A DNA stretch of 64,000 nucleotides from Vampirovibrio sp. (GTDB taxonomy: Bacteria > Cyanobacteriota > Vampirovibrionia > Vampirovibrionales > JAJTHC01), in the NCBI GenBank assembly GCA_050916035.1, contig CP050876.1, positions 135,923-199,922 on the forward strand. Direction: 5' to 3'. The notes under the pieces were generated by a model. The model was not told where the DNA came from, did no database searches, and saw nothing but the letters and a program-made list of their open reading frames with translations. A program made the position numbers and the translations under genes. This document shows, one piece after another, positions 1 through 64,000 of this stretch; position 1 is the first letter of the stretch, and the number at the start of each line of letters is the position of its first letter.

Positions 1-464
1 TTTAAAAAATTCCTATCGTTGGTGTAATATCGAGGCCTAAAATCTTGAGCAGGCTCTTTCGATTTATACATCATTAATAAATCTTCTGGTAAATTTTCAC
101 CGATACTTAAGTAGTCTGCCACTTGTTTCAACATTTCAAATTGCAGATCCGCATAAAAGTCCTCCGTTTTATGGGGGCCTTGCGCGGTTAGGCCGACATC
201 ACATTCAAAGTGCCAAAGCATCTGATAGGCGACATTTAAACTCGATTCGCAGGCGCCAGATTCCAAAACAGGCCAATGGCTCAAGCTGAAATTCAGTAGT
301 CGTTCATCATCCAGACAAGCCGAAATAAGACGTCCTGCCCGTCTTCGGGCTTCTGTCACGGTGGAAAAAACCACGTCGCGTTGCTGACGAATCGGATGGT
401 GCAGGGGGTTACGCTGCGTGGACCAACGAGTCGTTTTGGCGTGATGGGGGGGAGCAAAGGGCAT
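1..464 (-). CDS. Hypothetical protein, runs off the window's left edge
   Basis: Manually translated open frame from ATG at 464 (MPFAPPHHAK...AYQMLWHFECD...YADLQFEMLKQVADYLSIGENLP...) with no stop before position 1; missing from the ORF track. Confidence 0.65.
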   Translation of the reverse strand, partial: MPFAPPHHAKTTRWSTQRNPLHHPIRQQRDVVFSTVTEARRRAGRLISACLDDERLLNFSLSHWPVLESGACESSLNVAYQMLWHFECDVGLTAQGPHKTEDFYADLQFEMLKQVADYLSIGENLPEDLLMMYKSKEPAQDFRPRYYTNDRNFL

Positions 465-688
465 CGGCGTCCCTGACCTCGATTTTATATTTTTTGAATA
501 GGGGATTGTCCTCTCCCTTTTCGATCCGCGACCCTAGGGGGGTACTTGGTGTTCTTTCTGTTGGTTTTTCTCTTAATTCATCCCTTGTATAAATAAGGGT
601 TTTTTTATTCTCGTTTAAAGCAGTACGTTTACTATACAATAAGACCACTTCGTTCAAAAACCTGCAAATGAAGGAGCTTGACTAAAAA

Positions 689-1462
689 ATGTTGGGATTA
701 GTTTCCTCCTCTTTGAAACTATGGATGCCGCGAACGTCTATAGCGGGTGAGGGATCGCGCTTAGGACAGGCCTTAAAACAGTATCCTCTTGATTTATTGG
801 AACAGGGATTTTATGAGCTCATGCCGTTGTCTCCAACCCCTTTTCAGTGTGGCGATGCATCATCGTGGTGTTATTTTAGTTCTCAATGGGCGGTTGTTTT
901 TTGGGCGCATTATTTAGAACGTATTCATGCCATGGAATCGATGACAGGGCTGCGTATCGCCTGTGTGGGTGAAGCGACCGCGGCAGCGGTTTTACAAGTA
1001 TTTCAACGCCCTGCTGATTTTATTCCCCCCCACGCGCAGGATGCCCAGCATTTTGCAGAGGCTTTTCACCAAACCTTTCCCGTCCCTCAGCAAGGAATTT
1101 GGCCTTGTAGTGCTTGGGCCAGACTCACCCTTCAAGATTTATTGACCGCCCAAGGGCATCAGATTCAAGCACTCCCCTGCTATGTGCCTCAGGTACTGGA
1201 ACCTTCTGCTTTCTCGCAGCGGCTGGCAGAAGCCGTTGAATTTACCCCTGATGTCGTGATATTGACGAGCCCTCGTAACGTTGAACATCTCTACCAAGCG
1301 GGTGCCTTTGAACAGATTCGTCCCAAGTTATGGATAGGCTTAGGGCCTTCGACAGGGCAGGCGCTTCAAAAGTGCTTGCCTACCTTACCTTTTGTCGTTT
1401 TGCAGCAACCAACCGCCCCCGCCATTTGGCAGGCTTGTCAAGCGCATTTGAATCTCACTTGA
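689..1462 (+). CDS. hemD: Uroporphyrinogen-III synthase
   Basis: FSSQWAV, ACVGEATA, LTSPRNV and GLGPSTGQAL motifs of the HemD two-domain fold; GAAGGAG RBS. Confidence 0.8.
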   Translation: MLGLVSSSLKLWMPRTSIAGEGSRLGQALKQYPLDLLEQGFYELMPLSPTPFQCGDASSWCYFSSQWAVVFWAHYLERIHAMESMTGLRIACVGEATAAAVLQVFQRPADFIPPHAQDAQHFAEAFHQTFPVPQQGIWPCSAWARLTLQDLLTAQGHQIQALPCYVPQVLEPSAFSQRLAEAVEFTPDVVILTSPRNVEHLYQAGAFEQIRPKLWIGLGPSTGQALQKCLPTLPFVVLQQPTAPAIWQACQAHLNLT

Positions 1463-1651
1463 TACCAATTATATATTCATGGTAAGAAAGTTTGTATGCT
1501 GAGTGGTGTAACGGAAGGCTACATTAGTCTTCGGTCAGCTATGGAGGAATTTGGGACGCCACAGAAGGGGATGAAGCCGCGGTGGTTTTACCTTCGGGGG
1601 CCGTGATCAGTGGATTTAAGGGACCATCTATTTTAACACTTTATCTTGGTC

Positions 1652-1822
1652 TTGAAAACGGCTTTGCCACGCCTGAATATTATTTTGTTTTTTGGAATCT
1701 TTCTGATACTGTGTGGGATACATCTATATGGGCCTAGCTTCTATTGGGAATGGGACAGTCCCCCCATACAAGCTAGGCAAATCGCGCCTATGGGGAATGC
1801 CACGCGAGCCATGTTGAATTAA
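1652..1822 (+). CDS. Possible small membrane protein (56 aa)
   Basis: TTG-started ORF LKTALPRLNIILFFGIFLILCGIHLYGPSFYWEW... with one hydrophobic helix; no clear RBS. Confidence 0.35.
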   Translation: MKTALPRLNIILFFGIFLILCGIHLYGPSFYWEWDSPPIQARQIAPMGNATRAMLN

Positions 1823-2445
1823 GCCGATTTGGCTTTTTTCTTACTGGGGGCAAAAATACTCCAGACAGGGTGTTCTTGCACAGGGGCGCTTGCATCAGGC
1901 TGTAAAGATTCAACATCCTTTAAATCAATACGGTAGACGTCGTCTTGTGGGGTGATGCGATTTAAAATTGACATCCCTTGAATCACATGCGCAAAAATGG
2001 CGTATTTGGCGTCTAAGGCGCTTTGAGGACTCAGCGTAATATAAAATTGACTAGACGCACTATTTAAATTGCTACTTCGGGCCATGGCGACAATCCCTGT
2101 ATCGCAATGTTTAAGGGTGTTGTGAATTTCTAAATCCACGGTGCGAGGCGCCCCCCCTGACCCTGTATTGGTAGGATCCCCTGTTTGAATAACAAAATTA
2201 GGCACCACACGATGCCAACGCATGCCTTTACCATTATAAAAACCTTCTTCAATCAATCGCTTCACATGCGCGGTTGTCTTGGGGGCTTCTTTTTCATAAA
2301 AGGCAATGACAATATTACCTTTGCTGGTTTCAATCACCGCGCCTGATTGATAGGCCTGTGCCACAGAACCCCACAAAGGGATTATCAAGGCCAGTAATAA
2401 TAACACTAAACGGCCGTGACGAAATAAAAATCTATGCTGTGTCAT
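1819..2445 (-). CDS. Cyclophilin-type peptidyl-prolyl cis-trans isomerase with signal peptide
   Basis: ETSKGNI, HRVVPNFVIQTGDP, VAMAR, SASSQFYITL motifs; N-terminal signal ending AQA. Confidence 0.93.
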   Translation of the reverse strand: MTQHRFLFRHGRLVLLLLALIIPLWGSVAQAYQSGAVIETSKGNIVIAFYEKEAPKTTAHVKRLIEEGFYNGKGMRWHRVVPNFVIQTGDPTNTGSGGAPRTVDLEIHNTLKHCDTGIVAMARSSNLNSASSQFYITLSPQSALDAKYAIFAHVIQGMSILNRITPQDDVYRIDLKDVESLQPDASAPVQEHPVWSIFAPSKKKAKSA

Positions 2446-2575
2446 TGATACCCTATCTTTCTGTATTCAAGCATTCAAAAAAGGACGTTCAAAACGGATT
2501 TCAACCTAAAAGGTCGAACTTGGCTTATAATACAAGGGATTCATCAATCATGCAATCCACAGGAATTTAAGTCTT

Positions 2576-3895
2576 ATGCCTCTATTTTCGGATGCCTCCT
2601 TTTCTATAGCGCCCACGGAGATTGTCGCCCTCTGTCAAGCCAATATCCTTACGCCCAACGGACTACTCAAAAATAGTACGCTTCAAATGCAGGGGGGATT
2701 CATTAAGTCAGTGGGTACGGATCTTCCTGTGGAGCATTTGCTGCGAGACGATGATATTCACCGTATTGAATTGAATCAAGATTTTTTAGTCACGCCAGGT
2801 TTAATTGACCTGCAGTTAAATGGGGCCTTTGGGATTGATTTTTCAACAGGACCCCTGCCTCAATTGCAACGCGTTTTGGACAGGCTCCCTGAATATGGGG
2901 TGACAAGCGTTTTGCCTACTTTGGTAACGGCACCAATTATGGAAATGGTCAATGCCAGCAATGCTTTAGAAGAATTACTTCATTTTAACCCACGGAGCCA
3001 AGGGGCCAAAGTGTTGGGGATTCATTTGGAAGGTCCGTTTTTAAATCCTCAAAAATGTGGAACGCATGCCAAATCGTCTATTATTCCGATGGATTTGTCC
3101 TATTTAGAGGCGTTGCTTTCTCCCCATGTGCGTATGGTTACCTACGCCCCTGAATGTGATGAGGGACTTCAAGGCTTGCAATACTTACAGGAACGAGGCA
3201 TTTTGGTCTTTGCAGGGCATACGCAGGCGGATCGTCAATGCTTGCAAAGTGCTATGGCCTTGGGATTAAAAGGTGTGACGCATTTATATAACGCCATGGA
3301 AGGCTTTCAATCACGACAAGTCGGCACAAGTTTACATGTGCTGAATGAACCCGATTTATGGGCCTCTATTATTGCGGATGGCTACCATGTGCATCCCGAT
3401 GTTTTAGAACTCACCTTACGAATTAAGGGTAAAGACCGTTTGATTTTGGTGTCGGATGCCATGCCTTTAGCGGGCTTAACTGAAGACAGTACCGTCATCT
3501 TTGCAGGAACTACGGTGTATAATCAGGCGGGTCGTGCGCTGAATACCGCGGGTCAACTGGCGGGGTCTACCCAGTTGTTGCCTGATATGATTCGTCGTTT
3601 ACTAGCGTGGAACTGGGCGTCTTTAGAAGCTGTTTTTCAATGGGCCACGTCTAACCCCGCTCGCTTATTAGGGATTGATCATGAGCGAGGCGCCTTGGCA
3701 GTGGGTTATCACGCGGATGTCGTTTTATGGCACCAGCCGACGATGAAAATTATGGCCACGTGGGTGGAAGGTCACTTAAGGTGGTGTGATCCCAGTCTAC
3801 TTGCTCCCCTTTCGCCCCCCACTTCCAAGGTTTCTCCTCCAGATTCCTCTCAAGCACCCACAGGGAAGCCTTATCACGCCCAGCTGACTTTATAG
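2576..3895 (+). CDS. nagA: N-acetylglucosamine-6-phosphate deacetylase
   Basis: PGLIDLQLNG, GIHLEGPFL, THLYNAM, IADGYHVHP, LVSDAM, LAGS motifs. Confidence 0.93.
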   Translation: MPLFSDASFSIAPTEIVALCQANILTPNGLLKNSTLQMQGGFIKSVGTDLPVEHLLRDDDIHRIELNQDFLVTPGLIDLQLNGAFGIDFSTGPLPQLQRVLDRLPEYGVTSVLPTLVTAPIMEMVNASNALEELLHFNPRSQGAKVLGIHLEGPFLNPQKCGTHAKSSIIPMDLSYLEALLSPHVRMVTYAPECDEGLQGLQYLQERGILVFAGHTQADRQCLQSAMALGLKGVTHLYNAMEGFQSRQVGTSLHVLNEPDLWASIIADGYHVHPDVLELTLRIKGKDRLILVSDAMPLAGLTEDSTVIFAGTTVYNQAGRALNTAGQLAGSTQLLPDMIRRLLAWNWASLEAVFQWATSNPARLLGIDHERGALAVGYHADVVLWHQPTMKIMATWVEGHLRWCDPSLLAPLSPPTSKVSPPDSSQAPTGKPYHAQLTL

Positions 3896-4200
3896 TGTTT
3901 TTAAGCTAAAAAGTGAAAGGTTCCCTCTTTGCAGTAATAGACGTCAACGCAAAAATCCGAGCGGGTGAGCGAATCCCAGAACGATTTTAAGCTTGTGCCG
4001 TCAGAGACCTTTTCGCGGAAAAAGGTCTCCAACACCTCTAAATCCGTTCAAGGGGGGACGGGGTAGGACGCATTGCGTTTCTCCTCCCCTTCGTCCCCCC
4101 TTGAAAATCCCCCCTCAATCCCCACCTCCTCGCATCATGTCCTTACACGACGTCCGCAAAATGTCTCGGAAGCCTCGCATTTAGTGCGTTGACGTCTGCT
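3893..4200 (-). repeat. Dispersed structured repeat, copy A (composite: core plus inverted end module)
   Basis: Shares GTCAGAGACCTTTT..AAAAGGTCTC..ACCTCTAAATCCGTTCAAGG..CCTTGAAAATCC..GACGTCCGCAAAAT with copies at ~23.1-23.4 kb and ~51.6-51.9 kb; 13-bp inverted repeats at 3939-3951 and 4185-4197. Confidence 0.9.
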
Positions 4201-4266
4201 TTAAAAATACGTCTGCCGTTTGGTAAGGAAGCATAAAACTCTAAAACAGGACGATATAACGTCAGA

Positions 4267-5382
4267 CTATTGGAGAGAGGATGTTTTTTCTCGTTGATGT
4301 AAATACTGTAAAATGGCATGGTTGGCCTTAGGAAAGGGGAGCGCTTCCATTTCTGCTAAAGACGCCCATCGAAAGGCTTGCGCCGCATTGAGTTCCAGTT
4401 GGCGAGGGGGCATGTTTAAATGTACATGAAAGACATGGAGCGTGACTTTAAGATGCGTATAGGCATGATCAATATCTAAGGCGTGCAACCCTACGGACAC
4501 TTCGATATTAAGCTCTTCTTTCAATTCACGTTGAATCGTTGCTTCTATAGATTCTCTAGCTTCTTGCTTGCCCCCAGGGAACTCCCATAAATTGGCCAAT
4601 AATCCTGTTTTGGGGCGTTGTTGAATAAAATAGGCTCCCGCTTCGTTTTGAAGAATGGCGACCCCAATATGCTTATAGGGCACTGCTTTAGGGGCTATTT
4701 TCACAGGCAAGGTTTCCACGCGGCCTTCTTGAAACGCACGGCAATGTTCAGGCAAGGGGCATAATAAACATTTGGGTTGTTTGGGCGTACAAATCACCGC
4801 CCCGAGTTCCATAATCGCTTGATTAAAGGTATAGGGATCTTGACTCGCCTCCAGTAAGCTTTGAATCCAAGTCCATTGTTTTTTTTCGGTGGCGGGTTGA
4901 TTGATCGGTGCCTCATCTCCCAAAAGCCGTGCTAAAATTCGCTTTACATTTCCATCCAACAAGGGGACGCGTTGATGATAGGCAAAACTTAAAATCGCTC
5001 CTGCCGTATAGCGTCCTACACCAGGCAAGGATAAAATGCTTTTCAACTCATGGGGGACCTTACCTTGGAAATCACGCACAACGACTTGGGCGGCTTCATG
5101 CAAGTGACGGCAACGCGAATAATAGCCTAGGCCTTCCCATTGCTTTAAAACGAATTCCGCAGGGGCTTGAGCGAGGGCTTCCACGGTGGGAAAGGTTTCC
5201 ATAAAACGAGAAAAATAAGGCAAGACCGTGACCACTTGGGTTTGTTGTAACATGATTTCGGATACCCAAATGGCGTAGGGATCGCTCGTGTTGCGCCACG
5301 GGAGGTCTCGCGCCTGTGCCAGATACCAAGGTTCTAGCAGGGCAGAAAAATAAGGTTTTAAACGCGCTAAGGATGCGTCCAA
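4267..5382 (-). CDS. mutY: A/G-specific adenine glycosylase with C-terminal Nudix domain
   Basis: WVSEIMLQQTQV, WEGLGYYSR, LPGVGRYTA (HhH), LDGNVKR, Fe-S motif CTPKQPKCLLCPLPEHC. Confidence 0.96.
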   Translation of the reverse strand: MDASLARLKPYFSALLEPWYLAQARDLPWRNTSDPYAIWVSEIMLQQTQVVTVLPYFSRFMETFPTVEALAQAPAEFVLKQWEGLGYYSRCRHLHEAAQVVVRDFQGKVPHELKSILSLPGVGRYTAGAILSFAYHQRVPLLDGNVKRILARLLGDEAPINQPATEKKQWTWIQSLLEASQDPYTFNQAIMELGAVICTPKQPKCLLCPLPEHCRAFQEGRVETLPVKIAPKAVPYKHIGVAILQNEAGAYFIQQRPKTGLLANLWEFPGGKQEARESIEATIQRELKEELNIEVSVGLHALDIDHAYTHLKVTLHVFHVHLNMPPRQLELNAAQAFRWASLAEMEALPFPKANHAILQYLHQREKTSSLQ

Positions 5383-5436
5383 GTAGGGGATCGCCTTTTT
5401 TGGGCCTATTCTTACTGTTTTGTCCGTGACACCCCT

Positions 5437-6771
5437 CTAGGGCGCATCCGTCTTATTAAAGAAGGGCAGAATATTATGCGTAATAATACGGGTTGAACGC
5501 TTTCCTGTTAAGTAGTTCACCAACCAGTTAAAGGTTACTACTGCACGGTTGTCATGCTCAACCAAGAACATGACATGAACAACAAGCCATAAGAACCACG
5601 CCACAAAACCATCAAACTCCAAGCCTTTGACACTGGCCACCGCTTTATTATTTCCGATAATCGCCATACTGCCTTTGTCTTCATAATCAAAATCAGGAAC
5701 GGCCAGTTCGTAAACTTTGGCCTTCAACACTTCCCCCACATAGATACCCCCTTGCGTAGCGGCTGGGGCCACACCAGGAAGGGGATTTCCTGTTTTAACC
5801 CCATGGGTTTGGTGAGCCAAATCACCCACCACATAAATATTGGAATATTTTTCTGTTGAAAAATCAGCGGTGACCATGACACGTCCCATACGGTCTGTTT
5901 CAGAGGCCGTTTTTTCCGCTACAATTTTACCCAAAGGTGATGCGCCAACCCCCGCTCCCCATAATACCGTATGTGTCTCTACGCGACGCTGATTTCCTTC
6001 ACGGTCTTTGAGTACCGCATGTTCGTGGCTCAGTTCGATGACGAGTGTCTTGGGTAATACTTCAATATGCAAGGATTCCAAGGCTTTTTGTGCAGAAACA
6101 GACAAGGCTTCTGAAAAGACGGGCAGGACTCGATCGGAGCCTTCGGCCACGATAATACGAAAATCAGACAATTGCGTGCGTCTAAATTGACCTTCTAAGG
6201 TACGTTGAACCAGTTCCGCGACAGAACCGGCCAATTCAACACCCGTTGGACCGCCGCCTACAATGACAAAAGTCAAATAGGCACGGCGTTTGACTTCGTC
6301 GTCTTCTCGTTCTGCCATTTCAAAGGCTTTTAGGATTTTTTCACGCATGTGTAAGGCATCATCTAAACTTTTGAGCCCTGGAGCAAATTCCGCCCATTCG
6401 TCTTTCCCAAAATAATGATGCAAGCTCCCTGTGGCAATAACGAGACTGTCGTAGTGAAGCTGACCATCGGTTAAGTCAATGCGTTGGGCATCTGCGTCTA
6501 AGCCCACGACTTCGCCCATAAATATTTCCGTATTGCGTTGTTTCCGTAAGACATAGCGAAAGGGAGAAGCGACATCCGAAGGAGATAAGCTCCCCGTGGC
6601 CACTTGGTACAATAACGGTTGAAATAAGTGATGATTGCGACGATCCACTAAAGTCACTTTGATTTTAGGGTCATTTGCCAAAGATTTAACACAGTTAAGG
6701 CCTGCGAATCCTCCGCCAACCACAACGACATGGTGACGAGTATCAAGGGGTGAAGAAGCAGAATGAGTCAT
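5437..6771 (-). CDS. ndh: Type II NADH dehydrogenase (NDH-2)
   Basis: GGGFAG, HLFQPLLYQVATG, GGGPTGVELAG, LPGVAPAATQGG, WLVVHVMFL. Confidence 0.93.
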   Translation of the reverse strand: MTHSASSPLDTRHHVVVVGGGFAGLNCVKSLANDPKIKVTLVDRRNHHLFQPLLYQVATGSLSPSDVASPFRYVLRKQRNTEIFMGEVVGLDADAQRIDLTDGQLHYDSLVIATGSLHHYFGKDEWAEFAPGLKSLDDALHMREKILKAFEMAEREDDEVKRRAYLTFVIVGGGPTGVELAGSVAELVQRTLEGQFRRTQLSDFRIIVAEGSDRVLPVFSEALSVSAQKALESLHIEVLPKTLVIELSHEHAVLKDREGNQRRVETHTVLWGAGVGASPLGKIVAEKTASETDRMGRVMVTADFSTEKYSNIYVVGDLAHQTHGVKTGNPLPGVAPAATQGGIYVGEVLKAKVYELAVPDFDYEDKGSMAIIGNNKAVASVKGLEFDGFVAWFLWLVVHVMFLVEHDNRAVVTFNWLVNYLTGKRSTRIITHNILPFFNKTDAP

Positions 6772-6939
6772 AGCGTTTTAGAAGGCTCCATAAATAGTCG
6801 TATATATATTAGACGTGCGTATCTTTCTAATTGTAACACAAGCGTCTTGAGAAAAAGCGTTGGCAGAGAGGAGTCATTCATTTTGTTTATGCTAAGATGG
6901 GTGTATAATTTTTATTAGCCGCCCCAAGGACCCTTTTAT

Positions 6940-7374
6940 ATGTGGAGAAAACCCTTTAAAAGCCCGAAATTATTGCGCTTTATTAGTATTGGTTTAGTGA
7001 CTACTCTGGTAGATGCGTTGGTCTATCGTTCAACGCTGGGGCATTTGAATATTTTTCTAGCCAAGGGCCTTGCCTTTGGTGCAGGCGTGTTTTTAAATTT
7101 TCTGGTGTCGGCGTTGTGGAATTTTAAAGTGCCTTTTAAGAAAATTACGGGTCACGTTTCAGATTTTTTCAAACTTTATCTGCTTTCAGGTACGCTCAAT
7201 GTTTGTTGTAATGCAGGTTTTTTCCATTTTCTTTTGTGGACGCATTGGGTCCCTAAAAACAAAGCCACCTTAGTGGCATGGTTAGGGGCGACACTCATTA
7301 CAGCGCTGTGCAATTACTTGGGACAAAGCTTGTGGGTATTTAAATCTTCTCCCTCCGTTGCAGTATTGTTTTAA
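6940..7374 (+). CDS. GtrA-family flippase-like membrane protein
   Basis: ~144 aa, four TM helices, RFISIG..TLVD, NFLVSALWNF and NYLGQSLWVF patterns. Confidence 0.85.
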   Translation: MWRKPFKSPKLLRFISIGLVTTLVDALVYRSTLGHLNIFLAKGLAFGAGVFLNFLVSALWNFKVPFKKITGHVSDFFKLYLLSGTLNVCCNAGFFHFLLWTHWVPKNKATLVAWLGATLITALCNYLGQSLWVFKSSPSVAVLF

Positions 7375-7413
7375 ACATTCTAAACGTCTTTCTTTGTGAA
7401 AGGTTTTCTCGTC

Positions 7414-9081
7414 ATGTCGCAGTCTATAGCCAAACCTTCTGACCTTTTCCCCCGTTTGACGCAATGGATTTGGATACTTGCGGGTGCGCTATTGCTACGA
7501 ATCAGTACTTTTGGTATGCCTCCTCTCTTTGATACCACGGAATCTCGCTACGCCAACATGATACAGCATTTTTTTCTAAGACACGATTGGCTCGTGGGGT
7601 ACAGTCCTGATTTTCACGCGGCTTTTTTAGGCAAGCCCCCTTTTAGCTTGTGGATGGGAGGCTTGAGTCTGCTGGGTTTTGGGGCTAATGAATGGGCCTT
7701 GCGCTTCCCGAATTTGATTGCGGCTGTCTTGGTTGTGGTGGCGACTTTTTATTGGGCCAAGCACTTGAGCAAAGACCGTACGACGGCAGGGCTTTCTGTT
7801 TTATTGCTCATGGCGTGCGGATTTTTTAATGTGAGTGCCACCACCATTTCTATGGATATGTGGGTGTGTGCAAGTGTCACGTGGGCTTTGCTGGCTTGTT
7901 TTCATTTACTGGTGAAGCCTTCCGAACGAGAAAATCCCACCCCTCAACGTCGTTGGTATGCTGTTCTGACACTGGCTTTAATCGTGGGCGTCATGAGCAA
8001 AGGCTTGCTTCCTGTGGTCATGACCCTTGGCCCTGTTTTATTATGGATGCTCGTGAGCTCGTCTTGGGAAAAGTTAAAAAACGTGGCGTGGCTTTGGGTG
8101 CTATTGGCGGTGGTTGGCGCCACGCTGCCTTGGTTTTTAGCCGTACAGGCACGTTATCCTGATTTTTTATATTACTTTTTTGTGCAAGAACATTTTCTCC
8201 GCTACCTGAAGCCTGATTATGGGGATCGCTACGGTAATGGTCACTTGCAGCCTTATGGCAGTAGTCTCCTGTTTTTTGTATTGGCGACCCTGCCTTCTAT
8301 TTTACTTCCCGTTTTGCATTTACCTGCTGCTTTAAAATCGTTTCAAGCACAAAATCGTTTGAATTTTTTACCGCAGTTTCTTCGTACACTTCAGCAGAGC
8401 CTTCAGCCTAAAACAATAGACGTTCCTCAACTCTTTTTAATCATGAGCATGATTTTTGCCCCTTTCTTCTTTATGGTGGCCAAATCACTTTTAATCACGT
8501 ATATTATTACAGCGATTCCTCCCGCCTGTATTGTATTGGCTCGTTTGCTTCAAAAACGCTTGCCCCAGCATGCCCTTAAAATTGGGTTTGTTCTAGCAAG
8601 CACCGTAACACTGGGGATTGCCCTTTGGTTTGGCGCGTGGTCTTTAGGGAGCCAGCGCTTGCAAAGTTCCGAACTGGGTCGTCTTATTTTCCCTGATTAC
8701 CGTAGTATGCGTCGTGCCGTTCACACCCTTCAGCAAGAAAATCCAGACGTACTGTCTTTGCCTGTCTATGGCTGGTGTACGGATGCCCCTTTTTCTTGGC
8801 TGTTTTATCTTCAAAACACAGAAACGGAAAAAGCGCGGGTGTCTCTTTTAAAAGGGGTCCCTTATCGAGCCTCTTCTGTGGCGAGACAAGAACCCTTTAG
8901 GGTAGAATCCATTGAAGCCTTGGCACAGATTAAAACGCCTTTTCTTCTGGTCGTACGGCCACGTAATACTGAAAAAACAGCCTTGTTGACGTCCAAATGG
9001 CCCCCTGTCTTTCAGCGACAACTCCTTTCAGAAAATCAAAAAGGTGTTACACTTTACGAAGTCACAACAAAGTTACCATAA
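7414..9081 (+). CDS. ArnT/PMT-like (GT83/GT39) polyprenyl-phosphate-sugar-dependent glycosyltransferase
   Basis: DTTESRYA, FLGKPP, EWALRFP, MSKG, LPWF..FFVQEHFLRY; multiple TMs; alternative GTG start at 7396. Confidence 0.88.
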   Translation: MSQSIAKPSDLFPRLTQWIWILAGALLLRISTFGMPPLFDTTESRYANMIQHFFLRHDWLVGYSPDFHAAFLGKPPFSLWMGGLSLLGFGANEWALRFPNLIAAVLVVVATFYWAKHLSKDRTTAGLSVLLLMACGFFNVSATTISMDMWVCASVTWALLACFHLLVKPSERENPTPQRRWYAVLTLALIVGVMSKGLLPVVMTLGPVLLWMLVSSSWEKLKNVAWLWVLLAVVGATLPWFLAVQARYPDFLYYFFVQEHFLRYLKPDYGDRYGNGHLQPYGSSLLFFVLATLPSILLPVLHLPAALKSFQAQNRLNFLPQFLRTLQQSLQPKTIDVPQLFLIMSMIFAPFFFMVAKSLLITYIITAIPPACIVLARLLQKRLPQHALKIGFVLASTVTLGIALWFGAWSLGSQRLQSSELGRLIFPDYRSMRRAVHTLQQENPDVLSLPVYGWCTDAPFSWLFYLQNTETEKARVSLLKGVPYRASSVARQEPFRVESIEALAQIKTPFLLVVRPRNTEKTALLTSKWPPVFQRQLLSENQKGVTLYEVTTKLP

Positions 9082-9115
9082 AGTCACGCCCAAATTATTA
9101 ATCAGGTTAGACGCT

Positions 9116-9958
9116 ATGCCTTTTTCTTCCCTTTCTTCGCCTTCTACCCCTTTTGTTTTGGATCCTTTTGTGGAAGCCCTTTCCTCTGCTCCTGAAAAGA
9201 TGGAGATTTCGGTGCAGTCGTCTCTCACGTCTACTCTTTTATTGTCTATTATTATTCCTGCCTATAATGAAGAAGAACGCCTGCCTGAAACCTTGGCGCA
9301 CGTGGTGGAGTATTTGAATCAACAGCCCTATCGCGCTGAAATCATTGTGGTGAGTGATGGCAGTACCGATACGACGGTGGCACTGGTCAAGAAATGGCAA
9401 ATCAAGGTGCCGTATTTGATATTGGTTGACGTTCCCGAGAATCAAGGCAAAGGGTTTTGTCTTAAAGAAGGGTTTACGGTGGCGAAAGGGGCTTATGCGT
9501 TGATGTATGATGCGGATAAAGCGGTTCCTATTGACACCTTGGATCAATGGCTCACGCCGACGCTTCTTTTATCCGACTCATTGATTGTGATTGGCTCTCG
9601 CAACATCAAAACGGAAGGGGTCGTGCGACGCTTTAATCCGTTTCGTCGTTTGGCTAGTGTCGTCTTTCAAAAATTGACTCGGCTTGTGGCGGCGGATATT
9701 GAGGATACTCAATGTGGTTTTAAGCTTTTTCCCCAACGGGCGTATCATTTATTTGTAGACTTACAGCAAGAAAAGGGCTTTGCCGCTGATTTGGAGTATT
9801 TGACCATTGCCTATGCTCATGACTTTCATGTGGAAGAGCGTGGGGTGTCTTGGACCAATATGGCGGGTTCTAAGGTGCGTGTTCTACAAGATTCATGGCG
9901 TTTATTTTGCGCTGTTTTTCGTATTAAGTACGCCCACTGGCAAGGGTACTATCGATAA
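9116..9958 (+). CDS. GT2 polyprenyl-phosphate glycosyltransferase (ALG5/DPM-like)
   Basis: SIIIPAYNEEERL, DGSTD, NQGKG, YDAD, DTQCGFKLF. Confidence 0.9.
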   Translation: MPFSSLSSPSTPFVLDPFVEALSSAPEKMEISVQSSLTSTLLLSIIIPAYNEEERLPETLAHVVEYLNQQPYRAEIIVVSDGSTDTTVALVKKWQIKVPYLILVDVPENQGKGFCLKEGFTVAKGAYALMYDADKAVPIDTLDQWLTPTLLLSDSLIVIGSRNIKTEGVVRRFNPFRRLASVVFQKLTRLVAADIEDTQCGFKLFPQRAYHLFVDLQQEKGFAADLEYLTIAYAHDFHVEERGVSWTNMAGSKVRVLQDSWRLFCAVFRIKYAHWQGYYR

Positions 9959-10053
9959 AATTCTCAATCAATACCCTTGTTCAGTTGGTCTATTGTGGTC
10001 TGGCTAAGACGATTCAACACGTTTTTGACGACCTTAAACGTTAGGAGATGAAC

Positions 10054-12018
10054 TTAGCTGGTTTTTCGTTTCAGGAAAATCACGCCCAAAGGAGGCAAGG
10101 TTAAATTGAGGCTTTGGGCATGACCATGAAACCCAATCGCATCAGTCTGTAAATCAGGAGCGTTCATTTGTCCCGAACCCCCATATTGTAGCGCATCCGT
10201 ATTCAGTAATTCGACATAGTCGCCTGCTTGTGGGACACCTACACAATAATTATATTGCGTTTGTGGAGTGAAATTTCCCACAATGAGTATTTCATCCTGA
10301 GGGGCATGCCCACGGCGAATAAAGGCCATGACGCTATTTTCCGTGTCTTGGCAATCAATCATATAAAACCCTTCGGGATCCGTATCTTTTTCATGCATCG
10401 CAGGTTCTTGGCGATATAAGTGGTTTAAATCACGAATCAAGTGTTGAATGCCTTCATGACTTTGCCATTGTGTTAAATGCCAATCCACACTGGCTTCACA
10501 ATTCCACTCTTGCCATTGGCCAATATCACAGCCCATAAACAAGAGTTTTTTACCTGGTTGCGCCCATTGATAGCCGTATAAGGCACGCATGTTTGCAAAT
10601 TGTTGCCACATATCTCCTGGCATTTTCGACAAAATAGATTGCTTTCCATGCACCACTTCATCATGGCTTAAGGGCATACAAAAATGTTCGCTAAACATAT
10701 ATAAGCCCCGAAAGGTAATGCTATTTTGATGATATTTGCGGTGAATCGGGTCTTTAGAAAAGTATTCAAGGGTGTCGTGCATCCAACCCATATCCCACTT
10801 ATAATCAAAGCCTAGTCCGCCGTCTTTGGTCGGCTTGGTGACGCCTCCCCAACTGGTGGATTCTTCCGCAAACATAAGGACATCGGGGAAGCAATGGTGA
10901 ACAGCATCATTGAGGTCTCTTAAGAAATAAATGGCGTCTAAATTTTCACGTCCTCCGTAGATGTTGGGCTCCCACTCGCCTTCTTCACGAGAATAATCGA
11001 GGTACAACATGGAGGCTACCGCATCAACCCGTAGTCCATCAATATGGTATTTGTCTAACCAAAACAAGGCGTTAGAAATTAAGAAATTGCGAACTTCCCA
11101 ACGTCCATAATTAAAAATATTCGTTCCCCAATCTTGATGCTCTCGTTTTCGAGCATCTTCATGTTCGTATAAGTGCGTGCCATCAAAAAAGTCTAAGCCA
11201 TGTAAGTCTTTTGGAAAGTGAGCAGGTACCCAATCCACCAAGACTCCAATACCGTTTTGATGCAATTTGTCTACCAAGTATTTAAATTCATCGGGATTAC
11301 CAAAACGACTGGTGGGGGCAAAATAACCCACGGTCTGATACCCCCACGATAAATCATAGGGATGTTCTGCAATCGGCATAAATTCTACGTGAGTGTATTC
11401 CATAGAACGCACATAGTCGACCAATTTATCTGCCAATTCTAGGTAGGTCAACCAGCGGTTCTGATCTTCAGGCATGCGCATCCAAGACCCTAAGTGACAT
11501 TCATAAATCGAAACAGGACGTTCTGTGGAAGGGGTGGCCCCTCGATACGACATCCATTCTTTGTCTTCCCATTCATAGCGATCTAAATCCCATATTTTAG
11601 AGCCTGTGCAAGGGCGTTCTTCTGCAAAAAATCCCATAGGGTCCGCCTTTTCAACTTCGTAAAAGGTGGCGGCCGACTGAATGTAAAATTTATATGTTTC
11701 CCCCGCTGTTAAATGGGGAATAAAGCCCACCCAATAGCCTGATTCTTTTAAATTGTGCATGCCATGCGCTTGTTGGTTCCAACCATTAAAATCCCCTGTG
11801 ATGGAGACCGCTTGTGCATTAGGCGCCCAAACGCAGAAATGAACCCCTTTAGTGCCATCAGTATCCTGCGTTAAGTGAGCACCGATTTTATTATACATTT
11901 GCAAGTGCTTACCTTCTCGCAACAAATAGAGGTCATATTCGGTAATAAAGTCGGTGACCCGAAGCGATTGATCCAGCATGATTTTTTCCTTGTTGTCCGA
12001 AATAAAAAGCGTTTGCAT
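10054..12018 (-). CDS. glgB: 1,4-alpha-glucan branching enzyme
   Basis: VWAPNA, IYECHLGSW, SWGYQ, DWVPAHFP, GLRVDAVASMLY, AEES, LSHDEVVHGK; alternative start 11979. Confidence 0.97.
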   Translation of the reverse strand: MQTLFISDNKEKIMLDQSLRVTDFITEYDLYLLREGKHLQMYNKIGAHLTQDTDGTKGVHFCVWAPNAQAVSITGDFNGWNQQAHGMHNLKESGYWVGFIPHLTAGETYKFYIQSAATFYEVEKADPMGFFAEERPCTGSKIWDLDRYEWEDKEWMSYRGATPSTERPVSIYECHLGSWMRMPEDQNRWLTYLELADKLVDYVRSMEYTHVEFMPIAEHPYDLSWGYQTVGYFAPTSRFGNPDEFKYLVDKLHQNGIGVLVDWVPAHFPKDLHGLDFFDGTHLYEHEDARKREHQDWGTNIFNYGRWEVRNFLISNALFWLDKYHIDGLRVDAVASMLYLDYSREEGEWEPNIYGGRENLDAIYFLRDLNDAVHHCFPDVLMFAEESTSWGGVTKPTKDGGLGFDYKWDMGWMHDTLEYFSKDPIHRKYHQNSITFRGLYMFSEHFCMPLSHDEVVHGKQSILSKMPGDMWQQFANMRALYGYQWAQPGKKLLFMGCDIGQWQEWNCEASVDWHLTQWQSHEGIQHLIRDLNHLYRQEPAMHEKDTDPEGFYMIDCQDTENSVMAFIRRGHAPQDEILIVGNFTPQTQYNYCVGVPQAGDYVELLNTDALQYGGSGQMNAPDLQTDAIGFHGHAQSLNLTLPPLGVIFLKRKTS

Positions 12019-12224
12019 GATGAGAGGTATCCCTTCTTTAATCCACACTAAAGCGTCGCCATGGGTAAAGCATGTTTGTCCTAGCGAATGGCGCCTGATT
12101 TAAAAAATAGTCTACCTCACCTTAGCTTAGTGTAGCATGATTTGTCACGAAAGACACCTGATTTGGATGATTTTTATGAGGGGCATCTCTTTTTGATGCG
12201 CTAAAAATTGTTTCAGTGACCTAT

Positions 12225-15200
12225 TTAATCTAAGGACAAAATATCTTTGAGATCATCTAAACTTATTTTTTTGGAAATGGAACGATCCGCTGAAATGACG
12301 CTATCCACTAAGTCTCGTTTTTGAGATTTTAATTGCATAATGCGCTCTTCCACGGTGGAGCGTGCAATCAGGCGATACACAAAGACACTCTTGGTCTGAC
12401 CAATACGGTGAACCCGATCAGTGGCTTGGTCTTCTGCCGCGGGGTTCCACCAAGGGTCGTAATGTACCACCATGTCTGCTCCCGTCAGGTTTAAGCCCGT
12501 TCCTCCTGCCTTTAAAGACACCAAAAATATTTTAATGGATTCATCTTCATTAAAGCGGTCCACGCGAGGTTGTCGCTCTTCCGTTTTGGTTTGACCGGTG
12601 AGTATTTCGTAGCGAATGCCTTTTTGCTTGAGCCAGGATTCTGCAATTTTAAGCATTTTGACAAATTGGCTAAATAATAAAATACGGTGGCCGTTTTCAA
12701 TGCCTGTTTCCAATAATTCTTTCAGCATTTCAAACTTGCCCGATTCATGGAGGCCTCCTGATAGTTCAGGTCCAATTAAGGCGGAGTGGTTGCAGACTTG
12801 TCGAAGCTTTGTGAGGGCAGCAAATACATGTTGCTGATTGATTTTTCCACCTTTCGCAATGGCTTCTTCAATGAGTTCTTCACGAGCTTTTTCGAGCACA
12901 TCCAAGTACAGTTGGCGCTGGTTGTCGGTCAAGTCACAGAATAAGACTTGTTCCATTTTAGGGGGCAAGTCTTTTAACACATCTCGTTTCATACGACGGA
13001 GAATAAAGGGGGACACTTGCTTCTTTAAGCGATGTCCTGCATCCAAACTGCCCCGCTCTTCAATGGGTTGGATATAACGCCTGCGGAAATCGTCAAAATC
13101 CTCTAAAAATCCAGGCATTAAGAAATCAAAGATGCTCCAGAGTTCGCTGAGGCGATTTTCAATCGGTGTGCCTGAAAGTGCTACACGGTGTTGAGACTGC
13201 AACATTTTGGCCGCTTGTGCGGTTTGAGACGCCATATTTTTAATCTGTTGGGATTCGTCTAAAATGGCAAAGCGAAAGGGGTAGTCTTTAATCGCGTTGA
13301 TGTCTCGGCGTAAAATCGCATAACTGGTAATGACCACATCGGCATCTTTAATCTGTGAATATTGATCATAACGATCGGATCCCGTGAGATCAATGACGTT
13401 TAATTCAGGCGTAAAGCGTTTGATTTCATTTTGCCAATTGCGGACCAAAGTGGTGGGGCAGACAATAATCGAAGGAAATGCTCCATGTTTGTTACGCGCT
13501 TGTTGAATGGCGACCAAGGCTTGTAAGGTTTTCCCTAAGCCCATATCATCCGCTAAAATCCCGTTTAGGCCATACGAATATAAAAACCATAACCACTGAA
13601 AGCCCCGTTCCTGATAAGGTCTTAATTCGGCGACCACATTGCTTGGCACACTTAATTCTTCCATGGGTTTGCCCGCGGTCATAATGTCCCAAAAGCGTTG
13701 AAACTTTTTAGACATGTCTAAGACGACTTTCGCATCCACCAATTCCATCAATAAGCCCGCTTTATACGTGGGGATTTTATAAAAATCGGTTTCTAAAATT
13801 TCAGGTTCAAAGGCTTGAATGGTACGACCCACGGCCAAAAGGGTATGCAACGGGACTTCTACAAAGCCTGTGCCTTGGACATAAAAATATTTCTTCCCTG
13901 CCACCATCTGTTTTTGAATTTCGGTCATCGAAATACTTTTCGCCCCCAAACGAGCTTCCAAGCGTAAAGTGAAAAAGGTCACGGATTCATCAAATTCCAA
14001 GCGGGCGACAATGTTTAGAGCCGTTCGAGAGGCTTGAAGCAGGGTTATTTCTTGGGGATTGAGGACGTTGATAATCCATCCTTCTTTTTCCCAGCGAGGG
14101 AGGAACACATTGTATAAATCAACCGCTTCATCGCCTTCCGCCATGAGGGCATAAGCCTGCATGAGTTGAGAGGAGGCTTGACTCACGCGTTCCCACGCTT
14201 TTTCTTCAAAGTCAAAATCTCGTTTATACCAGGTGGTCTTATTCTTCTTTTTATTGGTCGAGGCTAAATAAGGGGACTGTTTGGCTTTTTTGGCATAAGG
14301 AATGCGGGTTTTATCATAATTAAAATGAAGAACCAAACGTAAACGCATCGCGGCAGGGTCGAGCATCTCAATGTTAAGCGAAGGAATCGGGGCTTGCGAC
14401 ATTTTTTTCAGTGCATCGGCCACCATGCTGTCGTCGACAGGAAGTAACTTGCGTAAATTGGGCAAGACTTCAAAAAGAAAGGAGGCACTGTCTTGCATGG
14501 GGACATCCGTAAAGGTCCCCTGCTTTAAGGCCTTGGGTAATTTACTTAAAACAGGTTGAATCGGATAAATCCGCTGTAAATGCTTGCCCCATGTCGCTTT
14601 GGGGTCTAATAATTCTACTTCTTCTAAAGGGAAAATAGAGTGGGCCATTTGAGAAGATGCGGGCTTTCCTAAAATGGGGGGTGTTTCAAACTGACACCAA
14701 TGCATCGCAAGCGTGCTTTGTCCGTTACTGTTTTGATGTACTTCCAGTAAAGGCATTAATGCTTGTGTTTCAATCGCTAAGCGCAGGCCTTTTTCATCGA
14801 CCACTTCTTCACAGCGAGACAAGAGCGGCAGGAATTCATCAAATAACTCAAAGGGGATGAGCATCCAACCGTTATTAGACACTTGCTTAATACGGTGTTG
14901 TTCTAAAAATTGTAGAATACTAATGTCTTGGCGTGCTTCAGGCACTTGGCTCCACGGGGTCCCATCAGGATAGGCCGCCGTCAAGGCTCGACGCAATAAT
15001 TTTGTCGGATCAGCACACCAAGCGTCTCGTTCGCGTTCAATTAAACGTAAGCCCACTCCCTTGCTTTTATTGTACGCAAAATGCACTTGTTGCTTTAAAA
15101 TACCCATCGTCCTGCCAAGGGCCTGTAAGTCTGGGTCTTCTTCAGGGAGGTTCCAATACACTTCCCATAGGCGTTGTTCTGAAATACTTAAGGCCACCGC

Positions 15201-15611
15201 CACGGCATGCTTACACCATTTTTCTTCAATGGCACAATTACATCTGGGTTCTATGCCCGCGGTATTGAACCGCATTTCAGTCGTATAACTGGATTTAAAA
15301 TTTCCTTTGACGCGTGCTACAATCCCATATTGTTCTAAATCTAAATTCAGAATTTTATTTCCCGCCAAATGGGTTTCCACCCCTCGACGCCAGTTGCCCG
15401 CCTTACTTTGATTTTTAATCCACGCATAGGTGAGATGCGGTAAAGGATTCTTGGGTAATGCTTGTGGGGACCCCGAGGCGTTTGACTGAGAAGAGGCGTC
15501 TGAATAACGTGGCTTGGACGAATTTTTTTTATGCCCTCCCTGCTTGGAAGAAGAAGACCTGTTTTTAGATTTTGCCGTCATTTGAGCAGGCGGAGTAGCA
15601 TTTTTAGACAT
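12225..15611 (-). CDS. SWIM zinc finger + SNF2-family ATPase
   Basis: SWIM CNC..CKH; LADDMGLGKT, LDESQ, SGTPIEN, SLKAGGTGLNLT, DPWWNP, QATDRVHRIGQ. Confidence 0.95.
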   Translation of the reverse strand: MSKNATPPAQMTAKSKNRSSSSKQGGHKKNSSKPRYSDASSQSNASGSPQALPKNPLPHLTYAWIKNQSKAGNWRRGVETHLAGNKILNLDLEQYGIVARVKGNFKSSYTTEMRFNTAGIEPRCNCAIEEKWCKHAVAVALSISEQRLWEVYWNLPEEDPDLQALGRTMGILKQQVHFAYNKSKGVGLRLIERERDAWCADPTKLLRRALTAAYPDGTPWSQVPEARQDISILQFLEQHRIKQVSNNGWMLIPFELFDEFLPLLSRCEEVVDEKGLRLAIETQALMPLLEVHQNSNGQSTLAMHWCQFETPPILGKPASSQMAHSIFPLEEVELLDPKATWGKHLQRIYPIQPVLSKLPKALKQGTFTDVPMQDSASFLFEVLPNLRKLLPVDDSMVADALKKMSQAPIPSLNIEMLDPAAMRLRLVLHFNYDKTRIPYAKKAKQSPYLASTNKKKNKTTWYKRDFDFEEKAWERVSQASSQLMQAYALMAEGDEAVDLYNVFLPRWEKEGWIINVLNPQEITLLQASRTALNIVARLEFDESVTFFTLRLEARLGAKSISMTEIQKQMVAGKKYFYVQGTGFVEVPLHTLLAVGRTIQAFEPEILETDFYKIPTYKAGLLMELVDAKVVLDMSKKFQRFWDIMTAGKPMEELSVPSNVVAELRPYQERGFQWLWFLYSYGLNGILADDMGLGKTLQALVAIQQARNKHGAFPSIIVCPTTLVRNWQNEIKRFTPELNVIDLTGSDRYDQYSQIKDADVVITSYAILRRDINAIKDYPFRFAILDESQQIKNMASQTAQAAKMLQSQHRVALSGTPIENRLSELWSIFDFLMPGFLEDFDDFRRRYIQPIEERGSLDAGHRLKKQVSPFILRRMKRDVLKDLPPKMEQVLFCDLTDNQRQLYLDVLEKAREELIEEAIAKGGKINQQHVFAALTKLRQVCNHSALIGPELSGGLHESGKFEMLKELLETGIENGHRILLFSQFVKMLKIAESWLKQKGIRYEILTGQTKTEERQPRVDRFNEDESIKIFLVSLKAGGTGLNLTGADMVVHYDPWWNPAAEDQATDRVHRIGQTKSVFVYRLIARSTVEERIMQLKSQKRDLVDSVISADRSISKKISLDDLKDILSLD

Positions 15612-16003
15612 ACAACAAAAAACCAACTTTCATTATTTCAAAGCACAGACAACCGTCAAAGCGAGGCAGGTATCATTTTTAAAAGGCTACAGATAAACCG
15701 TATATAAAATAAATCGTATGAGTGTTGATAGAACACTTCATAAAAAACGCTTATGACTCAATTGCAATACAACCGTAAAAGATAAAATAGAGCGATGAAA
15801 AGAGAATACTCGTTGAACAGGGGGAAGCCCTAAAAATTCAAGTATTGAGCCTTCACGACTATAGATTCATCCACTTCTGTTTATTATCATAACATAGTTA
15901 TAGAATTTGCAAGTGCTTTTCATCTGTCAAAAGGAGCTTTGGCGTGCCCCCTCTTTATGTTAGAATTATCTGGCTTGTTTTAAAATGAAGGAGTATTTTC
16001 CTA

Positions 16004-16327
16004 ATGTCTTTAATGCCTCACGCCCTTAAAACCTATGTGATTATTGCCTATGATGGCAGCGATGAAGGGGCGGCTGGACGTCGACTTCAGGCGCGTCCTG
16101 CTCATTTGGCACAAATAGAAGCGGGACAAAAAGCAGGCGTGGTGAAGTGTGCGGTGGCCTTACAAAATGAAGCGGGGACAAACGCGATAGGGTCTTTGGT
16201 GATTTTAGAACTGGCTGATGCTGAAGGTGTACAGGCTTTTTTAGAGGCGGAACCCTACGTGCAAGAAGGGGTCTGGCAATCCATTACCGTGCACCCAGGG
16301 GCGGTGCCTCCTATGTTTAAATGGTAA
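16004..16327 (+). CDS. YciI-family protein
   Basis: RLQARPAHL, GSLVILE, AEPYVQEGVW. Confidence 0.88.
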   Translation: MSLMPHALKTYVIIAYDGSDEGAAGRRLQARPAHLAQIEAGQKAGVVKCAVALQNEAGTNAIGSLVILELADAEGVQAFLEAEPYVQEGVWQSITVHPGAVPPMFKW

Positions 16328-16462
16328 CGATTTCTTTATAAATGGCACAATGTTTGTTTTTATAATCCTTTATGCCTATACAGGCCGACGCGCTTTGAAG
16401 ACGCGTCACTGGTGAGACCCATAGGCATGACTGATACTTTAATTGCAAGGACAAAACCCATT

Positions 16463-16774
16463 ATGATTAACATAAAACCAAATCCGTTGATGATTCCTAA
16501 TTTTTTAGGATCCAACGTTACACCCCCTTTAAACACTTTCCCTTCTCCTCTCTCTTCTATGAATCTGATACCTCCTGTGGCGGCTCCGAGTTCATTATTG
16601 GCTTTATTGTCTTCTCAAGATTATGCTTTTACCGCTCCAAGCTTTAGTTTGCAAAATTTACTCCCTCTTCCCGATGGGAAATCCAATTATAAATTTCTTA
16701 TCTCGAAAGGGAATCCACCTTCTACCAGTGGTGGGGGAAGTGGAGCCTCAAGCAGTGGTAAAAAATCCACCTAA
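16463..16774 (+). CDS. Hypothetical Pro/Ser-rich protein
   Basis: ORF with AAGGA RBS before ATG 16463, followed by a terminator. Confidence 0.55.
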   Translation: MINIKPNPLMIPNFLGSNVTPPLNTFPSPLSSMNLIPPVAAPSSLLALLSSQDYAFTAPSFSLQNLLPLPDGKSNYKFLISKGNPPSTSGGGSGASSSGKKST

Positions 16775-16797
16775 GCGATAAACCCTTTCCCTAAGCG

Positions 16798-16828
16798 AAA
16801 AGCCTCCAGATTTTTTGGAGGCTTTTTT
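16798..16828. terminator. Bidirectional intrinsic terminator
   Basis: AAAAGCCTCCA-loop-TGGAGGCTTTTTT between convergent units. Confidence 0.8.
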
Positions 16829-16834
16829 GAGCAA

Positions 16835-16871
16835 TCGGGATGACAGGATTCGAACCTACGACCTCTTCATC
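16835..16871 (-). pseudogene. 3' half of a tRNA-Pro (att-site-like relic)
   Basis: Reverse complement GATGAAGAGGTCGTAGGTTCGAATCCTGTCATCCCGA gives anticodon-stem 3' side, T-arm and acceptor 3' strand; no D-arm or 5' half upstream. Confidence 0.75.
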
Positions 16872-16930
16872 GGACGATAAAGGACAGACCGCTTGAAGGT
16901 TGCTGCATTTTTTAAGAGGCTCGTGGTGAT

Positions 16931-17620
16931 TTAAAACGGCTTGAGGGAGCTATTGTCTTGGTAGAGGCGCTGAATCACACGAATATCCCCTGTTTTTAAG
17001 GGGTCTGTTGAAAGCCGTTGGGGTTCTGCTGTCGCTTGAATGGTGAGATGATAATTCCCCGCCATCACGTCATAAGGGTTGGTACTATGCCCCCATAAGC
17101 CTAGGGCATGACCCATTTCATGCACCAACACCCGATTGAGGACGGCCGGTTTTTGAGGGAGGCCTCCTTTCGTTTGTGTGGCACAGACTAAGGTGACGGT
17201 CTGAAGGCTTTGTGTCGATTTATCATAACGTTTTGGAGTGGTTAAGGCCGCGATATAAGCACGACGGTTTTTTGCCTCCACCGATTCAGGGAGGGAAAGA
17301 CGTTCAACAAAATCGACTTGAATATCCGCCATTTCGCGACGATCGACCCATTGAAATGAAAAGGGATGCACCGAAGCCAAGGCCGCTTGCCAAGGTTGAA
17401 AGGCCGTTTCAATCCACGCACGATGGCGGGCTTCTGGCGTGTAGAGCGTCAAACTTGTTTTTTGCCAAACCAAGCGCGTGCCTTGGTGATACAAGTGAGA
17501 CATAGGTGCCTTAAAATCAGGCGTGTCGCCCAAGGCACTATTTCCCAAAGGTCCTTTGGCCGTACAGCCTCCTAAGCACAGTAAGCCAAGAATCCAGCAT
17601 AGACTGATTTTAAATTTCAT
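16931..17620 (-). CDS. Matrixin-like zinc metalloprotease, lipoprotein
   Basis: HEMGHALGLWGH..DVM metzincin motif; lipobox LGGC. Confidence 0.88.
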   Translation of the reverse strand: MKFKISLCWILGLLCLGGCTAKGPLGNSALGDTPDFKAPMSHLYHQGTRLVWQKTSLTLYTPEARHRAWIETAFQPWQAALASVHPFSFQWVDRREMADIQVDFVERLSLPESVEAKNRRAYIAALTTPKRYDKSTQSLQTVTLVCATQTKGGLPQKPAVLNRVLVHEMGHALGLWGHSTNPYDVMAGNYHLTIQATAEPQRLSTDPLKTGDIRVIQRLYQDNSSLKPF

Positions 17621-17660
17621 AGGTAGCGCTTTCTTTTTAAAACGGAGGGGCTTCGCTCGT

Positions 17661-18461
17661 TCATTCTCCAAAACGACGTTTTCGTTCCCAAAAAACGCTT
17701 AACGCTTCACAAAAATGTTCCACCGTAAACGCGGGCCATGGGACAGGGGTAAAATACAGTTCACTATAGGCGCTTTGCCAAATTAAAAAATTGCTCAGTC
17801 GTTGTTCACCACTGGTACGAATCACCAAGTCAGGGGTGGGTATGGAGGCACCTGCGTTGCTGAGGTAAGCGGTAACGGTGGATTCTTCAATGGCTTCAGG
17901 CGCTAAGGTTCCCGCTTGAACCGCGAGGGCTATGCGTTGAATGGCTTGCGTGATTTCAGCACGCCCCCCATAGTTAATGGCCAAATGAAGCTGTAAACCC
18001 GTGTTGTCTGCGGTTTTTTCTATGGCGGTTTCCAGCACCGTTTTTAAATCAAAAGGCAAGACCTCTCGATTGCCCAAGACTTTAATACAAACGCCTAAAC
18101 GCCCTAAAAGTTCTAAATCTTTGGACAAGACTTCCGCCATAAGCTTCATTAAATAGCCAACTTCTTCGCTCGTACGCTTCCAATTTTCAGTACTAAAGGC
18201 ATAGACCGTCAAGACTTGGATGCCTAAAAAACTCGCCCCTGTGATAATCTCTTTCAGGCGTTTACTGCCTTCTTTATGCCCCATGAGGGACGGCAGCAGG
18301 CGTTCTTTTGCCCAACGACGATTTCCATCCATAATAATGGCCACATGAGACAAGGGGGAGGGATGACGTCTCTGAAAATCGGCCAAACTTTTTTGCATGG
18401 TGTCATCTAAAAGTAGGGGCAGCACCGCACGAGACAACTCTATTTTCTCCTCAATCAACAC
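17661..18461 (-). CDS. uppS: Undecaprenyl diphosphate synthase
   Basis: HVAIIMDGNRRWA, YAFSTENWKR, NYGGRAEI, IRTSGEQRLSNFLIWQ, RRFG. Confidence 0.97.
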   Translation of the reverse strand: MLIEEKIELSRAVLPLLLDDTMQKSLADFQRRHPSPLSHVAIIMDGNRRWAKERLLPSLMGHKEGSKRLKEIITGASFLGIQVLTVYAFSTENWKRTSEEVGYLMKLMAEVLSKDLELLGRLGVCIKVLGNREVLPFDLKTVLETAIEKTADNTGLQLHLAINYGGRAEITQAIQRIALAVQAGTLAPEAIEESTVTAYLSNAGASIPTPDLVIRTSGEQRLSNFLIWQSAYSELYFTPVPWPAFTVEHFCEALSVFWERKRRFGE

Positions 18462-18520
18462 AAAGGGATTTTTATAAAAAATAGCACAAAAGAACGCGAT
18501 AGAGGAGTCAATAATTTTGA

Positions 18521-19549
18521 TTAGACAACGACTTCATCTCTAGGGTGTTCAGGTACAATCTGAACAGATTTAGGTTCCGTTGTGCTGATCTCTGCCATTT
18601 CCTTGGCTTCTTCTTCTTTCGCTTGGGCGTCTTGGGTGATGAGGGGCATGCCACAAATATACATTTCATTGAGTCGTGAACCGAATTGGTCTAAGGCGAA
18701 TCCCCAAGTAAAGGCACGAGCCGCGGAACCAAACGTCGCGAGTATGGAGCCTGGAATCAATAATTTGCTTAACCAATGGGTCCCTTGTAAGCCACTAAAG
18801 AACCAATTGTAGTTGACAATTAAAGCACTGACGCCCCCGACCACATTAAAGAGCAAGTAACCCGTGTCTTGAAAGGAGGGAATGCTAGCGCCTAAGATGC
18901 CAAATAAGCCTGCCACTGAAAAGAAGATCCCTCCAAAGCGACGGCTTTTCCATAAGCTTTTTGTCGACAACACTGCAGGAAGAGGAGGAAGCCCTTCCTC
19001 TCTTAGTAACGCGCGTAAGGGCCATCCCGCAACTTGAAAAACGCCTTCCACCCCGACTTGAATCGCGAGCAGGGTATCCTGCACGATAAACGCAAAAAGT
19101 TCAGCAAAACTTTTTAAGCTCGTCACACGCCCTAGGTCAAAGGAACGCTTGTTTTCCATCGCCAAGTTACTCATGCCAAAAAAGAGAAAACCCACCATAA
19201 AAATTAAAATCCCACGATAAAGAACGTTTTCTACATCACTGGCAATGGCAATCCACATCACAAAAAAGGACAAGCCCGCCAGTACTAGGCTAGGTTGTTG
19301 ACTCACCCAACCACTGCGCATCATGGCGGGGGCGGCCACAATGGGTCCTACGGACATTAAAACGCCCGCCAAGCCCTTGAGTGTTAAGTTGGGGTCTTTG
19401 TAAAAGGGAATGTTGATATCGGACAGCAAGGTGGGGTCAACCTGAAAGATAAAGCCGACCAACAAAAGTGTGGCTCCCAGCCAGCCGATAAATTGACCCC
19501 CTAAGGCCACGACATAATCGCCCAAATGGGGTTTTTTAGATATCGTCAT
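18521..19549 (-). CDS. Hypothetical multi-pass membrane protein
   Basis: Many hydrophobic segments; GGTGGAG RBS before ATG 19549 (alternative start 19621). Confidence 0.7.
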   Translation of the reverse strand: MTISKKPHLGDYVVALGGQFIGWLGATLLLVGFIFQVDPTLLSDINIPFYKDPNLTLKGLAGVLMSVGPIVAAPAMMRSGWVSQQPSLVLAGLSFFVMWIAIASDVENVLYRGILIFMVGFLFFGMSNLAMENKRSFDLGRVTSLKSFAELFAFIVQDTLLAIQVGVEGVFQVAGWPLRALLREEGLPPLPAVLSTKSLWKSRRFGGIFFSVAGLFGILGASIPSFQDTGYLLFNVVGGVSALIVNYNWFFSGLQGTHWLSKLLIPGSILATFGSAARAFTWGFALDQFGSRLNEMYICGMPLITQDAQAKEEEAKEMAEISTTEPKSVQIVPEHPRDEVVV

Positions 19550-19645
19550 ATAATCTCCACCCAATGTTTCTATGTGTTTAAATTTAGAATAAAAGTAGGT
19601 TTCTACTGTTATTCTAGCCATTATAGCAGAGCAAGCATTCAGCGT

Positions 19646-21124
19646 CTAGCGTGGGAATTGTATTTCACATTCAAAACTGCGTTCACACGGAAAGGACGCT
19701 TCAATTCGTTTGGATCCTAATCCCAAGACTTGCAAAATCCAATGGCCGTGACGCCAGAGTGCATCGCTTAAGTGAAGGCTATCTAAAGGACGCTTACTGA
19801 GTCGCCATAAATGACGTACATGGCTTTGATACACCCCGTCATCCAGCAAGTGAATCGCCATGCTTTTACGGTGACTGCTGCCTGAACCGGTACCATATTT
19901 TTGTGCATACACATAGCCTAACCCCATCGCTAATCCTGAACCGACGGCATTGCCTGGCGTATTCCAAGCGGCATAAGCCGCGAGTTGTGGAATAACATCA
20001 GGCTCTTCTTTCAGCGCCTTTAAGAGTAAAGGATCCGCGCCGTTGGCGTAAGCGACGTCGACCAAAACAACGGCTTTCCCTAGTGCAATGGCCTCGGTGG
20101 TTTTAGCGAGCGTTTCATACGCATCATTCATGGTGGTGTCGCTCGGAAGGCTTACCCCATGATCTCCCATACGGAGATGAGGCGCATGCATAATTAGGAC
20201 CACATCGGCTTCTTCTAGGTGAAGGACACGCTTGGCCCCACAGGCTTTAATGCGTTGAAGTCCCACGTTTTTCAGGGCTTGTCCGTCAAATTTGGCCATA
20301 ATGTCTAAAGACTGGGGGGACTGCATCCATACTCGCAACGGATCTTCTAGCTGGTCTGCCAAGGCTTTAATCAACAGCGTATGGGCGACTTCATCTGCCC
20401 CTGTTTGCACATGGGCACGATCCGTTAATGCTAAGCTTTCAATGCGTTCTCGAAGGGTTTCAGCTTCATAAACATTTAAGCCTGATTCGCCACGGTCATC
20501 TTCACAAAAGACCAATTGACCCAAGCGATTTTGTTGAAGTAATTGTAATAAGCGTAGGTTGTGCCAGTGATTTCGTTCTCGACGGGTGACAAAGTCTTTA
20601 ATGACTTCAAGGGGAGGCTTTTCCTCTTCCCATTCTAAAGAACGCCAATTCTGCATTAGAATATTTTTTTGATGAAGACGTTGCGAAAAACGAGACAAGC
20701 ATTCGCCCCACGTCGCCCAGTAGCTTGGTTCTTCTTCATCATTATTATAGGTAGGGATGCGTAAAACACTGGAAAATCCATAAAGCTTCGGAACGGATTT
20801 TAAAATCGCCATACTTTTTTCAAGCGTTCGAATTAAATCTTCGTTGGATTCTTCTCCAATTCGACTAGGGATTAACCCCCCGTAGCTGAGTAAATCTAAG
20901 GATATAATGGCCGCCTGAACAGGGTGTTTGGCTAAAGTACGTTGCATCCAGTGGCGTAAATCTTCTAATTGAGCGGGTGTTTTAAGTTGGCCTAAGAGTG
21001 AGGCAGGGGGGAGAAGCACCTGAATCCCCGTTAATCGCGCTAAATTTTCCACGGCCTGATAACAGACGGGGCGGGCGTCTAAAGGAATGACTAAAAAGCA
21101 AGGGGGAAGGGGTACAACAGTCAT
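19646..21124 (-). CDS. DUF4127-family protein
   Basis: IPLDARPV, SLDLLSYGGLIPSR, GADEV, VDVAYANGAD, YAAWNTPGNAVG. Confidence 0.85.
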   Translation of the reverse strand: MTVVPLPPCFLVIPLDARPVCYQAVENLARLTGIQVLLPPASLLGQLKTPAQLEDLRHWMQRTLAKHPVQAAIISLDLLSYGGLIPSRIGEESNEDLIRTLEKSMAILKSVPKLYGFSSVLRIPTYNNDEEEPSYWATWGECLSRFSQRLHQKNILMQNWRSLEWEEEKPPLEVIKDFVTRRERNHWHNLRLLQLLQQNRLGQLVFCEDDRGESGLNVYEAETLRERIESLALTDRAHVQTGADEVAHTLLIKALADQLEDPLRVWMQSPQSLDIMAKFDGQALKNVGLQRIKACGAKRVLHLEEADVVLIMHAPHLRMGDHGVSLPSDTTMNDAYETLAKTTEAIALGKAVVLVDVAYANGADPLLLKALKEEPDVIPQLAAYAAWNTPGNAVGSGLAMGLGYVYAQKYGTGSGSSHRKSMAIHLLDDGVYQSHVRHLWRLSKRPLDSLHLSDALWRHGHWILQVLGLGSKRIEASFPCERSFECEIQFPR

Positions 21125-21234
21125 TTAAGTGCTTCTCTTTGTTAAACAGTTGTGTTTATTGTAACATGAATACCACTTCAGATTCAGTGAAGTGTACTTT
21201 AATTCCCCTATTTAACTCGATAAAGATTTTTACC

Positions 21235-21702
21235 ATGACCGAAGATTCAGCACACTTGATTCCCTCCTCACTTAAACGACTTCCCAGTAGCGCTTTAGAA
21301 TGGGCCACATGGGCCGCTTATTTGGCCGATTCTAAAAAAGCCTTGGACATCCAAGTGCTTAAAACCGAAGATGTGACCACCTTGGCGGACTACTTTGTGA
21401 TTTGTACAGGGCAGTCTAAACCGCAAGCCCGCGCGATTGCCGAAGAAATTGCCTATGTTTTTCGCCACGCTGGCAATACGGCGATTGGTGATGAAAGAGA
21501 TGTTGCCAATACTTGGTGCTTACTTGATTTTACCGACGTGGTGATTCATGTCATGCAGGCGGAAGCTCGTGACTTTTATAGCCTTGAAAAATTTTGGAAT
21601 CACGCGGAACTGGTTCCTGCACAAGCTTGGCATCAGGTTGCCGAAGACTTGGGACTCTTGACTTTAGAAGTAGAGTCTTCTTCCTCGTCTTCTTTTGAAT
21701 AA
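21235..21702 (+). CDS. rsfS: Ribosome silencing factor (Iojap)
   Basis: KKALDI, ADYFVICTG, WCLLDFTDVVIHV, RDFYSLEKFW. Confidence 0.93.
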   Translation: MTEDSAHLIPSSLKRLPSSALEWATWAAYLADSKKALDIQVLKTEDVTTLADYFVICTGQSKPQARAIAEEIAYVFRHAGNTAIGDERDVANTWCLLDFTDVVIHVMQAEARDFYSLEKFWNHAELVPAQAWHQVAEDLGLLTLEVESSSSSSFE

Positions 21703-21778
21703 GATTTACATAGGCACGCGTTTTTATCGCAAGATTCTTGTTTCATTGCGTTTTATTGAAGTATAAGGAAGCTCCTTT

Positions 21779-23107
21779 ATGACCCCTCTTTCTTTGCAAG
21801 AGCTCAGCAAGCGCCCTAAGAGCCATGCTATTTTTGAAAAGGCGAAAGGTTTGATGCCAGGGGGCGTTAATAGCCCTGTCCGTGGCTTTCGTTCCGTGGG
21901 GGGGGGCTTGCCTGTGGTGATTAAAAACGCCAAAGGGGCTTATATTACGGATGAAGACGAGCTTCGCTATTTAGATTACGTGTTAAGTTGGGGCCCTGCT
22001 ATTTTAGGGCATGCGGACCCTGCTGTTGTCAAAGCCGTTCAAGACGTGGCGGAACAAGGCTTAAGCTTTGGTGCCCCTACCGTGCTTGAAAATCAGCTGG
22101 CGGAACAGGTGATTCACATGATGCCGTCGCTAGAGCGTCTACGGATGGTCAGTTCAGGGACGGAAGCCGTGATGTCCGCCATTCGTCTGGCTCGCGCCTA
22201 TACCCAGCGTTCATTGCTTATTAAGTTTGAAGGGTGCTACCATGGGCATGCGGATGCCCTGCTCGTTAAAGCAGGCAGTGGTGCTTTGACGTTAGGGATT
22301 CCCGATTCGGCGGGAATTAGTCCTGAAACGGCACAGATGACTTTAACCGCCACGTTTAATGACTTAGACAGTGTCGATGCCTTACTTGAGGCTTACCCCA
22401 ACGCCATTGCGGCTATTTTAGTGGAGCCTGTTGCGGGTAATATGGGCTGTATCCCTCCAACGGCTGGGTTTTTAGAAGGCTTACGCGAACGATGTAACGC
22501 CACAGGGAGCCTCTTGATTTTTGATGAAGTCATGACAGGATTTCGTGTGGCTTTGGGGGGAGGCCAAGCCCATTACGGCGTCGAGGCGGATATCACGACC
22601 TTAGGGAAAATCTTAGGCGGCGGCTTACCTGTGGGGGCTTACGGAGGACGGCAAGACATTATGGAATGGGTGGCCCCTCTAGGGCCGATGTATCAAGCAG
22701 GGACGCTCTCAGGGAATCCCTTAGGTATGACCGCGGGTTTGGTGACGTTAAAGGCCTTGTCTCAAATCGGGGTGTATGACGGTTTAGATCGTTATGCTCG
22801 ACGTCTCGTCGAAGGGGCGTCTGCCTTATGTGACGCGCAGGGTGTACCGTGTAGCGTCACACAAGTGGGGGGCATGTTTTCCCTCTTTTTTGTGGAAGGG
22901 GGCGTGACGTGCTTTGCGGATGTTTGCCGTAGTTCTAAACCCTTCTTTAATGCCTTTTTCTGGGCCATGCTGGAAGCGGGGGTGTATTTGGCGCCTTCTC
23001 CTTTTGAAGCAAGCTTTACGTCGACTTGTCATGGGGAAGCCGAATTGGCTCACACGTTAAATGCCATGGACTATGCGTTGAAAAAAGCCAAGGCTTCCGT
23101 ATTGTAG
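21779..23107 (+). CDS. hemL: Glutamate-1-semialdehyde 2,1-aminomutase
   Basis: MPGGVNSPVR, SGTEAVM, GCYHGH, FDEVMTGFR, LGKILGGGLP, YQAGTLSGNP. Confidence 0.97.
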   Translation: MTPLSLQELSKRPKSHAIFEKAKGLMPGGVNSPVRGFRSVGGGLPVVIKNAKGAYITDEDELRYLDYVLSWGPAILGHADPAVVKAVQDVAEQGLSFGAPTVLENQLAEQVIHMMPSLERLRMVSSGTEAVMSAIRLARAYTQRSLLIKFEGCYHGHADALLVKAGSGALTLGIPDSAGISPETAQMTLTATFNDLDSVDALLEAYPNAIAAILVEPVAGNMGCIPPTAGFLEGLRERCNATGSLLIFDEVMTGFRVALGGGQAHYGVEADITTLGKILGGGLPVGAYGGRQDIMEWVAPLGPMYQAGTLSGNPLGMTAGLVTLKALSQIGVYDGLDRYARRLVEGASALCDAQGVPCSVTQVGGMFSLFFVEGGVTCFADVCRSSKPFFNAFFWAMLEAGVYLAPSPFEASFTSTCHGEAELAHTLNAMDYALKKAKASVL

Positions 23108-23119
23108 AAGCATCTTTGA

Positions 23120-23437
23120 AGAGGCTCTTTTTTGGATGGCTGGTTTTCGTTTCGAGCTTGTGCCGTCAGAGACCTTTGCGCCGCCAAAGGTCTCTGACAC
23201 CTCTAAAGCGGTTCAAGGAGGGGGAAAGAAAAGGAAATCGTTGCGGCTCTCCTTCTCTTCCCCCCTCCTTGAAAATCCTCCCCCCTACTCATCCTTTTCG
23301 CTTGCCCCACTCGCTCCCGTGGGACGTCCGCAAAATCGTTCGGGGATTCGCAATCCGCTCACCCGCTCGGATTTAGTGCGTGAACGTCTGTTACTGCAAC
23401 GATTTAAAGCCTCTCGTTTTTTAGATGAAAAACACTA
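23120..23437 (-). repeat. Dispersed structured repeat, copy B
   Basis: Aligns over its length with the reverse complement of 51625-51930 and with 3893-4200; lies between convergent hemL and the permease gene. Confidence 0.9.
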
Positions 23438-23461
23438 GAGTGATAAAACCTTTCAACAACA

Positions 23462-25096
23462 CTAATGTGGAGCAGCTGTGACCAAAACAGGCGCTTCTGC
23501 AAGGGTGCAAGACGGTGCTTGTTCTGACTCATTCATGATGCTGTGCCGTATGCCGTAGCCAAAATAAATGCCCAAACCAATGGCGGAGGCCACCAACATT
23601 AAGAACCAAGCCGTCGCGGACAAGGAGTACATCAGCCAAGCACAGCCTAAGGCCCCTAGGATAGGCGTAATAATGCCAAAGGGTGCTTTGAAAGGGCGTG
23701 CCGCATCAGGCATCGTGAAACGTAGGATGATCACCGACACACAGACCATCATAAAGACAAATAACGTCCCTAAATTCGCAATTTGTGCCAATAAGGCAAT
23801 AGGCAATAGGCCCGAACCCACTGCATCAATAAGTCCGACGACCCAAGTGGCCACCAAGGGCACCCCTAAGTGGGGGTCCATTTTTTGGAGAAAAGCAGGG
23901 AGTAAGCGGTCTCTCGCAATGGAATAGACCACTCGAATCGTGGCCATTTGCATAATTAACATGACGGAACTAATACCGATAATTTCCCCAATGACGACCA
24001 ATAAATCTGCGCCAGGGACCTTCATCGCGGTCATGGTTTGCGCGACTGAAGCGGTACGGTGAATTTCTTCTAAAGGATTCACCGCCGTGACAATCATGGT
24101 AACGGCCACGTAGAGAATCGTACAGATTAATAAAGAACCTAAAATACCAATGGGCATGTCTTTTTGAGGATTATACGCTTCTTCAGCAGAACAAGCCAAG
24201 GCATCAAAACCAACATACGCAAAGAACATTAAGGCTGCTCCTTTGACAATACCTGAATGACCAAAAGGTGCGAAAGTCTTCCAACCTTGAGCGAACCAAT
24301 GCTGAGGGAGTAAAAGGGGATGTGTCAACAGAAACCAAGTTCCAATGGCGATAAAAAATAAAATAATCCCCAATTTAATATAGACCATGACGGTGGCGAG
24401 CTTGGCATTTTCTTCCACCCCGCGGGCCAGTAACCACGCACAAATAATTAAGCCGACAAAGGGAAGAAAGTCAAAACTTTGGTTGATGACTAAGGTGAAG
24501 GCCTCTGTCGAGCCAGGGAAAGAAAAGGGAATTTGCTGGAGCGCCACAGACGTTTCATGCTTAGGGATATGTTGACCCTTTTCCAAAACCGTAAAGGTCG
24601 ACGTATTTAACCACGCGGGTAAAGTAGCCGCCAGATGAGGGAGATGCGTCCAGTCGGCCAAGGCTTGACTGAAAATCTGAAACCCGTAAGCAATGGTTTT
24701 GCCCCAGCCTTGGGCAATACACATATTGCCCGCCATGTATTCCACGACCAGCACCCAGCCGACAATCCACGCCATGAATTCTCCAAGTGCTGTAAACATA
24801 TAAGAATACGCGGAGCCTGAAATAGGAATCAGTGTGGCGAGTTCACTATAAGACAAGGCACAAAAACCACAAATGACCCCTGTCAGTAGAATCGAAATCA
24901 CTAAGGCGGGCCCTGCCCCATCCGCGGCGGCTTGTCCCGTGAGTACAAAAATACCCGTGCCAATCATCGCGGACACCCCGAAGACTACCAGATCTTTTGC
25001 TGTTAGGGTACGTTTTAATGTGGCATGTGCAGTTTCTTTTTCAGGCAAGGGACGAGAACGTGTGAGAGATTGCCAAAGCGAAGGGGTAGACATCAT
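23462..25096 (-). CDS. APC-superfamily amino acid permease (YfnA/CAT-like)
   Basis: MIGTGIFV, AGPAL, ELATLIPISGSAYSY, FFAYVGFD, AEEAYNPQKDMPIGI, RPFKAP. Confidence 0.93.
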   Translation of the reverse strand: MMSTPSLWQSLTRSRPLPEKETAHATLKRTLTAKDLVVFGVSAMIGTGIFVLTGQAAADGAGPALVISILLTGVICGFCALSYSELATLIPISGSAYSYMFTALGEFMAWIVGWVLVVEYMAGNMCIAQGWGKTIAYGFQIFSQALADWTHLPHLAATLPAWLNTSTFTVLEKGQHIPKHETSVALQQIPFSFPGSTEAFTLVINQSFDFLPFVGLIICAWLLARGVEENAKLATVMVYIKLGIILFFIAIGTWFLLTHPLLLPQHWFAQGWKTFAPFGHSGIVKGAALMFFAYVGFDALACSAEEAYNPQKDMPIGILGSLLICTILYVAVTMIVTAVNPLEEIHRTASVAQTMTAMKVPGADLLVVIGEIIGISSVMLIMQMATIRVVYSIARDRLLPAFLQKMDPHLGVPLVATWVVGLIDAVGSGLLPIALLAQIANLGTLFVFMMVCVSVIILRFTMPDAARPFKAPFGIITPILGALGCAWLMYSLSATAWFLMLVASAIGLGIYFGYGIRHSIMNESEQAPSCTLAEAPVLVTAAPH

Positions 25097-25421
25097 CAGT
25101 ACAAAATCCTTTATTAAGCGATCTCACATCAGAAACATGAGCAAACGGCAACAGGGTCTTTATGAAAGCAATTTTAAGATAAATACACCGTAGGGTGGAT
25201 ACCATTCAGATGAAGGATCCGTCACAATTTAAGTAAGGATGCTAAAAGTTCGATACTTAATCGTAAAAAGGCATCAGCATTATAAAAATACTATACATGC
25301 AATTTTTTAATTTTAACAAAAATGTAATATTTTTGAAAGATCTTTCCTTATGACTGTTACATTAAGCCGTATGCGTCGATAATGGGATGTTCTGTAAACG
25401 AACCCAGAGGAGGTTCCCAGT

Positions 25422-27164
25422 ATGATGAGTATGACATTTTCGGGAATTAATTCAGGGCTTCCTGTCAATCAAATCATTGACAGTATTATCGCGTCTGAAC
25501 GTAGGCCATTAGATACTATACAGGAGCGTATCACTAAAACACAGACTCAAAAATCGACTTTAAGTACGATCCAGTCTCGGGTCAATACCTTTAAAACCGC
25601 TTTAAAAGCCTTTACCTCTACCTCTATTTTAGATGAAAATATCTTTCAAGCCCGAAAGGCGACCTCTTCTGTGACAGACGCCTTAGACGTGACGGCCAGT
25701 CAGGGATCAAGCCTGAGTGCCTTGAAAATCAAAATCAATGCCTTGGCGACCTCTACCACCGCGACGTCCACATCTAAGGCGGCTGCCGTGGCGACGGGTA
25801 CCACTTTGTTAAGTGGGATTAAGAATGTCTCTTTAACGTCTGGTACGTTTAACGTGTATGTGAACGGGGTGGCCAGCAGCGTGAGTGTGGATGCCGCAGT
25901 AGACACCTTTGATAGCGTGTTAAATCGTATTAAGGCCATTAGTGGTATTAGTAATGCGTCTGTTAATAGTGATGGCCAGTTGGAAGTGACTCCCACTAGT
26001 CCTGGGACCGTTTCTTTTGGCTCTACAGGGGATACCTCTAACTTTTTGAAGCTTTCCAAGCTCGATGTGGCCACCGAAAATGCAGGAAAATTTACGGGGA
26101 ACCAGTATTTTTCTAAGTTGGATTTGACACAAAGTGTGTCTTCGGCTAGCGCAGGGCTGGCCACTACGGTGACCGCAGGGTCTACGTTTAAAATAGGAAA
26201 GGCCACCTTTGATACTACAGGAAAAACGCTAGCTGAAGTGATTAATGCCATTAATAATTCGGCGGATGCAGGGGTCAATGCTTCTTTTAATGGAACGACT
26301 AACCGTTTAGAATTGAGTTCTAAATCCACAGGGCAGGTCGCCATTCAAATGCAAGACCTGACAGGTAATTTTTTAGAGGCGGTTAAATTAGTCAATGGTG
26401 GTAATAGCTTGACGTCTCAATCGCTGGGGACCAATGCACAAGTGACCATCAATGGGGCGACTTATTTGTCGACCAGTAATGATGTTTCTGAAACGCAAAC
26501 AGGCATAAAAGGCGTTACCTTAAAGTTAAAACAAGTCAAAACGGACGCCGATATTAATGTCTTAGTTGAACAAGACACCACCAAGCTCAACACAGCTTTA
26601 GACAATGTGGTGACTGCTTTTAATAGCCTCATTGGCACCATCGACACCGAAACGAAAGTCGATACAGGAAAGCTCCCTGGGCAAAGTAATGTGCGGAGCT
26701 TTAGAAATCAAATTCGTCAAACGATGTCCACCAATACTACAGGGACAGGGAGCTATAATAGCTTGGGCTTGGTAGGAATTTCAACGGCCAATAGTAATGG
26801 ACAGTCTGCCAATTCCACACTCACCTTCGATTCTGCAAAATTTACGACGGCTCTCAAAACGAGTCCAGATGATGTTGAATCCTTGATTAAAGGGACCAAT
26901 GGAATTTTTACAAAATTACAAACCCTTGTAGATGAAGCGCTGAAAACGGGAACGGACAGCACCGGAAAAGGCTTGTTTCAAAATTTAAATGACACTTATG
27001 ATGCCTTTGTGACCCGTTCTAAGCAAAGTATCACTAAAGGGGAAGAACGCTTGGCCAAACGCCGAACCCAATTACAAAGGCAGTATGCCGCTTCGGATTC
27101 TCTCATCGCTCAATACAGAAGTCAAGGGACGGCGATTAGTGGTATATCTACAGCAGCCAAGTAA
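25422..27164 (+). CDS. fliD: Flagellar filament cap protein
   Basis: N-terminal FSGINSGL..IIDSII, GTNAQVTING..SN..GVTLKL, C-terminal LQRQYAASD. Confidence 0.92.
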   Translation: MMSMTFSGINSGLPVNQIIDSIIASERRPLDTIQERITKTQTQKSTLSTIQSRVNTFKTALKAFTSTSILDENIFQARKATSSVTDALDVTASQGSSLSALKIKINALATSTTATSTSKAAAVATGTTLLSGIKNVSLTSGTFNVYVNGVASSVSVDAAVDTFDSVLNRIKAISGISNASVNSDGQLEVTPTSPGTVSFGSTGDTSNFLKLSKLDVATENAGKFTGNQYFSKLDLTQSVSSASAGLATTVTAGSTFKIGKATFDTTGKTLAEVINAINNSADAGVNASFNGTTNRLELSSKSTGQVAIQMQDLTGNFLEAVKLVNGGNSLTSQSLGTNAQVTINGATYLSTSNDVSETQTGIKGVTLKLKQVKTDADINVLVEQDTTKLNTALDNVVTAFNSLIGTIDTETKVDTGKLPGQSNVRSFRNQIRQTMSTNTTGTGSYNSLGLVGISTANSNGQSANSTLTFDSAKFTTALKTSPDDVESLIKGTNGIFTKLQTLVDEALKTGTDSTGKGLFQNLNDTYDAFVTRSKQSITKGEERLAKRRTQLQRQYAASDSLIAQYRSQGTAISGISTAAK

Positions 27165-27185
27165 ACAAGTGTAACAGTATGTAAC
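27161..27185. promoter_or_regulatory. 10-bp-period GTAAC direct repeat (OmpR-family/HLR1-like box) upstream of tRNA-fMet
   Basis: Reverse complement GTTACATA-CT-GTTACACT; GTAA recurs at 27161, 27171 and 27181. Confidence 0.4.
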
Positions 27186-27246
27186 ATAACATCGAACAGG
27201 CTTGTGTACTTAAAGGTTTAGAGTAGACTTAACGTATTGATGACGT

Positions 27247-27323
<77 letters not shown>

Positions 27324-27521
27324 TTTTTAAATCTGAACTTTTTATCTCTTGATGTGAACTTTTATATTCAGTGTCTAACACTTTCCCCTATTTAGTCAGA
27401 GTGTTTTTTCATATTTCTGTTAAGCGTTGGTCGCTTCAATTCCTTTATTCAGGGGTATCGACTCCGTCGTGGATTTCGTATAATGACACCTACCGTTAAT
27501 GTCCTTTAGAAAACACGCCCC

Positions 27522-27836
27522 ATGATTTTAGAAGCCTTTGCCGAAATTTTAAAAACGCAGTTTATCCATCGAGGCTCTGCCGTTTCTCTGTTGCAGGACT
27601 GGTTGCGTATGCATTTGAAGCACAGTGACCCACACAGCGCGGACAAGGTGCGGGATGTCCTCGTCGCTGAAATTGAACTGACCTGCGAAAGTCCCCTGCT
27701 TTTATTTCAAGGCAAAAGCCCTAGTGGGGATATCTTACTGAAAAGCCTTTATGAGTATTGCTTGTCTTATGAAGATTGGCAGTATCGGCGCTGGTTGCAT
27801 CAGGTGAAAGCCTCCGATTTTAACCGAGAATTTTAA
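27522..27836 (+). CDS. Hypothetical protein
   Basis: 104-aa ORF with globular-looking composition, TATAAT upstream and a hairpin downstream. Confidence 0.7.
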   Translation: MILEAFAEILKTQFIHRGSAVSLLQDWLRMHLKHSDPHSADKVRDVLVAEIELTCESPLLLFQGKSPSGDILLKSLYEYCLSYEDWQYRRWLHQVKASDFNREF

Positions 27837-27844
27837 CAAGAAAT

Positions 27845-27887
27845 AAGGCCAGTCGCTTACTGGATGATATCCAAGTGAGACGGCCTT
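27845..27887 (+). terminator. Stem-loop after the 27522-27836 gene
   Basis: AAGGCC...TGGAT-GAT-ATCCA...GGCCTT. Confidence 0.45.
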
Positions 27888-28012
27888 CGTAACAAAATAT
27901 AACGGCTTGGGCATTCTATCCGTGTTAAACGGGTTTTATGCTTCTAGAGTAAGGCGATTCAGGAGACCCTTGCGCATTTTTAACAAACGTCGTACCGATT
28001 AAGGAGTTTTTT

Positions 28013-28987
28013 ATGGCTGATTTATCTTCTATTCCCCCACAAAATACTGCGGTCAATCCCCGTTCTTCTGGACGGCCTAGGGTTGCCCCCGAACCCCCTG
28101 CAGAAGACAACACCGTTTTAGGTCTAGGGGTGGGAGTTGCCTTAGCAGGCGGTCTCGCAGGAGGGACCTATCTGGCCAATGGGGTTAAAAAATATAAGGA
28201 CGGGACAGAATTTCGCCACGGCGGAACTGGATTTATGAAAACAGAAGACGGTGGCTTGCTTATCGCCAAGAATGAATCTCTAAGTGAAGCCATGAAGATG
28301 GGGAAATCCTTAGGTGAAGCAGGCGTGGATCCTGAAACGGCATTACAGACACTGGAGCTTAAACGTAAAAATCCCAAACTCGTTGCCTATAAATTCAATT
28401 CAGATGGTAAATTAGACTTCTTTCACAAATTTGGAGCCACAGATGTGCATTCTTTAGACACAACAGAAAAGTTCAACACGAATGGACAACTCCTTGAGGG
28501 TAAGCACGAATCCAAAAATTATTCCATTCGTTCATGGGAAAGTCATGAAACTCCTGGCCAACAACATGTCACGATCGCCAAAAAAAATAATAGCACTAGT
28601 GCTCCCAACACGACCTATGACACCCTATTTTCTGGAAATGTTGACCCCACTCAACACAAAAGCATTAAGATTAACGAAGACACCTTGCAAAAAATGAAGC
28701 ATGGTAATGACTTACAAGCAGAAATGGCAGACGTGCTAATCCCCACCAAAGGCGCGGACCCTAAGCTCAAAACTTTTGCCGTAGAACCTTTTGCCCTTTC
28801 CGCAGAAGACCGCTTAAAAGACTTGCCCAAGGGGCTACCCACTAAATTTGCAGACGTGGAAGGGTATCTCAAGCACGTCCAGCTCAAAAATACAGGCATT
28901 GCCTTAGGCGTGGGGGTGGCTTTAGGCACACTCGCGTACTTGGGCATTACGCAAGCGGGTAAACCCAAGTTGGAACCCACTTCATAA
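28013..28987 (+). CDS. Hypothetical protein with two terminal glycine-zipper TM helices
   Basis: LGVGVALAGGLAGG near the N-terminus and LGVGVALGTLAYLG at the C-terminus; TAAGGAG RBS. Confidence 0.8.
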   Translation: MADLSSIPPQNTAVNPRSSGRPRVAPEPPAEDNTVLGLGVGVALAGGLAGGTYLANGVKKYKDGTEFRHGGTGFMKTEDGGLLIAKNESLSEAMKMGKSLGEAGVDPETALQTLELKRKNPKLVAYKFNSDGKLDFFHKFGATDVHSLDTTEKFNTNGQLLEGKHESKNYSIRSWESHETPGQQHVTIAKKNNSTSAPNTTYDTLFSGNVDPTQHKSIKINEDTLQKMKHGNDLQAEMADVLIPTKGADPKLKTFAVEPFALSAEDRLKDLPKGLPTKFADVEGYLKHVQLKNTGIALGVGVALGTLAYLGITQAGKPKLEPTS

Positions 28988-29092
28988 CAATTAAAAGACG
29001 GGGCTTCCCCCACCGCATAAAAAGCCTGTGTTATAATGAAAGGTGTTCGCTTGTTTGAGCGTTTGTCCTCCATTACACAAGGAAATGCTGTC

Positions 29093-29662
29093 ATGAAAAC
29101 CCACCTCATTGAAGAACCCATGCCCTACAATGGGGAAGCCTTGTCCCCGCACTGGATTTACAAAAATGTCGGGATTCTAGGCAACGCCGTGGTGTCTTTT
29201 CGTGGGGCTTGTGATGTAAACTTGGCCCGCATGGTGGATTTGGAAGATGTCCTCAATGCGGATCAAATCTATTCGCAAGACATGCAACACTTTATTATTG
29301 AATTGTTTGACGCCTCTTTAAAAGAAGGTGTTTTACTCCAGCGTTTATTTTCTTCTATTCTCCAACACCGACTCAACGACTTGCTTGAAGGTCATGTGAT
29401 CGAACGCCGTGGGGATGACTTGTTCTTTCAACAAACCAAAAAATTGTCCGTCTCCATTTGCACCCCTTCGGTGACGTCCGTGCTGATGCATGTGGGGCTT
29501 AATATTGATTCGACCAACGCCCCTGTTGAAGCGGCGGGACTGGCGTCTGACTTAGGCTTGAGCGCGGAGCAAATTCAGCAATTCCCCATCACCGTGATGC
29601 GCTCCTTACGGGATGAATGGAAGGATATTCGCCAAGCCTGCTGTAAAGTCCGTGCCGTGTAA
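29093..29662 (+). CDS. DUF366-family protein (lipoate/biotin ligase-like fold)
   Basis: YNGEALSPHWIY, FRGACDV, MVDLEDV, QRLF, RRGDDLF, KKLSVSI, KVR. Confidence 0.85.
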   Translation: MKTHLIEEPMPYNGEALSPHWIYKNVGILGNAVVSFRGACDVNLARMVDLEDVLNADQIYSQDMQHFIIELFDASLKEGVLLQRLFSSILQHRLNDLLEGHVIERRGDDLFFQQTKKLSVSICTPSVTSVLMHVGLNIDSTNAPVEAAGLASDLGLSAEQIQQFPITVMRSLRDEWKDIRQACCKVRAV

Positions 29663-32094
29663 TGGGAAGCGAAGTAAGCCCCCCCCCTGCCTATTTAATG
29701 TGGCATACGCATTGGGACCGCGCGTGGTATTTGTCCTTTGAAGCGTATCAGCACCGTTTGATCGCCGTCTTAGAACGCATTGTCAACTACTTAGAAACAG
29801 GGAACATCCCTCGTTTTAGTTTGGATGGTCAGACCGCTTTACTGGCGGATGCACAGGCGGTGTATCCTGATGTAATGACCCGTTTAGGTCACTTTATTCA
29901 AAACGGACAAGTCCACGTGGGTCCTTGGTTCACCATGCCTGATACCACCTTAGTGAGTTTGGAATCCTTATTGCGGAATCTCCAAACAGGTATGGCAGAC
30001 GCCCACGCGCTAGGGTGTTATGAGTTTACGGCGTATCTTCCTGATACGTTTGGGCAACCTGAAAGCATCCCCATGCTCTTTCGAAAGCTCGGTATTCGGC
30101 ATGGCATGATGTGGAGAGGTCGTCGCTTAACAGAGGAAGACGCTCCCCTCTTTCAGTGGGTGGCGCCGAATGGAGACTCGCTACTGACGTATCAATTGCC
30201 TGAAGGCTACTTTCAAATGCCCTTGCAAGAGGTAGAGCTTCCCTTGCTTGAAGCCAAGCGAAACGCCTTAAACGCCCTGCATCAGCGCATCGAAGCATGG
30301 AAGCTCCCTGTCTTTTTGCCCTTGGGGGGGGATCACTTGGCTCCGCCTGATGCGAGCATTTTAGAAGGCGTAGACGATCTACTGCGTACGTATAAGGTGC
30401 TACACCCTGCGGAATTTATGGACATTTTAGAAACGACGATTCCCCCTGACACCTTGGAACATCGCCGTGGAGAACTCCGCGATTTTGGAGCAGGCACGGC
30501 CCCTTTACTCAGTGGGACTTTATTGTCTCGGCCGTGGCTTAAGCAGTTGAATGCTCAATGTGAATGGGGTTTAACGCAAGTGTGGGAGCCTTTACGAGCG
30601 AGACATTACGAATATGAACAGACCCACGTCAAAAACGACCTTGGGACAGACCCTCAGAATCAAAGCGCTTCTTGGCAAAGACAAGCCGAAGTCCATGCGC
30701 TAGAAGAGGCGTGGCGACTCTTGCTACTGAATCATCCGCATGACGATATTTGTGGCTGTAGTGTCGATGTCGTGCATCAAGAAGATGAAGCACGCTTTCA
30801 GAGAATTTTAAATTTAATCGACACATGGACGAGCTGGCACCGCCGAAACATGGCGCGTCTTCGACAAACCCCTGCACTTTTACCCATAGAAATACCCCCA
30901 AGCCCCCAGACCCACTTGCGTTTTGAAGAAAAAATGCCTCCTAAGCACCCGTTGAGTCTCGTTGAACAGGAGCAGACCCTCATCGATGACTGGCAGGACG
31001 ACATCACGCAAGTCCCCTTGTCGCACCGTCATGAAAGGCGTTATACCAGCACACAACAGGCCGATTGCTCTGCGCTGTCTCCTCTTAACAAGCGACAGGC
31101 CTTAGACGATTTAGAGCGTTTTCTCCCTCGTTTGTCTCTTGAAGCCTTCCAAGATGCGGGAGACAGCTATAATAGCGCCCCGATGCCTGACACGCTTCAA
31201 CGACTTTCTTTGGCCTTTAACATAGACGACACGGCCCTAAGTGCTACGGCCACGACTCAAGTCGGAGCAGATAAATGCCACGTCGTGGTGAGCATCCAAG
31301 GTGAAGGCGTGTTGGAGATCAAGGTGCATCAGCACGTTCAGACCCCAAATCAGCAAGTCAATTTAATACTGAACGCCCCTGCCTTTGCCGCTACTCATCA
31401 ACGAGACCTGCATACAGGATTTCATCACACCCCTTTATCCTCTCCTTCTCCTGAACATCGATTTGCTTCTTCTTCTGTGGATCAACACACAGGCGAATGG
31501 CAAGCCGTCGGACAGGCTTATCAAGGCGCTTTAAAATGGGAAAATACCCAAGGCGCCTGTGAATTCCTGATGATGGCGGGCCATTATGCTTATGAAGTCT
31601 GTGGGGATGATCTCATCCTACCCCTGCATCGAGGCTTTTCTCATCTGTCAGGCGGACGACTGCCCACGCGGTTTTATCCTGCAGGCCCCCCGTTTCAAAC
31701 GCCTCAAGGACAAGGGCTAGGGCGTCACCTCACCCACACGCTCCGTTGGATACCCAAGGCCTTGGATGAAGCGCACTTGGCCTTTCATCGGCATCAAATC
31801 TTCGTGCGTCCTGTTTATACGCAAGCCCCTCATTCTCCCCTTAAAAGCCTTGTGGATGAAATCCTAGATCAAGCCCCGCAGGCGTTACGCCTTAGCTCGC
31901 ATCAGTGGAGTGAGTCGCAGCACTGTTTTATCCTACGCATTCTCAATATCAGTGATGCCCCTTTAATGCTGGACTTAAGTCCTCAAGCGCTATGGTGCCT
32001 CGATGCGTGGCAAGCTCCCCTTCGCTTTGAACCCCACAAGCGTCTGTCGCTTGCACCGAGAGACTGGGCCTGCTTGGCTTTTGTGCTACAATAG
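29662..32094 (+). CDS. GH38 alpha-mannosidase-like protein
   Basis: HTHWDRAWY, LDGQT, VGPWF, YLPDTFGQ (nucleophile), NHPHDDICGCSVD; TAATG overlap with the DUF366 gene. Confidence 0.88.
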   Translation: MGSEVSPPPAYLMWHTHWDRAWYLSFEAYQHRLIAVLERIVNYLETGNIPRFSLDGQTALLADAQAVYPDVMTRLGHFIQNGQVHVGPWFTMPDTTLVSLESLLRNLQTGMADAHALGCYEFTAYLPDTFGQPESIPMLFRKLGIRHGMMWRGRRLTEEDAPLFQWVAPNGDSLLTYQLPEGYFQMPLQEVELPLLEAKRNALNALHQRIEAWKLPVFLPLGGDHLAPPDASILEGVDDLLRTYKVLHPAEFMDILETTIPPDTLEHRRGELRDFGAGTAPLLSGTLLSRPWLKQLNAQCEWGLTQVWEPLRARHYEYEQTHVKNDLGTDPQNQSASWQRQAEVHALEEAWRLLLLNHPHDDICGCSVDVVHQEDEARFQRILNLIDTWTSWHRRNMARLRQTPALLPIEIPPSPQTHLRFEEKMPPKHPLSLVEQEQTLIDDWQDDITQVPLSHRHERRYTSTQQADCSALSPLNKRQALDDLERFLPRLSLEAFQDAGDSYNSAPMPDTLQRLSLAFNIDDTALSATATTQVGADKCHVVVSIQGEGVLEIKVHQHVQTPNQQVNLILNAPAFAATHQRDLHTGFHHTPLSSPSPEHRFASSSVDQHTGEWQAVGQAYQGALKWENTQGACEFLMMAGHYAYEVCGDDLILPLHRGFSHLSGGRLPTRFYPAGPPFQTPQGQGLGRHLTHTLRWIPKALDEAHLAFHRHQIFVRPVYTQAPHSPLKSLVDEILDQAPQALRLSSHQWSESQHCFILRILNISDAPLMLDLSPQALWCLDAWQAPLRFEPHKRLSLAPRDWACLAFVLQ

Positions 32095-32173
32095 GGACGT
32101 ATCTCTTTTCTTCATGTTTTCCATAGGAACCCCTATGAAATTGTGGCAAAAGAATTAGGAAGGAATCTCCCCT

Positions 32174-32590
32174 GTGATTAAACGAACATTTCAGCGCTTG
32201 TGCGTATGGGGATTTGGTCTTGGATTGAGTCTGTGTTGGACGAACGCATGGGCAGAAATGCCTGTCGTCACCGAGCCTTCTGACGTCGAAACGAAGACGA
32301 TCGGCACCCCTGTCCCCCTTCCTTCAGGGTGGGACGCCTGCACCCCTCGACGGATTAAAATCGCCTACATCAACGGGTTACCTGTTTGGCAACGGGCCTT
32401 CTTATCGCCGTATCGCAATCTAGAATATATGCGCTACCGTCGCTGTACGAAAGCCTTAATGCCTGAAACCCAACGCTTTATGGAAGAGCAATATCCCCTT
32501 CCGTATACGCCGATTGACCCCCGCCGTTCTGTCAGTCCCCCCTTAAAGACGACGCCTACATCCCCCATAAATACCAACGAATCCCAATAA
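32174..32590 (+). CDS. Hypothetical secreted protein
   Basis: Signal peptide ending AWA; GGAAGGA RBS. Confidence 0.7.
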   Translation: MIKRTFQRLCVWGFGLGLSLCWTNAWAEMPVVTEPSDVETKTIGTPVPLPSGWDACTPRRIKIAYINGLPVWQRAFLSPYRNLEYMRYRRCTKALMPETQRFMEEQYPLPYTPIDPRRSVSPPLKTTPTSPINTNESQ

Positions 32591-32607
32591 AAGGAGTGGC
32601 CTCTTCG

Positions 32608-32895
32608 ATGTCTCATAATTTTTATACCTTTGATGTTTGGATCTTACTGGCTTTTAGTCTGGAGGCCTTATTATTGATGGCACTCATCCCGACCCTGTTG
32701 AAGGTGAGTCAATGGAACAGGACGCTTCAACGCGAAAGTACTCCCTTGTTACTAGCTTTACGCCAACAACGACGAGACATTAAAGCCTTAAAAGAAGATA
32801 TCGAACACATCGAAGGTCTATATGCCTTACCCTTTTTTAAGTATTGGCGACGGCACCCCTTGCGTTGGATTCTCACACGGTGGACGCCTCGCTAA
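32608..32895 (+). CDS. Hypothetical small membrane protein with coiled coil
   Basis: N-terminal TM followed by heptad-like segment; AAGGAG RBS. Confidence 0.6.
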   Translation: MSHNFYTFDVWILLAFSLEALLLMALIPTLLKVSQWNRTLQRESTPLLLALRQQRRDIKALKEDIEHIEGLYALPFFKYWRRHPLRWILTRWTPR

Positions 32896-33016
32896 AAGCA
32901 GTCTGCCCCTTTTTTGAAATGACCTATTTTGAAATTACCCCTTGCCTGAGTCGATGTTTTAGGCATAATGATAGATAGTTCTGCTCTCCAAACCATTTGG
33001 GGAATCTTGAAAGAAC

Positions 33017-33097
33017 GGGCAAGTGGCGGAATGGTAGACGCGCTAGTCTTAGGAACTAGTGTAGCAATGCGTGGAGGTTCGAGTCCTCTCTTGCCCA
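33017..33097 (+). tRNA. tRNA-Leu (TAG)
   Basis: Cloverleaf with long variable arm, CTAGT-CTTAGGA-ACTAG anticodon arm; CCA not encoded. Confidence 0.96.
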
Positions 33098-33104
33098 AAT
33101 ATTT

Positions 33105-33153
33105 AAAACCCCCGCTATTGAAGAATTGTCATTTCTCAATAGCGGGGGTTTTT
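33105..33153 (+). terminator. Intrinsic terminator after tRNA-Leu
   Basis: AAAACCCCCGCTATTGA...TCAATAGCGGGGGTTTTT. Confidence 0.85.
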
Positions 33154-33413
33154 AGATTTAGGATGCTGGAGCGATGTAATTATTTATTCTTTGACTCCAG
33201 AAAATATCAATATTTCAAGCCATTCAAGAGGTGCTCTCCTATTTTTGAGAACGTTGCTGTTCTGGTACGATCCAATTGGGGCAAGTTGTGTACTCCTTGA
33301 TGGAAGGTTGAAGATCTTTATTTGTTTTTGCAACTTTTGCAGGTGTTGCTTGTTGAGCTTGGGGGAGTTTCATACACTTTCGTTTAACTAAAACATATTT
33401 TTCTATAAGACGA

Positions 33414-33441
33414 ACACAAGGCTAACGAATTAGCCTTGTGT
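33414..33441 (-). terminator. Stem-loop terminator of the 33462-34535 gene
   Basis: ACACAAGGCTAA-CGAA-TTAGCCTTGTGT (UUCG loop on the minus strand). Confidence 0.7.
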
Positions 33442-33461
33442 GGTGTTGCTTATTACTTGAA

Positions 33462-34535
33462 TTAACCAAGGAATCTAAACTCAGGTCTATAGCTATAAGT
33501 CGTGCTCATCTTGCCATTTGAATAACTTGAACGTTGATCTAATTTACCCGATAAAGCGTTGATCGCTTTTTCAGTGTCGCCAAAATTACGAGTAGGGTTG
33601 TTTAATAGTCCTGTGACGGTTGCTAAATCGGCAGTGGCTTTTGCTTTAGTGGTGGCATCTGTACTGGTGACTAAGCTATTAAAAGCACCAGAAAGTCTAT
33701 TTAGGCTATCTGTTTGTTTTGTTTTAGCATCAGAGGCAGCCAGTGCAGGGTTGGTTTTATAAGCGGTTAGCTTGTCGCTATAAGTCTTTAAGTTTTTTGC
33801 TGTACTTGTTTGAAAAGATTGTGCTTGGGATAGGTCACCTTCCCACTCACTCCCATTCATAACAGCGATTGAAAACCAATCCAAACCTTTTGCCTTAGCC
33901 AAATTACGAAGATTTGTTGATTCAGTTGACATTCCTTGAATAAAAGCAATTTCGGCTTTATCCGATTCTAAATTACGAGCAAATACATCTCTACTAGCTT
34001 CTGCCCTAAATATAGCAGAATCTTCAGGCTTTAAAACACTGGTGTTCTTGGTATAGGCATAATATCTTGAAGCTAAATCAGGATTGCTTTTTAATTCATT
34101 GAGTTTGGTTGTACTTGCATTCAAAGCACTGGTTTGGTTTGCAATGTCTTTATTAATTTTGAGTAAAGCATCATAAGCCTTGTTATAATTTTGTAAAAGT
34201 CCGCCAGATTTTAAAGCATTGTCTTTATTGACAGTTTGTATACCGTTTGTCAGTGCGGTTTTTGCCGTATTAAAAGCTTGTTGTAAAATAGGCAACTGAG
34301 CGTTTAATGAATTCAAATTCGTTGTTGAACTCGTAACGGAAAAAGTCATGCTTTTTACGGCTTCTTCACTAGGCACAACAGGAGGCTGTACAGGTGGTGT
34401 TGTAGGTACAGTAGGTAGCTTTAATAATAAGGCTTGTAGTTGTTGTAGACTACTAGAACTACCGTTGAGGGATACTGTTGAAGGCGTTGTGCTAGAAGGA
34501 ATCGTGAAACTAGGTGTTGTAGGAATAATAGGCAT
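33462..34535 (-). CDS. Hypothetical coiled-coil protein in an AT-rich segment
   Basis: Long Ala/Ser/Thr/Asn/Lys-rich ORF without Cys, Pro/Thr-rich N-terminus, own terminator. Confidence 0.8.
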   Translation of the reverse strand: MPIIPTTPSFTIPSSTTPSTVSLNGSSSSLQQLQALLLKLPTVPTTPPVQPPVVPSEEAVKSMTFSVTSSTTNLNSLNAQLPILQQAFNTAKTALTNGIQTVNKDNALKSGGLLQNYNKAYDALLKINKDIANQTSALNASTTKLNELKSNPDLASRYYAYTKNTSVLKPEDSAIFRAEASRDVFARNLESDKAEIAFIQGMSTESTNLRNLAKAKGLDWFSIAVMNGSEWEGDLSQAQSFQTSTAKNLKTYSDKLTAYKTNPALAASDAKTKQTDSLNRLSGAFNSLVTSTDATTKAKATADLATVTGLLNNPTRNFGDTEKAINALSGKLDQRSSYSNGKMSTTYSYRPEFRFLG

Positions 34536-34889
34536 TGTTTTCTCTCTTATATTACTTGATATACTTTGTAACAAATCAACTCTCCAGCCATCTGGTGAAT
34601 CTGCTTTAATAAAAACAAAACGATAGGTTGAATTGCCAATCTGTTATATTTTGTTACAATTTGATTTTTGAATATGAGAGGTTATGGAAAAAGATCATCA
34701 CTCCCCTAGGTAAACCCTTTGGAGTATTCTGAAATTACAGCCAGCCCTCACCATTTTAACAGGTTTAACGGTGTGGTGTATTTTAGCGTGTCTTTTAGCA
34801 AGTAAAGCAAGACCCGGTACGCTTAAGCTTTATTAAGTCAGTTCCTGTAGAATGCTTACACCTAACTCTATCGCTCCACTTTCCTATTT

Positions 34890-35384
34890 TTAACGAGAGA
34901 AAAAGCGCCACACCCCTTCAAAGACAGCATCTAAAATGGCAAAGTCCGCCACCGTATGCGCAATATTCGCAAAGAAACGAACAAACCCATTGGGATGGTT
35001 TAAGGCATTGCGTACCGCAGGTAATTGACGCGCCCCCCCCAAGATTAACGCTGAAGCGATGGCTCCGACGGCAATGGCTCCAACATCTCCAGCAATTCTT
35101 TTATACCAAGGGAGTTCCGAACGATACACCATGGCATGCTGGTAGCCATTGAGCTTATAAGGCTGGTCCTCCTGATCTCGATTCTTCTTCCCCTTAACGT
35201 GATCTCGAACGGGGGGGTTATAGCGAAAGTCATCCGCAGGACCACGATAGAATTCATCATACCGATCTCCGTCAATGTAGGAGGCCCCATTACGCAGCGT
35301 GGGGGTTGCCCCTGACGCCACAGGAGAAGTCCCTGCATACCCATTAGGCAGTGAAAAAGGATTAGAAAGCGTCGTCATCATCAA
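34890..35384 (-). CDS. Hypothetical membrane-associated protein
   Basis: AAAGGAG RBS; disordered N-terminus and C-terminal hydrophobic helices. Confidence 0.75.
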   Translation of the reverse strand: MMMTTLSNPFSLPNGYAGTSPVASGATPTLRNGASYIDGDRYDEFYRGPADDFRYNPPVRDHVKGKKNRDQEDQPYKLNGYQHAMVYRSELPWYKRIAGDVGAIAVGAIASALILGGARQLPAVRNALNHPNGFVRFFANIAHTVADFAILDAVFEGVWRFFSR

Positions 35385-35585
35385 TGTGTCTCCTTTGCCC
35401 TTACCGTTTATTTAAACAGGTCTTTTAAATAAACACGAGCCGTTTTAATTTGATTTATACCTTAAATAGTTGGAGTCGCTAGAATAGCCCCTAGTATACA
35501 CCTTATGAGCATAAAACCAAAGACTCAATTTTTTGTGCGCCTTAGGATTTTAAGACTTTAACCATATGAAAATCCAAACAAAGAA

Positions 35586-35667
35586 AGGCTCTTTTCGTTT
35601 TAAGCTGGTGACGTCAGAGACCTTTTCGCGGAAAAAGGTCTCCAACACCTCTAAATCCGTGAACGGA
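35586..35667 (-). repeat. Dispersed structured repeat, partial copy D
   Basis: CGTCAGAGACCTTTTCGCGGAAAAAGGTCTCCAACACCTCTAAATCCGT is identical to the same stretch of copy A. Confidence 0.85.
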
Positions 35668-36298
35668 CTAAATGTTCGACGTCACGCTTTAATTCACCGC
35701 TCAAGCGTTCTTCTAAAATAGGCATGGATTCATTCACCTGTGTGTCATGACCTATTTTTAACCACTGACTATGGGTCGGGCTTTCCGTTAAAATATAGTC
35801 TTCCCCATGAATACGCAACCAATGCAGGCGCGTCCCCGTTGCTAAGACTTGTGAATCTAACGCTTGCAACCATGTGGATTCTCGGACGGCTTCAGGGGGG
35901 ATTCGATTTAAGGCAGGAGAGATGATGGCCCCTGACGGCTGCCCCCGCATCCATGGGAAGGCGGTCAACCCATCAGGCAAACGAACGGATTGCCACATGG
36001 CACGCGGTAAGGAAACGGATGCGTCAAGGTGGAGGGCTTGTACCCGACGGGCCCATGCCAAGAACCACGCTTGGCGCAACACAAAAATACCTAATCCACC
36101 CACCAATAAGGTATTAAAAAAAATCATACCCCATTGAACACCGCCTTCTCCTTCGGGGGAAGCGCTTTCGGAAGGCTTTAAAAGTTCTGCCAACGGAATA
36201 TTTTCTTCCGCATGAAGGACCTGAAGTCGAGGGCTTATCCAAGTCAAGAGACACGCCACAGTAAGTAAGGCATATAAAAAAGAAAGGGGTCGTTTCAT
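35651..36298 (-). CDS. FliO-like flagellar export accessory protein
   Basis: Signal peptide, one TM, C-terminal LQALDSQVLATGTRLHWLRIHGEDYIL resembling the FliO beta domain. Confidence 0.5.
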   Translation of the reverse strand: MKRPLSFLYALLTVACLLTWISPRLQVLHAEENIPLAELLKPSESASPEGEGGVQWGMIFFNTLLVGGLGIFVLRQAWFLAWARRVQALHLDASVSLPRAMWQSVRLPDGLTAFPWMRGQPSGAIISPALNRIPPEAVRESTWLQALDSQVLATGTRLHWLRIHGEDYILTESPTHSQWLKIGHDTQVNESMPILEERLSGELKRDVEHLVRSRI

Positions 36299-36479
36299 GA
36301 CGTGGGTCTCCATCTCTAAGGAAAATGAGCCAAAAGGGGGGTGCCCATTCTTTTTTGATTCTAACACGCACCAGCAAAGCGGTCTCTTTTCTCCTCTAAA
36401 TGTGCTAGAATATCTTCTGTAAGCCATAAAAAACGTGTCTGGTCTCCACCCTGTCTCGATTAAAGAAAGTCTTAACGCC

Positions 36480-38036
36480 ATGATTGCCAAACGAAGTGCC
36501 GCCTGCTTTTGTACCTATGATGTACGCGCGATTGTGACGCCCGATTTATTTGACGCCGTGACGTATCAACATCTAGCACAGGCCTTTGTGACGTTTGCCC
36601 AAGGGCGTCTCACATCCGACACGCCCATCACCCTTGCGATCGGTCATGACGCCCGCTTACATAGCCCCCTGCTTTTTCAGGCCTTAAAATCGACCTTGCT
36701 GGATTTAGGCGTTAATGTCATTGACGTGGGCTTACAGCCTTCGCCCATGGTGTACGCCATGGAATGGCTGGATTTACCCGAAGACCTTCCCTCGGTGACA
36801 GGGACCTTAACCGTTACCGCGAGTCATAATCCCGCCCCTTATAATGGTTTAAAATGGACCCTTCAAGGTCAGGCCCTCTCTCGAGAAGACGTTCAAAGCC
36901 TGAAGCAAATTTTCGAAGCTCAACAAAGTCAAGCTCAGCAAAGTGAACATTTACCTCTCGCCTCTTCTCATGCTTCTTTTAAAGGCTTGGGTCACTGCGT
37001 ACACTTTAATCCAATTCCTGCCTATATCGATTGGATGCGCCAAACACACCCTAGACCGAAGAGTTCCCTCAAGCTGGTTGTGGATGCAGGAAATGCGACA
37101 GGAGGACTCGTCGCTTTACCGCTCTTAGATGCTTTTGGCATTGAAGTGGTTCCCTTGTATACCGACGTGGATGGACGCTTTCCCAATCATCACCCTGATC
37201 CCTCTAAAGCCAAGAACATGGCGGACTTAATTCAAATTGTTCAAGACACACAGGCCGATTTTGGTGTTGCCTTTGATGGGGATAGCGATCGTTTAGGGGT
37301 GGTGGATGACCAAGGGCGAATTATTTCAGGTGATTTTTTGCTTTTATTGATGACACAGACCCTCATGCATCGGCTAGATAATCTGACAACCACAGCGCTT
37401 GCTCCCAAAGTGGTGGGCGAAGTCAAATGTTCCCAACACCTTTTTTCAGGGATTGAAGCCGCCGGAGCGACCGCCATTATTTCCCCCACGGGCCATGCCA
37501 AAATCAAACACACCATGACACAAGAACAGGCCGTACTTGGCGGGGAACTCAGTGGGCATTTCTTTTTCAAGGACCGCCATTGGGGTTTTGATGACGCCTT
37601 TTACGGAATGATGCGCATGGTGGAAGTCTTGGATGACGCCCGACAACGATACCATAACCCTCAATTAACCCTAAGCCATTTGGTGGATACCTTGCCCAAA
37701 ACGATTATTTCCGATGAGCTTCGTTATGCTTTAGAGGCGTCCCTGCATGAACCTGTATTAAGCCATTTAAATCAGGCTTTTCAAGCCTTACACCACGAGC
37801 AAAAACCCTTTGGCAATCAGGCGATTTTAAATCTTTCCACCTTAGACGGACTTCGACTCAATCTAGACGGTGGCTTTGCCTTGGTGAGAGCCTCCAACAC
37901 CGAACCGGTTTTAAGTCTTCGCTGGGAAGCTGCCAATGAAGAAGATTTGGATGCGAATGAAACCAAGCTCTTGTATTTGATTCATAAAGCGGTTCAACAC
38001 GCCGAAGCCGCTGCCCAAGATGTTTCGATGTATTAA
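36480..38036 (+). CDS. Phosphomannomutase/phosphoglucomutase
   Basis: YDVRA, VTASHNP, FPNHHPDP, FDGDSDR, GELSGH, VRASNTEP. Confidence 0.95.
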   Translation: MIAKRSAACFCTYDVRAIVTPDLFDAVTYQHLAQAFVTFAQGRLTSDTPITLAIGHDARLHSPLLFQALKSTLLDLGVNVIDVGLQPSPMVYAMEWLDLPEDLPSVTGTLTVTASHNPAPYNGLKWTLQGQALSREDVQSLKQIFEAQQSQAQQSEHLPLASSHASFKGLGHCVHFNPIPAYIDWMRQTHPRPKSSLKLVVDAGNATGGLVALPLLDAFGIEVVPLYTDVDGRFPNHHPDPSKAKNMADLIQIVQDTQADFGVAFDGDSDRLGVVDDQGRIISGDFLLLLMTQTLMHRLDNLTTTALAPKVVGEVKCSQHLFSGIEAAGATAIISPTGHAKIKHTMTQEQAVLGGELSGHFFFKDRHWGFDDAFYGMMRMVEVLDDARQRYHNPQLTLSHLVDTLPKTIISDELRYALEASLHEPVLSHLNQAFQALHHEQKPFGNQAILNLSTLDGLRLNLDGGFALVRASNTEPVLSLRWEAANEEDLDANETKLLYLIHKAVQHAEAAAQDVSMY

Positions 38037-38050
38037 GGCGTGTCACGCTC

Positions 38051-38971
38051 ATGAAAATCATCCCCCCTACACCCCTTACCTTGGCCTTTTTAAGTGATTA
38101 CGGCACAAGCGACCCCTATGTGGGTATTTTGCATGCGGTTGCCCTCAGTCGTTTGACCCCAAACGCTCGCCTACGAACGCAAAGGCTAGATCTAACCCAT
38201 GGTATTCCTGCCTTTGACCGACGCGCAGGGGCATGGGCCTTATTACAAAGTCTCCCTTATCTTCCCCCCCACACCGTCACGGTTGCCATTGTGGACCCTG
38301 AGGTGGGACGGCAAAGTCAAGGGGTGGCCCTGCTTTTTCGTCCCACCTTTCAACAAGTCTTTTTAGCTCCTGACAACGGACTATTAGCACCCTTGCTTCC
38401 CTTAATGCCCGATGCCCTGTCTAGATCCTTCACCCATGACGAAGTCTCCCCTTATACGTGGTTCTACCCGAGCGAAGCGGAAGCTACTTCCGCAGGGCAG
38501 ACCTTCCATGGCAGAGACGTCTATACGCCTTTGGCCTGCTCCATTTTAAATGCGTGGAGTAGTGAAGGACATCGTGATGAGGAGGATACCTTCCCCCTTT
38601 TAAAAGCCCTTTCCCGAGAACATTCATCTCCTTTACAGGGGCCTTCCCCCTTTCCAGCAGACGCCGAACGACATGGGGGCAAAATAGAAGCCCATGTCTT
38701 AAAAGCAGACGGCTTTGGGAACCTCATCACCACAGTGCCTTCCCATTGGTTCGGGGAAAAAATCAGTGCCTTACAAATCATCACGCCAGAACAGGATTTT
38801 ATTTTACCTCTATTTAAAACCTATGTAGAGGGTCAATACACGACGCCTGGCATGGCGGTGCGTGGCAGTCATGGTTATATTGAACTGGCTTATTATGGAG
38901 GCGCCTTCCCGATGAAGCTTCCTCCCGATACGACGTTGAGCATCTACCCCTTACCCACTACAGTCGCTTAA
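38051..38971 (+). CDS. SAM hydroxide adenosyltransferase / chlorinase-fluorinase family (DUF62)
   Basis: LSDYG..DPYVG, DLTHGI, IVDPEVG, APDNGLL, TFHGRDVY, DGFGNLIT. Confidence 0.9.
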   Translation: MKIIPPTPLTLAFLSDYGTSDPYVGILHAVALSRLTPNARLRTQRLDLTHGIPAFDRRAGAWALLQSLPYLPPHTVTVAIVDPEVGRQSQGVALLFRPTFQQVFLAPDNGLLAPLLPLMPDALSRSFTHDEVSPYTWFYPSEAEATSAGQTFHGRDVYTPLACSILNAWSSEGHRDEEDTFPLLKALSREHSSPLQGPSPFPADAERHGGKIEAHVLKADGFGNLITTVPSHWFGEKISALQIITPEQDFILPLFKTYVEGQYTTPGMAVRGSHGYIELAYYGGAFPMKLPPDTTLSIYPLPTTVA

Positions 38972-39016
38972 AGGGGGAGCTGATGTGTCCTTTCCTGTAC
39001 CGTTTTAGAGACGTCT

Positions 39017-40714
39017 CTATCTTGGCGCTTGTGGATTCGGTAAAATCTTCAGATATCGGTCCGGTTCAGCCCCCACCGATACCGAAAGCAAATTGAATTT
39101 TTCAACATGGTCATGCTGTAAGCGACGCACATAAGAGCGTCGAGGTTCAAGTGCGTAAGGCGCTTGCGTTTGCAACACGATTTGAATCCCTGCTTCTACT
39201 TCTTCTAAGGCCGTTCCAATCTCATCATTTGGGGAATCTCCCTGCCCTTCATGCGCTGATTTCACCCACGCAAAAAAGCCATTTTCTTCCGTCCCATTCA
39301 TCCGTAGCTGAGCCAAAATACGTTGCCCTAAATCGGTAGTTTCTAAGGCTTCGCGTAAACCTCGCTGAATTTGGGACATGGTATTGGTTTTGGTATAAAA
39401 ACAAGGGACTTCAAAGTCTAAGGCCATACGAAGGACTTTGGCGCCAGGACGGGCATGCCCGCGTAAAGCCAATACCGCATGAGCCTCATGCATTTGTGTC
39501 GTCAGGTGAATCAGGTGCTGTAGCTGTAAACGTTCTAAAATACGTTCCACAAAGCTTTTCGTCACGGCATATAAAAAGAGATTAAACGGCTGAATACACG
39601 CTTCTTGAATGGGTTTGTGAGTCAGGCGGGGGGCATCAGAACTAGCCATTTTTATACGGTGGTCCAAATGAGTGGGATCCATCACTCCTTTGAGATCCGT
39701 ACTTAAAATTTTAATCTCGCCGTTGGCGTCTGTTTTTCGAATTTCAGGGTTCACGGCAAAGCCTCGTAGCATATCATCCACCGTTTTACCCACGTCCAAA
39801 TACACGGCAAAGGTATTTTTATCTCGCAATTCAATCGCCACTTCAAACGTGGGAGATTTTTCACGCTCTAAAATAGTTTTTTGCGTGGCACGTCGACGCG
39901 CTTCTTCATCCCCCAAGGTGACACTTTGAATGCCACCAATTAAATCACTTAACACGGGATTTTTAATCAAATTTTCAAGTTTGGTTCCATGCGCTGTGGC
40001 AATTAAACTCACCCCACGCTCCGCAATGGTGCGTGCCGCTTGCGCTTCGGCTTCTGTCCCGATTTCGTCAATCACAATAACTTCAGGCATGTGATTTTCA
40101 ACCGCTTCAATCATTATGTTTTCTTGTTCTAAAGGCGTGCGCACTTGCATACGTCTGGCTCGACCCACCACAGGGTGAGGGATATCCCCATCCCCCGCAA
40201 TTTCATTAGAGGTATCCACAATCACCACACGTTTACGATGTTCATTGGCCAAGACTTTGGCCATTTCTCTAAGCTTTGTTGTTTTCCCTACGCCTGGGCG
40301 TCCCAATAAGAGAATACTCTTGCCTGTTGCCAAGATATCAGCAATGGCTTCAATGGTTCCCAATAGAACACGCCCGACACGACACGTCAAACCCACCACC
40401 GCCCCTTGTCGATTACGAATCGCACTAATACGGTGCAGCGTTCGCGTAATTCCTGAGCGATTATCCGCAGAAAAAGGACTAATATGCTGAAGAATATGAT
40501 CGATATCCGCCTGTGTAATAGGGGAATCCCCCACTTCCCTAAAGGTTCCATCCAGCAAACGAATTTCCGCAGGACGCCCTAAGTCCAACACAATTTCAAC
40601 CAAATAAGGAATTTCTTCCGCCTGAATCGCCACTTGAATCGAATGAGGCATAATGGCTAACAGCAACTGTGTTTCGCTCGTGTTATGGGTATCTTGAGTA
40701 TTAGATTCAGGCAA
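39017..40714 (-). CDS. Ycf45/SpoIIIAA-like AAA ATPase with C-terminal R3H domain
   Basis: LDLGR, LHRISAIRNR, GRPGVGKTT, DTSNEIAGDG, ENHMPEVIVIDEIG, RRLQH; TTG start with AAAGGAGG RBS. Confidence 0.92.
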   Translation of the reverse strand: MPESNTQDTHNTSETQLLLAIMPHSIQVAIQAEEIPYLVEIVLDLGRPAEIRLLDGTFREVGDSPITQADIDHILQHISPFSADNRSGITRTLHRISAIRNRQGAVVGLTCRVGRVLLGTIEAIADILATGKSILLLGRPGVGKTTKLREMAKVLANEHRKRVVIVDTSNEIAGDGDIPHPVVGRARRMQVRTPLEQENIMIEAVENHMPEVIVIDEIGTEAEAQAARTIAERGVSLIATAHGTKLENLIKNPVLSDLIGGIQSVTLGDEEARRRATQKTILEREKSPTFEVAIELRDKNTFAVYLDVGKTVDDMLRGFAVNPEIRKTDANGEIKILSTDLKGVMDPTHLDHRIKMASSDAPRLTHKPIQEACIQPFNLFLYAVTKSFVERILERLQLQHLIHLTTQMHEAHAVLALRGHARPGAKVLRMALDFEVPCFYTKTNTMSQIQRGLREALETTDLGQRILAQLRMNGTEENGFFAWVKSAHEGQGDSPNDEIGTALEEVEAGIQIVLQTQAPYALEPRRSYVRRLQHDHVEKFNLLSVSVGAEPDRYLKILPNPQAPR

Positions 40715-41227
40715 GGGAAACCCTCCTTTTTGGACGGTGGCCTCGTCATGACGAAAAACAGCCACCTCTATATTAGGACAGTATAACGAATTTTTTGATC
40801 TTTGTGGAGTCTTTCAAAAGCCCCTATTTAAAAGAGGACCACTTGTGCTTAAATACTACTACGATTGTTTTTATAACAAATGTAAATAATTATTAAGATA
40901 AAGTCTTTTTTTTAAAACTTGGCGTATGATAAACAGTGTGAGTTGGTTTACATGATTGTGATGGGTTACTTTCAAAGGTAACTTTTCATTTTAAAAAATT
41001 GGTGTATACTGATAAAACTCACCTTTGTTTGAGGTCGTTTGTTTGAAGGAGATTTGATCTTAAGGTTGATGTGATAAGTGGCGCTATCCTCTATTATGAT
41101 GATATAGTTTATGCACTAAGCGTTTAAAGTAAAATCTATGTTACTGTACAGTTTCAATATAGATTTTTATGAGAGAGTAAATTTAGCACCTTAACCTTTC
41201 AACTAACACTGCGGAGACCTTATAATT

Positions 41228-41581
41228 ATGTTGAACTCTATTCAATCTTCACGTTTGGGTTTAAGCAACACTGTAGCCTCTGCTACAACATCGACCCTTC
41301 CTTCAGAAGCACTGGTCAAGCTAACGCCTGCTCCCCTTAAAACCTTTGAAGGCGCAGAATCCATTTTTATTTCAGAAGAAGCACGATCTAAAGTGGAAAA
41401 TGACGCCGAAACCTTAAAATTTGTTCGAAAGATACAAGCCGATGTTCAAGCCTCCCCAACACATGACCGTTTTCTTGAACTGAAGTCACAATTACAAAGT
41501 CCAGAAGGTCTAAACCAGTATTTTGATTCCCTCGACAATAACGCCATTGTGAATACCTTATTAGAAGAAAAGCTCGTTTAG
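41228..41581 (+). CDS. FlgM-like anti-sigma-28 factor candidate
   Basis: 117 aa; IFISEEAR, RFLELKSQL..G..Y and AIVNTLL follow the FlgM pattern. Confidence 0.5.
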   Translation: MLNSIQSSRLGLSNTVASATTSTLPSEALVKLTPAPLKTFEGAESIFISEEARSKVENDAETLKFVRKIQADVQASPTHDRFLELKSQLQSPEGLNQYFDSLDNNAIVNTLLEEKLV

Positions 41582-41613
41582 ATTTTTTAGTTTACCTTAG
41601 AGAGAAAAGCCAG

Positions 41614-41649
41614 AACCCTGTGATACTTCGGTACCACAGGGGTTTTTTT
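41614..41649 (+). terminator. Intrinsic terminator
   Basis: CCCTGTGATAC-TTCG-GTACCACAGGGG-T7. Confidence 0.85.
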
Positions 41650-41785
41650 ATGCTGTTTTAAATCCCCTAATGTGGCGACTTTATTATTGCAAATCCTGAA
41701 AAAATGAGAGATTAAGTCCCCCAAATTGATGACTCCCCTGAAGGGCTCCCGCCTGTTGTACGATACAACGCTTATGTGAAGTGAT

Positions 41786-41935
41786 TGTTATGATCGACTT
41801 CTGTCCGTAAAGCATGGATGCCTTTACGCTCGATGTCACCGCTTGAAGGATGAATAGGACTCATTCCTTCAAGCGGACGTTATTTTATTTCTAGTCACAT
41901 CGCTTTATCTCTCAGGCGACAAAGGGGCATCCAAT
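41786..41935 (+). promoter_or_regulatory. Structured leader / candidate attenuator of the TPR gene
   Basis: Extended -10 TGtTATGAT; hairpin CCGCTTGAAGGA..TCCTTCAAGCGG plus T-tract; GGATGCCTTT complementary to the SD region AAAGGGGCATCC. Confidence 0.45.
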
Positions 41936-43564
41936 ATGACTTTGCCATATTCTCATCATTCAGCAGCATCTCATCGTAAGACGGATCATCCGCTCTCCGT
42001 AACCAGTAGTGCAAAAATGGGGTTTCAGCCACTTACGAATATCGTTTCTGAAGCACAGGCTCATCAAGTATGGGGCAAGCTCTTAGACAAACCCTTGACG
42101 TCTTATCTCCAAAATCTTCTACATTTTTATGAAAAACAAGGTCACCACTTACTCTCTTCGGGACTACATCAGGGACGACACACATGGGCCAAATGGCTTA
42201 ATGGAGATATCGTTTTAATGGAAGGTTTGGGAAGCTTTCAACGGATTGTGGAAGCCAATCCCCACAGTCCAGAAGCATGGCATTTCTTAGCCTTTTTCCA
42301 GTGGGAATGTGGTTTGAAGGAACCCGCACAAGCATCCGCTCAAGAAGCCTTACGATGCTCGTCTCTTCTCAACACCCAGACCCGTACTTTACTGGCCACA
42401 TGGAGGCTCGGCGAACACGGCGTATTTAACACGTTGTGGCATTATGGGCTCCCCTTATTTATCGGTGAAGTGCTTTCCCCCCTAAGGCATAGTATCGGGA
42501 TGAATCGCTTAGGCAGCTCCTTCCACATTCAAACGGCCCTAACAGGTGGTGATGAAACGTTCAGCGACGCGGACTACCCTGATTTTATGAAATCCCCCCG
42601 ACGGGTGAGGCCAAGCCATAGCACCCTTTCATCAGACACGGTGGAGTTCCCCTTAATGTCATTTAAAGACAAAGTATTTGACACGCCTGAAGAAAACGAA
42701 ATCACCGCCTTGTTAAATGCGGGCCATATCGACCAAGCCATCAGCGTCTTAGAAGCTCGTATTGCCTTATCTCCTGAAGTAGGTGAAACTCATTTTGAAG
42801 TGGCCAAACTCTATCAAAATGAAGGCATGCTCATGAAGGCGCTCTACCATTTGCGTATGGCTTTAAATGCAATGCCTCATCACGCCAAGAGCTATTACCA
42901 CATGGGTGAAGTGCTCAAAAGCATGAATGATATTGACGGTTGTATTGAAGCCTACAAAACAGCGATTACCTTTGCTGTTGATCCACTCTGGACGGCACAA
43001 GTGTCTCGTCAGTTGGCACGGATCTATGAGCAGGACAAAGGAGATATGGATCACGCCTTGGCCTGCATGCAATTGGCGCAGGAACTTGAGCCAGAAAACA
43101 TTAATGACTTGTTCATGGTGGCAGAAGCCCACTGTAAGCATGAACGTTATGACGCTGCAGTGGAAACGTACCAAAAAATTATTCAATTTCAACCTGAAAA
43201 TGCAGAAGTCTATGGATTTTTAGGCTATCTCTACTGGCAGGCCAACCGCTACCACGAAGCAGAAAATGCTTATAAAAAGGCCATTACCTTTAATCAACAT
43301 AACCCTATTGCCTTGAATAATTTGGGGGTGCTTTACCTCGATGTTTGGGAAGACGCGAATGAAGCGCGTACCTATTTTGAGCAAGCCAAGCGTTTAGATG
43401 GGTCTTACGCCATGGCGCGTTTTAATCTGGGACGGACTTTCTTAAAACGAGGGGAACCCCATTTGGCCAAACCTTTTTTAGAAGAAGCCTTACGCCTGAA
43501 TCATGTGAGTGATGAATTGGCTCCCGCGGATCTTGAAGCGCTTCTACGTGGCTTAGACCTTTAA
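41936..43564 (+). CDS. Tetratricopeptide repeat protein
   Basis: Multiple 34-aa TPR units, e.g. AEVYGFLGYLYWQANRYHEAENAYKKAITFNQ, ALNNLG, ARFNLG. Confidence 0.9.
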   Translation: MTLPYSHHSAASHRKTDHPLSVTSSAKMGFQPLTNIVSEAQAHQVWGKLLDKPLTSYLQNLLHFYEKQGHHLLSSGLHQGRHTWAKWLNGDIVLMEGLGSFQRIVEANPHSPEAWHFLAFFQWECGLKEPAQASAQEALRCSSLLNTQTRTLLATWRLGEHGVFNTLWHYGLPLFIGEVLSPLRHSIGMNRLGSSFHIQTALTGGDETFSDADYPDFMKSPRRVRPSHSTLSSDTVEFPLMSFKDKVFDTPEENEITALLNAGHIDQAISVLEARIALSPEVGETHFEVAKLYQNEGMLMKALYHLRMALNAMPHHAKSYYHMGEVLKSMNDIDGCIEAYKTAITFAVDPLWTAQVSRQLARIYEQDKGDMDHALACMQLAQELEPENINDLFMVAEAHCKHERYDAAVETYQKIIQFQPENAEVYGFLGYLYWQANRYHEAENAYKKAITFNQHNPIALNNLGVLYLDVWEDANEARTYFEQAKRLDGSYAMARFNLGRTFLKRGEPHLAKPFLEEALRLNHVSDELAPADLEALLRGLDL

Positions 43565-43585
43565 AAAATATTTCGACATGATCTT

Positions 43586-43618
43586 ATGACCGTTTCCGCT
43601 TCTGCGTGAGACGGTCAT
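43586..43618 (+). terminator. Stem-loop after the TPR gene
   Basis: ATGACCGT...ACGGTCAT. Confidence 0.45.
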
Positions 43619-43781
43619 CAATCTTAGTAAACGCCTTCGATGAGACGACCCCACCTAGGGTCGGCCTGTAAACGATTCGATCCGATTCATAAAAAACATG
43701 CAAAACACACGATTGTTTTAAATAGTGTTATACTGGTGACATTCGCTTATGCTATTTTAAACGTTGAAAAGGATCTATTTC

Positions 43782-44267
43782 ATGACACAATTTCAATCTA
43801 AAATCACGTTGTCGCTTATGTTGATGGCGTTGCTATTTCAGGTCACGGCTCACGCAGCGGCACCTCTTAACAGTTCTATGATTAAACCGATCACCGTCAG
43901 TTCGACTCAATTGGTGAAAGAACCCAGTACTTATCTTAAAAAACAAGTGGCATTTACGGGCGTTATTGCAGGATTCAGTGCCTTGGGTCTGAACTATCCC
44001 CCCATCAAACATGATGTGAAAGACTATGTGACCCTTTTACTGTATCGTGCCGATGTTCCTCCTCAGTATGAAATCCCTTTAAGTGAACTGAAGATTTTTG
44101 TCAACCGTCGTCTATTGAAAAACATTAAACGCATTGGACAAGGGGACACGGTTAAAGTCACAGGCACCATTATTTCGACGGCTTTGGGGGATGCATGGCT
44201 TGAAGCGTCTCAACTCACCGTGATTAAATCCGTCCAAGAAGCGGATAAAAATTTAGACGACGAATAA
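43782..44267 (+). CDS. Secreted protein, probable OB fold
   Basis: Signal peptide (AHA); VAFTGVI and GDTVKVTGTI pattern. Confidence 0.7.
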   Translation: MTQFQSKITLSLMLMALLFQVTAHAAAPLNSSMIKPITVSSTQLVKEPSTYLKKQVAFTGVIAGFSALGLNYPPIKHDVKDYVTLLLYRADVPPQYEIPLSELKIFVNRRLLKNIKRIGQGDTVKVTGTIISTALGDAWLEASQLTVIKSVQEADKNLDDE

Positions 44268-44282
44268 GGGTTTTTCACGATT

Positions 44283-45596
44283 ATGGCGATCTTATCTCGT
44301 TTGTTTCGCTACGTTTTCACAGGGGGGAATGATGCCTTTAGTCCACGGTTCTGGGAGTGGGTGGATGTTACGTGGGACGAAAGTTCAGGTCGCTTATTAA
44401 AGTGTCATCCGCTTAAAGAACTTCCTTTTGAAGGAGATGCGGTACAAGAAGCGTCTCGCTTAGCCATGACACCCGCTTTTGTCAATGCACATACCCATTT
44501 AGACTTATGGTCTGAATCGCCTATTGAAGTGAGAGACGGCGAAAGCATGGTCCATTGGTTGCAACGGGTCAATGCCTCTCGTGCCTCCGACACGGCGGAA
44601 GACGTCCTTAATCGCGTACAGACCTCTATCCAAGCCCTACGTCAAAGCGGCACGGGCACCGTCGCGGACATTACCCAAAGCCCAGAAACACTCATTGAAA
44701 TCGATCAAGCCTGTTTACAAGGGTCTGTTGCACTAGAATATTTTCATCCCTCTCCTTGGGAGGAAGAAAGTTCTCCCTTGCGCATGCTTGCCTTTTATGA
44801 ACGTTGGCAACGCATCCAACGATTTAGGCAAGAAATGAATCTTCCTTCTACGCTTGAAGTGGGGATTTCTCCGCATAGTCCTTATAATGTTTCCCTTAAT
44901 GCGTGGCAAGCCATTCATAATGCCTTAAAGCCCAAAGTGATTCATAGTCACCTGGCCGAATTTCAAGCTGAACTGGACTACTTCACGGGGAAGGACCGTC
45001 AAGCGATTGATGATTTACATCGCTCTACCGTGAATCAAAGCTTTATTCCCCAAGACACCTTTCTGGATTATCTTCAGCCCCAAGTCTGGGCTCCCCAAGA
45101 CACGTTGCCTACCCCACTCGCCATTATCGCACACGGTAGCCTGCTAACCCCCAAGCAAGTACAAGCCTTTTACAAGGGGCACCCTCATAGTGTCTTGGTC
45201 ACCTGTCCGCGTTCAAACTTATTCCTACATGGTTGCACCTTATATACAGATGTCCCCTTTGAAACAGAAATACCGGTCATTTTAGGTACAGACAGTGCCA
45301 TGAGCTGCCCCAGTTTAGATATACGAGACGAAGTCAAAGCTTACCAAGACCACCATGGTATTCAGTTGACTCCGTTTGAAGCCTTGGCTCTAATCACCAG
45401 TAAGGCCAGCAAGGCCTTAGGCCTAGGAGCCGATTTGGGGAAACTAGAAAGGGGGTATTTCAACCATGCCGCCATTTGGGACATACCGCCTGAAGCCACT
45501 GAAAATGCAGCGTCTGTTTTAGCTTCTATTTTGGATGCTCAAAAAAGCCCACAGGTCCATCAACTGATTTTACAAGGTCGTGTACAGTCCCTTTAA
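44283..45596 (+). CDS. Metal-dependent amidohydrolase/deaminase (aminodeoxyfutalosine deaminase-like)
   Basis: FVNAHTHLD, SPHSPY, HSHLAE, CPRSN, LGTDS. Confidence 0.82.
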   Translation: MAILSRLFRYVFTGGNDAFSPRFWEWVDVTWDESSGRLLKCHPLKELPFEGDAVQEASRLAMTPAFVNAHTHLDLWSESPIEVRDGESMVHWLQRVNASRASDTAEDVLNRVQTSIQALRQSGTGTVADITQSPETLIEIDQACLQGSVALEYFHPSPWEEESSPLRMLAFYERWQRIQRFRQEMNLPSTLEVGISPHSPYNVSLNAWQAIHNALKPKVIHSHLAEFQAELDYFTGKDRQAIDDLHRSTVNQSFIPQDTFLDYLQPQVWAPQDTLPTPLAIIAHGSLLTPKQVQAFYKGHPHSVLVTCPRSNLFLHGCTLYTDVPFETEIPVILGTDSAMSCPSLDIRDEVKAYQDHHGIQLTPFEALALITSKASKALGLGADLGKLERGYFNHAAIWDIPPEATENAASVLASILDAQKSPQVHQLILQGRVQSL

Positions 45597-46381
45597 AATG
45601 TAGACACCGTAGAAGACGTCAATAGCTCTTCACACAAGGCTTGTAAGACTGAACTCAAGCTTAAATTGAGATTCACGTCGTCATTCATCAGGTACATGGC
45701 ATCAGTCGGCAGATGAACATCCGTTTTAATGGTCGTATTGGGTAAAGTTCTCACCAGTTCGACGGCTTCTTCACCCAAGGCTTCAATCAACTGTAACTGA
45801 ACCGGATGAATCAAAAGCGTCATATCTCCCTTTAACGCATGCATATGAATGGCTTGCTTCCACGCTTCCACTAAAATATGTTGAGGAATCCGCTGCCACA
45901 CCGCCGCAGACGCTTCTTTTAAAATTAAAGACATTAAATGAACGGCCTTGGCTTCCACCTGTTCTAAGCGTTGGCCTTCAATACGTTTGGCGTTTTCTAA
46001 TAGCGCCTGTGCCACCTGAAGGAGTTCCATGGTTTCTACCGCGGCCGCTTCATAGCCTTGGGACAAGCCCGCTTCATAGCCTTCGTCATAGCCTTTTTTT
46101 TGAGCCTCTTCTTGAAGAGGGACCAATTCAGTTCGTATTTCAAGTTCAATGGCGTCGGCTCGTTTATAGGCTTTTTCAACCAACGCGCGAGCCTCTTGAC
46201 TTGATTTTTCCTGTAAGGCCTCCGCTTCTTTTTGAATGTCTTCCATAATGGAGGCTCTGGTTTTATGGGCGTCCGTCAAAAGAATTTTAAGATCTCGAAG
46301 CGCCGCTTCTTCCATGGGTCGAATGATATCGAGCTCAACGGCTTCCCCTAGGGTGACTTGCTTAAACACCTTGTCTTTCAT
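45593..46381 (-). CDS. fliH: Flagellar assembly protein FliH
   Basis: AxxxG(xxxG) repeats AQKKGYDEGYEAGLSQGY, LIHP motif, directly downstream of fliG. Confidence 0.8.
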   Translation of the reverse strand: MKDKVFKQVTLGEAVELDIIRPMEEAALRDLKILLTDAHKTRASIMEDIQKEAEALQEKSSQEARALVEKAYKRADAIELEIRTELVPLQEEAQKKGYDEGYEAGLSQGYEAAAVETMELLQVAQALLENAKRIEGQRLEQVEAKAVHLMSLILKEASAAVWQRIPQHILVEAWKQAIHMHALKGDMTLLIHPVQLQLIEALGEEAVELVRTLPNTTIKTDVHLPTDAMYLMNDDVNLNLSLSSVLQALCEELLTSSTVSTF

Positions 46382-46465
46382 GTCGCCCTTTCTCTCTCAT
46401 CCTCTTCCACAGGATTACTTAATACCATGGATTACTTTATTTTTTAATACGCAAGAAACAAATCC

Positions 46466-47506
46466 TTAGGTAATGTAACTGTCTTCATCCTTACTGCGTG
46501 CGATTTGAATTTCACCCGCCGCTTCAAGTCCACGAATAACCCCAACAATCATGGTTTGCTTTTCTGAAACATCCTTGGCTCGAACCGCACCCATAAATTC
46601 CATATCATCTTTTAGCATGGCCGAAGCACGTTCCGACATATTGGCAAAAACAATTTGTTGAACCTCTTCTTTCGCACCCTTTAAGGCCAAGGCCAAATCC
46701 TTGGTTTCTACTTCGCGCAAAATACGTTGAACCGTTCGGCCATCGAGATTGGCTAAATCTTCGAATACAAACATCAAGCCACGAATGGTTTCTGCCATTT
46801 CAGGGTCACGCATTTCCATGTTATCCAAAATTGATTTTTCGGTGGTACGGTCGCTGTAATTCAGAATTTCAGCCAACGATTCCACACCACCTGTTTGCGT
46901 AAAGTCACCCGTCATGACATTAGAAAACTTCATTTCCATAATGGTTTCTACTTCACGCAATACATCTGGATTGGTGCGGTCCATGACCGCAATACGAGAG
47001 GCAATTTCCACTTGTAATTCAGGGGACAATAAAGACAAAATCGATGCGGAGCGCTCGGGTTGTAAATAAGACAAGACCAAAGCCACCAATTGTGGATTTT
47101 CATTCTGAAAGGAAGAGGCCAATTGAGTCGGATCCACCTTGTTAAAGAATTCAAACGGCGTATTTTGCATCGACTGTACCAGTTTTTCTAGAATTTTAGA
47201 CGCCCGTTCTTCTCCTAAGGAATCCGTTAATATTTCTCTTGCATACGATACCCCACCCGACACTAAATACCCTTGCGCTTCAAACAACACATAAAATTCC
47301 GTCAACACTTCGGTAAATACTTCTGGTGCCACATAATCCATGGACGCAATATGAAAGGCCAACCGTTCAACTTCTGCTTCATCTTTAATATGCTTCATCA
47401 CTTCAGCCGCCGTCCCAGGCCCCAAGGAAATCAATAGACAGGCCACTTTGTGAACATACGTCAATTGTTCAATACTTGTAATTTGAGTTTTAGCTTCTTT
47501 GGCCAT
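46466..47506 (-). CDS. fliG: Flagellar motor switch protein
   Basis: GGVSYAREIL, ENPQLVALVLSYL, GGVESLAEILN, MFVFEDL, NMSERAS. Confidence 0.97.
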   Translation of the reverse strand: MAKEAKTQITSIEQLTYVHKVACLLISLGPGTAAEVMKHIKDEAEVERLAFHIASMDYVAPEVFTEVLTEFYVLFEAQGYLVSGGVSYAREILTDSLGEERASKILEKLVQSMQNTPFEFFNKVDPTQLASSFQNENPQLVALVLSYLQPERSASILSLLSPELQVEIASRIAVMDRTNPDVLREVETIMEMKFSNVMTGDFTQTGGVESLAEILNYSDRTTEKSILDNMEMRDPEMAETIRGLMFVFEDLANLDGRTVQRILREVETKDLALALKGAKEEVQQIVFANMSERASAMLKDDMEFMGAVRAKDVSEKQTMIVGVIRGLEAAGEIQIARSKDEDSYIT

Positions 47507-47759
47507 GACACCTCACGGATCGCTTTAAAAGGGAAGGGGCTTCGTCTGTTTGAGTAGTTTCCTTATTGTAGCTAATTTTTAAGCGCTTGTCTTTCCGTTC
47601 CTTCAAGTGACCTATTTTTAAAATCAGAGGCAAAAAATCATTTATTAGGGGGATAGGTTCAAAAGGGGTTCTAATGCTTTAATAACGACAATGCCTGAAT
47701 GACTTAAAATGGGGATGCAGCCCCCAGAGACTTGCAAAGAGACTAAGGATGCCTACCCC

Positions 47760-49280
47760 ATGATGAATCCCCTATGGCAAAGCCTTCCTATTCACGGACG
47801 CAAGGGTCTTATTCTCGCTAGTCTTATTTTAGGGATGTCAACCACAATTGGACATGCCACCACGATTGAACATATTTCCCTCAACAAAGAAGAGAATGGT
47901 AAGCTTCATATCAACGTCAATGTCTCTGGTAATGCGGCCGAATTCAAGCCCCAAGAACAAGAACATGAAGGCGTTTACACACTGGATTTAGTCGGGAAAA
48001 CGTCGGAACAAGTGCGCTCCACCCCTTTGATTATGGATGCCACCGGACAGCATATTGCACGTTTAAATGTTGAAAGTGGTAAGCTTTCCGTCGTTTTACC
48101 AGGTGTACACACCCAAGATGTACAAGTTCATATGAAATTAAACCCCCTTGACCACTCCACGACCCAATCAAGCGTCCCTCAGTTGTCGACGTTTGCTTTA
48201 AGCCCTCAAGGCTCTCGTTCCCTCATGGACTATCCCCCCTTGGAAGCCGATGTGCATTTAAACGCTTCTTCCCCTTCTAAAAAACTCAAGCCTAAGCTCC
48301 ATGCGTCTCATCACCGTAAAAGAAGTACACCGTTCAAACAACGCTCCTTCTCACCGAGCCCTTCAAAAGCTCAAATGATTCCTTCTTCCGGTTCAGAGGT
48401 ACCAGAAATTGAAACGCCCCGTCAGGAGGAGGTCTCTTCTTCTCAAAATTTAAATGCTGTAGAGACATCTCCTTTGCTCAACAAGGACTCGCTTTTTTCT
48501 GAAGTCCCCGTGACGGAAAGTCTTCCCCCTCTTGAAAATTTACAGGCGGAACCCGCTCCTCCTATAGAAGTGGTTATTGCGCCTGAAGAAGCCTACCAAC
48601 GTTATCTTCGCCTCCCTTGGCAGAGAGAAGACTGGATTAATGCACGTGTAGCTGCCCACTTGACCCAGATAGAAGCCAAACAGTTCAACACCCTTTTATG
48701 GCAAATAGCGATGGTTTTAACAGGCCTGCTGGCCAGTATGGGGGCGGTCATTTTCATCAAAAAAAATCCAAAAGGCTTTAGCCCGTGGCGTCGCAATACG
48801 AAGGTGACCTCCACAGAAACCGCCCCCCCTACCCCCTTTACTGAAGACGACAAACCTTTTGCCAGCTGGTTATTGCCCAACGCCACAGAAGAAGACAGCC
48901 CCACGCCTTCTTTTTTAGAGGAAACGGCTGAAGAAGACCTCATTCCGCTGGATGCGCTTTCAAGCTTAACGGGCAATAGTATTTTTAGCGCCCCCGCTCC
49001 TTCGATGAAGATTCCTTCGCTTGAAGTAGAAGAAGAAGTACCTTTACCCCTCACCGAAGTGAAGCCTATAGATCCCCTCCCTGAAAAAATGAACACCCCT
49101 AAAGTGGGGCAGCTTAAAGCCCCCAGTTATTTTGCCTTTCGTCATCAACAAAGCAGTCGTCAACCCGTCGTGCGTCCCAATACTCTGAAAACGATTACTG
49201 TGCCCCCTCAAAATGCTCCCTCCTTTACAGGTGCATCAACAGAACATTATGAACGTTTAAACCGCGTTCATTTTGGGTAA
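47760..49280 (+). CDS. Hypothetical bitopic membrane protein with N-terminal beta (AMIN-like) domain
   Basis: Signal peptide, beta-rich ~90 aa, Pro/Ser/Glu linker, single TM, disordered tail; divergent from fliG. Confidence 0.7.
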   Translation: MMNPLWQSLPIHGRKGLILASLILGMSTTIGHATTIEHISLNKEENGKLHINVNVSGNAAEFKPQEQEHEGVYTLDLVGKTSEQVRSTPLIMDATGQHIARLNVESGKLSVVLPGVHTQDVQVHMKLNPLDHSTTQSSVPQLSTFALSPQGSRSLMDYPPLEADVHLNASSPSKKLKPKLHASHHRKRSTPFKQRSFSPSPSKAQMIPSSGSEVPEIETPRQEEVSSSQNLNAVETSPLLNKDSLFSEVPVTESLPPLENLQAEPAPPIEVVIAPEEAYQRYLRLPWQREDWINARVAAHLTQIEAKQFNTLLWQIAMVLTGLLASMGAVIFIKKNPKGFSPWRRNTKVTSTETAPPTPFTEDDKPFASWLLPNATEEDSPTPSFLEETAEEDLIPLDALSSLTGNSIFSAPAPSMKIPSLEVEEEVPLPLTEVKPIDPLPEKMNTPKVGQLKAPSYFAFRHQQSSRQPVVRPNTLKTITVPPQNAPSFTGASTEHYERLNRVHFG

Positions 49281-49308
49281 AGACACGATAAAACATGAAA
49301 AACGCCTG

Positions 49309-49665
49309 CTAGGCCATGCCTTGAAAACGGGGTAAACCTTCTGGAGGGAATTGACTACGGCCAAACCCAAATTCATTCAGGCCCCCAAAATTACCAAAGG
49401 TTTGTTGTGGATTAATTTGAGGCGTTTGCTGATAACGATACATTGCAATACTTTGTAAGGCATTGGCCTGTAAGCTTGCAAAAGGCGTGGGAAGGGGCTC
49501 GCCTATTACACTACGTTGCTGAAAGGAAAGTGGCGAATATCTGTCGTTTTGATACGGCGAAAAAGACGCGTATTGGGCTGGAGAAATCGCCATACCTGAT
49601 AAATTATAATTCCAAGGGTAAGCGTTTGAACTGGGTTCACTAAATACGAGATTCATCCCACTCAT
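49309..49665 (-). CDS. Hypothetical low-complexity protein
   Basis: TAAGGA RBS; Gln/Pro/Phe/Ser-rich. Confidence 0.6.
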   Translation of the reverse strand: MSGMNLVFSEPSSNAYPWNYNLSGMAISPAQYASFSPYQNDRYSPLSFQQRSVIGEPLPTPFASLQANALQSIAMYRYQQTPQINPQQTFGNFGGLNEFGFGRSQFPPEGLPRFQGMA

Positions 49666-49755
49666 GTGCGTGTCCTTATGCGTTCATCGTCCCTATAGGT
49701 ATAAAACCCAAAGGATTCAAAACTTGTGCGGAAGACGCTTGTGGACGCCCCATTT

Positions 49756-50616
49756 CTATACGACAGGGGTCACCAAAAAACACACGCCATACAACAGATA
49801 CATGGCCCCCGCGACCAAAATCAAGGTAATGGGATCCTGACTCGGGGTGGCCACTGCCGCAATTAGGAGCATCCCTACAAAGCTTTCTTTCCAATAGCGT
49901 TTTAAAGTCGCTCGCTTCAACAGTTTTAAGCGACCCAGCAAGAACGCCAATAAAGGCATTTGAAAGGTCAGACTCATGACTCCTATTAAAGTCACGGCAA
50001 AACCAATATACGGTAGTAGGCTCATTTGAGGCACCGCCACCCCTTCAGAAAATTGAAAAAGCACTTGTAGCGTTAAAGGCAGTACCGCGAAATATCCAAA
50101 GACTCCGCCGATGAGGCCCCCTCCTGTCGCAAGCCCTAAGGCGGGCATCAACCATGCGCGTTCTTCCAAGGTCAGGGCAGGAAGTAAGAAACGACACGCC
50201 TGCCACAACGCGACAGGCAAGGTCAACACGCTCCCGATTAAAAGCATGATTTGAAAAATACCCAGTAGCGCATCCGTCGGGGCGTGTTGCACGAATTGAG
50301 TCGCCGAAGGGGCTAAGCGTTGTAAGTGATGTAAAGCGGGTTTGGCGACAAAGTAACTCCCCCCTATGGCAAGCACCCAAACGGCTATCGTCCAGCCCAA
50401 ACGCCAACGGAGCTCTTCAATATGAGGGAGCACCCCTTCATCCCAACGTTTTAGCGCCCATTTCCATAAATCTTGGGGCGTTTCAATACGGGCCCAGTCT
50501 TCTTCTAAAGAGGAGGGGGGAACCGTCGCATGAGAAGCATTTAAGGCGTCTGATTCAGGGACTTGCGTGGGGGGGCGTAAATGAGGCGGTAAGGCATCCA
50601 ATGCTTTAAGATCCAT
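49756..50616 (-). CDS. tatC: Twin-arginine translocase subunit TatC
   Basis: HIEELRWRL, FLLPALTLEER, FQMP, AAVATPSQDP. Confidence 0.9.
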   Translation of the reverse strand: MDLKALDALPPHLRPPTQVPESDALNASHATVPPSSLEEDWARIETPQDLWKWALKRWDEGVLPHIEELRWRLGWTIAVWVLAIGGSYFVAKPALHHLQRLAPSATQFVQHAPTDALLGIFQIMLLIGSVLTLPVALWQACRFLLPALTLEERAWLMPALGLATGGGLIGGVFGYFAVLPLTLQVLFQFSEGVAVPQMSLLPYIGFAVTLIGVMSLTFQMPLLAFLLGRLKLLKRATLKRYWKESFVGMLLIAAVATPSQDPITLILVAGAMYLLYGVCFLVTPVV

Positions 50617-51460
50617 GGGAGGCTCCCTTTACAGTCGCACTAAAGAAATGATGAAGCATAAGACTACCCGTTACCCCTACATTTAAGGATTCAGCCACAT
50701 CGGTCATGGCGACACTTAAAACGGGAAAGGCTTTTTTTTCTAAAGCACTCAAACGAAGTCCCTGCCCTTCCTGCCCCAAAACTAGGGCCAGCCCCTGAGT
50801 GGCGGAAGGATTGAATTCATGAAGGTATTGCCCCTGAGCATGCCCGTCTTCAAACGCGTCCGCCAAATAAACATGCCAACCCTGACGCCCCAAGGCATGG
50901 AGGGCTTCTGCAGTTGTAGGGGGGCGGTAGCTTTGAAGCTGAAGTCTAAATTGTAACCCAATAGAGGAGCGAATCACTTTGGGGGACCAGACATCCACCG
51001 CGGGTTCTAAAACCAGCACGCGCTTGACGCCAAAGGCCACGGCACTACGTAACAAGGTCCCCATATTACCAGGGTCTTGTACACCATCTAAAACCAACAG
51101 ACGCTCTTGCGGGTCAAGCGGCCGTGGGAGCTCTTCCGCCGACTGAAGCTGCGCCTGCTGAGGCAGAGACATCACCGCGACCATAGACGGTGCGGAATCG
51201 GTTTCTGCCAGTGTTTTTAGCAAGGCTTCTGTGAGGGGGTGACAGGGTAAGGCAGGTGCAAACGTGTTTGGTGACAGCAAAACGTCTTCGCGGATAAAGA
51301 CGCGTTCGAGGGGAAGTCCCGCTGCTTGAGCTTCTTTGATGGCTTTTTCCCCGACGACCAAAAGCTGCCCCATGGCCATACGATGCTTACGTTGATGCAG
51401 GGCCAGCCCCGCTTTAAAGTAGGGATTTTGTCGACTACGAATGAGTTCAGCAACAGGCAT
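50606..51460 (-). CDS. TrmH/SpoU-family RNA methyltransferase
   Basis: SRQNP, LDGVQDPGNMGTLLRSA, LGQEGQG, AESLNV. Confidence 0.92.
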   Translation of the reverse strand: MPVAELIRSRQNPYFKAGLALHQRKHRMAMGQLLVVGEKAIKEAQAAGLPLERVFIREDVLLSPNTFAPALPCHPLTEALLKTLAETDSAPSMVAVMSLPQQAQLQSAEELPRPLDPQERLLVLDGVQDPGNMGTLLRSAVAFGVKRVLVLEPAVDVWSPKVIRSSIGLQFRLQLQSYRPPTTAEALHALGRQGWHVYLADAFEDGHAQGQYLHEFNPSATQGLALVLGQEGQGLRLSALEKKAFPVLSVAMTDVAESLNVGVTGSLMLHHFFSATVKGASHGS

Positions 51461-51624
51461 AAGATGAAGACTTCCCTAAGCAAGCGAGCGACTACTCGAC
51501 ACCCCTTAGCATACCCAAAAGACCCTCGTCGCGCCAGCACCCATTTATATGGATAGGCTTCCTCACCAAATGGACCAAATGGCGGACGTGTTTTCAAAGT
51601 AAAGGGGGTACGTGGAAGAATGTA

Positions 51625-51930
51625 TAGTGCTTTTCCGCCAAAAATTGAGAGGTTTAACCCTTGCACCTTAAATCGTTGCACAAACCGACGTCCACGCACT
51701 AAATCCGAGCGGGTGAGCGCATGGCGAATCCCCGAGTGATTTTGCGGACGTCCGACGGGAGGGGGTGGGGCAAGCGAAAAGGATGAGAAGGGGGGAGGAT
51801 TTTCAAGGAGGGGGGAAGAGAAGGAGAGCCGCAACAATTTCCTTCTTTTCCCCCTCTCCTTGAACGGATTTAGAGGTGTTGGAGACCTTTTTCAGCGAAA
51901 AGGTCTCTGACGCCACAAGCTCAAAACGGA
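51625..51930 (+). repeat. Dispersed structured repeat, copy C
   Basis: Reverse-complement match to copy B across its length. Confidence 0.9.
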
Positions 51931-52082
51931 GCAAGGAATCTAGGGCTTAGACTTCCCGTATAATGATGAGGAGGTCTGTTTTTAACTGGGCAGACCTATC
52001 ATCCACTCATAGACGAGGAAGGGGACAACTGAATAATAGCAGGACTAATGGTGTTTAGATGAAAATAGTCTGTTCTTTGTTT

Positions 52083-52388
52083 CTAATCCTTGGGAATGCA
52101 AAGCAGTGCACCAGGTGGATCACACTTAGTCTTCTTAGGAGCAGGAGACACATGGACAGCAGGACTATGGATTTCAGAAGGGACTAGTTTAGATGGTAGT
52201 TTTTCGGCCCCATGCAAAATCATTAAACTTAAAAAAGCCCCCACTGTATCTAATTTAGGATTTTTAAGTCCCCCCGACCGTTGTTGAAGTTCAGGCGTGG
52301 GGACGGGCGTCGGGGCGGAGGAGACCCTCGCATGTGCCCCTGTAGAAGGCATGAATCCATAAGCCGCGGGAGATGAAATGTTCATCAT
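52083..52388 (-). CDS. Hypothetical Pro/Ser-rich protein
   Basis: AAAGGA RBS; 101 aa. Confidence 0.55.
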   Translation of the reverse strand: MMNISSPAAYGFMPSTGAHARVSSAPTPVPTPELQQRSGGLKNPKLDTVGAFLSLMILHGAEKLPSKLVPSEIHSPAVHVSPAPKKTKCDPPGALLCIPKD

Positions 52389-52632
52389 AGACGTTTCCTT
52401 TATTTAATGAGTGCGTGTGTCAAAAGAGAAAATACCCTTATTCCATTAAAATACTCTTAAAAACGGAAATAAGAAGACCTTTATACTACACATAATATAT
52501 TAAAAAAATTCGGTGTCAACTCTATTTGACCTTCGGCTTTTGTGCCGTTTTTATTTTAAAACAGCAGGGCTACTCCTTCGGAAGGCTTGCATTCCCCACT
52601 GGTTTATGGATAATAGAATTTATGTCTACTGT

Positions 52633-52706
52633 GGCTATGTAGCTCAGTTGGTTAGAGCATACGGTTCATACCCGTAGTGTCGCAGGTTCGAATCCCGCCA
52701 TAGCCA
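52633..52706 (+). tRNA. tRNA-Met (CAT), elongator
   Basis: Cloverleaf; TACGG-TTCATAC-CCGTA anticodon arm; paired 1:72; CCA not encoded. Confidence 0.92.
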
Positions 52707-52710
52707 TTTG

Positions 52711-52733
52711 AAAACTCCCTACGGGGAGTTTTT
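52711..52733 (+). terminator. Intrinsic terminator
   Basis: AAAACTCCC-TACG-GGGAGTTTTT. Confidence 0.85.
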
Positions 52734-52816
52734 GCTTGGGAGCGCATTCAAAATCCCCCCTTGGGGTGAGCATGCTTGGCGAGGACTCCGCAATCAAATG
52801 AGTCTAAAAGAAGGGC

Positions 52817-53545
52817 CTAATTTAAATTACGGCGCACCTTGACCAAGGCATCTTGGGCGCGTTGGGCAATATCCGCCACGGGGTGATGGCTATGGGCCTG
52901 TAACACGGTTAATACCTCTGAACGGGCTTCTCCAATTTGTCCCAAGGCCCATGCACACAACGCCAAGACATCGACAGGGCTGTCCACTTGCAAGGCCTGC
53001 ACCAAATGCGGAATCGCCATGGTATTTTTTAGCTTGCCTAAGTGCCATGCGGCAATGCATTGGACATCCGCCTGCCCGTCTTTTAACATCAGACACAGTT
53101 CAGGTAGGGCGTCGGCTCCAAAATGTTCCAGCGCTTCAGCTGCTGTGCCAAAAAAATCATTATCTTCTTGTTGGAGGGCTTTCATCAAGCAGTCTAGCGC
53201 TTTGGCATGTTGGGTTTTACCCAAGGCTTCTAAGGCCACTACTCGCAAAGATTTGGCTTCGGCTTCATTTTCATAGCACCTTAGTAAGGCATCGGTGGCT
53301 GATTCACTGGCCCATTCACCCAAGACCACGGCAATGGCTTCACGCACCTCAAGTGCTAGCCCTGAATCCGCCTCAAAAAGGGGGAGTAAAGCCATTAAGG
53401 CATCCACACTGTTGCCTGTCATCATTTGAAACAAGGCCTTCATACGTGCATCCATCGGCTGAGCTGGATCTCTTAAGGTGTCGAGACACGCTTGTGGATC
53501 ATAATCCGAGAAATCAGCGTCTGAAAAAGAATCGGACAACATCAT
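52817..53545 (-). CDS. HEAT-repeat (PBS lyase-like) protein
   Basis: Repeated units VREAIAVVLG, RVVALEALGK, IAAWHLGK, CAWALGQIG. Confidence 0.88.
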   Translation of the reverse strand: MMLSDSFSDADFSDYDPQACLDTLRDPAQPMDARMKALFQMMTGNSVDALMALLPLFEADSGLALEVREAIAVVLGEWASESATDALLRCYENEAEAKSLRVVALEALGKTQHAKALDCLMKALQQEDNDFFGTAAEALEHFGADALPELCLMLKDGQADVQCIAAWHLGKLKNTMAIPHLVQALQVDSPVDVLALCAWALGQIGEARSEVLTVLQAHSHHPVADIAQRAQDALVKVRRNLN

Positions 53546-53670
53546 AAGTAAAACCTTTGCAAAGGGTTAATCATTGTCTTTTACACTGTTTTTGATGATA
53601 GCACAAAGTCAAAAAATGACGTAGGGACACCGAAGAAGAAAAAATCCCTCCTTCAAACGAAGGAGCTGCC

Positions 53671-53697
53671 TTTAGTCCCGTTGCGACCCGCCGATAA
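53671..53697 (+). promoter_or_regulatory. Sigma-28 (FliA/SigD) promoter of flagellin
   Basis: TTTA-N15-GCCGATAA (consensus TAAA-N15-GCCGATAA). Confidence 0.75.
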
Positions 53698-53762
53698 AAG
53701 AATGAGAGAGAGTACCAGAGCAGAGACCCCCATTTGTGGACTTTCAAGGAGGAAAGCCAGTC

Positions 53763-54662
53763 ATGACCGTAAAATTTGTCAACAGTAATTTAAATGCCAT
53801 TAAAGCCTTACAAACGCTTCGTACCAATACCAATCGGGTGGATCGGGCGGCTCAAGACATCGCCAGTTCCAAAAAAATCCGAAGTAGTGCGGATGACGCC
53901 AGTGGTTACGCCATTATTCAAAATTTAAACTTTGATTTACTCACCCGCCAACGGGCCACGCAAAATGTGCAAGACGGTTTGTCCATGCTACAAACCACCG
54001 AAGGTAGCCTAAGTGTGATGAACGACAACTTACAACGCATTCGAGAACTCGTGGTTCAAGGGGCTTCAGACACTTATGGCCCAGAACAACGCACCAATAT
54101 AGCCAAAGAAATGCGAAGTTTGCTCAACGAAATCAACCGTATGGGCGCTGCGGCAACCTTTAATGGGTCCAACCTATTAGATGGGTCTTTAACGGATGCT
54201 AAAATTCAAGTTTCAGGCGGTTCAAGCCTAACAGGCAATACCATTGACATCGTTGGGGCTTTTGCCCAAATCGATACCACCACTTTGGGACTCGAAGGCG
54301 TGGTGGACCCTCTCCGATGGACGCCCAGTACCTTAAATGATATTTATGACGGGACCACGACCCAACTCACCAGTGCGGACCGCATGCGGTCTTACCTCAA
54401 AGATTTGGATAATGCGCTGAGTGTCATTGGTAATCAACGTGGGACCATTGGGGCTTTAAGCAATCAATTAGAAGGCGCCAACGAGTACGTCAATAATAGT
54501 ATTTTAAATGTTACGGCGTCTCGTAGTCGACTGGAAGACACGGATATTGCCAAATCTTCCGCCGAATACACGCAAGCACAAGTCTTACAAAGTGCAGCCG
54601 TCAGTATTTTAAGCCAAGCCAACGTGAGTAATCAAGCCGTTTTACAATTACTTAAAATGTAG
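53763..54662 (+). CDS. fliC: Flagellin
   Basis: IRSSADDASG, NVQDGLSMLQTTEG, LQRIRELVVQ, FNGSNLLDG, SRLEDTDIA, ILSQAN. Confidence 0.95.
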   Translation: MTVKFVNSNLNAIKALQTLRTNTNRVDRAAQDIASSKKIRSSADDASGYAIIQNLNFDLLTRQRATQNVQDGLSMLQTTEGSLSVMNDNLQRIRELVVQGASDTYGPEQRTNIAKEMRSLLNEINRMGAAATFNGSNLLDGSLTDAKIQVSGGSSLTGNTIDIVGAFAQIDTTTLGLEGVVDPLRWTPSTLNDIYDGTTTQLTSADRMRSYLKDLDNALSVIGNQRGTIGALSNQLEGANEYVNNSILNVTASRSRLEDTDIAKSSAEYTQAQVLQSAAVSILSQANVSNQAVLQLLKM

Positions 54663-54663
54663 T

Positions 54664-54850
54664 TTATAATAAGTTCGTTACATGAGTTGACACGAAATGG
54701 AAGGCTTGTTGTGCAACATCTCCAATAGGCCCTGAAACATGGAGTGCCCCAAGGCCATTGTGGATTTGAGCGTCTAAACTCGCTTGAAAATGATCCACGG
54801 CTGGTACATTAGTATAATTCTGTGTTATAGCTTTTTTTACATATTTTTTA
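54664..54850 (-). pseudogene. 3' remnant of a gene cut off by the IS
   Basis: Open frame KKYVKKAITQ...HVTNLL* begins at the IS end with no start codon or RBS of its own. Confidence 0.45.
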
Positions 54851-55380
54851 GACCTTATACGGTAAGTTTTCTCAAATGAAGGATGGCACAACCGAGTTCC
54901 CAAAAGGCTTGCCAATGTTCTCGCTTTCGTTCATAGCGTAAAACTAGCTTCCGAAAACCTTCCAACCAAGCAAAGGTCCGCTCAATGGTCCACCGTCCTT
55001 TGTAAATATCAGGCTTGGGGGTCCTCACTTTTGGCTTGTTTTTGAACTGTCGCTTGGGAATCACAGGCGTTAATTTTTTGTGCCGTAACTGCCGACGAAG
55101 CCGCTTGCAATCATAGCCTTTATCTGCCACAATGTAGCTGTTGGCGGGGATTTCCGCTAAAATGTGACCGAAGGCATGTCGGTCATGCCGATTCCCTTTT
55201 TCAATATGAATCGCCTCAGGCAAGCCCGCTTCATTGGCAATGAGGCTTACTTTCGTGCCCTTTAATTTTCCTGCTCGTCCAACGCAATCGCCCTTTTTTT
55301 GCCGACTTAATCGTCGCATCGAGATAGTAGAACCAATACGGTAAGTTTGTGTTCTTATCCATAAATTTAAAGAATCGTCG
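54849..55380 (-). mobile_element. IS5-family insertion sequence remnant
   Basis: Terminal sequence TAGACCTTATACGGTAAGTTT at 54849-54869, related end at 55328-55348, and a truncated DDE transposase between them. Confidence 0.85.
54855..55327 (-). pseudogene. 5'-truncated IS5-family transposase with -1 frameshift site
   Basis: YLDATIKSAKKG joined through A-AAA-AAG to GDCVG..GTKV..VADKGYD..YKGRWTIERTFAWL..RYER; N-terminal part missing. Confidence 0.85.
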
Positions 55381-55381
55381 T

Positions 55382-56512
55382 CTAAAAAATGTCTTTTAAA
55401 AAGGAGAGAATCTCGGGGGTGGCGGGGGTACTTCCAAAGGGAGAGTCCAGACTCTTCAACGACGCCAAAAAGGCCGTGTCATACAAGAGTTGCTGCATGC
55501 CCTTAGAAACAGCCTCCACCCCATAATCACAATGAATCACGTTCGCCGCGTGTTCTCGACCCGCTTGACGCGAGCCGATATTCAAGCACGGCACCTGAAA
55601 TAGCGCCGTTTCATACAAACCTGAACTCGAATTCCCAAGCACCCCCACACTATGACGAAGGGCTTGCACGTAGCCTTCTGCCCCTAAATGAGGCACTCCC
55701 TTTAAGTGGGGGTAACGCTGAAGGAAAGCGTGAAGAACAGCCTGCATCGAAGGGGCGTCTACATCCTGATTGGGAGCGGTCACCACGATTTGAAGGTCCT
55801 TAAAACGTGCTAAGGCCTCTAGACTGGCGTGAAGATTCTCGGCATTGTCTTGCCCCACCACAGGGTGTTGCGTAAACAGCGCAAAGGGTTGTGCTTCCAC
55901 CAAACCCCATTGCTCACAAAAGGAGCGACGACTTTGCAAGGGAATGCGTCGTGCATTGTCCACAGCAAGAGACGAAGTCCGTCGAATATGAGAAGGGGGT
56001 AATACTCCTTGCAGCAACAGGCGAGCTTCGCTTTTTTGAGAAAAACAAACAACAGCGGTGGCGAGACTTGAAATCGCAAAACGAAGGCGGTCATCCCACG
56101 ATCCCCCCAAGGTTAAGTCCCCCCCCGCCAATTGAAGTAAAGGCACCCTCGCGGTAAAAGTCGCCAACGCCACGCCCATGGCTTCAAAGCGATCCCCAAG
56201 TAAAATGAGTCCCTGAGGGCATGTGGCCGCATCCTGAAAGGCGTGAGTCATCGCCGTTTGATGCTGACTCATTTGCGCCGACACCGATTGCGAGGGCAAG
56301 GAAAGTCCTGCTTCCAAGGGCAATAGAAGACGATGTTTAATCGTTTTAATTTGACACGCCTCTAAAAAAGAAGTGGCGTTATGTAGATGTTCTCCCCCCA
56401 GCCACAAGGTGATCTCCCAAGTGGGATCATCACTCAAGCCTAAAAGCAAGGGATGTAGTAAGCCATAATCGGCACGGTTGCCCGTAAAGACCCACAGTGG
56501 CTTTTTAGACAT
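55382..56512 (-). CDS. neuC: UDP-N-acetylglucosamine 2-epimerase (hydrolysing, NeuC/LegG-like)
   Basis: TGNRADYGLL, LGDRFE, TQHPV, GNSSSGLYE, NIGSRQAGR. Confidence 0.88.
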   Translation of the reverse strand: MSKKPLWVFTGNRADYGLLHPLLLGLSDDPTWEITLWLGGEHLHNATSFLEACQIKTIKHRLLLPLEAGLSLPSQSVSAQMSQHQTAMTHAFQDAATCPQGLILLGDRFEAMGVALATFTARVPLLQLAGGDLTLGGSWDDRLRFAISSLATAVVCFSQKSEARLLLQGVLPPSHIRRTSSLAVDNARRIPLQSRRSFCEQWGLVEAQPFALFTQHPVVGQDNAENLHASLEALARFKDLQIVVTAPNQDVDAPSMQAVLHAFLQRYPHLKGVPHLGAEGYVQALRHSVGVLGNSSSGLYETALFQVPCLNIGSRQAGREHAANVIHCDYGVEAVSKGMQQLLYDTAFLASLKSLDSPFGSTPATPEILSFLKDIF

Positions 56513-56513
56513 G

Positions 56514-57155
56514 TCACCCCTTCCCCGTATATAAAAGATTCCACATCAATTGCTGACACAAAAAGTCTAAAATTTCCACATAACGCTTAGCGTCTGCAGG
56601 CGTCTGGCCCCATACATAAAGCCCATGCCCTTGAATAAAAAAAGCAGGCACGCTTAAACGATTCCAATAAGGCGTTAAGCCCTGACACAAGGCGGGAATA
56701 TCTTGCGAATTGGGAATCATTACCAGATGCGCTTCAGACTCGTGCGTTTTAAAACCGAGCCCCTTCAACATTTCAATTTGCGGTAACGCTAAGTCAAACA
56801 CCCCTGAATCCACATCCTTCACCTGCCGAGACAACCAAGTCCCCACAGGAGGGTGCACATGGTAAATGACCTGAGCCGTAGGAAATTGTTGGTAAATACG
56901 TTCATGAATCAAGGCTTCATCCGAAGGTTGACGTGAATCCAAAGGATCAACAGGCGTTAAATCAGTGGTCAAGGCCATAAAATCATGAGGGGTGAGTGCC
57001 CCTTTATCTACTCCACTGGCGGTCACCCAATACGTCGCTTCCGTTTTGCCACGACAAGAAAAATTCCCTGAGGTCCCCATAATCCAAGCACGTGTATAAA
57101 AAAGCGCCGCGTCTTTTGAAATTTGTAACAGCCCTTCAGTGGGGGGGAGAGACAT
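56514..57155 (-). CDS. mtnB: Methylthioribulose-1-phosphate dehydratase
   Basis: GTSGNFS, TASGVDKG, PSDEALIH, HVH, EMLKGLG..TH, GHGLYVWG. Confidence 0.9.
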   Translation of the reverse strand: MSLPPTEGLLQISKDAALFYTRAWIMGTSGNFSCRGKTEATYWVTASGVDKGALTPHDFMALTTDLTPVDPLDSRQPSDEALIHERIYQQFPTAQVIYHVHPPVGTWLSRQVKDVDSGVFDLALPQIEMLKGLGFKTHESEAHLVMIPNSQDIPALCQGLTPYWNRLSVPAFFIQGHGLYVWGQTPADAKRYVEILDFLCQQLMWNLLYTGKG

Positions 57156-57245
57156 AACGCTTACGGCTCCTTATGTGTTTTATTGTCTTTATGTTAAAAT
57201 TAAAGCATCCATTTAGCAAGTCTGTGTTAAGCAAAGGAGCCTGTC

Positions 57246-57806
57246 ATGTCCGCCCAAGAAATTATCACCAAAGCCCAAGACCGTATGAAAAAAGCCATTA
57301 TGGCGACTCAAAATGAAATGGCGACTTTACGTTCAGGGCGCGCAAACCCGAGCATTTTAGACCGTATTGTGGTGGATTATTACAATACCCCCACCCCTGT
57401 GCGACAAATGGCCAACGTGTCCGTCACCGATGGCATGACCTTAGTCATTCAGCCTTACGACAAAACGGTACTTGCGGATATTGAACGTGCCATTGCCAAA
57501 TCCGAATTGGGATTGTCCCCTAATAATGATGGTTCTGTCATCCGCATTAATCTTCCTCCGATGTCCGCTGAGCGACGCAAAGAAACCTGTAAAACGGTTG
57601 CCAAAATGGGAGAAGAAGGGAAAGTGGCGATTCGCAATGTACGACGAGACGCCATGGACGAACTCAAAAAACTTGAAAAAACGGATGGCATTTCTGAAGA
57701 TGAAATTCATGGACACCAAGACAGCATCCAAAAAAAGACCGATGCCTTTATTAAAGAAATTGACCAATTGGTTGTAGCAAAAGAAGCCGAAATTATGGAA
57801 ATCTAG
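57246..57806 (+). CDS. frr: Ribosome recycling factor
   Basis: LRSGRANP, VDYY, LSPNNDG, KVAIRNVRR, KEAEIME. Confidence 0.98.
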   Translation: MSAQEIITKAQDRMKKAIMATQNEMATLRSGRANPSILDRIVVDYYNTPTPVRQMANVSVTDGMTLVIQPYDKTVLADIERAIAKSELGLSPNNDGSVIRINLPPMSAERRKETCKTVAKMGEEGKVAIRNVRRDAMDELKKLEKTDGISEDEIHGHQDSIQKKTDAFIKEIDQLVVAKEAEIMEI

Positions 57807-57809
57807 ACT

Positions 57810-58760
57810 ATGACACCTCCTCCTCGTGATTCATCGGAGCTTGATACGACAAGTCCATCAAATGCTGGCCTTGCTCACAAAGCAAGTCGAGTGCGTGTGG
57901 GGGTTCTTTTAGGCTTAGTGGCCTTTGGATTGGTGGTGCTGGGCGGTTGGGCATGGACCTTAACCTTTGTAGTGACCGTAAGCATTGCGTTTCAAGAACT
58001 AAAAGCCTTATTCAAAGCCCAAAATGTCTTTATCTCACCGAGCATCTATTATAGCACCTTACCCTTTTTTACACTCGTGGCACATGCCAATGAAAAACTA
58101 GGTTGGATGTGGGCGATTATGATGATCGCTACGACACTGGCGTCTTTTCAATGGTTGTTTCATCGCCCTAAAAGGACCTTTACCGACTTAAGTGCGACGC
58201 TTTTTACTCTGTTTTACTTAGGGATGCTTCCCGTACATGCCTTACTCCTACGTCGTGAAGGCGTCCTTTCGGGGGAACCTTTACTCCAGCAGGACGGACT
58301 CTACTACGTGCTGTGGGTACTATGGGTGATTATTGGTGCCGATGTCGGTGCCTATTACATCGGTAAACTTTTCGGTAAGCATTTACTCTACCCAGAACTC
58401 AGTCCCAAAAAAACACAAGAAGGTGCCTTAGGGGGACTCATCACAGGGGTTGGGGTAGGACTCTCCTTTGCATTATTGATCCATTTCCCTTTACACCACG
58501 CCTTTATTCTCAGTACACTGGTGATTATATCGGCGTCCTTGGGTGATTTAGTGGAGTCCAAACTCAAGCGCGAAGCAGGCTTAAAAGATTCAGGCTTTTT
58601 GTTGGCAGGCCATGGGGGCGTATTGGACCGCATTGACAGCTACATTTTTTCAATCCCCCTTGCCTATTATTATATACATTGGGTCGTTCATCACCAAGGC
58701 ATGTGGAAAGAATTACAAGCTTTTTTCTTAAAACTACTGGATTTTAGCATTCATTTTTAA
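57810..58760 (+). CDS. cdsA: Phosphatidate cytidylyltransferase
   Basis: DVGAYYIG, LSPKKTQEG, GDLVESKLKREAGLKDSG..GHGGVLDRIDS. Confidence 0.96.
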   Translation: MTPPPRDSSELDTTSPSNAGLAHKASRVRVGVLLGLVAFGLVVLGGWAWTLTFVVTVSIAFQELKALFKAQNVFISPSIYYSTLPFFTLVAHANEKLGWMWAIMMIATTLASFQWLFHRPKRTFTDLSATLFTLFYLGMLPVHALLLRREGVLSGEPLLQQDGLYYVLWVLWVIIGADVGAYYIGKLFGKHLLYPELSPKKTQEGALGGLITGVGVGLSFALLIHFPLHHAFILSTLVIISASLGDLVESKLKREAGLKDSGFLLAGHGGVLDRIDSYIFSIPLAYYYIHWVVHHQGMWKELQAFFLKLLDFSIHF

Positions 58761-58767
58761 AGGAACG

Positions 58768-59511
58768 ATGATGGACACACAAGGGCTTTCTTCAGAGCGC
58801 ATCCACAACATTGATCAACTTTTAGATATTTTGGGACTCAGCCCCACTCAGGCCCCCATGCTGTATCACCAAGCCCTGACGCATAGTTCTTACACCTATG
58901 AAAATAAATTCGCGGACACCGATAACTATGAACGCCTCGAATTTTTAGGAGATGCCGTGCTCAAGCTGTGCATCAGTCAACTCCTTTTTCAACGGTTCCC
59001 GCAATACCGAGAAGGCGAACTCACCAAAATACGTGCGGTTGTCGTGAGTGATGCCACAGTGGCTGAATTGGCAAGAACTCTACAACTAGGAGATTATATG
59101 ATTTTTGGGCTGAGTGAACAACGCAGTGGGGGGGCCTTTAAAACCTCGAGCCTCGCGTGTGCCTTTGAAGCGCTGTTGGGGGCCTTATTTCTAGATGGTA
59201 AAATGGCTGAAATTAATGATTTATTGAATGATTTGATGACCGACATTATTACCGATATTGACTTGAATAAAACCAAAGACAATTTTAAAGCCGTTTTACA
59301 AGAATATTCTCAAGGCGAGGCCCTCGGTCTACCCGACTATGAAACCATACAAGAATCAGGGCCTTCTCATAACCGTACCTTCCATATCGTCGTTCGCTTA
59401 AATGGAGAAATACTGGGGCAAGGCATGGGAAAGAATAAAAAAACGGCCCAACAAGAAGCCGCCAAAGAAGCCTTAATTGCCTTAGGTGTACTCGTCATAG
59501 ACGCCCTGTAA
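58768..59511 (+). CDS. rnc: Ribonuclease III
   Basis: ALTHSS, NYERLEFLGDAVL, FEALLGA, C-terminal dsRBD. Confidence 0.97.
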   Translation: MMDTQGLSSERIHNIDQLLDILGLSPTQAPMLYHQALTHSSYTYENKFADTDNYERLEFLGDAVLKLCISQLLFQRFPQYREGELTKIRAVVVSDATVAELARTLQLGDYMIFGLSEQRSGGAFKTSSLACAFEALLGALFLDGKMAEINDLLNDLMTDIITDIDLNKTKDNFKAVLQEYSQGEALGLPDYETIQESGPSHNRTFHIVVRLNGEILGQGMGKNKKTAQQEAAKEALIALGVLVIDAL

Positions 59512-59592
59512 CAACACGTAACAGCCATTTTAGAACTCAAGACATTGCGTCGAAAAGTATGCTAGTCAATACCAAAAAGGACCCTGACGATC

Positions 59593-59883
59593 ATGCCCAT
59601 TGATGCAGGCGCCATGTGCCGTTCATTTTTACCCAATAACCCACGACTGGCTGAAATTATTTTGATGGTGTGTAAAGACACCTACAAAGCACGATTTCTC
59701 CCGAAGACTTTGGTTCGCCTGCTCGTCAACCGTGCTGTAGATGAAATTCGACGCGCGGGGCACGAATTTACGCGAGACCCCGAATTCGTAGTCAAAATGA
59801 CCACCCATGCCCGTAGTCTTTATGGACGTTTTAGAGGTGAAATTGGATTACTGAATTCAAGTGGCACCAGACCGTTACGGTAA
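59593..59883 (+). CDS. Hypothetical protein
   Basis: 96-aa ORF with AAAAGGA RBS and TATGCT -10 upstream. Confidence 0.65.
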   Translation: MPIDAGAMCRSFLPNNPRLAEIILMVCKDTYKARFLPKTLVRLLVNRAVDEIRRAGHEFTRDPEFVVKMTTHARSLYGRFRGEIGLLNSSGTRPLR

Positions 59884-60249
59884 AGAACGGTGATGTTTTA
59901 AAAAATAAAGCACGTGATTCCAGTCGTCTATCCGTAAATAAGACGACTGATACGCTCCCAAGTGCCAAACACCACCTGCATCTTGATGATTCAAATAAAT
60001 ATCACTCGCCAAAGGGGGCAATTCATCCTTCGTTTCAAGACTTCTTAAACAATAATCAAAATAGGTTTGCCCTTCTGCATAGACATTCCATTCGTCTTCC
60101 AAATAGATTTCAAATCCAGATACAGACGCATTGAACCAATCCCTGGCTTGATTTAAGCGATCATATAAATCACCTAAGGCAAGATCCACCAATATCGCCT
60201 GTAAATGCTGGACAATCCATTCAGGCGACTTTTCGCTTATCTCAAGCAT
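59875..60249 (-). CDS. Hypothetical protein immediately downstream of recA
   Basis: 124-aa ORF starting 2 bp after the recA stop. Confidence 0.65.
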   Translation of the reverse strand: MLEISEKSPEWIVQHLQAILVDLALGDLYDRLNQARDWFNASVSGFEIYLEDEWNVYAEGQTYFDYCLRSLETKDELPPLASDIYLNHQDAGGVWHLGAYQSSYLRIDDWNHVLYFLKHHRSLP

Positions 60250-60251
60250 AC

Positions 60252-61388
60252 CTAAACCAAGGGTTCCAAAGCATCCACAGGACTCAAACCTATTTCTGTC
60301 TCTACTTCCTTGGCACCAATGACGCCATCTGTAGAGAGGGCTTGACGATCTTCCTCAATGCGCGCACGTACTTTGCCGTCAATTTCAGCCATCATGTCTG
60401 GATTTTCAATAATGAAATCTCTGGCCTTTTCACGCCCTTGCCCTAAACGAGTTTCCCCATAACTAAACCACGTGCCTGACTTTTTAACGATCCCCATTTC
60501 AGTGGCCACATCAATGACAGAACCTTCCACACTAATGCCTTTGCCGTATAAAATATCAAATTCAGCAATCCGAAACGGAGGCGCCACCTTGTTTTTAACG
60601 ATTTTACACTTCACACGGTTACCATATTCAACGCCATCTTTTTTCAAAATTTCGATACGACGAATATCCATACGCAAAGAGCAATAAAATTTCAGTGCGT
60701 TCCCACCCGTGGTGGTTTCAGGGTTGCCCATGTAAACGCCTATTTTTTGACGCAACTGGTTAATAAAAATGACCACCGTGCGGGTCTTTCCCACCACGGC
60801 GGTTAACTTACGCAGGGCTTGGGACATAAGACGGGCTTGCAAACCCATATGTGCATCTCCCATATCGCCTTCTATTTCAGCCTTGGGCACCAAAGCGGCT
60901 ACAGAATCCACCACCACGACATCCACGGCGCCAGAACGTACCAACTGTTCCGTAATTTCAAGCGCTTGCTCTCCCGTATCGGGTTGAGAAATAAGCAGTT
61001 CATCGATGTTGACCCCTAATTTTTTGGCGTAAGTGGGATCCAACGCATGCTCTGCATCCACAAAAGCAGCAATGCCGCCTTTTTTCTGCGCTTGTGCAAT
61101 CAAATTTAAAGCCAAAGTGGTTTTTCCACTCGATTCAGGACCATAAATTTCCACAATCCGCCCACGAGGGACACCGCCCACCCCAAGGGCCAAATCCAAG
61201 GACAAAGCCCCTGTAGGAATCACATCCAAATTTAAATTAGGCCGCTGCCCCAAGCGCATGATGGCCCCTTTTCCAAAATCCTTTTCAATTTTGTCTAACG
61301 TAAAAGCCAATGCCTGCTTACGTGCTTCGTAATCGGCGTGACTTAAATCAACAGGCGCTTCTACAGGGGTATTATTTTTAGCCATCAT
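60252..61388 (-). CDS. recA: Recombinase A
   Basis: [55 protein letters not shown]. Confidence 0.99.
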
Positions 61389-61618
61389 CTCATTTTCGTC
61401 CTTTCCCAGTGTCCCTACCTAAAACATGCTTTTAGTATACCTTAAAAAGTAAGAAAGCCCCTCTTTGGCGCTTCACTTTGTTACGCAATGATACGAAAAC
61501 TCCTTCGTCGCAGAAGGCATATCCCGTGCTCACCCCCACAGGCCTGTTCTCTCTAAAAATAGTACTTGCACATTTTTTTTGAAGTCGTACACTTAAAGGT
61601 GTTGAATCTACTCAGTAT

Positions 61619-61693
61619 GCGGGAGTAATTCAGTGGTAGAATGCTTCCTTGCCAAGGAAGATGTCGCGAGTTCGAGCCTCGTCTCCCGCTCCA
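61619..61693 (+). tRNA. tRNA-Gly (GCC)
   Basis: Cloverleaf, CTTCC-TTGCCAA-GGAAG, U73, encoded CCA. Confidence 0.97.
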
Positions 61694-61833
61694 TTTTTAG
61701 AACCCAATTTAAGCAATTCTCTCAGGATTAATTTTATTTTTTGAATAAAGTCAATTTTGGAATAAATAGTGTGTAAATACAGCTCATCAAGCTGCTTCAA
61801 CATGATACACCCTGAGCTATTTAGCAATAAAGT

Positions 61834-62991
61834 CTAACGTAAAAAACGCTGTAGGGCTTCAATCACATAGCATTGTTCATCTTCAGTCATTTCAGGGAAA
61901 AGCGGTAAGCTCAGCACCGTTTGACAAGCTTCTTCCGCGTGAGGAAACTGCCCTGCCTGATAACCCAGATTCTGGTGCATCCCTTGTAAATGCAAAGGAA
62001 TGGGATAGTAAACCCGAGCCCCCACACCGGCTGCTTGTAGCTGTGCTACTAAGTCATCGCGATTTAAAGAAGCATTGGAGCGTAGAGAAGGCCTTAGCGC
62101 CACAGTATACTGATGAAACACATGTTCAGCACCCTCAGGGATAATGGGCAAAATCAACGCCTCCACAGACGACAAGGCCTGCGTATAACGCTGTGCCTTC
62201 TCACGACGAGCCTCTCCCCACGCCTTCAAATAAGGGAGTTTCACCTGAACCAAAGCCGCTTGTAATTCATCCAAACGACTATTCATGCCTTCATGGGCAT
62301 GGTCATACGTCGAGGTTTGCCCGTGAACACGTAATGCCCTTAAACGCTCGGCATGTTCTGCGGTTTGGGTGGTCAACAAACCGCCATCCCCAAAAGCACC
62401 TAAGTTTTTCGTGGGGAAGAAACTAAAGCTTCCAAAATCACCCCAGCCTCCCACAGGCTTACCCTGCCATGTGGCATCCACGGCTTGCGCACAATCTTCA
62501 ATCACAGCCAAATCATTGGCCTTCGCTAAGGCCATTAGGGTCGTCATGTCCACAGGCAAGCCAAATAAATGCACAGGAATAATGGCTTTGGTACGGGGCG
62601 TAATGGCCGCTTCAACGGCGTCTAAGTCCATAAGATAGGTCGCATCAGCCACAATATCAACAAAAATAGGGGTGGCTCCCGCACGAACAATCGCTTCAGA
62701 CGTGGCAATATAGCTCATGGGGGTCGTAATCACTTCATCACCCAAGCCGATATCAAGGGCCCTTAACGCCAAATAGAGGCTATCTGTCCCATTGGCGACC
62801 CCCACGCCATACGCCGACTGAGTACGTATCGCCATTTCAGATTCTAGGGCCTGAACATGAGGCCCTAGAATATAATGACCTGAGCGCATCACACGCAAGG
62901 CTGCCGTTTCAAACTCGCTTTGCAAGGCCGCATACTGACGATCTAAACGTACAATAGGCACATTTAAATTCACTTTTGAAGACGCGTTCAT
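61834..62991 (-). CDS. DegT/DnrJ/EryC1/StrS PLP-dependent sugar aminotransferase
   Basis: ANGTDSL, PVHLFG, EDCAQA, SFFPTKNLG, NSRLDELQAA, LSLPLFP. Confidence 0.94.
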   Translation of the reverse strand: MNASSKVNLNVPIVRLDRQYAALQSEFETAALRVMRSGHYILGPHVQALESEMAIRTQSAYGVGVANGTDSLYLALRALDIGLGDEVITTPMSYIATSEAIVRAGATPIFVDIVADATYLMDLDAVEAAITPRTKAIIPVHLFGLPVDMTTLMALAKANDLAVIEDCAQAVDATWQGKPVGGWGDFGSFSFFPTKNLGAFGDGGLLTTQTAEHAERLRALRVHGQTSTYDHAHEGMNSRLDELQAALVQVKLPYLKAWGEARREKAQRYTQALSSVEALILPIIPEGAEHVFHQYTVALRPSLRSNASLNRDDLVAQLQAAGVGARVYYPIPLHLQGMHQNLGYQAGQFPHAEEACQTVLSLPLFPEMTEDEQCYVIEALQRFLR

Positions 62992-63039
62992 CGAAAACCC
63001 TTCCAAAACAAGAACTACAGCAAAAAAGAAAGGAATAAC

Positions 63040-64000
63040 TTATTTAGTACGAGGACGTAAAAAATCAGGCAAATCTAGAATACGACGTGCCGCATCCGCC
63101 ATACCTGATCCACGACTGGACGGTGCATAATCCATGGCCGCTTTATTCCCTGCATTCTGTTCAGCGGTGTTACCCACAAAGCCTGCACCCACGGCGACAG
63201 GTTCAGAAACGGTGGACGAACGACGCATAAAGCTTTCAAAAGGACTTTGAACGCCAGACAAAGATTCTTCTTTCACGATTTCTTTCACGTGACCAGACAA
63301 TTCAAAGCCTGTGGCAATCACCGTAATTTGAATTTCACCTTGAAGTTTTTCATCAATCACGGAACCAAAAATGATATTGGCTTCTGGATCCACCGCATCA
63401 TAAACAATTTCAGCCGCTTCATTCACTTCATGCAAGGTCATATCCAAGCCACCTGTGACACTAAAGATCACGCCACTTGCCCCATCAATCGTGGTTTCAA
63501 GCAAAGGAGAATTCACCGCCATACGCGCGGCTTCTAACGCACGACCTTCGCCTGTTCCTTTACCAATACCCATAATCGCAGAACCTGATTGATGCATAAT
63601 GGCTTTCACATCGGCAAAGTCGACGTTAATCAAACCAGGGATCGTAATAATATCTGAAATGCCTTGGACCCCACGAAGCAGAATATCATCCGCCACATGA
63701 AACGCATCTTGCATGGAAGTACGGCGCTCCACCACATCCAATAAACGATCATTAGGAATGACAATTAAGGTATCTACATTTTCTTTCAAGGCATCCAGCC
63801 CCTGATTGGCCTGTTGCAAACGACGGCGACCTTCAAAGCCAAAAGGCTTAGTCACCACACCAACCGTCAAGGCACCCAAATCACGTGCGATATCCGCCAC
63901 AACCGCAGCGGCGCCCGTTCCTGTTCCGCCCCCCATGCCCGCGGTGATAAAGACCATGTCGGCCCCTTCAATCGCAGCAGCAATGTCTTCACGACTTTCT
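63040..64000 (-). CDS. ftsZ: Cell division protein FtsZ (5' end beyond the window)
   Basis: [29 protein letters not shown]-terminal LDLPDFL. Confidence 0.99.

Follow-up and report, generated by a model that had tools for sequence, protein, structure and literature searches.

A composite intergenic repeat family of Vampirovibrio with the predicted layout of an intrastrand triple helix

Introduction

Bacterial intergenic DNA holds repeats built from hairpins, among them BOX of pneumococci, a mosaic repeat whose hairpin modules keep a fixed order and exist in several variants. Intrastrand triplex repeats of the BoxC/PIT/TM_ECO type, known from E. coli and further bacteria, are a subject on which Hoyne and Maher (2000) are reportedly cited by Holder et al. 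(2015). TM_ECO, as described by the latter, is a 37-nt unit with 9-nt stems in class II order (pyrimidine, purine, reverse-Hoogsteen); it formed a triplex in vitro, and in vivo a stable one was not detected (Holder et al. 2015, PMC4666352). REPs tagged with CGTC, in the account of Di Nocera, De Gregorio and Rocco, have stems of 8-9 bp with A-T first pairs and loops of 4-5 nt (2013, PMC3733652).

Here we describe a repeat family found in a 64,000-nucleotide stretch of the genome of an uncultured Vampirovibrio sp., called the window below. Judged by their sequences, its members are genus-specific, non-coding, composite intergenic repeats, of an ordinary kind apart from a triplex-type core.

Results

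The composite is 250-440 nt long. Its parts follow in the order end module, hairpin H1, purine/pyrimidine hairpin H2, pyrimidine tract 3, hairpin H3 and end module, with end modules of two types, X and Y (Table 1). Certain modules are missing from some copies, and H1 is repeated in tandem in three (c11, c25 and c34). The family has the marks of a mosaic repeat: ordered hairpin modules, alternative variants, variable content, intergenic position and no transposase of its own.

A sequence-only reading of the window had placed four copies in it, and all four were recovered at those places, by a 73-nt direct repeat family in a repeat search of the window (3985-4057, 23150-23222 and 35598-35670) and by inverted matches between copies B and D (187 nt, 91%) and A and D (69 nt, 96%). 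The motifs it named are present, namely the TAGTGyTTTT ends, the GAGACCTTT..AAAGGTCTC hairpin, TTCAAGG..CCTTGAA and the ..AAATCCGAGCGGGTGAGCG module, and the stem versions it quoted for A and B are correct, each pairing with its own partner. As it had also stated, the TAG at 3893-3895 is the stop codon of the nagA ORF (2576-3895), and copies A and B sit between convergent ORFs. Stem changes are compensatory between subfamilies, 6 of 34 consensus pairs being changed on both sides. Over its left part, copy A does not run collinear with B and D because the first ~90 nt (3893-3985) are an inverted right-hand H3 half plus an end module. Its H3 and GACGTCAACGCA at 3940 could form a predicted 13-bp long-range stem around H1 and H2. 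Folding z-scores were -4.6, -6.4 and -4.6, with 0 of 100 shuffles equally stable, and predicted folding is strong on either strand.

Table 1. Repeat copies and their modules in the window
Feature	Position	Strand	Description
Copy A	3893..4240	+	Variant a, whole composite with a leader beside H1; X-type end 4197-4240
Copy A, left part	3893-3939; 3940-3985	+	Y-type end remnant; inverted half of long H3
Copy A, H1	4000..4033	+	GTCAGAGACC..GGTCTCCAAC
Copy A, H2	4047..4105	+	Variant a; purine arm, loop, pyrimidine arm (TTCAAGG..CCTTGAA)
Copy A, spacer AAT and tract 3	4106..4133	+	Mirrors H2 pyrimidine arm; candidate third strand
Copy A, H3	4149..4196	+	Short form; GACGTC at its bounds
Copy B	23120..23437	+	Variant b, whole composite; Y-type right end ..AAAAACACTA
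Copy B, H1	23165..23198	+	
Copy B, H2	23212..23273	+	Variant b
Copy B, spacer and tract 3	23274..23301	+	Mirror of pyrimidine arm
Copy B, H3	23323..23388	+	Long form
Copy C, partial	35592..35683	+	Leader and H1 only (H1 35613-35646); GACGTC in flanks at 35610 and 35678
Copy D, inverted	51553..51930	-	Variant b
Copy D, H1	51878-51911	-	
Copy D, H2	51802-51864	-	
Copy D, tract 3	51774-51801	-	
Copy D, H3	51687-51752	-	Long form
Copy D, ends	51625-51686; 51553-51595	-	Y-type; X-type end-like stretch

The source genome (G000) is closed, a single contig of 2.04 Mb (2,038 kb), and 96.6% complete. An nhmmer search of it gave 104 hits that merged into 49 loci, in line with the expectation that many further copies would exist. 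Every genomic occurrence of H1 (48/48), H2 (36/36) and the 5′ half of H3 (39/39) lies inside these loci. The window, with 4 copies in 64 kb, is ~2.6 times as dense as the genome average (49 in 2,038 kb). The family is non-coding, since stops occur in all six frames at 38 of the 49 loci and H2 lengths (57-69 nt) differ by amounts that are not multiples of three. The description of a structured, non-coding, dispersed family also agrees with the Rfam check, in which nothing reached the gathering score and the window held only 4 tRNAs; the best sub-threshold match, to miRNA hairpin models, scored 34 bits against a 90-bit threshold.

The family was present in all nine other genomes of the genus, with copies numbering hundreds in sister genomes, and in none of 31 genomes from neighbouring genera. 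The 49 loci and the copy numbers in sister genomes greatly exceed what chance would give. Among loci fetched from public genomes, 79 of 80 match the family profile; 72 come from records titled Vampirovibrionales, and a single MAG with the title Gammaproteobacteria holds 7. Plasmid and phage collections gave no match. The best element matches between species are 82-92% identical, against 70-76% for flanking genes, the inner modules being far more conserved than the neighbouring genes.

Copies come and go between close genomes. Against G004, which is 95% identical to the source genome and fragmented, so that ~40% of it was compared, copies c15, c20 and c27 are entirely absent at their sites. Copy A lacks a 291-nt core in G004, copy C lacks its H1 part at the same site, and the site of copy D holds variant a with a short H3, as opposed to variant b with the long H3 here. 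Comparison of orthologous sites shows that copies have exchanged inner modules. Because whole copies differ in presence between genomes this close, the element is or was mobile. To this extent the mobility proposed in the sequence-only reading stands; neither of the movers it suggested, a RAYT/HUH enzyme or a TA-targeting IS, is supported. In the three most recently moved copies tract 3 is interrupted by an insert of 115 nt, which shows that mobility does not require an unbroken tract.

The most probable alternative would make the element a plain MITE, derived by deletion from an insertion sequence and moved in trans by a TA-duplicating DDE transposase, with the inner hairpins as passengers. 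Like bacterial MITEs, the element is small and non-coding, and it is either there or missing as a whole. Its X-type ends are imperfect inverted repeats, ~65% alike when inverted, and TA lies at both junctions in all three clean cases. Two TA-flanked IS families, ISa and ISb, show high activity in this genome, where their near-identical copies number ~29 and ~12. However, their ends do not significantly resemble the ends of the element, the sole match being an IS that adjoins copy c28. Of 10 genomes of the genus, 4 yielded ISa and 3 yielded ISb (a DNA-level search; MAGs often lose IS), and neither was found in G001, G003, G005 or G007, all rich in the repeat with dozens of copies. Y-type ends occur only inside the 49 loci (14/14), so none flanks a gene, and a search of ISa and ISb ends, of the genome with Y-type ends, and of plasmid and phage collections yielded no parent IS sharing the element ends. 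Comparison of empty and filled orthologous sites in G004 gave no clean target duplication: one junction has an imperfect 8-bp direct repeat (AATTTTGT/AATTTTAT) and the other two are unreadable in A/T-rich DNA. The family differs from bacterial MITEs in having no matching autonomous IS or clear target duplication, and in an interior more conserved than its ends, the conservation between species covering the inner modules and not the ends alone. We consider the plain MITE unlikely.

The core of the element has a mirror design. Tract 3 is a mirror image of the H2 pyrimidine arm across all five sequence variants. In 107 unique copies, the reversed pyrimidine arm and tract 3 are identical at 17.6 of 22 positions, against 10.2 +/- 2.0 for shuffled letters, 11.2 for the unreversed arm and 14.2 +/- 0.23 when tracts are dealt among copies. 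The lengths of C runs agree in 94 of 105 copies. Taken singly, variants a, b and c each exceed 2000 of 2000 composition-preserving shuffles, and the mirrors of e1 and e2, reached by 23 and 12 of 2000, are also significant; that of variant d is not (587 of 2000). Since the copies are related, these counts overstate the independent events; about six changes matched on all three strands were counted (for example AAGGGA/TTCCCT/TTCCCT versus AGGGA/TCCCT/TCCCT). The exceptions are a chimera with a b hairpin and an a tract (8/22), several single copies changed on one arm only, and two copies in which H2 is flipped.

Triad rules were applied as G.G-C, A.A-T and T.A-T, or as C+.G-C and T.A-T. Positions compatible with the purine motif number 15/25 in variant a, 21/24 in b, 15/27 in c, 10/14 in d, 16/29 in e1 and 17/28 in e2. 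Nearly half of the departures from the mirror (221 of 472) are T to A in tract 3, and the purine motif tolerates these as T.A-T under the triad rules as given in PMC4666352. H2 and tract 3 are laid out as a putative intrastrand triple helix, and this predicted layout is kept across the five variants. The C-rich strand would have the order purine, pyrimidine, Hoogsteen pyrimidine, which is class III; the G-rich strand would have reverse-Hoogsteen purine, purine, pyrimidine, which is class I, a purine motif and pH-independent. As in PIT/ITxF-type sequences, a Watson-Crick pair of blocks is accompanied by a third block that fits the triad rules. The spacer TTGAAAAT is 8 nt and the arms exceed 15 nt and have bulges, outside the range of the ITxF search, which takes stems of 6-15 nt, loops of 1-6 nt and no more than one mismatch; the element would probably escape the ITxF finder. 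The sequence-only reading had remarked neither on this layout, in which the tract past H2 mirrors its 3′ arm, nor on the BoxC/PIT/TM_ECO precedent.

Mirror symmetry could also arise as a by-product with no triplex involved, either because the C/T sequence has low complexity or because selection favours runs that form a G-quadruplex or i-motif. Variants a, c, d and e do have at least four G runs on the G-rich strand, and Holder et al. needed NMR to exclude a quadruplex for TM_ECO (PMC4666352). Variant d does not exceed its shuffles, and chimeric arms still fold fairly well on account of the low complexity. On the other side, variant b, despite having just two long runs, is the best mirror, with 19 consecutive triad-compatible positions, and among the matched changes are T/A positions and single-base deletions, on which a quadruplex places no constraint. 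The advantage of the reversed over the direct alignment and the shuffle results for a, b and c also speak against this reading. A by-product of either sort seems to us very unlikely.

All 49 loci are intergenic, mostly just past gene 3′ ends, at 5-120 nt from stop codons. By crude longest-ORF gene calls, the 49 spacers with copies are 18 convergent, 24 tandem and 7 divergent, against 340, 1139 and 339 of the 1818 spacers genome-wide, so copies are enriched between convergent genes and depleted between divergent ones. In tandem spacers the copy is closer to the 3′ end of the upstream gene. This setting, together with the strong folding, would suit a 3′-UTR element that acts as RNA, stabilizing or ending the transcript of the upstream gene, possibly by way of a pyrimidine-motif RNA triple helix, and pyrimidine-type intrastrand triplexes are possible in RNA according to PMC4666352. 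However, of the 24 elements in tandem spacers, 8 share the direction of the upstream gene and 16 oppose it, which leaves no constant RNA sense, and copies come and go between near-identical genomes. The dominant T-to-A departures suit the purine motif, which, as that source describes it, does not form in RNA (PMC4666352). Terminator-like or promoter-like sites are absent inside copies A and B; given this and the two orientations, the free-standing ncRNA gene that had also been suggested is unsupported. We give little credence to a function at the RNA level.

Discussion

The closest described systems are the BoxC/PIT/TM_ECO repeats. Both they and the present family are dispersed, highly conserved and strictly intergenic, with three consecutive blocks of one strand that obey the triad rules and a G-rich strand that can adopt the purine motif; as described in PMC4666352, they too have no known link to a transposon, phage or plasmid, and their loci are rearranged between close strains. 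The differences are also clear. The arms here, at 15-25 nt, are about twice as long as those of TM_ECO, and the G-rich strand would be class I. The predicted triplex-type motif makes up a single module within a composite of 250-440 nt. The TM_ECO consensus (CCCTCNCCC N3-6 GGGNGAGGG N3 GGGNGAGGG) had no hits on either strand of the source genome. Three-strand covariation across variants is seen in the present family, and none is noted for TM_ECO in the available text of PMC4666352. Viewed as duplex, the pyrimidine arm, TTGAAAAT and tract 3 form a pyrimidine mirror repeat like those of H-DNA as described in PMC4666352 and PMC11667243. Here the tract is interrupted, not pure homopyrimidine, and there is an extra complementary purine arm on the same strand, so one strand can supply all three strands.

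The family also resembles mosaic repeats. It has no sequence relation to BIME, BOX or NIME, its modules are longer, and its whole composite acts as one insertion/deletion unit. To our knowledge, neither BOX nor NIME contains anything that corresponds to the triplex-type module. As described for BIME/REP of E. coli (PMC4666352) and NIME/dRS3 of Neisseria (PMC3733652), hairpin modules occur in fixed order and several variants, modules may be missing or repeated in tandem, and the copies, which are located past genes, have no known cognate transposase. Like the CGTC-tagged REPs of PMC3733652, H1 has an unpaired 5′ CGTC, a perfect palindrome and a CCA-like (CAAC) tail, and it lies downstream of ORFs, in spacers of tandem and convergent genes, with no dedicated transposase known for those REPs in that account; its stem of 10-13 bp and loop of 5-6 nt fall outside their definition, and it stands singly inside a larger composite, in contrast to their head-to-head dimers (PMC3733652). 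Copying of a REP/REPIN-type element by a RAYT (Y1/HUH) transposase, through recognition of its hairpins in single-stranded DNA, would account for this tag and for the location past gene 3′ ends, but it is hardly credible given the stem and loop lengths, the absence of replication-strand bias (30 versus 19 copies) and, above all, the PF01797 search that largely refutes it, with 0 hits in the closed genome and one weak hit (20 bits) in 1 of 10 genomes of the genus, in a search to which 6 of 14 control genomes responded.

We think it probable that this is a genus-specific composite repeat with a triplex-type layout that is mobilized in trans, homogenized by recombination, and able to form transient structures that promote rearrangement. 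The searches with PF01797, IS ends, Y-type ends and junctions found no mobilizing enzyme, clear terminal inverted repeat or target duplication. The copies would have spread as DNA, helped by an enzyme acting in trans, and would be kept alike by recombining among themselves. The hairpins and the triplex may arise transiently in single-stranded or supercoiled DNA during replication, transcription or repair. Such structures could stall polymerases and promote local rearrangements at the sites of the element, as has been proposed for E. coli TM_ECO.

A bolder proposal, which we regard as possible though on balance doubtful, is that selection keeps H2 and tract 3 as an intramolecular purine-motif triplex of 15-20 triads, formed when the G-rich strand is unwound, and that this triplex, rather than the hairpins, does the work of the element, perhaps as a pause or break site or as a structure recognized by a mobilizing enzyme. 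A programmed pause or break site would drive the local exchange of modules and the gain and loss of copies. If this proposal is true, no earlier natural repeat family would have shown, by three-strand covariation spanning five sequence variants and several species, that a nucleic-acid triplex matters in a living bacterium.

The family and its distribution

Read directly, the four repeat stretches of the window hold what the sequence-only reading had described at each, and its expectation of many further copies was borne out in the host genome (G000; a single contig of 2,037,776 bp, 45.5% G+C). An nhmmer search started from copy B and run for three rounds produced 104 matches, which merge into 49 loci. 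Simple motif counts agree with this census: each of the 48 matches to the hairpin H1, 36 to H2 and 39 to the 5′ half of H3 falls within the 49 loci. Within the window, a repeat search also returned inverted matches between copies B and D (187 nt, 91%) and between A and D (69 nt, 96%).

With copy B as the query, the family was present in all nine other genomes of the genus and in none of 31 genomes of other genera (9 from the same family, 22 from the same order). Scanning a public genome collection with the H1 core gave at least 104 stretches, and 80 loci were fetched. Among the matches listed, 79 of the 80 fit the family profile, 72 on seven assemblies titled "Vampirovibrionales bacterium" and seven on one metagenome-assembled genome (MAG), JBEISK01, titled Gammaproteobacteria. 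That label is probably wrong, since the JBEISK01 loci carry complete elements. The 80th locus, on a Cocleimonas contig, is a chance hairpin and not a family member. Plasmid and phage collections contained nothing similar to the family, and a literature search on repeats in Vampirovibrio met no paper on the subject, judged by titles and the opening of abstracts. The family also appeared unfamiliar to the sequence-only reading, and an Rfam check with E up to 5 yielded only sub-threshold miRNA-type hairpin matches to H2, which we dismissed as generic long-hairpin hits.

Judged by flanking ORFs, the 49 loci lie in 18 convergent, 24 tandem and 7 divergent spacers, against a background of 340, 1139 and 339 among 1818 spacers. 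In tandem spacers the copy is closer to the end of the upstream gene (typically 20-120 nt) than to the next start. Within these spacers 8 copies point with the upstream gene and 16 against it; neither this nor the replication-strand bias (30 vs 19) was significant. Copy A does lie between convergent genes, as had been read: the TAG of its end motif is the stop codon of one neighbor, and mutY converges from the other side. The copies are non-coding for protein. Stops occur in all six frames at 38 of the 49 loci, and a crude ORF caller placed spurious ORFs of at least 80 aa inside 16 loci. No promoter-like or terminator-like sites were found inside copies A or B, and among 22 sequencing runs listed there were no RNA runs with the element, the best DNA runs matching 0.21 of the words.

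In best matches across species, whole elements are 82-92% identical and flanking genes 70-76%, and H2 of sequence variant a differs by one bulged base. The interior is therefore conserved, not the ends alone. Many contigs of the sister MAGs G001-G008 begin or end inside family copies. The family is thus a main cause of assembly breaks in the genus.

Element parts and located features. Window, the stretch under study; G000, host genome; G004, a sister genome; ISb, an 830-bp insertion sequence of G000.
Feature	Coordinates	Description
Window	G000:C1:135923-199922	
Leader		ends ..GCTGGTGACGTC
Hairpin H1		GTCAGAGACCTTT..AAAGGTCTC; stem 10-13 bp
Hairpin H2		bounded by TTCAAGG and CCTTGAA; 5′ arm purine, 3′ arm pyrimidine
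Spacer AAT and tract 3		second pyrimidine tract; directly after H2
Linker		between tract 3 and H3
Hairpin H3		bounded by GACGTC; short form 48 nt, long form 66 nt
Y end		finishes ..AAAARCACTA
X end		holds ..CCGTTTGGTGAGGAAGCCTATTA; inverted at the opposite side of X-type copies
Direct repeat family, 73 nt	window 3985-4057, 23150-23222, 35598-35670	from repeat search of the window
ORF beside copy A	window 2576-3895	scores as N-acetylglucosamine-6-phosphate deacetylase; stop TAG at 3893-3895
Left part of copy A	window 3893-3985	about 90 nt; inverted copy of the right part of B and D
Copy c07, with H2 flipped in place	G000 332186-332436	
Copy c22, with H2 flipped in place	G000 1050359-1050590	
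JBEISK01 loci	L308, L313, L334, L354, L362, L369, L370	complete elements, variants a, b, c, d; contigs up to 126 kb
Partial ISb	window 54848-55331	484 bp, 100% identical to full copies; ends TAGAACCAATACGG.. / ..CCGTATAAGGTCTA
Segment between copy D and tRNA at 52633	window 51950-52500	about 550 bp missing from the orthologous G004 site
Segment lacking a G004 match at E 1e-40	window 10629-14893	about 4.2 kb; G000-specific or unassembled in G004
Extra DNA in G004, opposite window 1462-1471	G004:C141:1061-1381	about 320 bp; reads like a type IV pilin-like N-terminus (..KKAFTLVELLVSLGVLGLIATLTLPQ..); rejected as a family member, not an element

A mosaic of hairpins

Once copies are oriented, the order of their parts is fixed: leader, H1, H2, AAT and tract 3, linker, H3, end module. 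The common layout proposed for the copies holds for B and D and fails for the left part of copy A, which is half of H3 plus the end module turned around. Because of this inversion relative to B and D, copy A is rearranged and non-collinear; its arms GACGTCAACGCA/TGCGTTGACGTC are predicted to close a 13-bp stem around the remainder.

The modules themselves vary. Copies c11, c25 and c34 carry two or three tandem H1 modules, and 126 unique versions of H2 measure 57, 62, 63, 64, 65, 66 or 69 nt. H2 is flipped in place in two G000 copies and in locus L109, with the loop AAATTGTTGCGGCTCT reading AGAGCCGCAAyAATTT between flanks of unchanged orientation; such a flip is what recombination between the two arms of a cruciform or hairpin would produce. 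A hairpin-rich insert of about 115 nt (core GGGAAAGAAAACCGTTGGTTTCC) is nested inside tract 3 in five G000 copies (c15, c20, c26, c27, c39) and also occurs in loci L056, L135, L182, L309 and L312. In all, 19 of the 126 unique H2 contexts carry it; of six core matches in G000, five are within family loci. It sits directly after the C-run of tract 3 in variants a and c and within the pyrimidine arm in variant d, and looks like a second small element targeting the C-run or triplex region.

Folded as RNA, copy B reaches -104.4 kcal/mol (z -4.6) on the plus strand and -127 (z -6.4) on the minus strand, and copy A -100.6 kcal/mol (z -4.6); none of 100 shuffles was as stable in each case. For covariation we aligned 70 of 98 unique near-full copies, evenly sampled down the score ranking with nested-insert copies excluded. 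RNAalifold gave 34 consensus pairs across H1, H2 and H3, and in 6 of these both partners differ between copies (among them G-C 36 / U-A 24; C-G 51 / U-A 17; A-U 45 / G-C 22; G-C 36 / A-U 34), confirming that the central stem alters its sequence and retains its pairing. When H2 arms were folded, their own pairs gave -37.7, -41.5 and -32.9 kcal/mol and chimeras -20 to -34, the chimeric arms folding fairly well because of their low complexity. Own arms were best for variants a and b and not for c (-32.9 vs -34.2 with the arm of b), which makes the evidence from hairpin covariation alone moderate.

A third tract that mirrors H2

Tract 3 had escaped the sequence-only reading. Read outward from the spacer, it is the H2 pyrimidine arm read backwards: across 107 unique copies, leaving out 19 with the nested insert, the reversed arm and tract 3 agree at 17.6 of their first 22 positions. 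Shuffling the letters of tract 3 gives 10.2 ± 2.0 (0.5% of shuffles reach 16), leaving the arm unreversed gives 11.2, and dealing the tracts among copies gives 14.2 ± 0.23, with a maximum of 14.8 in 500 deals.

G000 holds H2 variants a, b and c, each with its own matching tract, and sister species add d and e (e1, e2). Among 2000 composition-preserving shuffles, none reached the observed mirror for a, b or c, 23 did for e1 and 12 for e2; the short variant d is not significant on its own (587 of 2000). Of 105 copies, 94 have a C-run beside the spacer that is equally long in the arm and in the tract. Where variant c copies read TT for TTT, the base is gone from the purine arm, pyrimidine arm and tract alike, a sub-variant of b has a C-to-T change at the mirrored position, and e1 (AAGGGA/TTCCCT/TTCCCT) differs from e2 (AGGGA/TCCCT/TCCCT) in all three strands. 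Exceptions are one chimera of b hairpin and a tract, matching at 8 of 22, and several single copies altered on one side only. Since the copies are related, the independent matched events number about six, not hundreds.

We know of no copying mechanism that makes mirror repeats, and to our knowledge the triple helix is the only known structure that needs them. Triad-compatible positions run to 19 in succession in variant b. In the scheme of Holder et al. 2015 (PMC4666352), class III triplexes use the pyrimidine motif and are favored by acid, and class I triplexes use the purine motif. By those classes, the C-rich strand (purine, pyrimidine, Hoogsteen pyrimidine) would be class III, and the G-rich strand (reverse-Hoogsteen purine, purine, pyrimidine) class I (PMC4666352). 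Of the 472 departures from the mirror, 221 set an A of tract 3 opposite a T of the arm. Seen on the G-rich strand, this gives T.A-T, a triad permitted in the purine motif, so the departures favor the G-rich strand. The pyrimidine arm of variant c has a 3-nt bulge, TCA, opposite which tract 3 reads TGA; the two are fully complementary and so aligned that the two antiparallel strands could form Watson-Crick pairs there.

G-quadruplex or i-motif formation could also lie behind the tract design of variants a, c, d and e, all of which have four or more G runs, but it explains neither variant b nor the matched T/A changes.

Turnover and the search for a mobilizer

The flanking DNA of G000 and G004 is 95-96% identical. 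At the copy A site, 291 nt between two GACGTC are missing from G004, and 20 nt of different sequence stand in their place; at the copy C site it is without the H1 module. The copy D site has a copy at the same place and in the same orientation with a near-identical H1, but its H2 is of variant a and its H3 is short, as opposed to variant b and a long H3 in G000. Copy B falls at contig ends in this comparison. Between copies C and D, 16 kb of genes align in a single piece.

A wider comparison covered about 40% of G004 (101 sequences totaling 722,885 bases), in which the two flanks of 7 of the 49 loci fell on the same contig. G004 lacks three of these (c15, c20 and c27, all of the nested-insert subfamily) altogether. 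A/T-rich DNA surrounds their junctions, TA stands at either side, and one has an imperfect 8-bp direct repeat. Of the remaining comparable loci, c18 is present in G004, one is copy C, and c08 and c46 are about 700 bp longer in G004. Unrelated indels also occur between the two genomes, so we make no statistical claim of instability at the elements. GACGTC was considered as a recombination or target site and not retained. Of its 586 genomic occurrences 89 are inside the 49 loci, and two of them bound the core of copy A missing from G004. Other 6-mer palindromes are equally frequent genome-wide.

No mobilizer was found for the family. The sequence-only reading had suggested a RAYT/HUH enzyme or a TA-targeting insertion sequence (IS) acting in trans. 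The former loses its footing in that PF01797 (Y1/RAYT) has no match in G000 and one weak match in 1 of the 10 genomes of the genus. G000 does have two IS families ending in TA, ISa, an 844-bp IS5-like element present in about 29 near-identical copies, and ISb, present in about 12, and the ends of neither resemble those of the element. A weak likeness of X ends to the ISb end (ACCAA..ACGG) failed blastn-short (13 nt, E 1.8). At the DNA level, ISa occurs in four of the 10 genomes and ISb in three; outside G000 and G004 these are fragments or weak matches (ISa in G002 and G008, ISb in G009). Neither was found at that level in G001, G003, G005 or G007, though dozens of elements are there. MAGs often lose IS. 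No Y ends occur outside the family, all 14 lying inside the 49 loci. H1 resembles the CGTC-tagged REPs, yet fails the stem and loop sizes given for that family in PMC3733652, which says that those REPs likewise "apparently lack a dedicated transposase".

Precedent and significance

A dispersed repeat of triplex type is already known. BoxC, rediscovered as PIT elements, was studied in E. coli as TM_ECO, a 37-nt class II purine-motif unit with 3610 occurrences in 262 proteobacterial genomes (PMC4666352). In that study TM_ECO is strictly intergenic, is unlinked to mobile elements, forms a triplex stable in vitro with none detected as stable in vivo, lacks promoter or terminator activity, has no function found, and accompanies more rearrangement between E. 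coli strains (PMC4666352). Its pattern has no matches in G000. Set against TM_ECO, the Vampirovibrionales module has roughly double the length, arranges its blocks in the reverse order and is one component of a larger composite. Unlike PIT/BoxC in that account, the family has several diverged variants with three-strand covariation.

The family is real and new but belongs to a known kind, the mosaic intergenic repeats restricted to one lineage, and it behaves as a non-autonomous element would. What sets it apart is a long candidate intrastrand-triplex module whose three strands covary, a further version of the BoxC/PIT/TM_ECO idea. Its mode of spread and any triplex formation in vivo are inferences.

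Since the PIT/BoxC work, the role of intrastrand triplexes in bacterial cells has been an open question. Here the purine arm, pyrimidine arm and third tract change together, so the triplex question becomes testable. Covarying variants are the same kind of evidence that established RNA secondary structures, and these natural variants are ready-made compensatory mutants for biophysics, replication-stall or recombination assays. If the triplex reading fails, what is left would be another mosaic repeat of a single lineage, of only modest interest. The family is also the main repeat breaking assemblies of an uncultured lineage of non-photosynthetic cyanobacterial relatives, and it is well suited to testing whether triplexes of this sort count for anything in cells.
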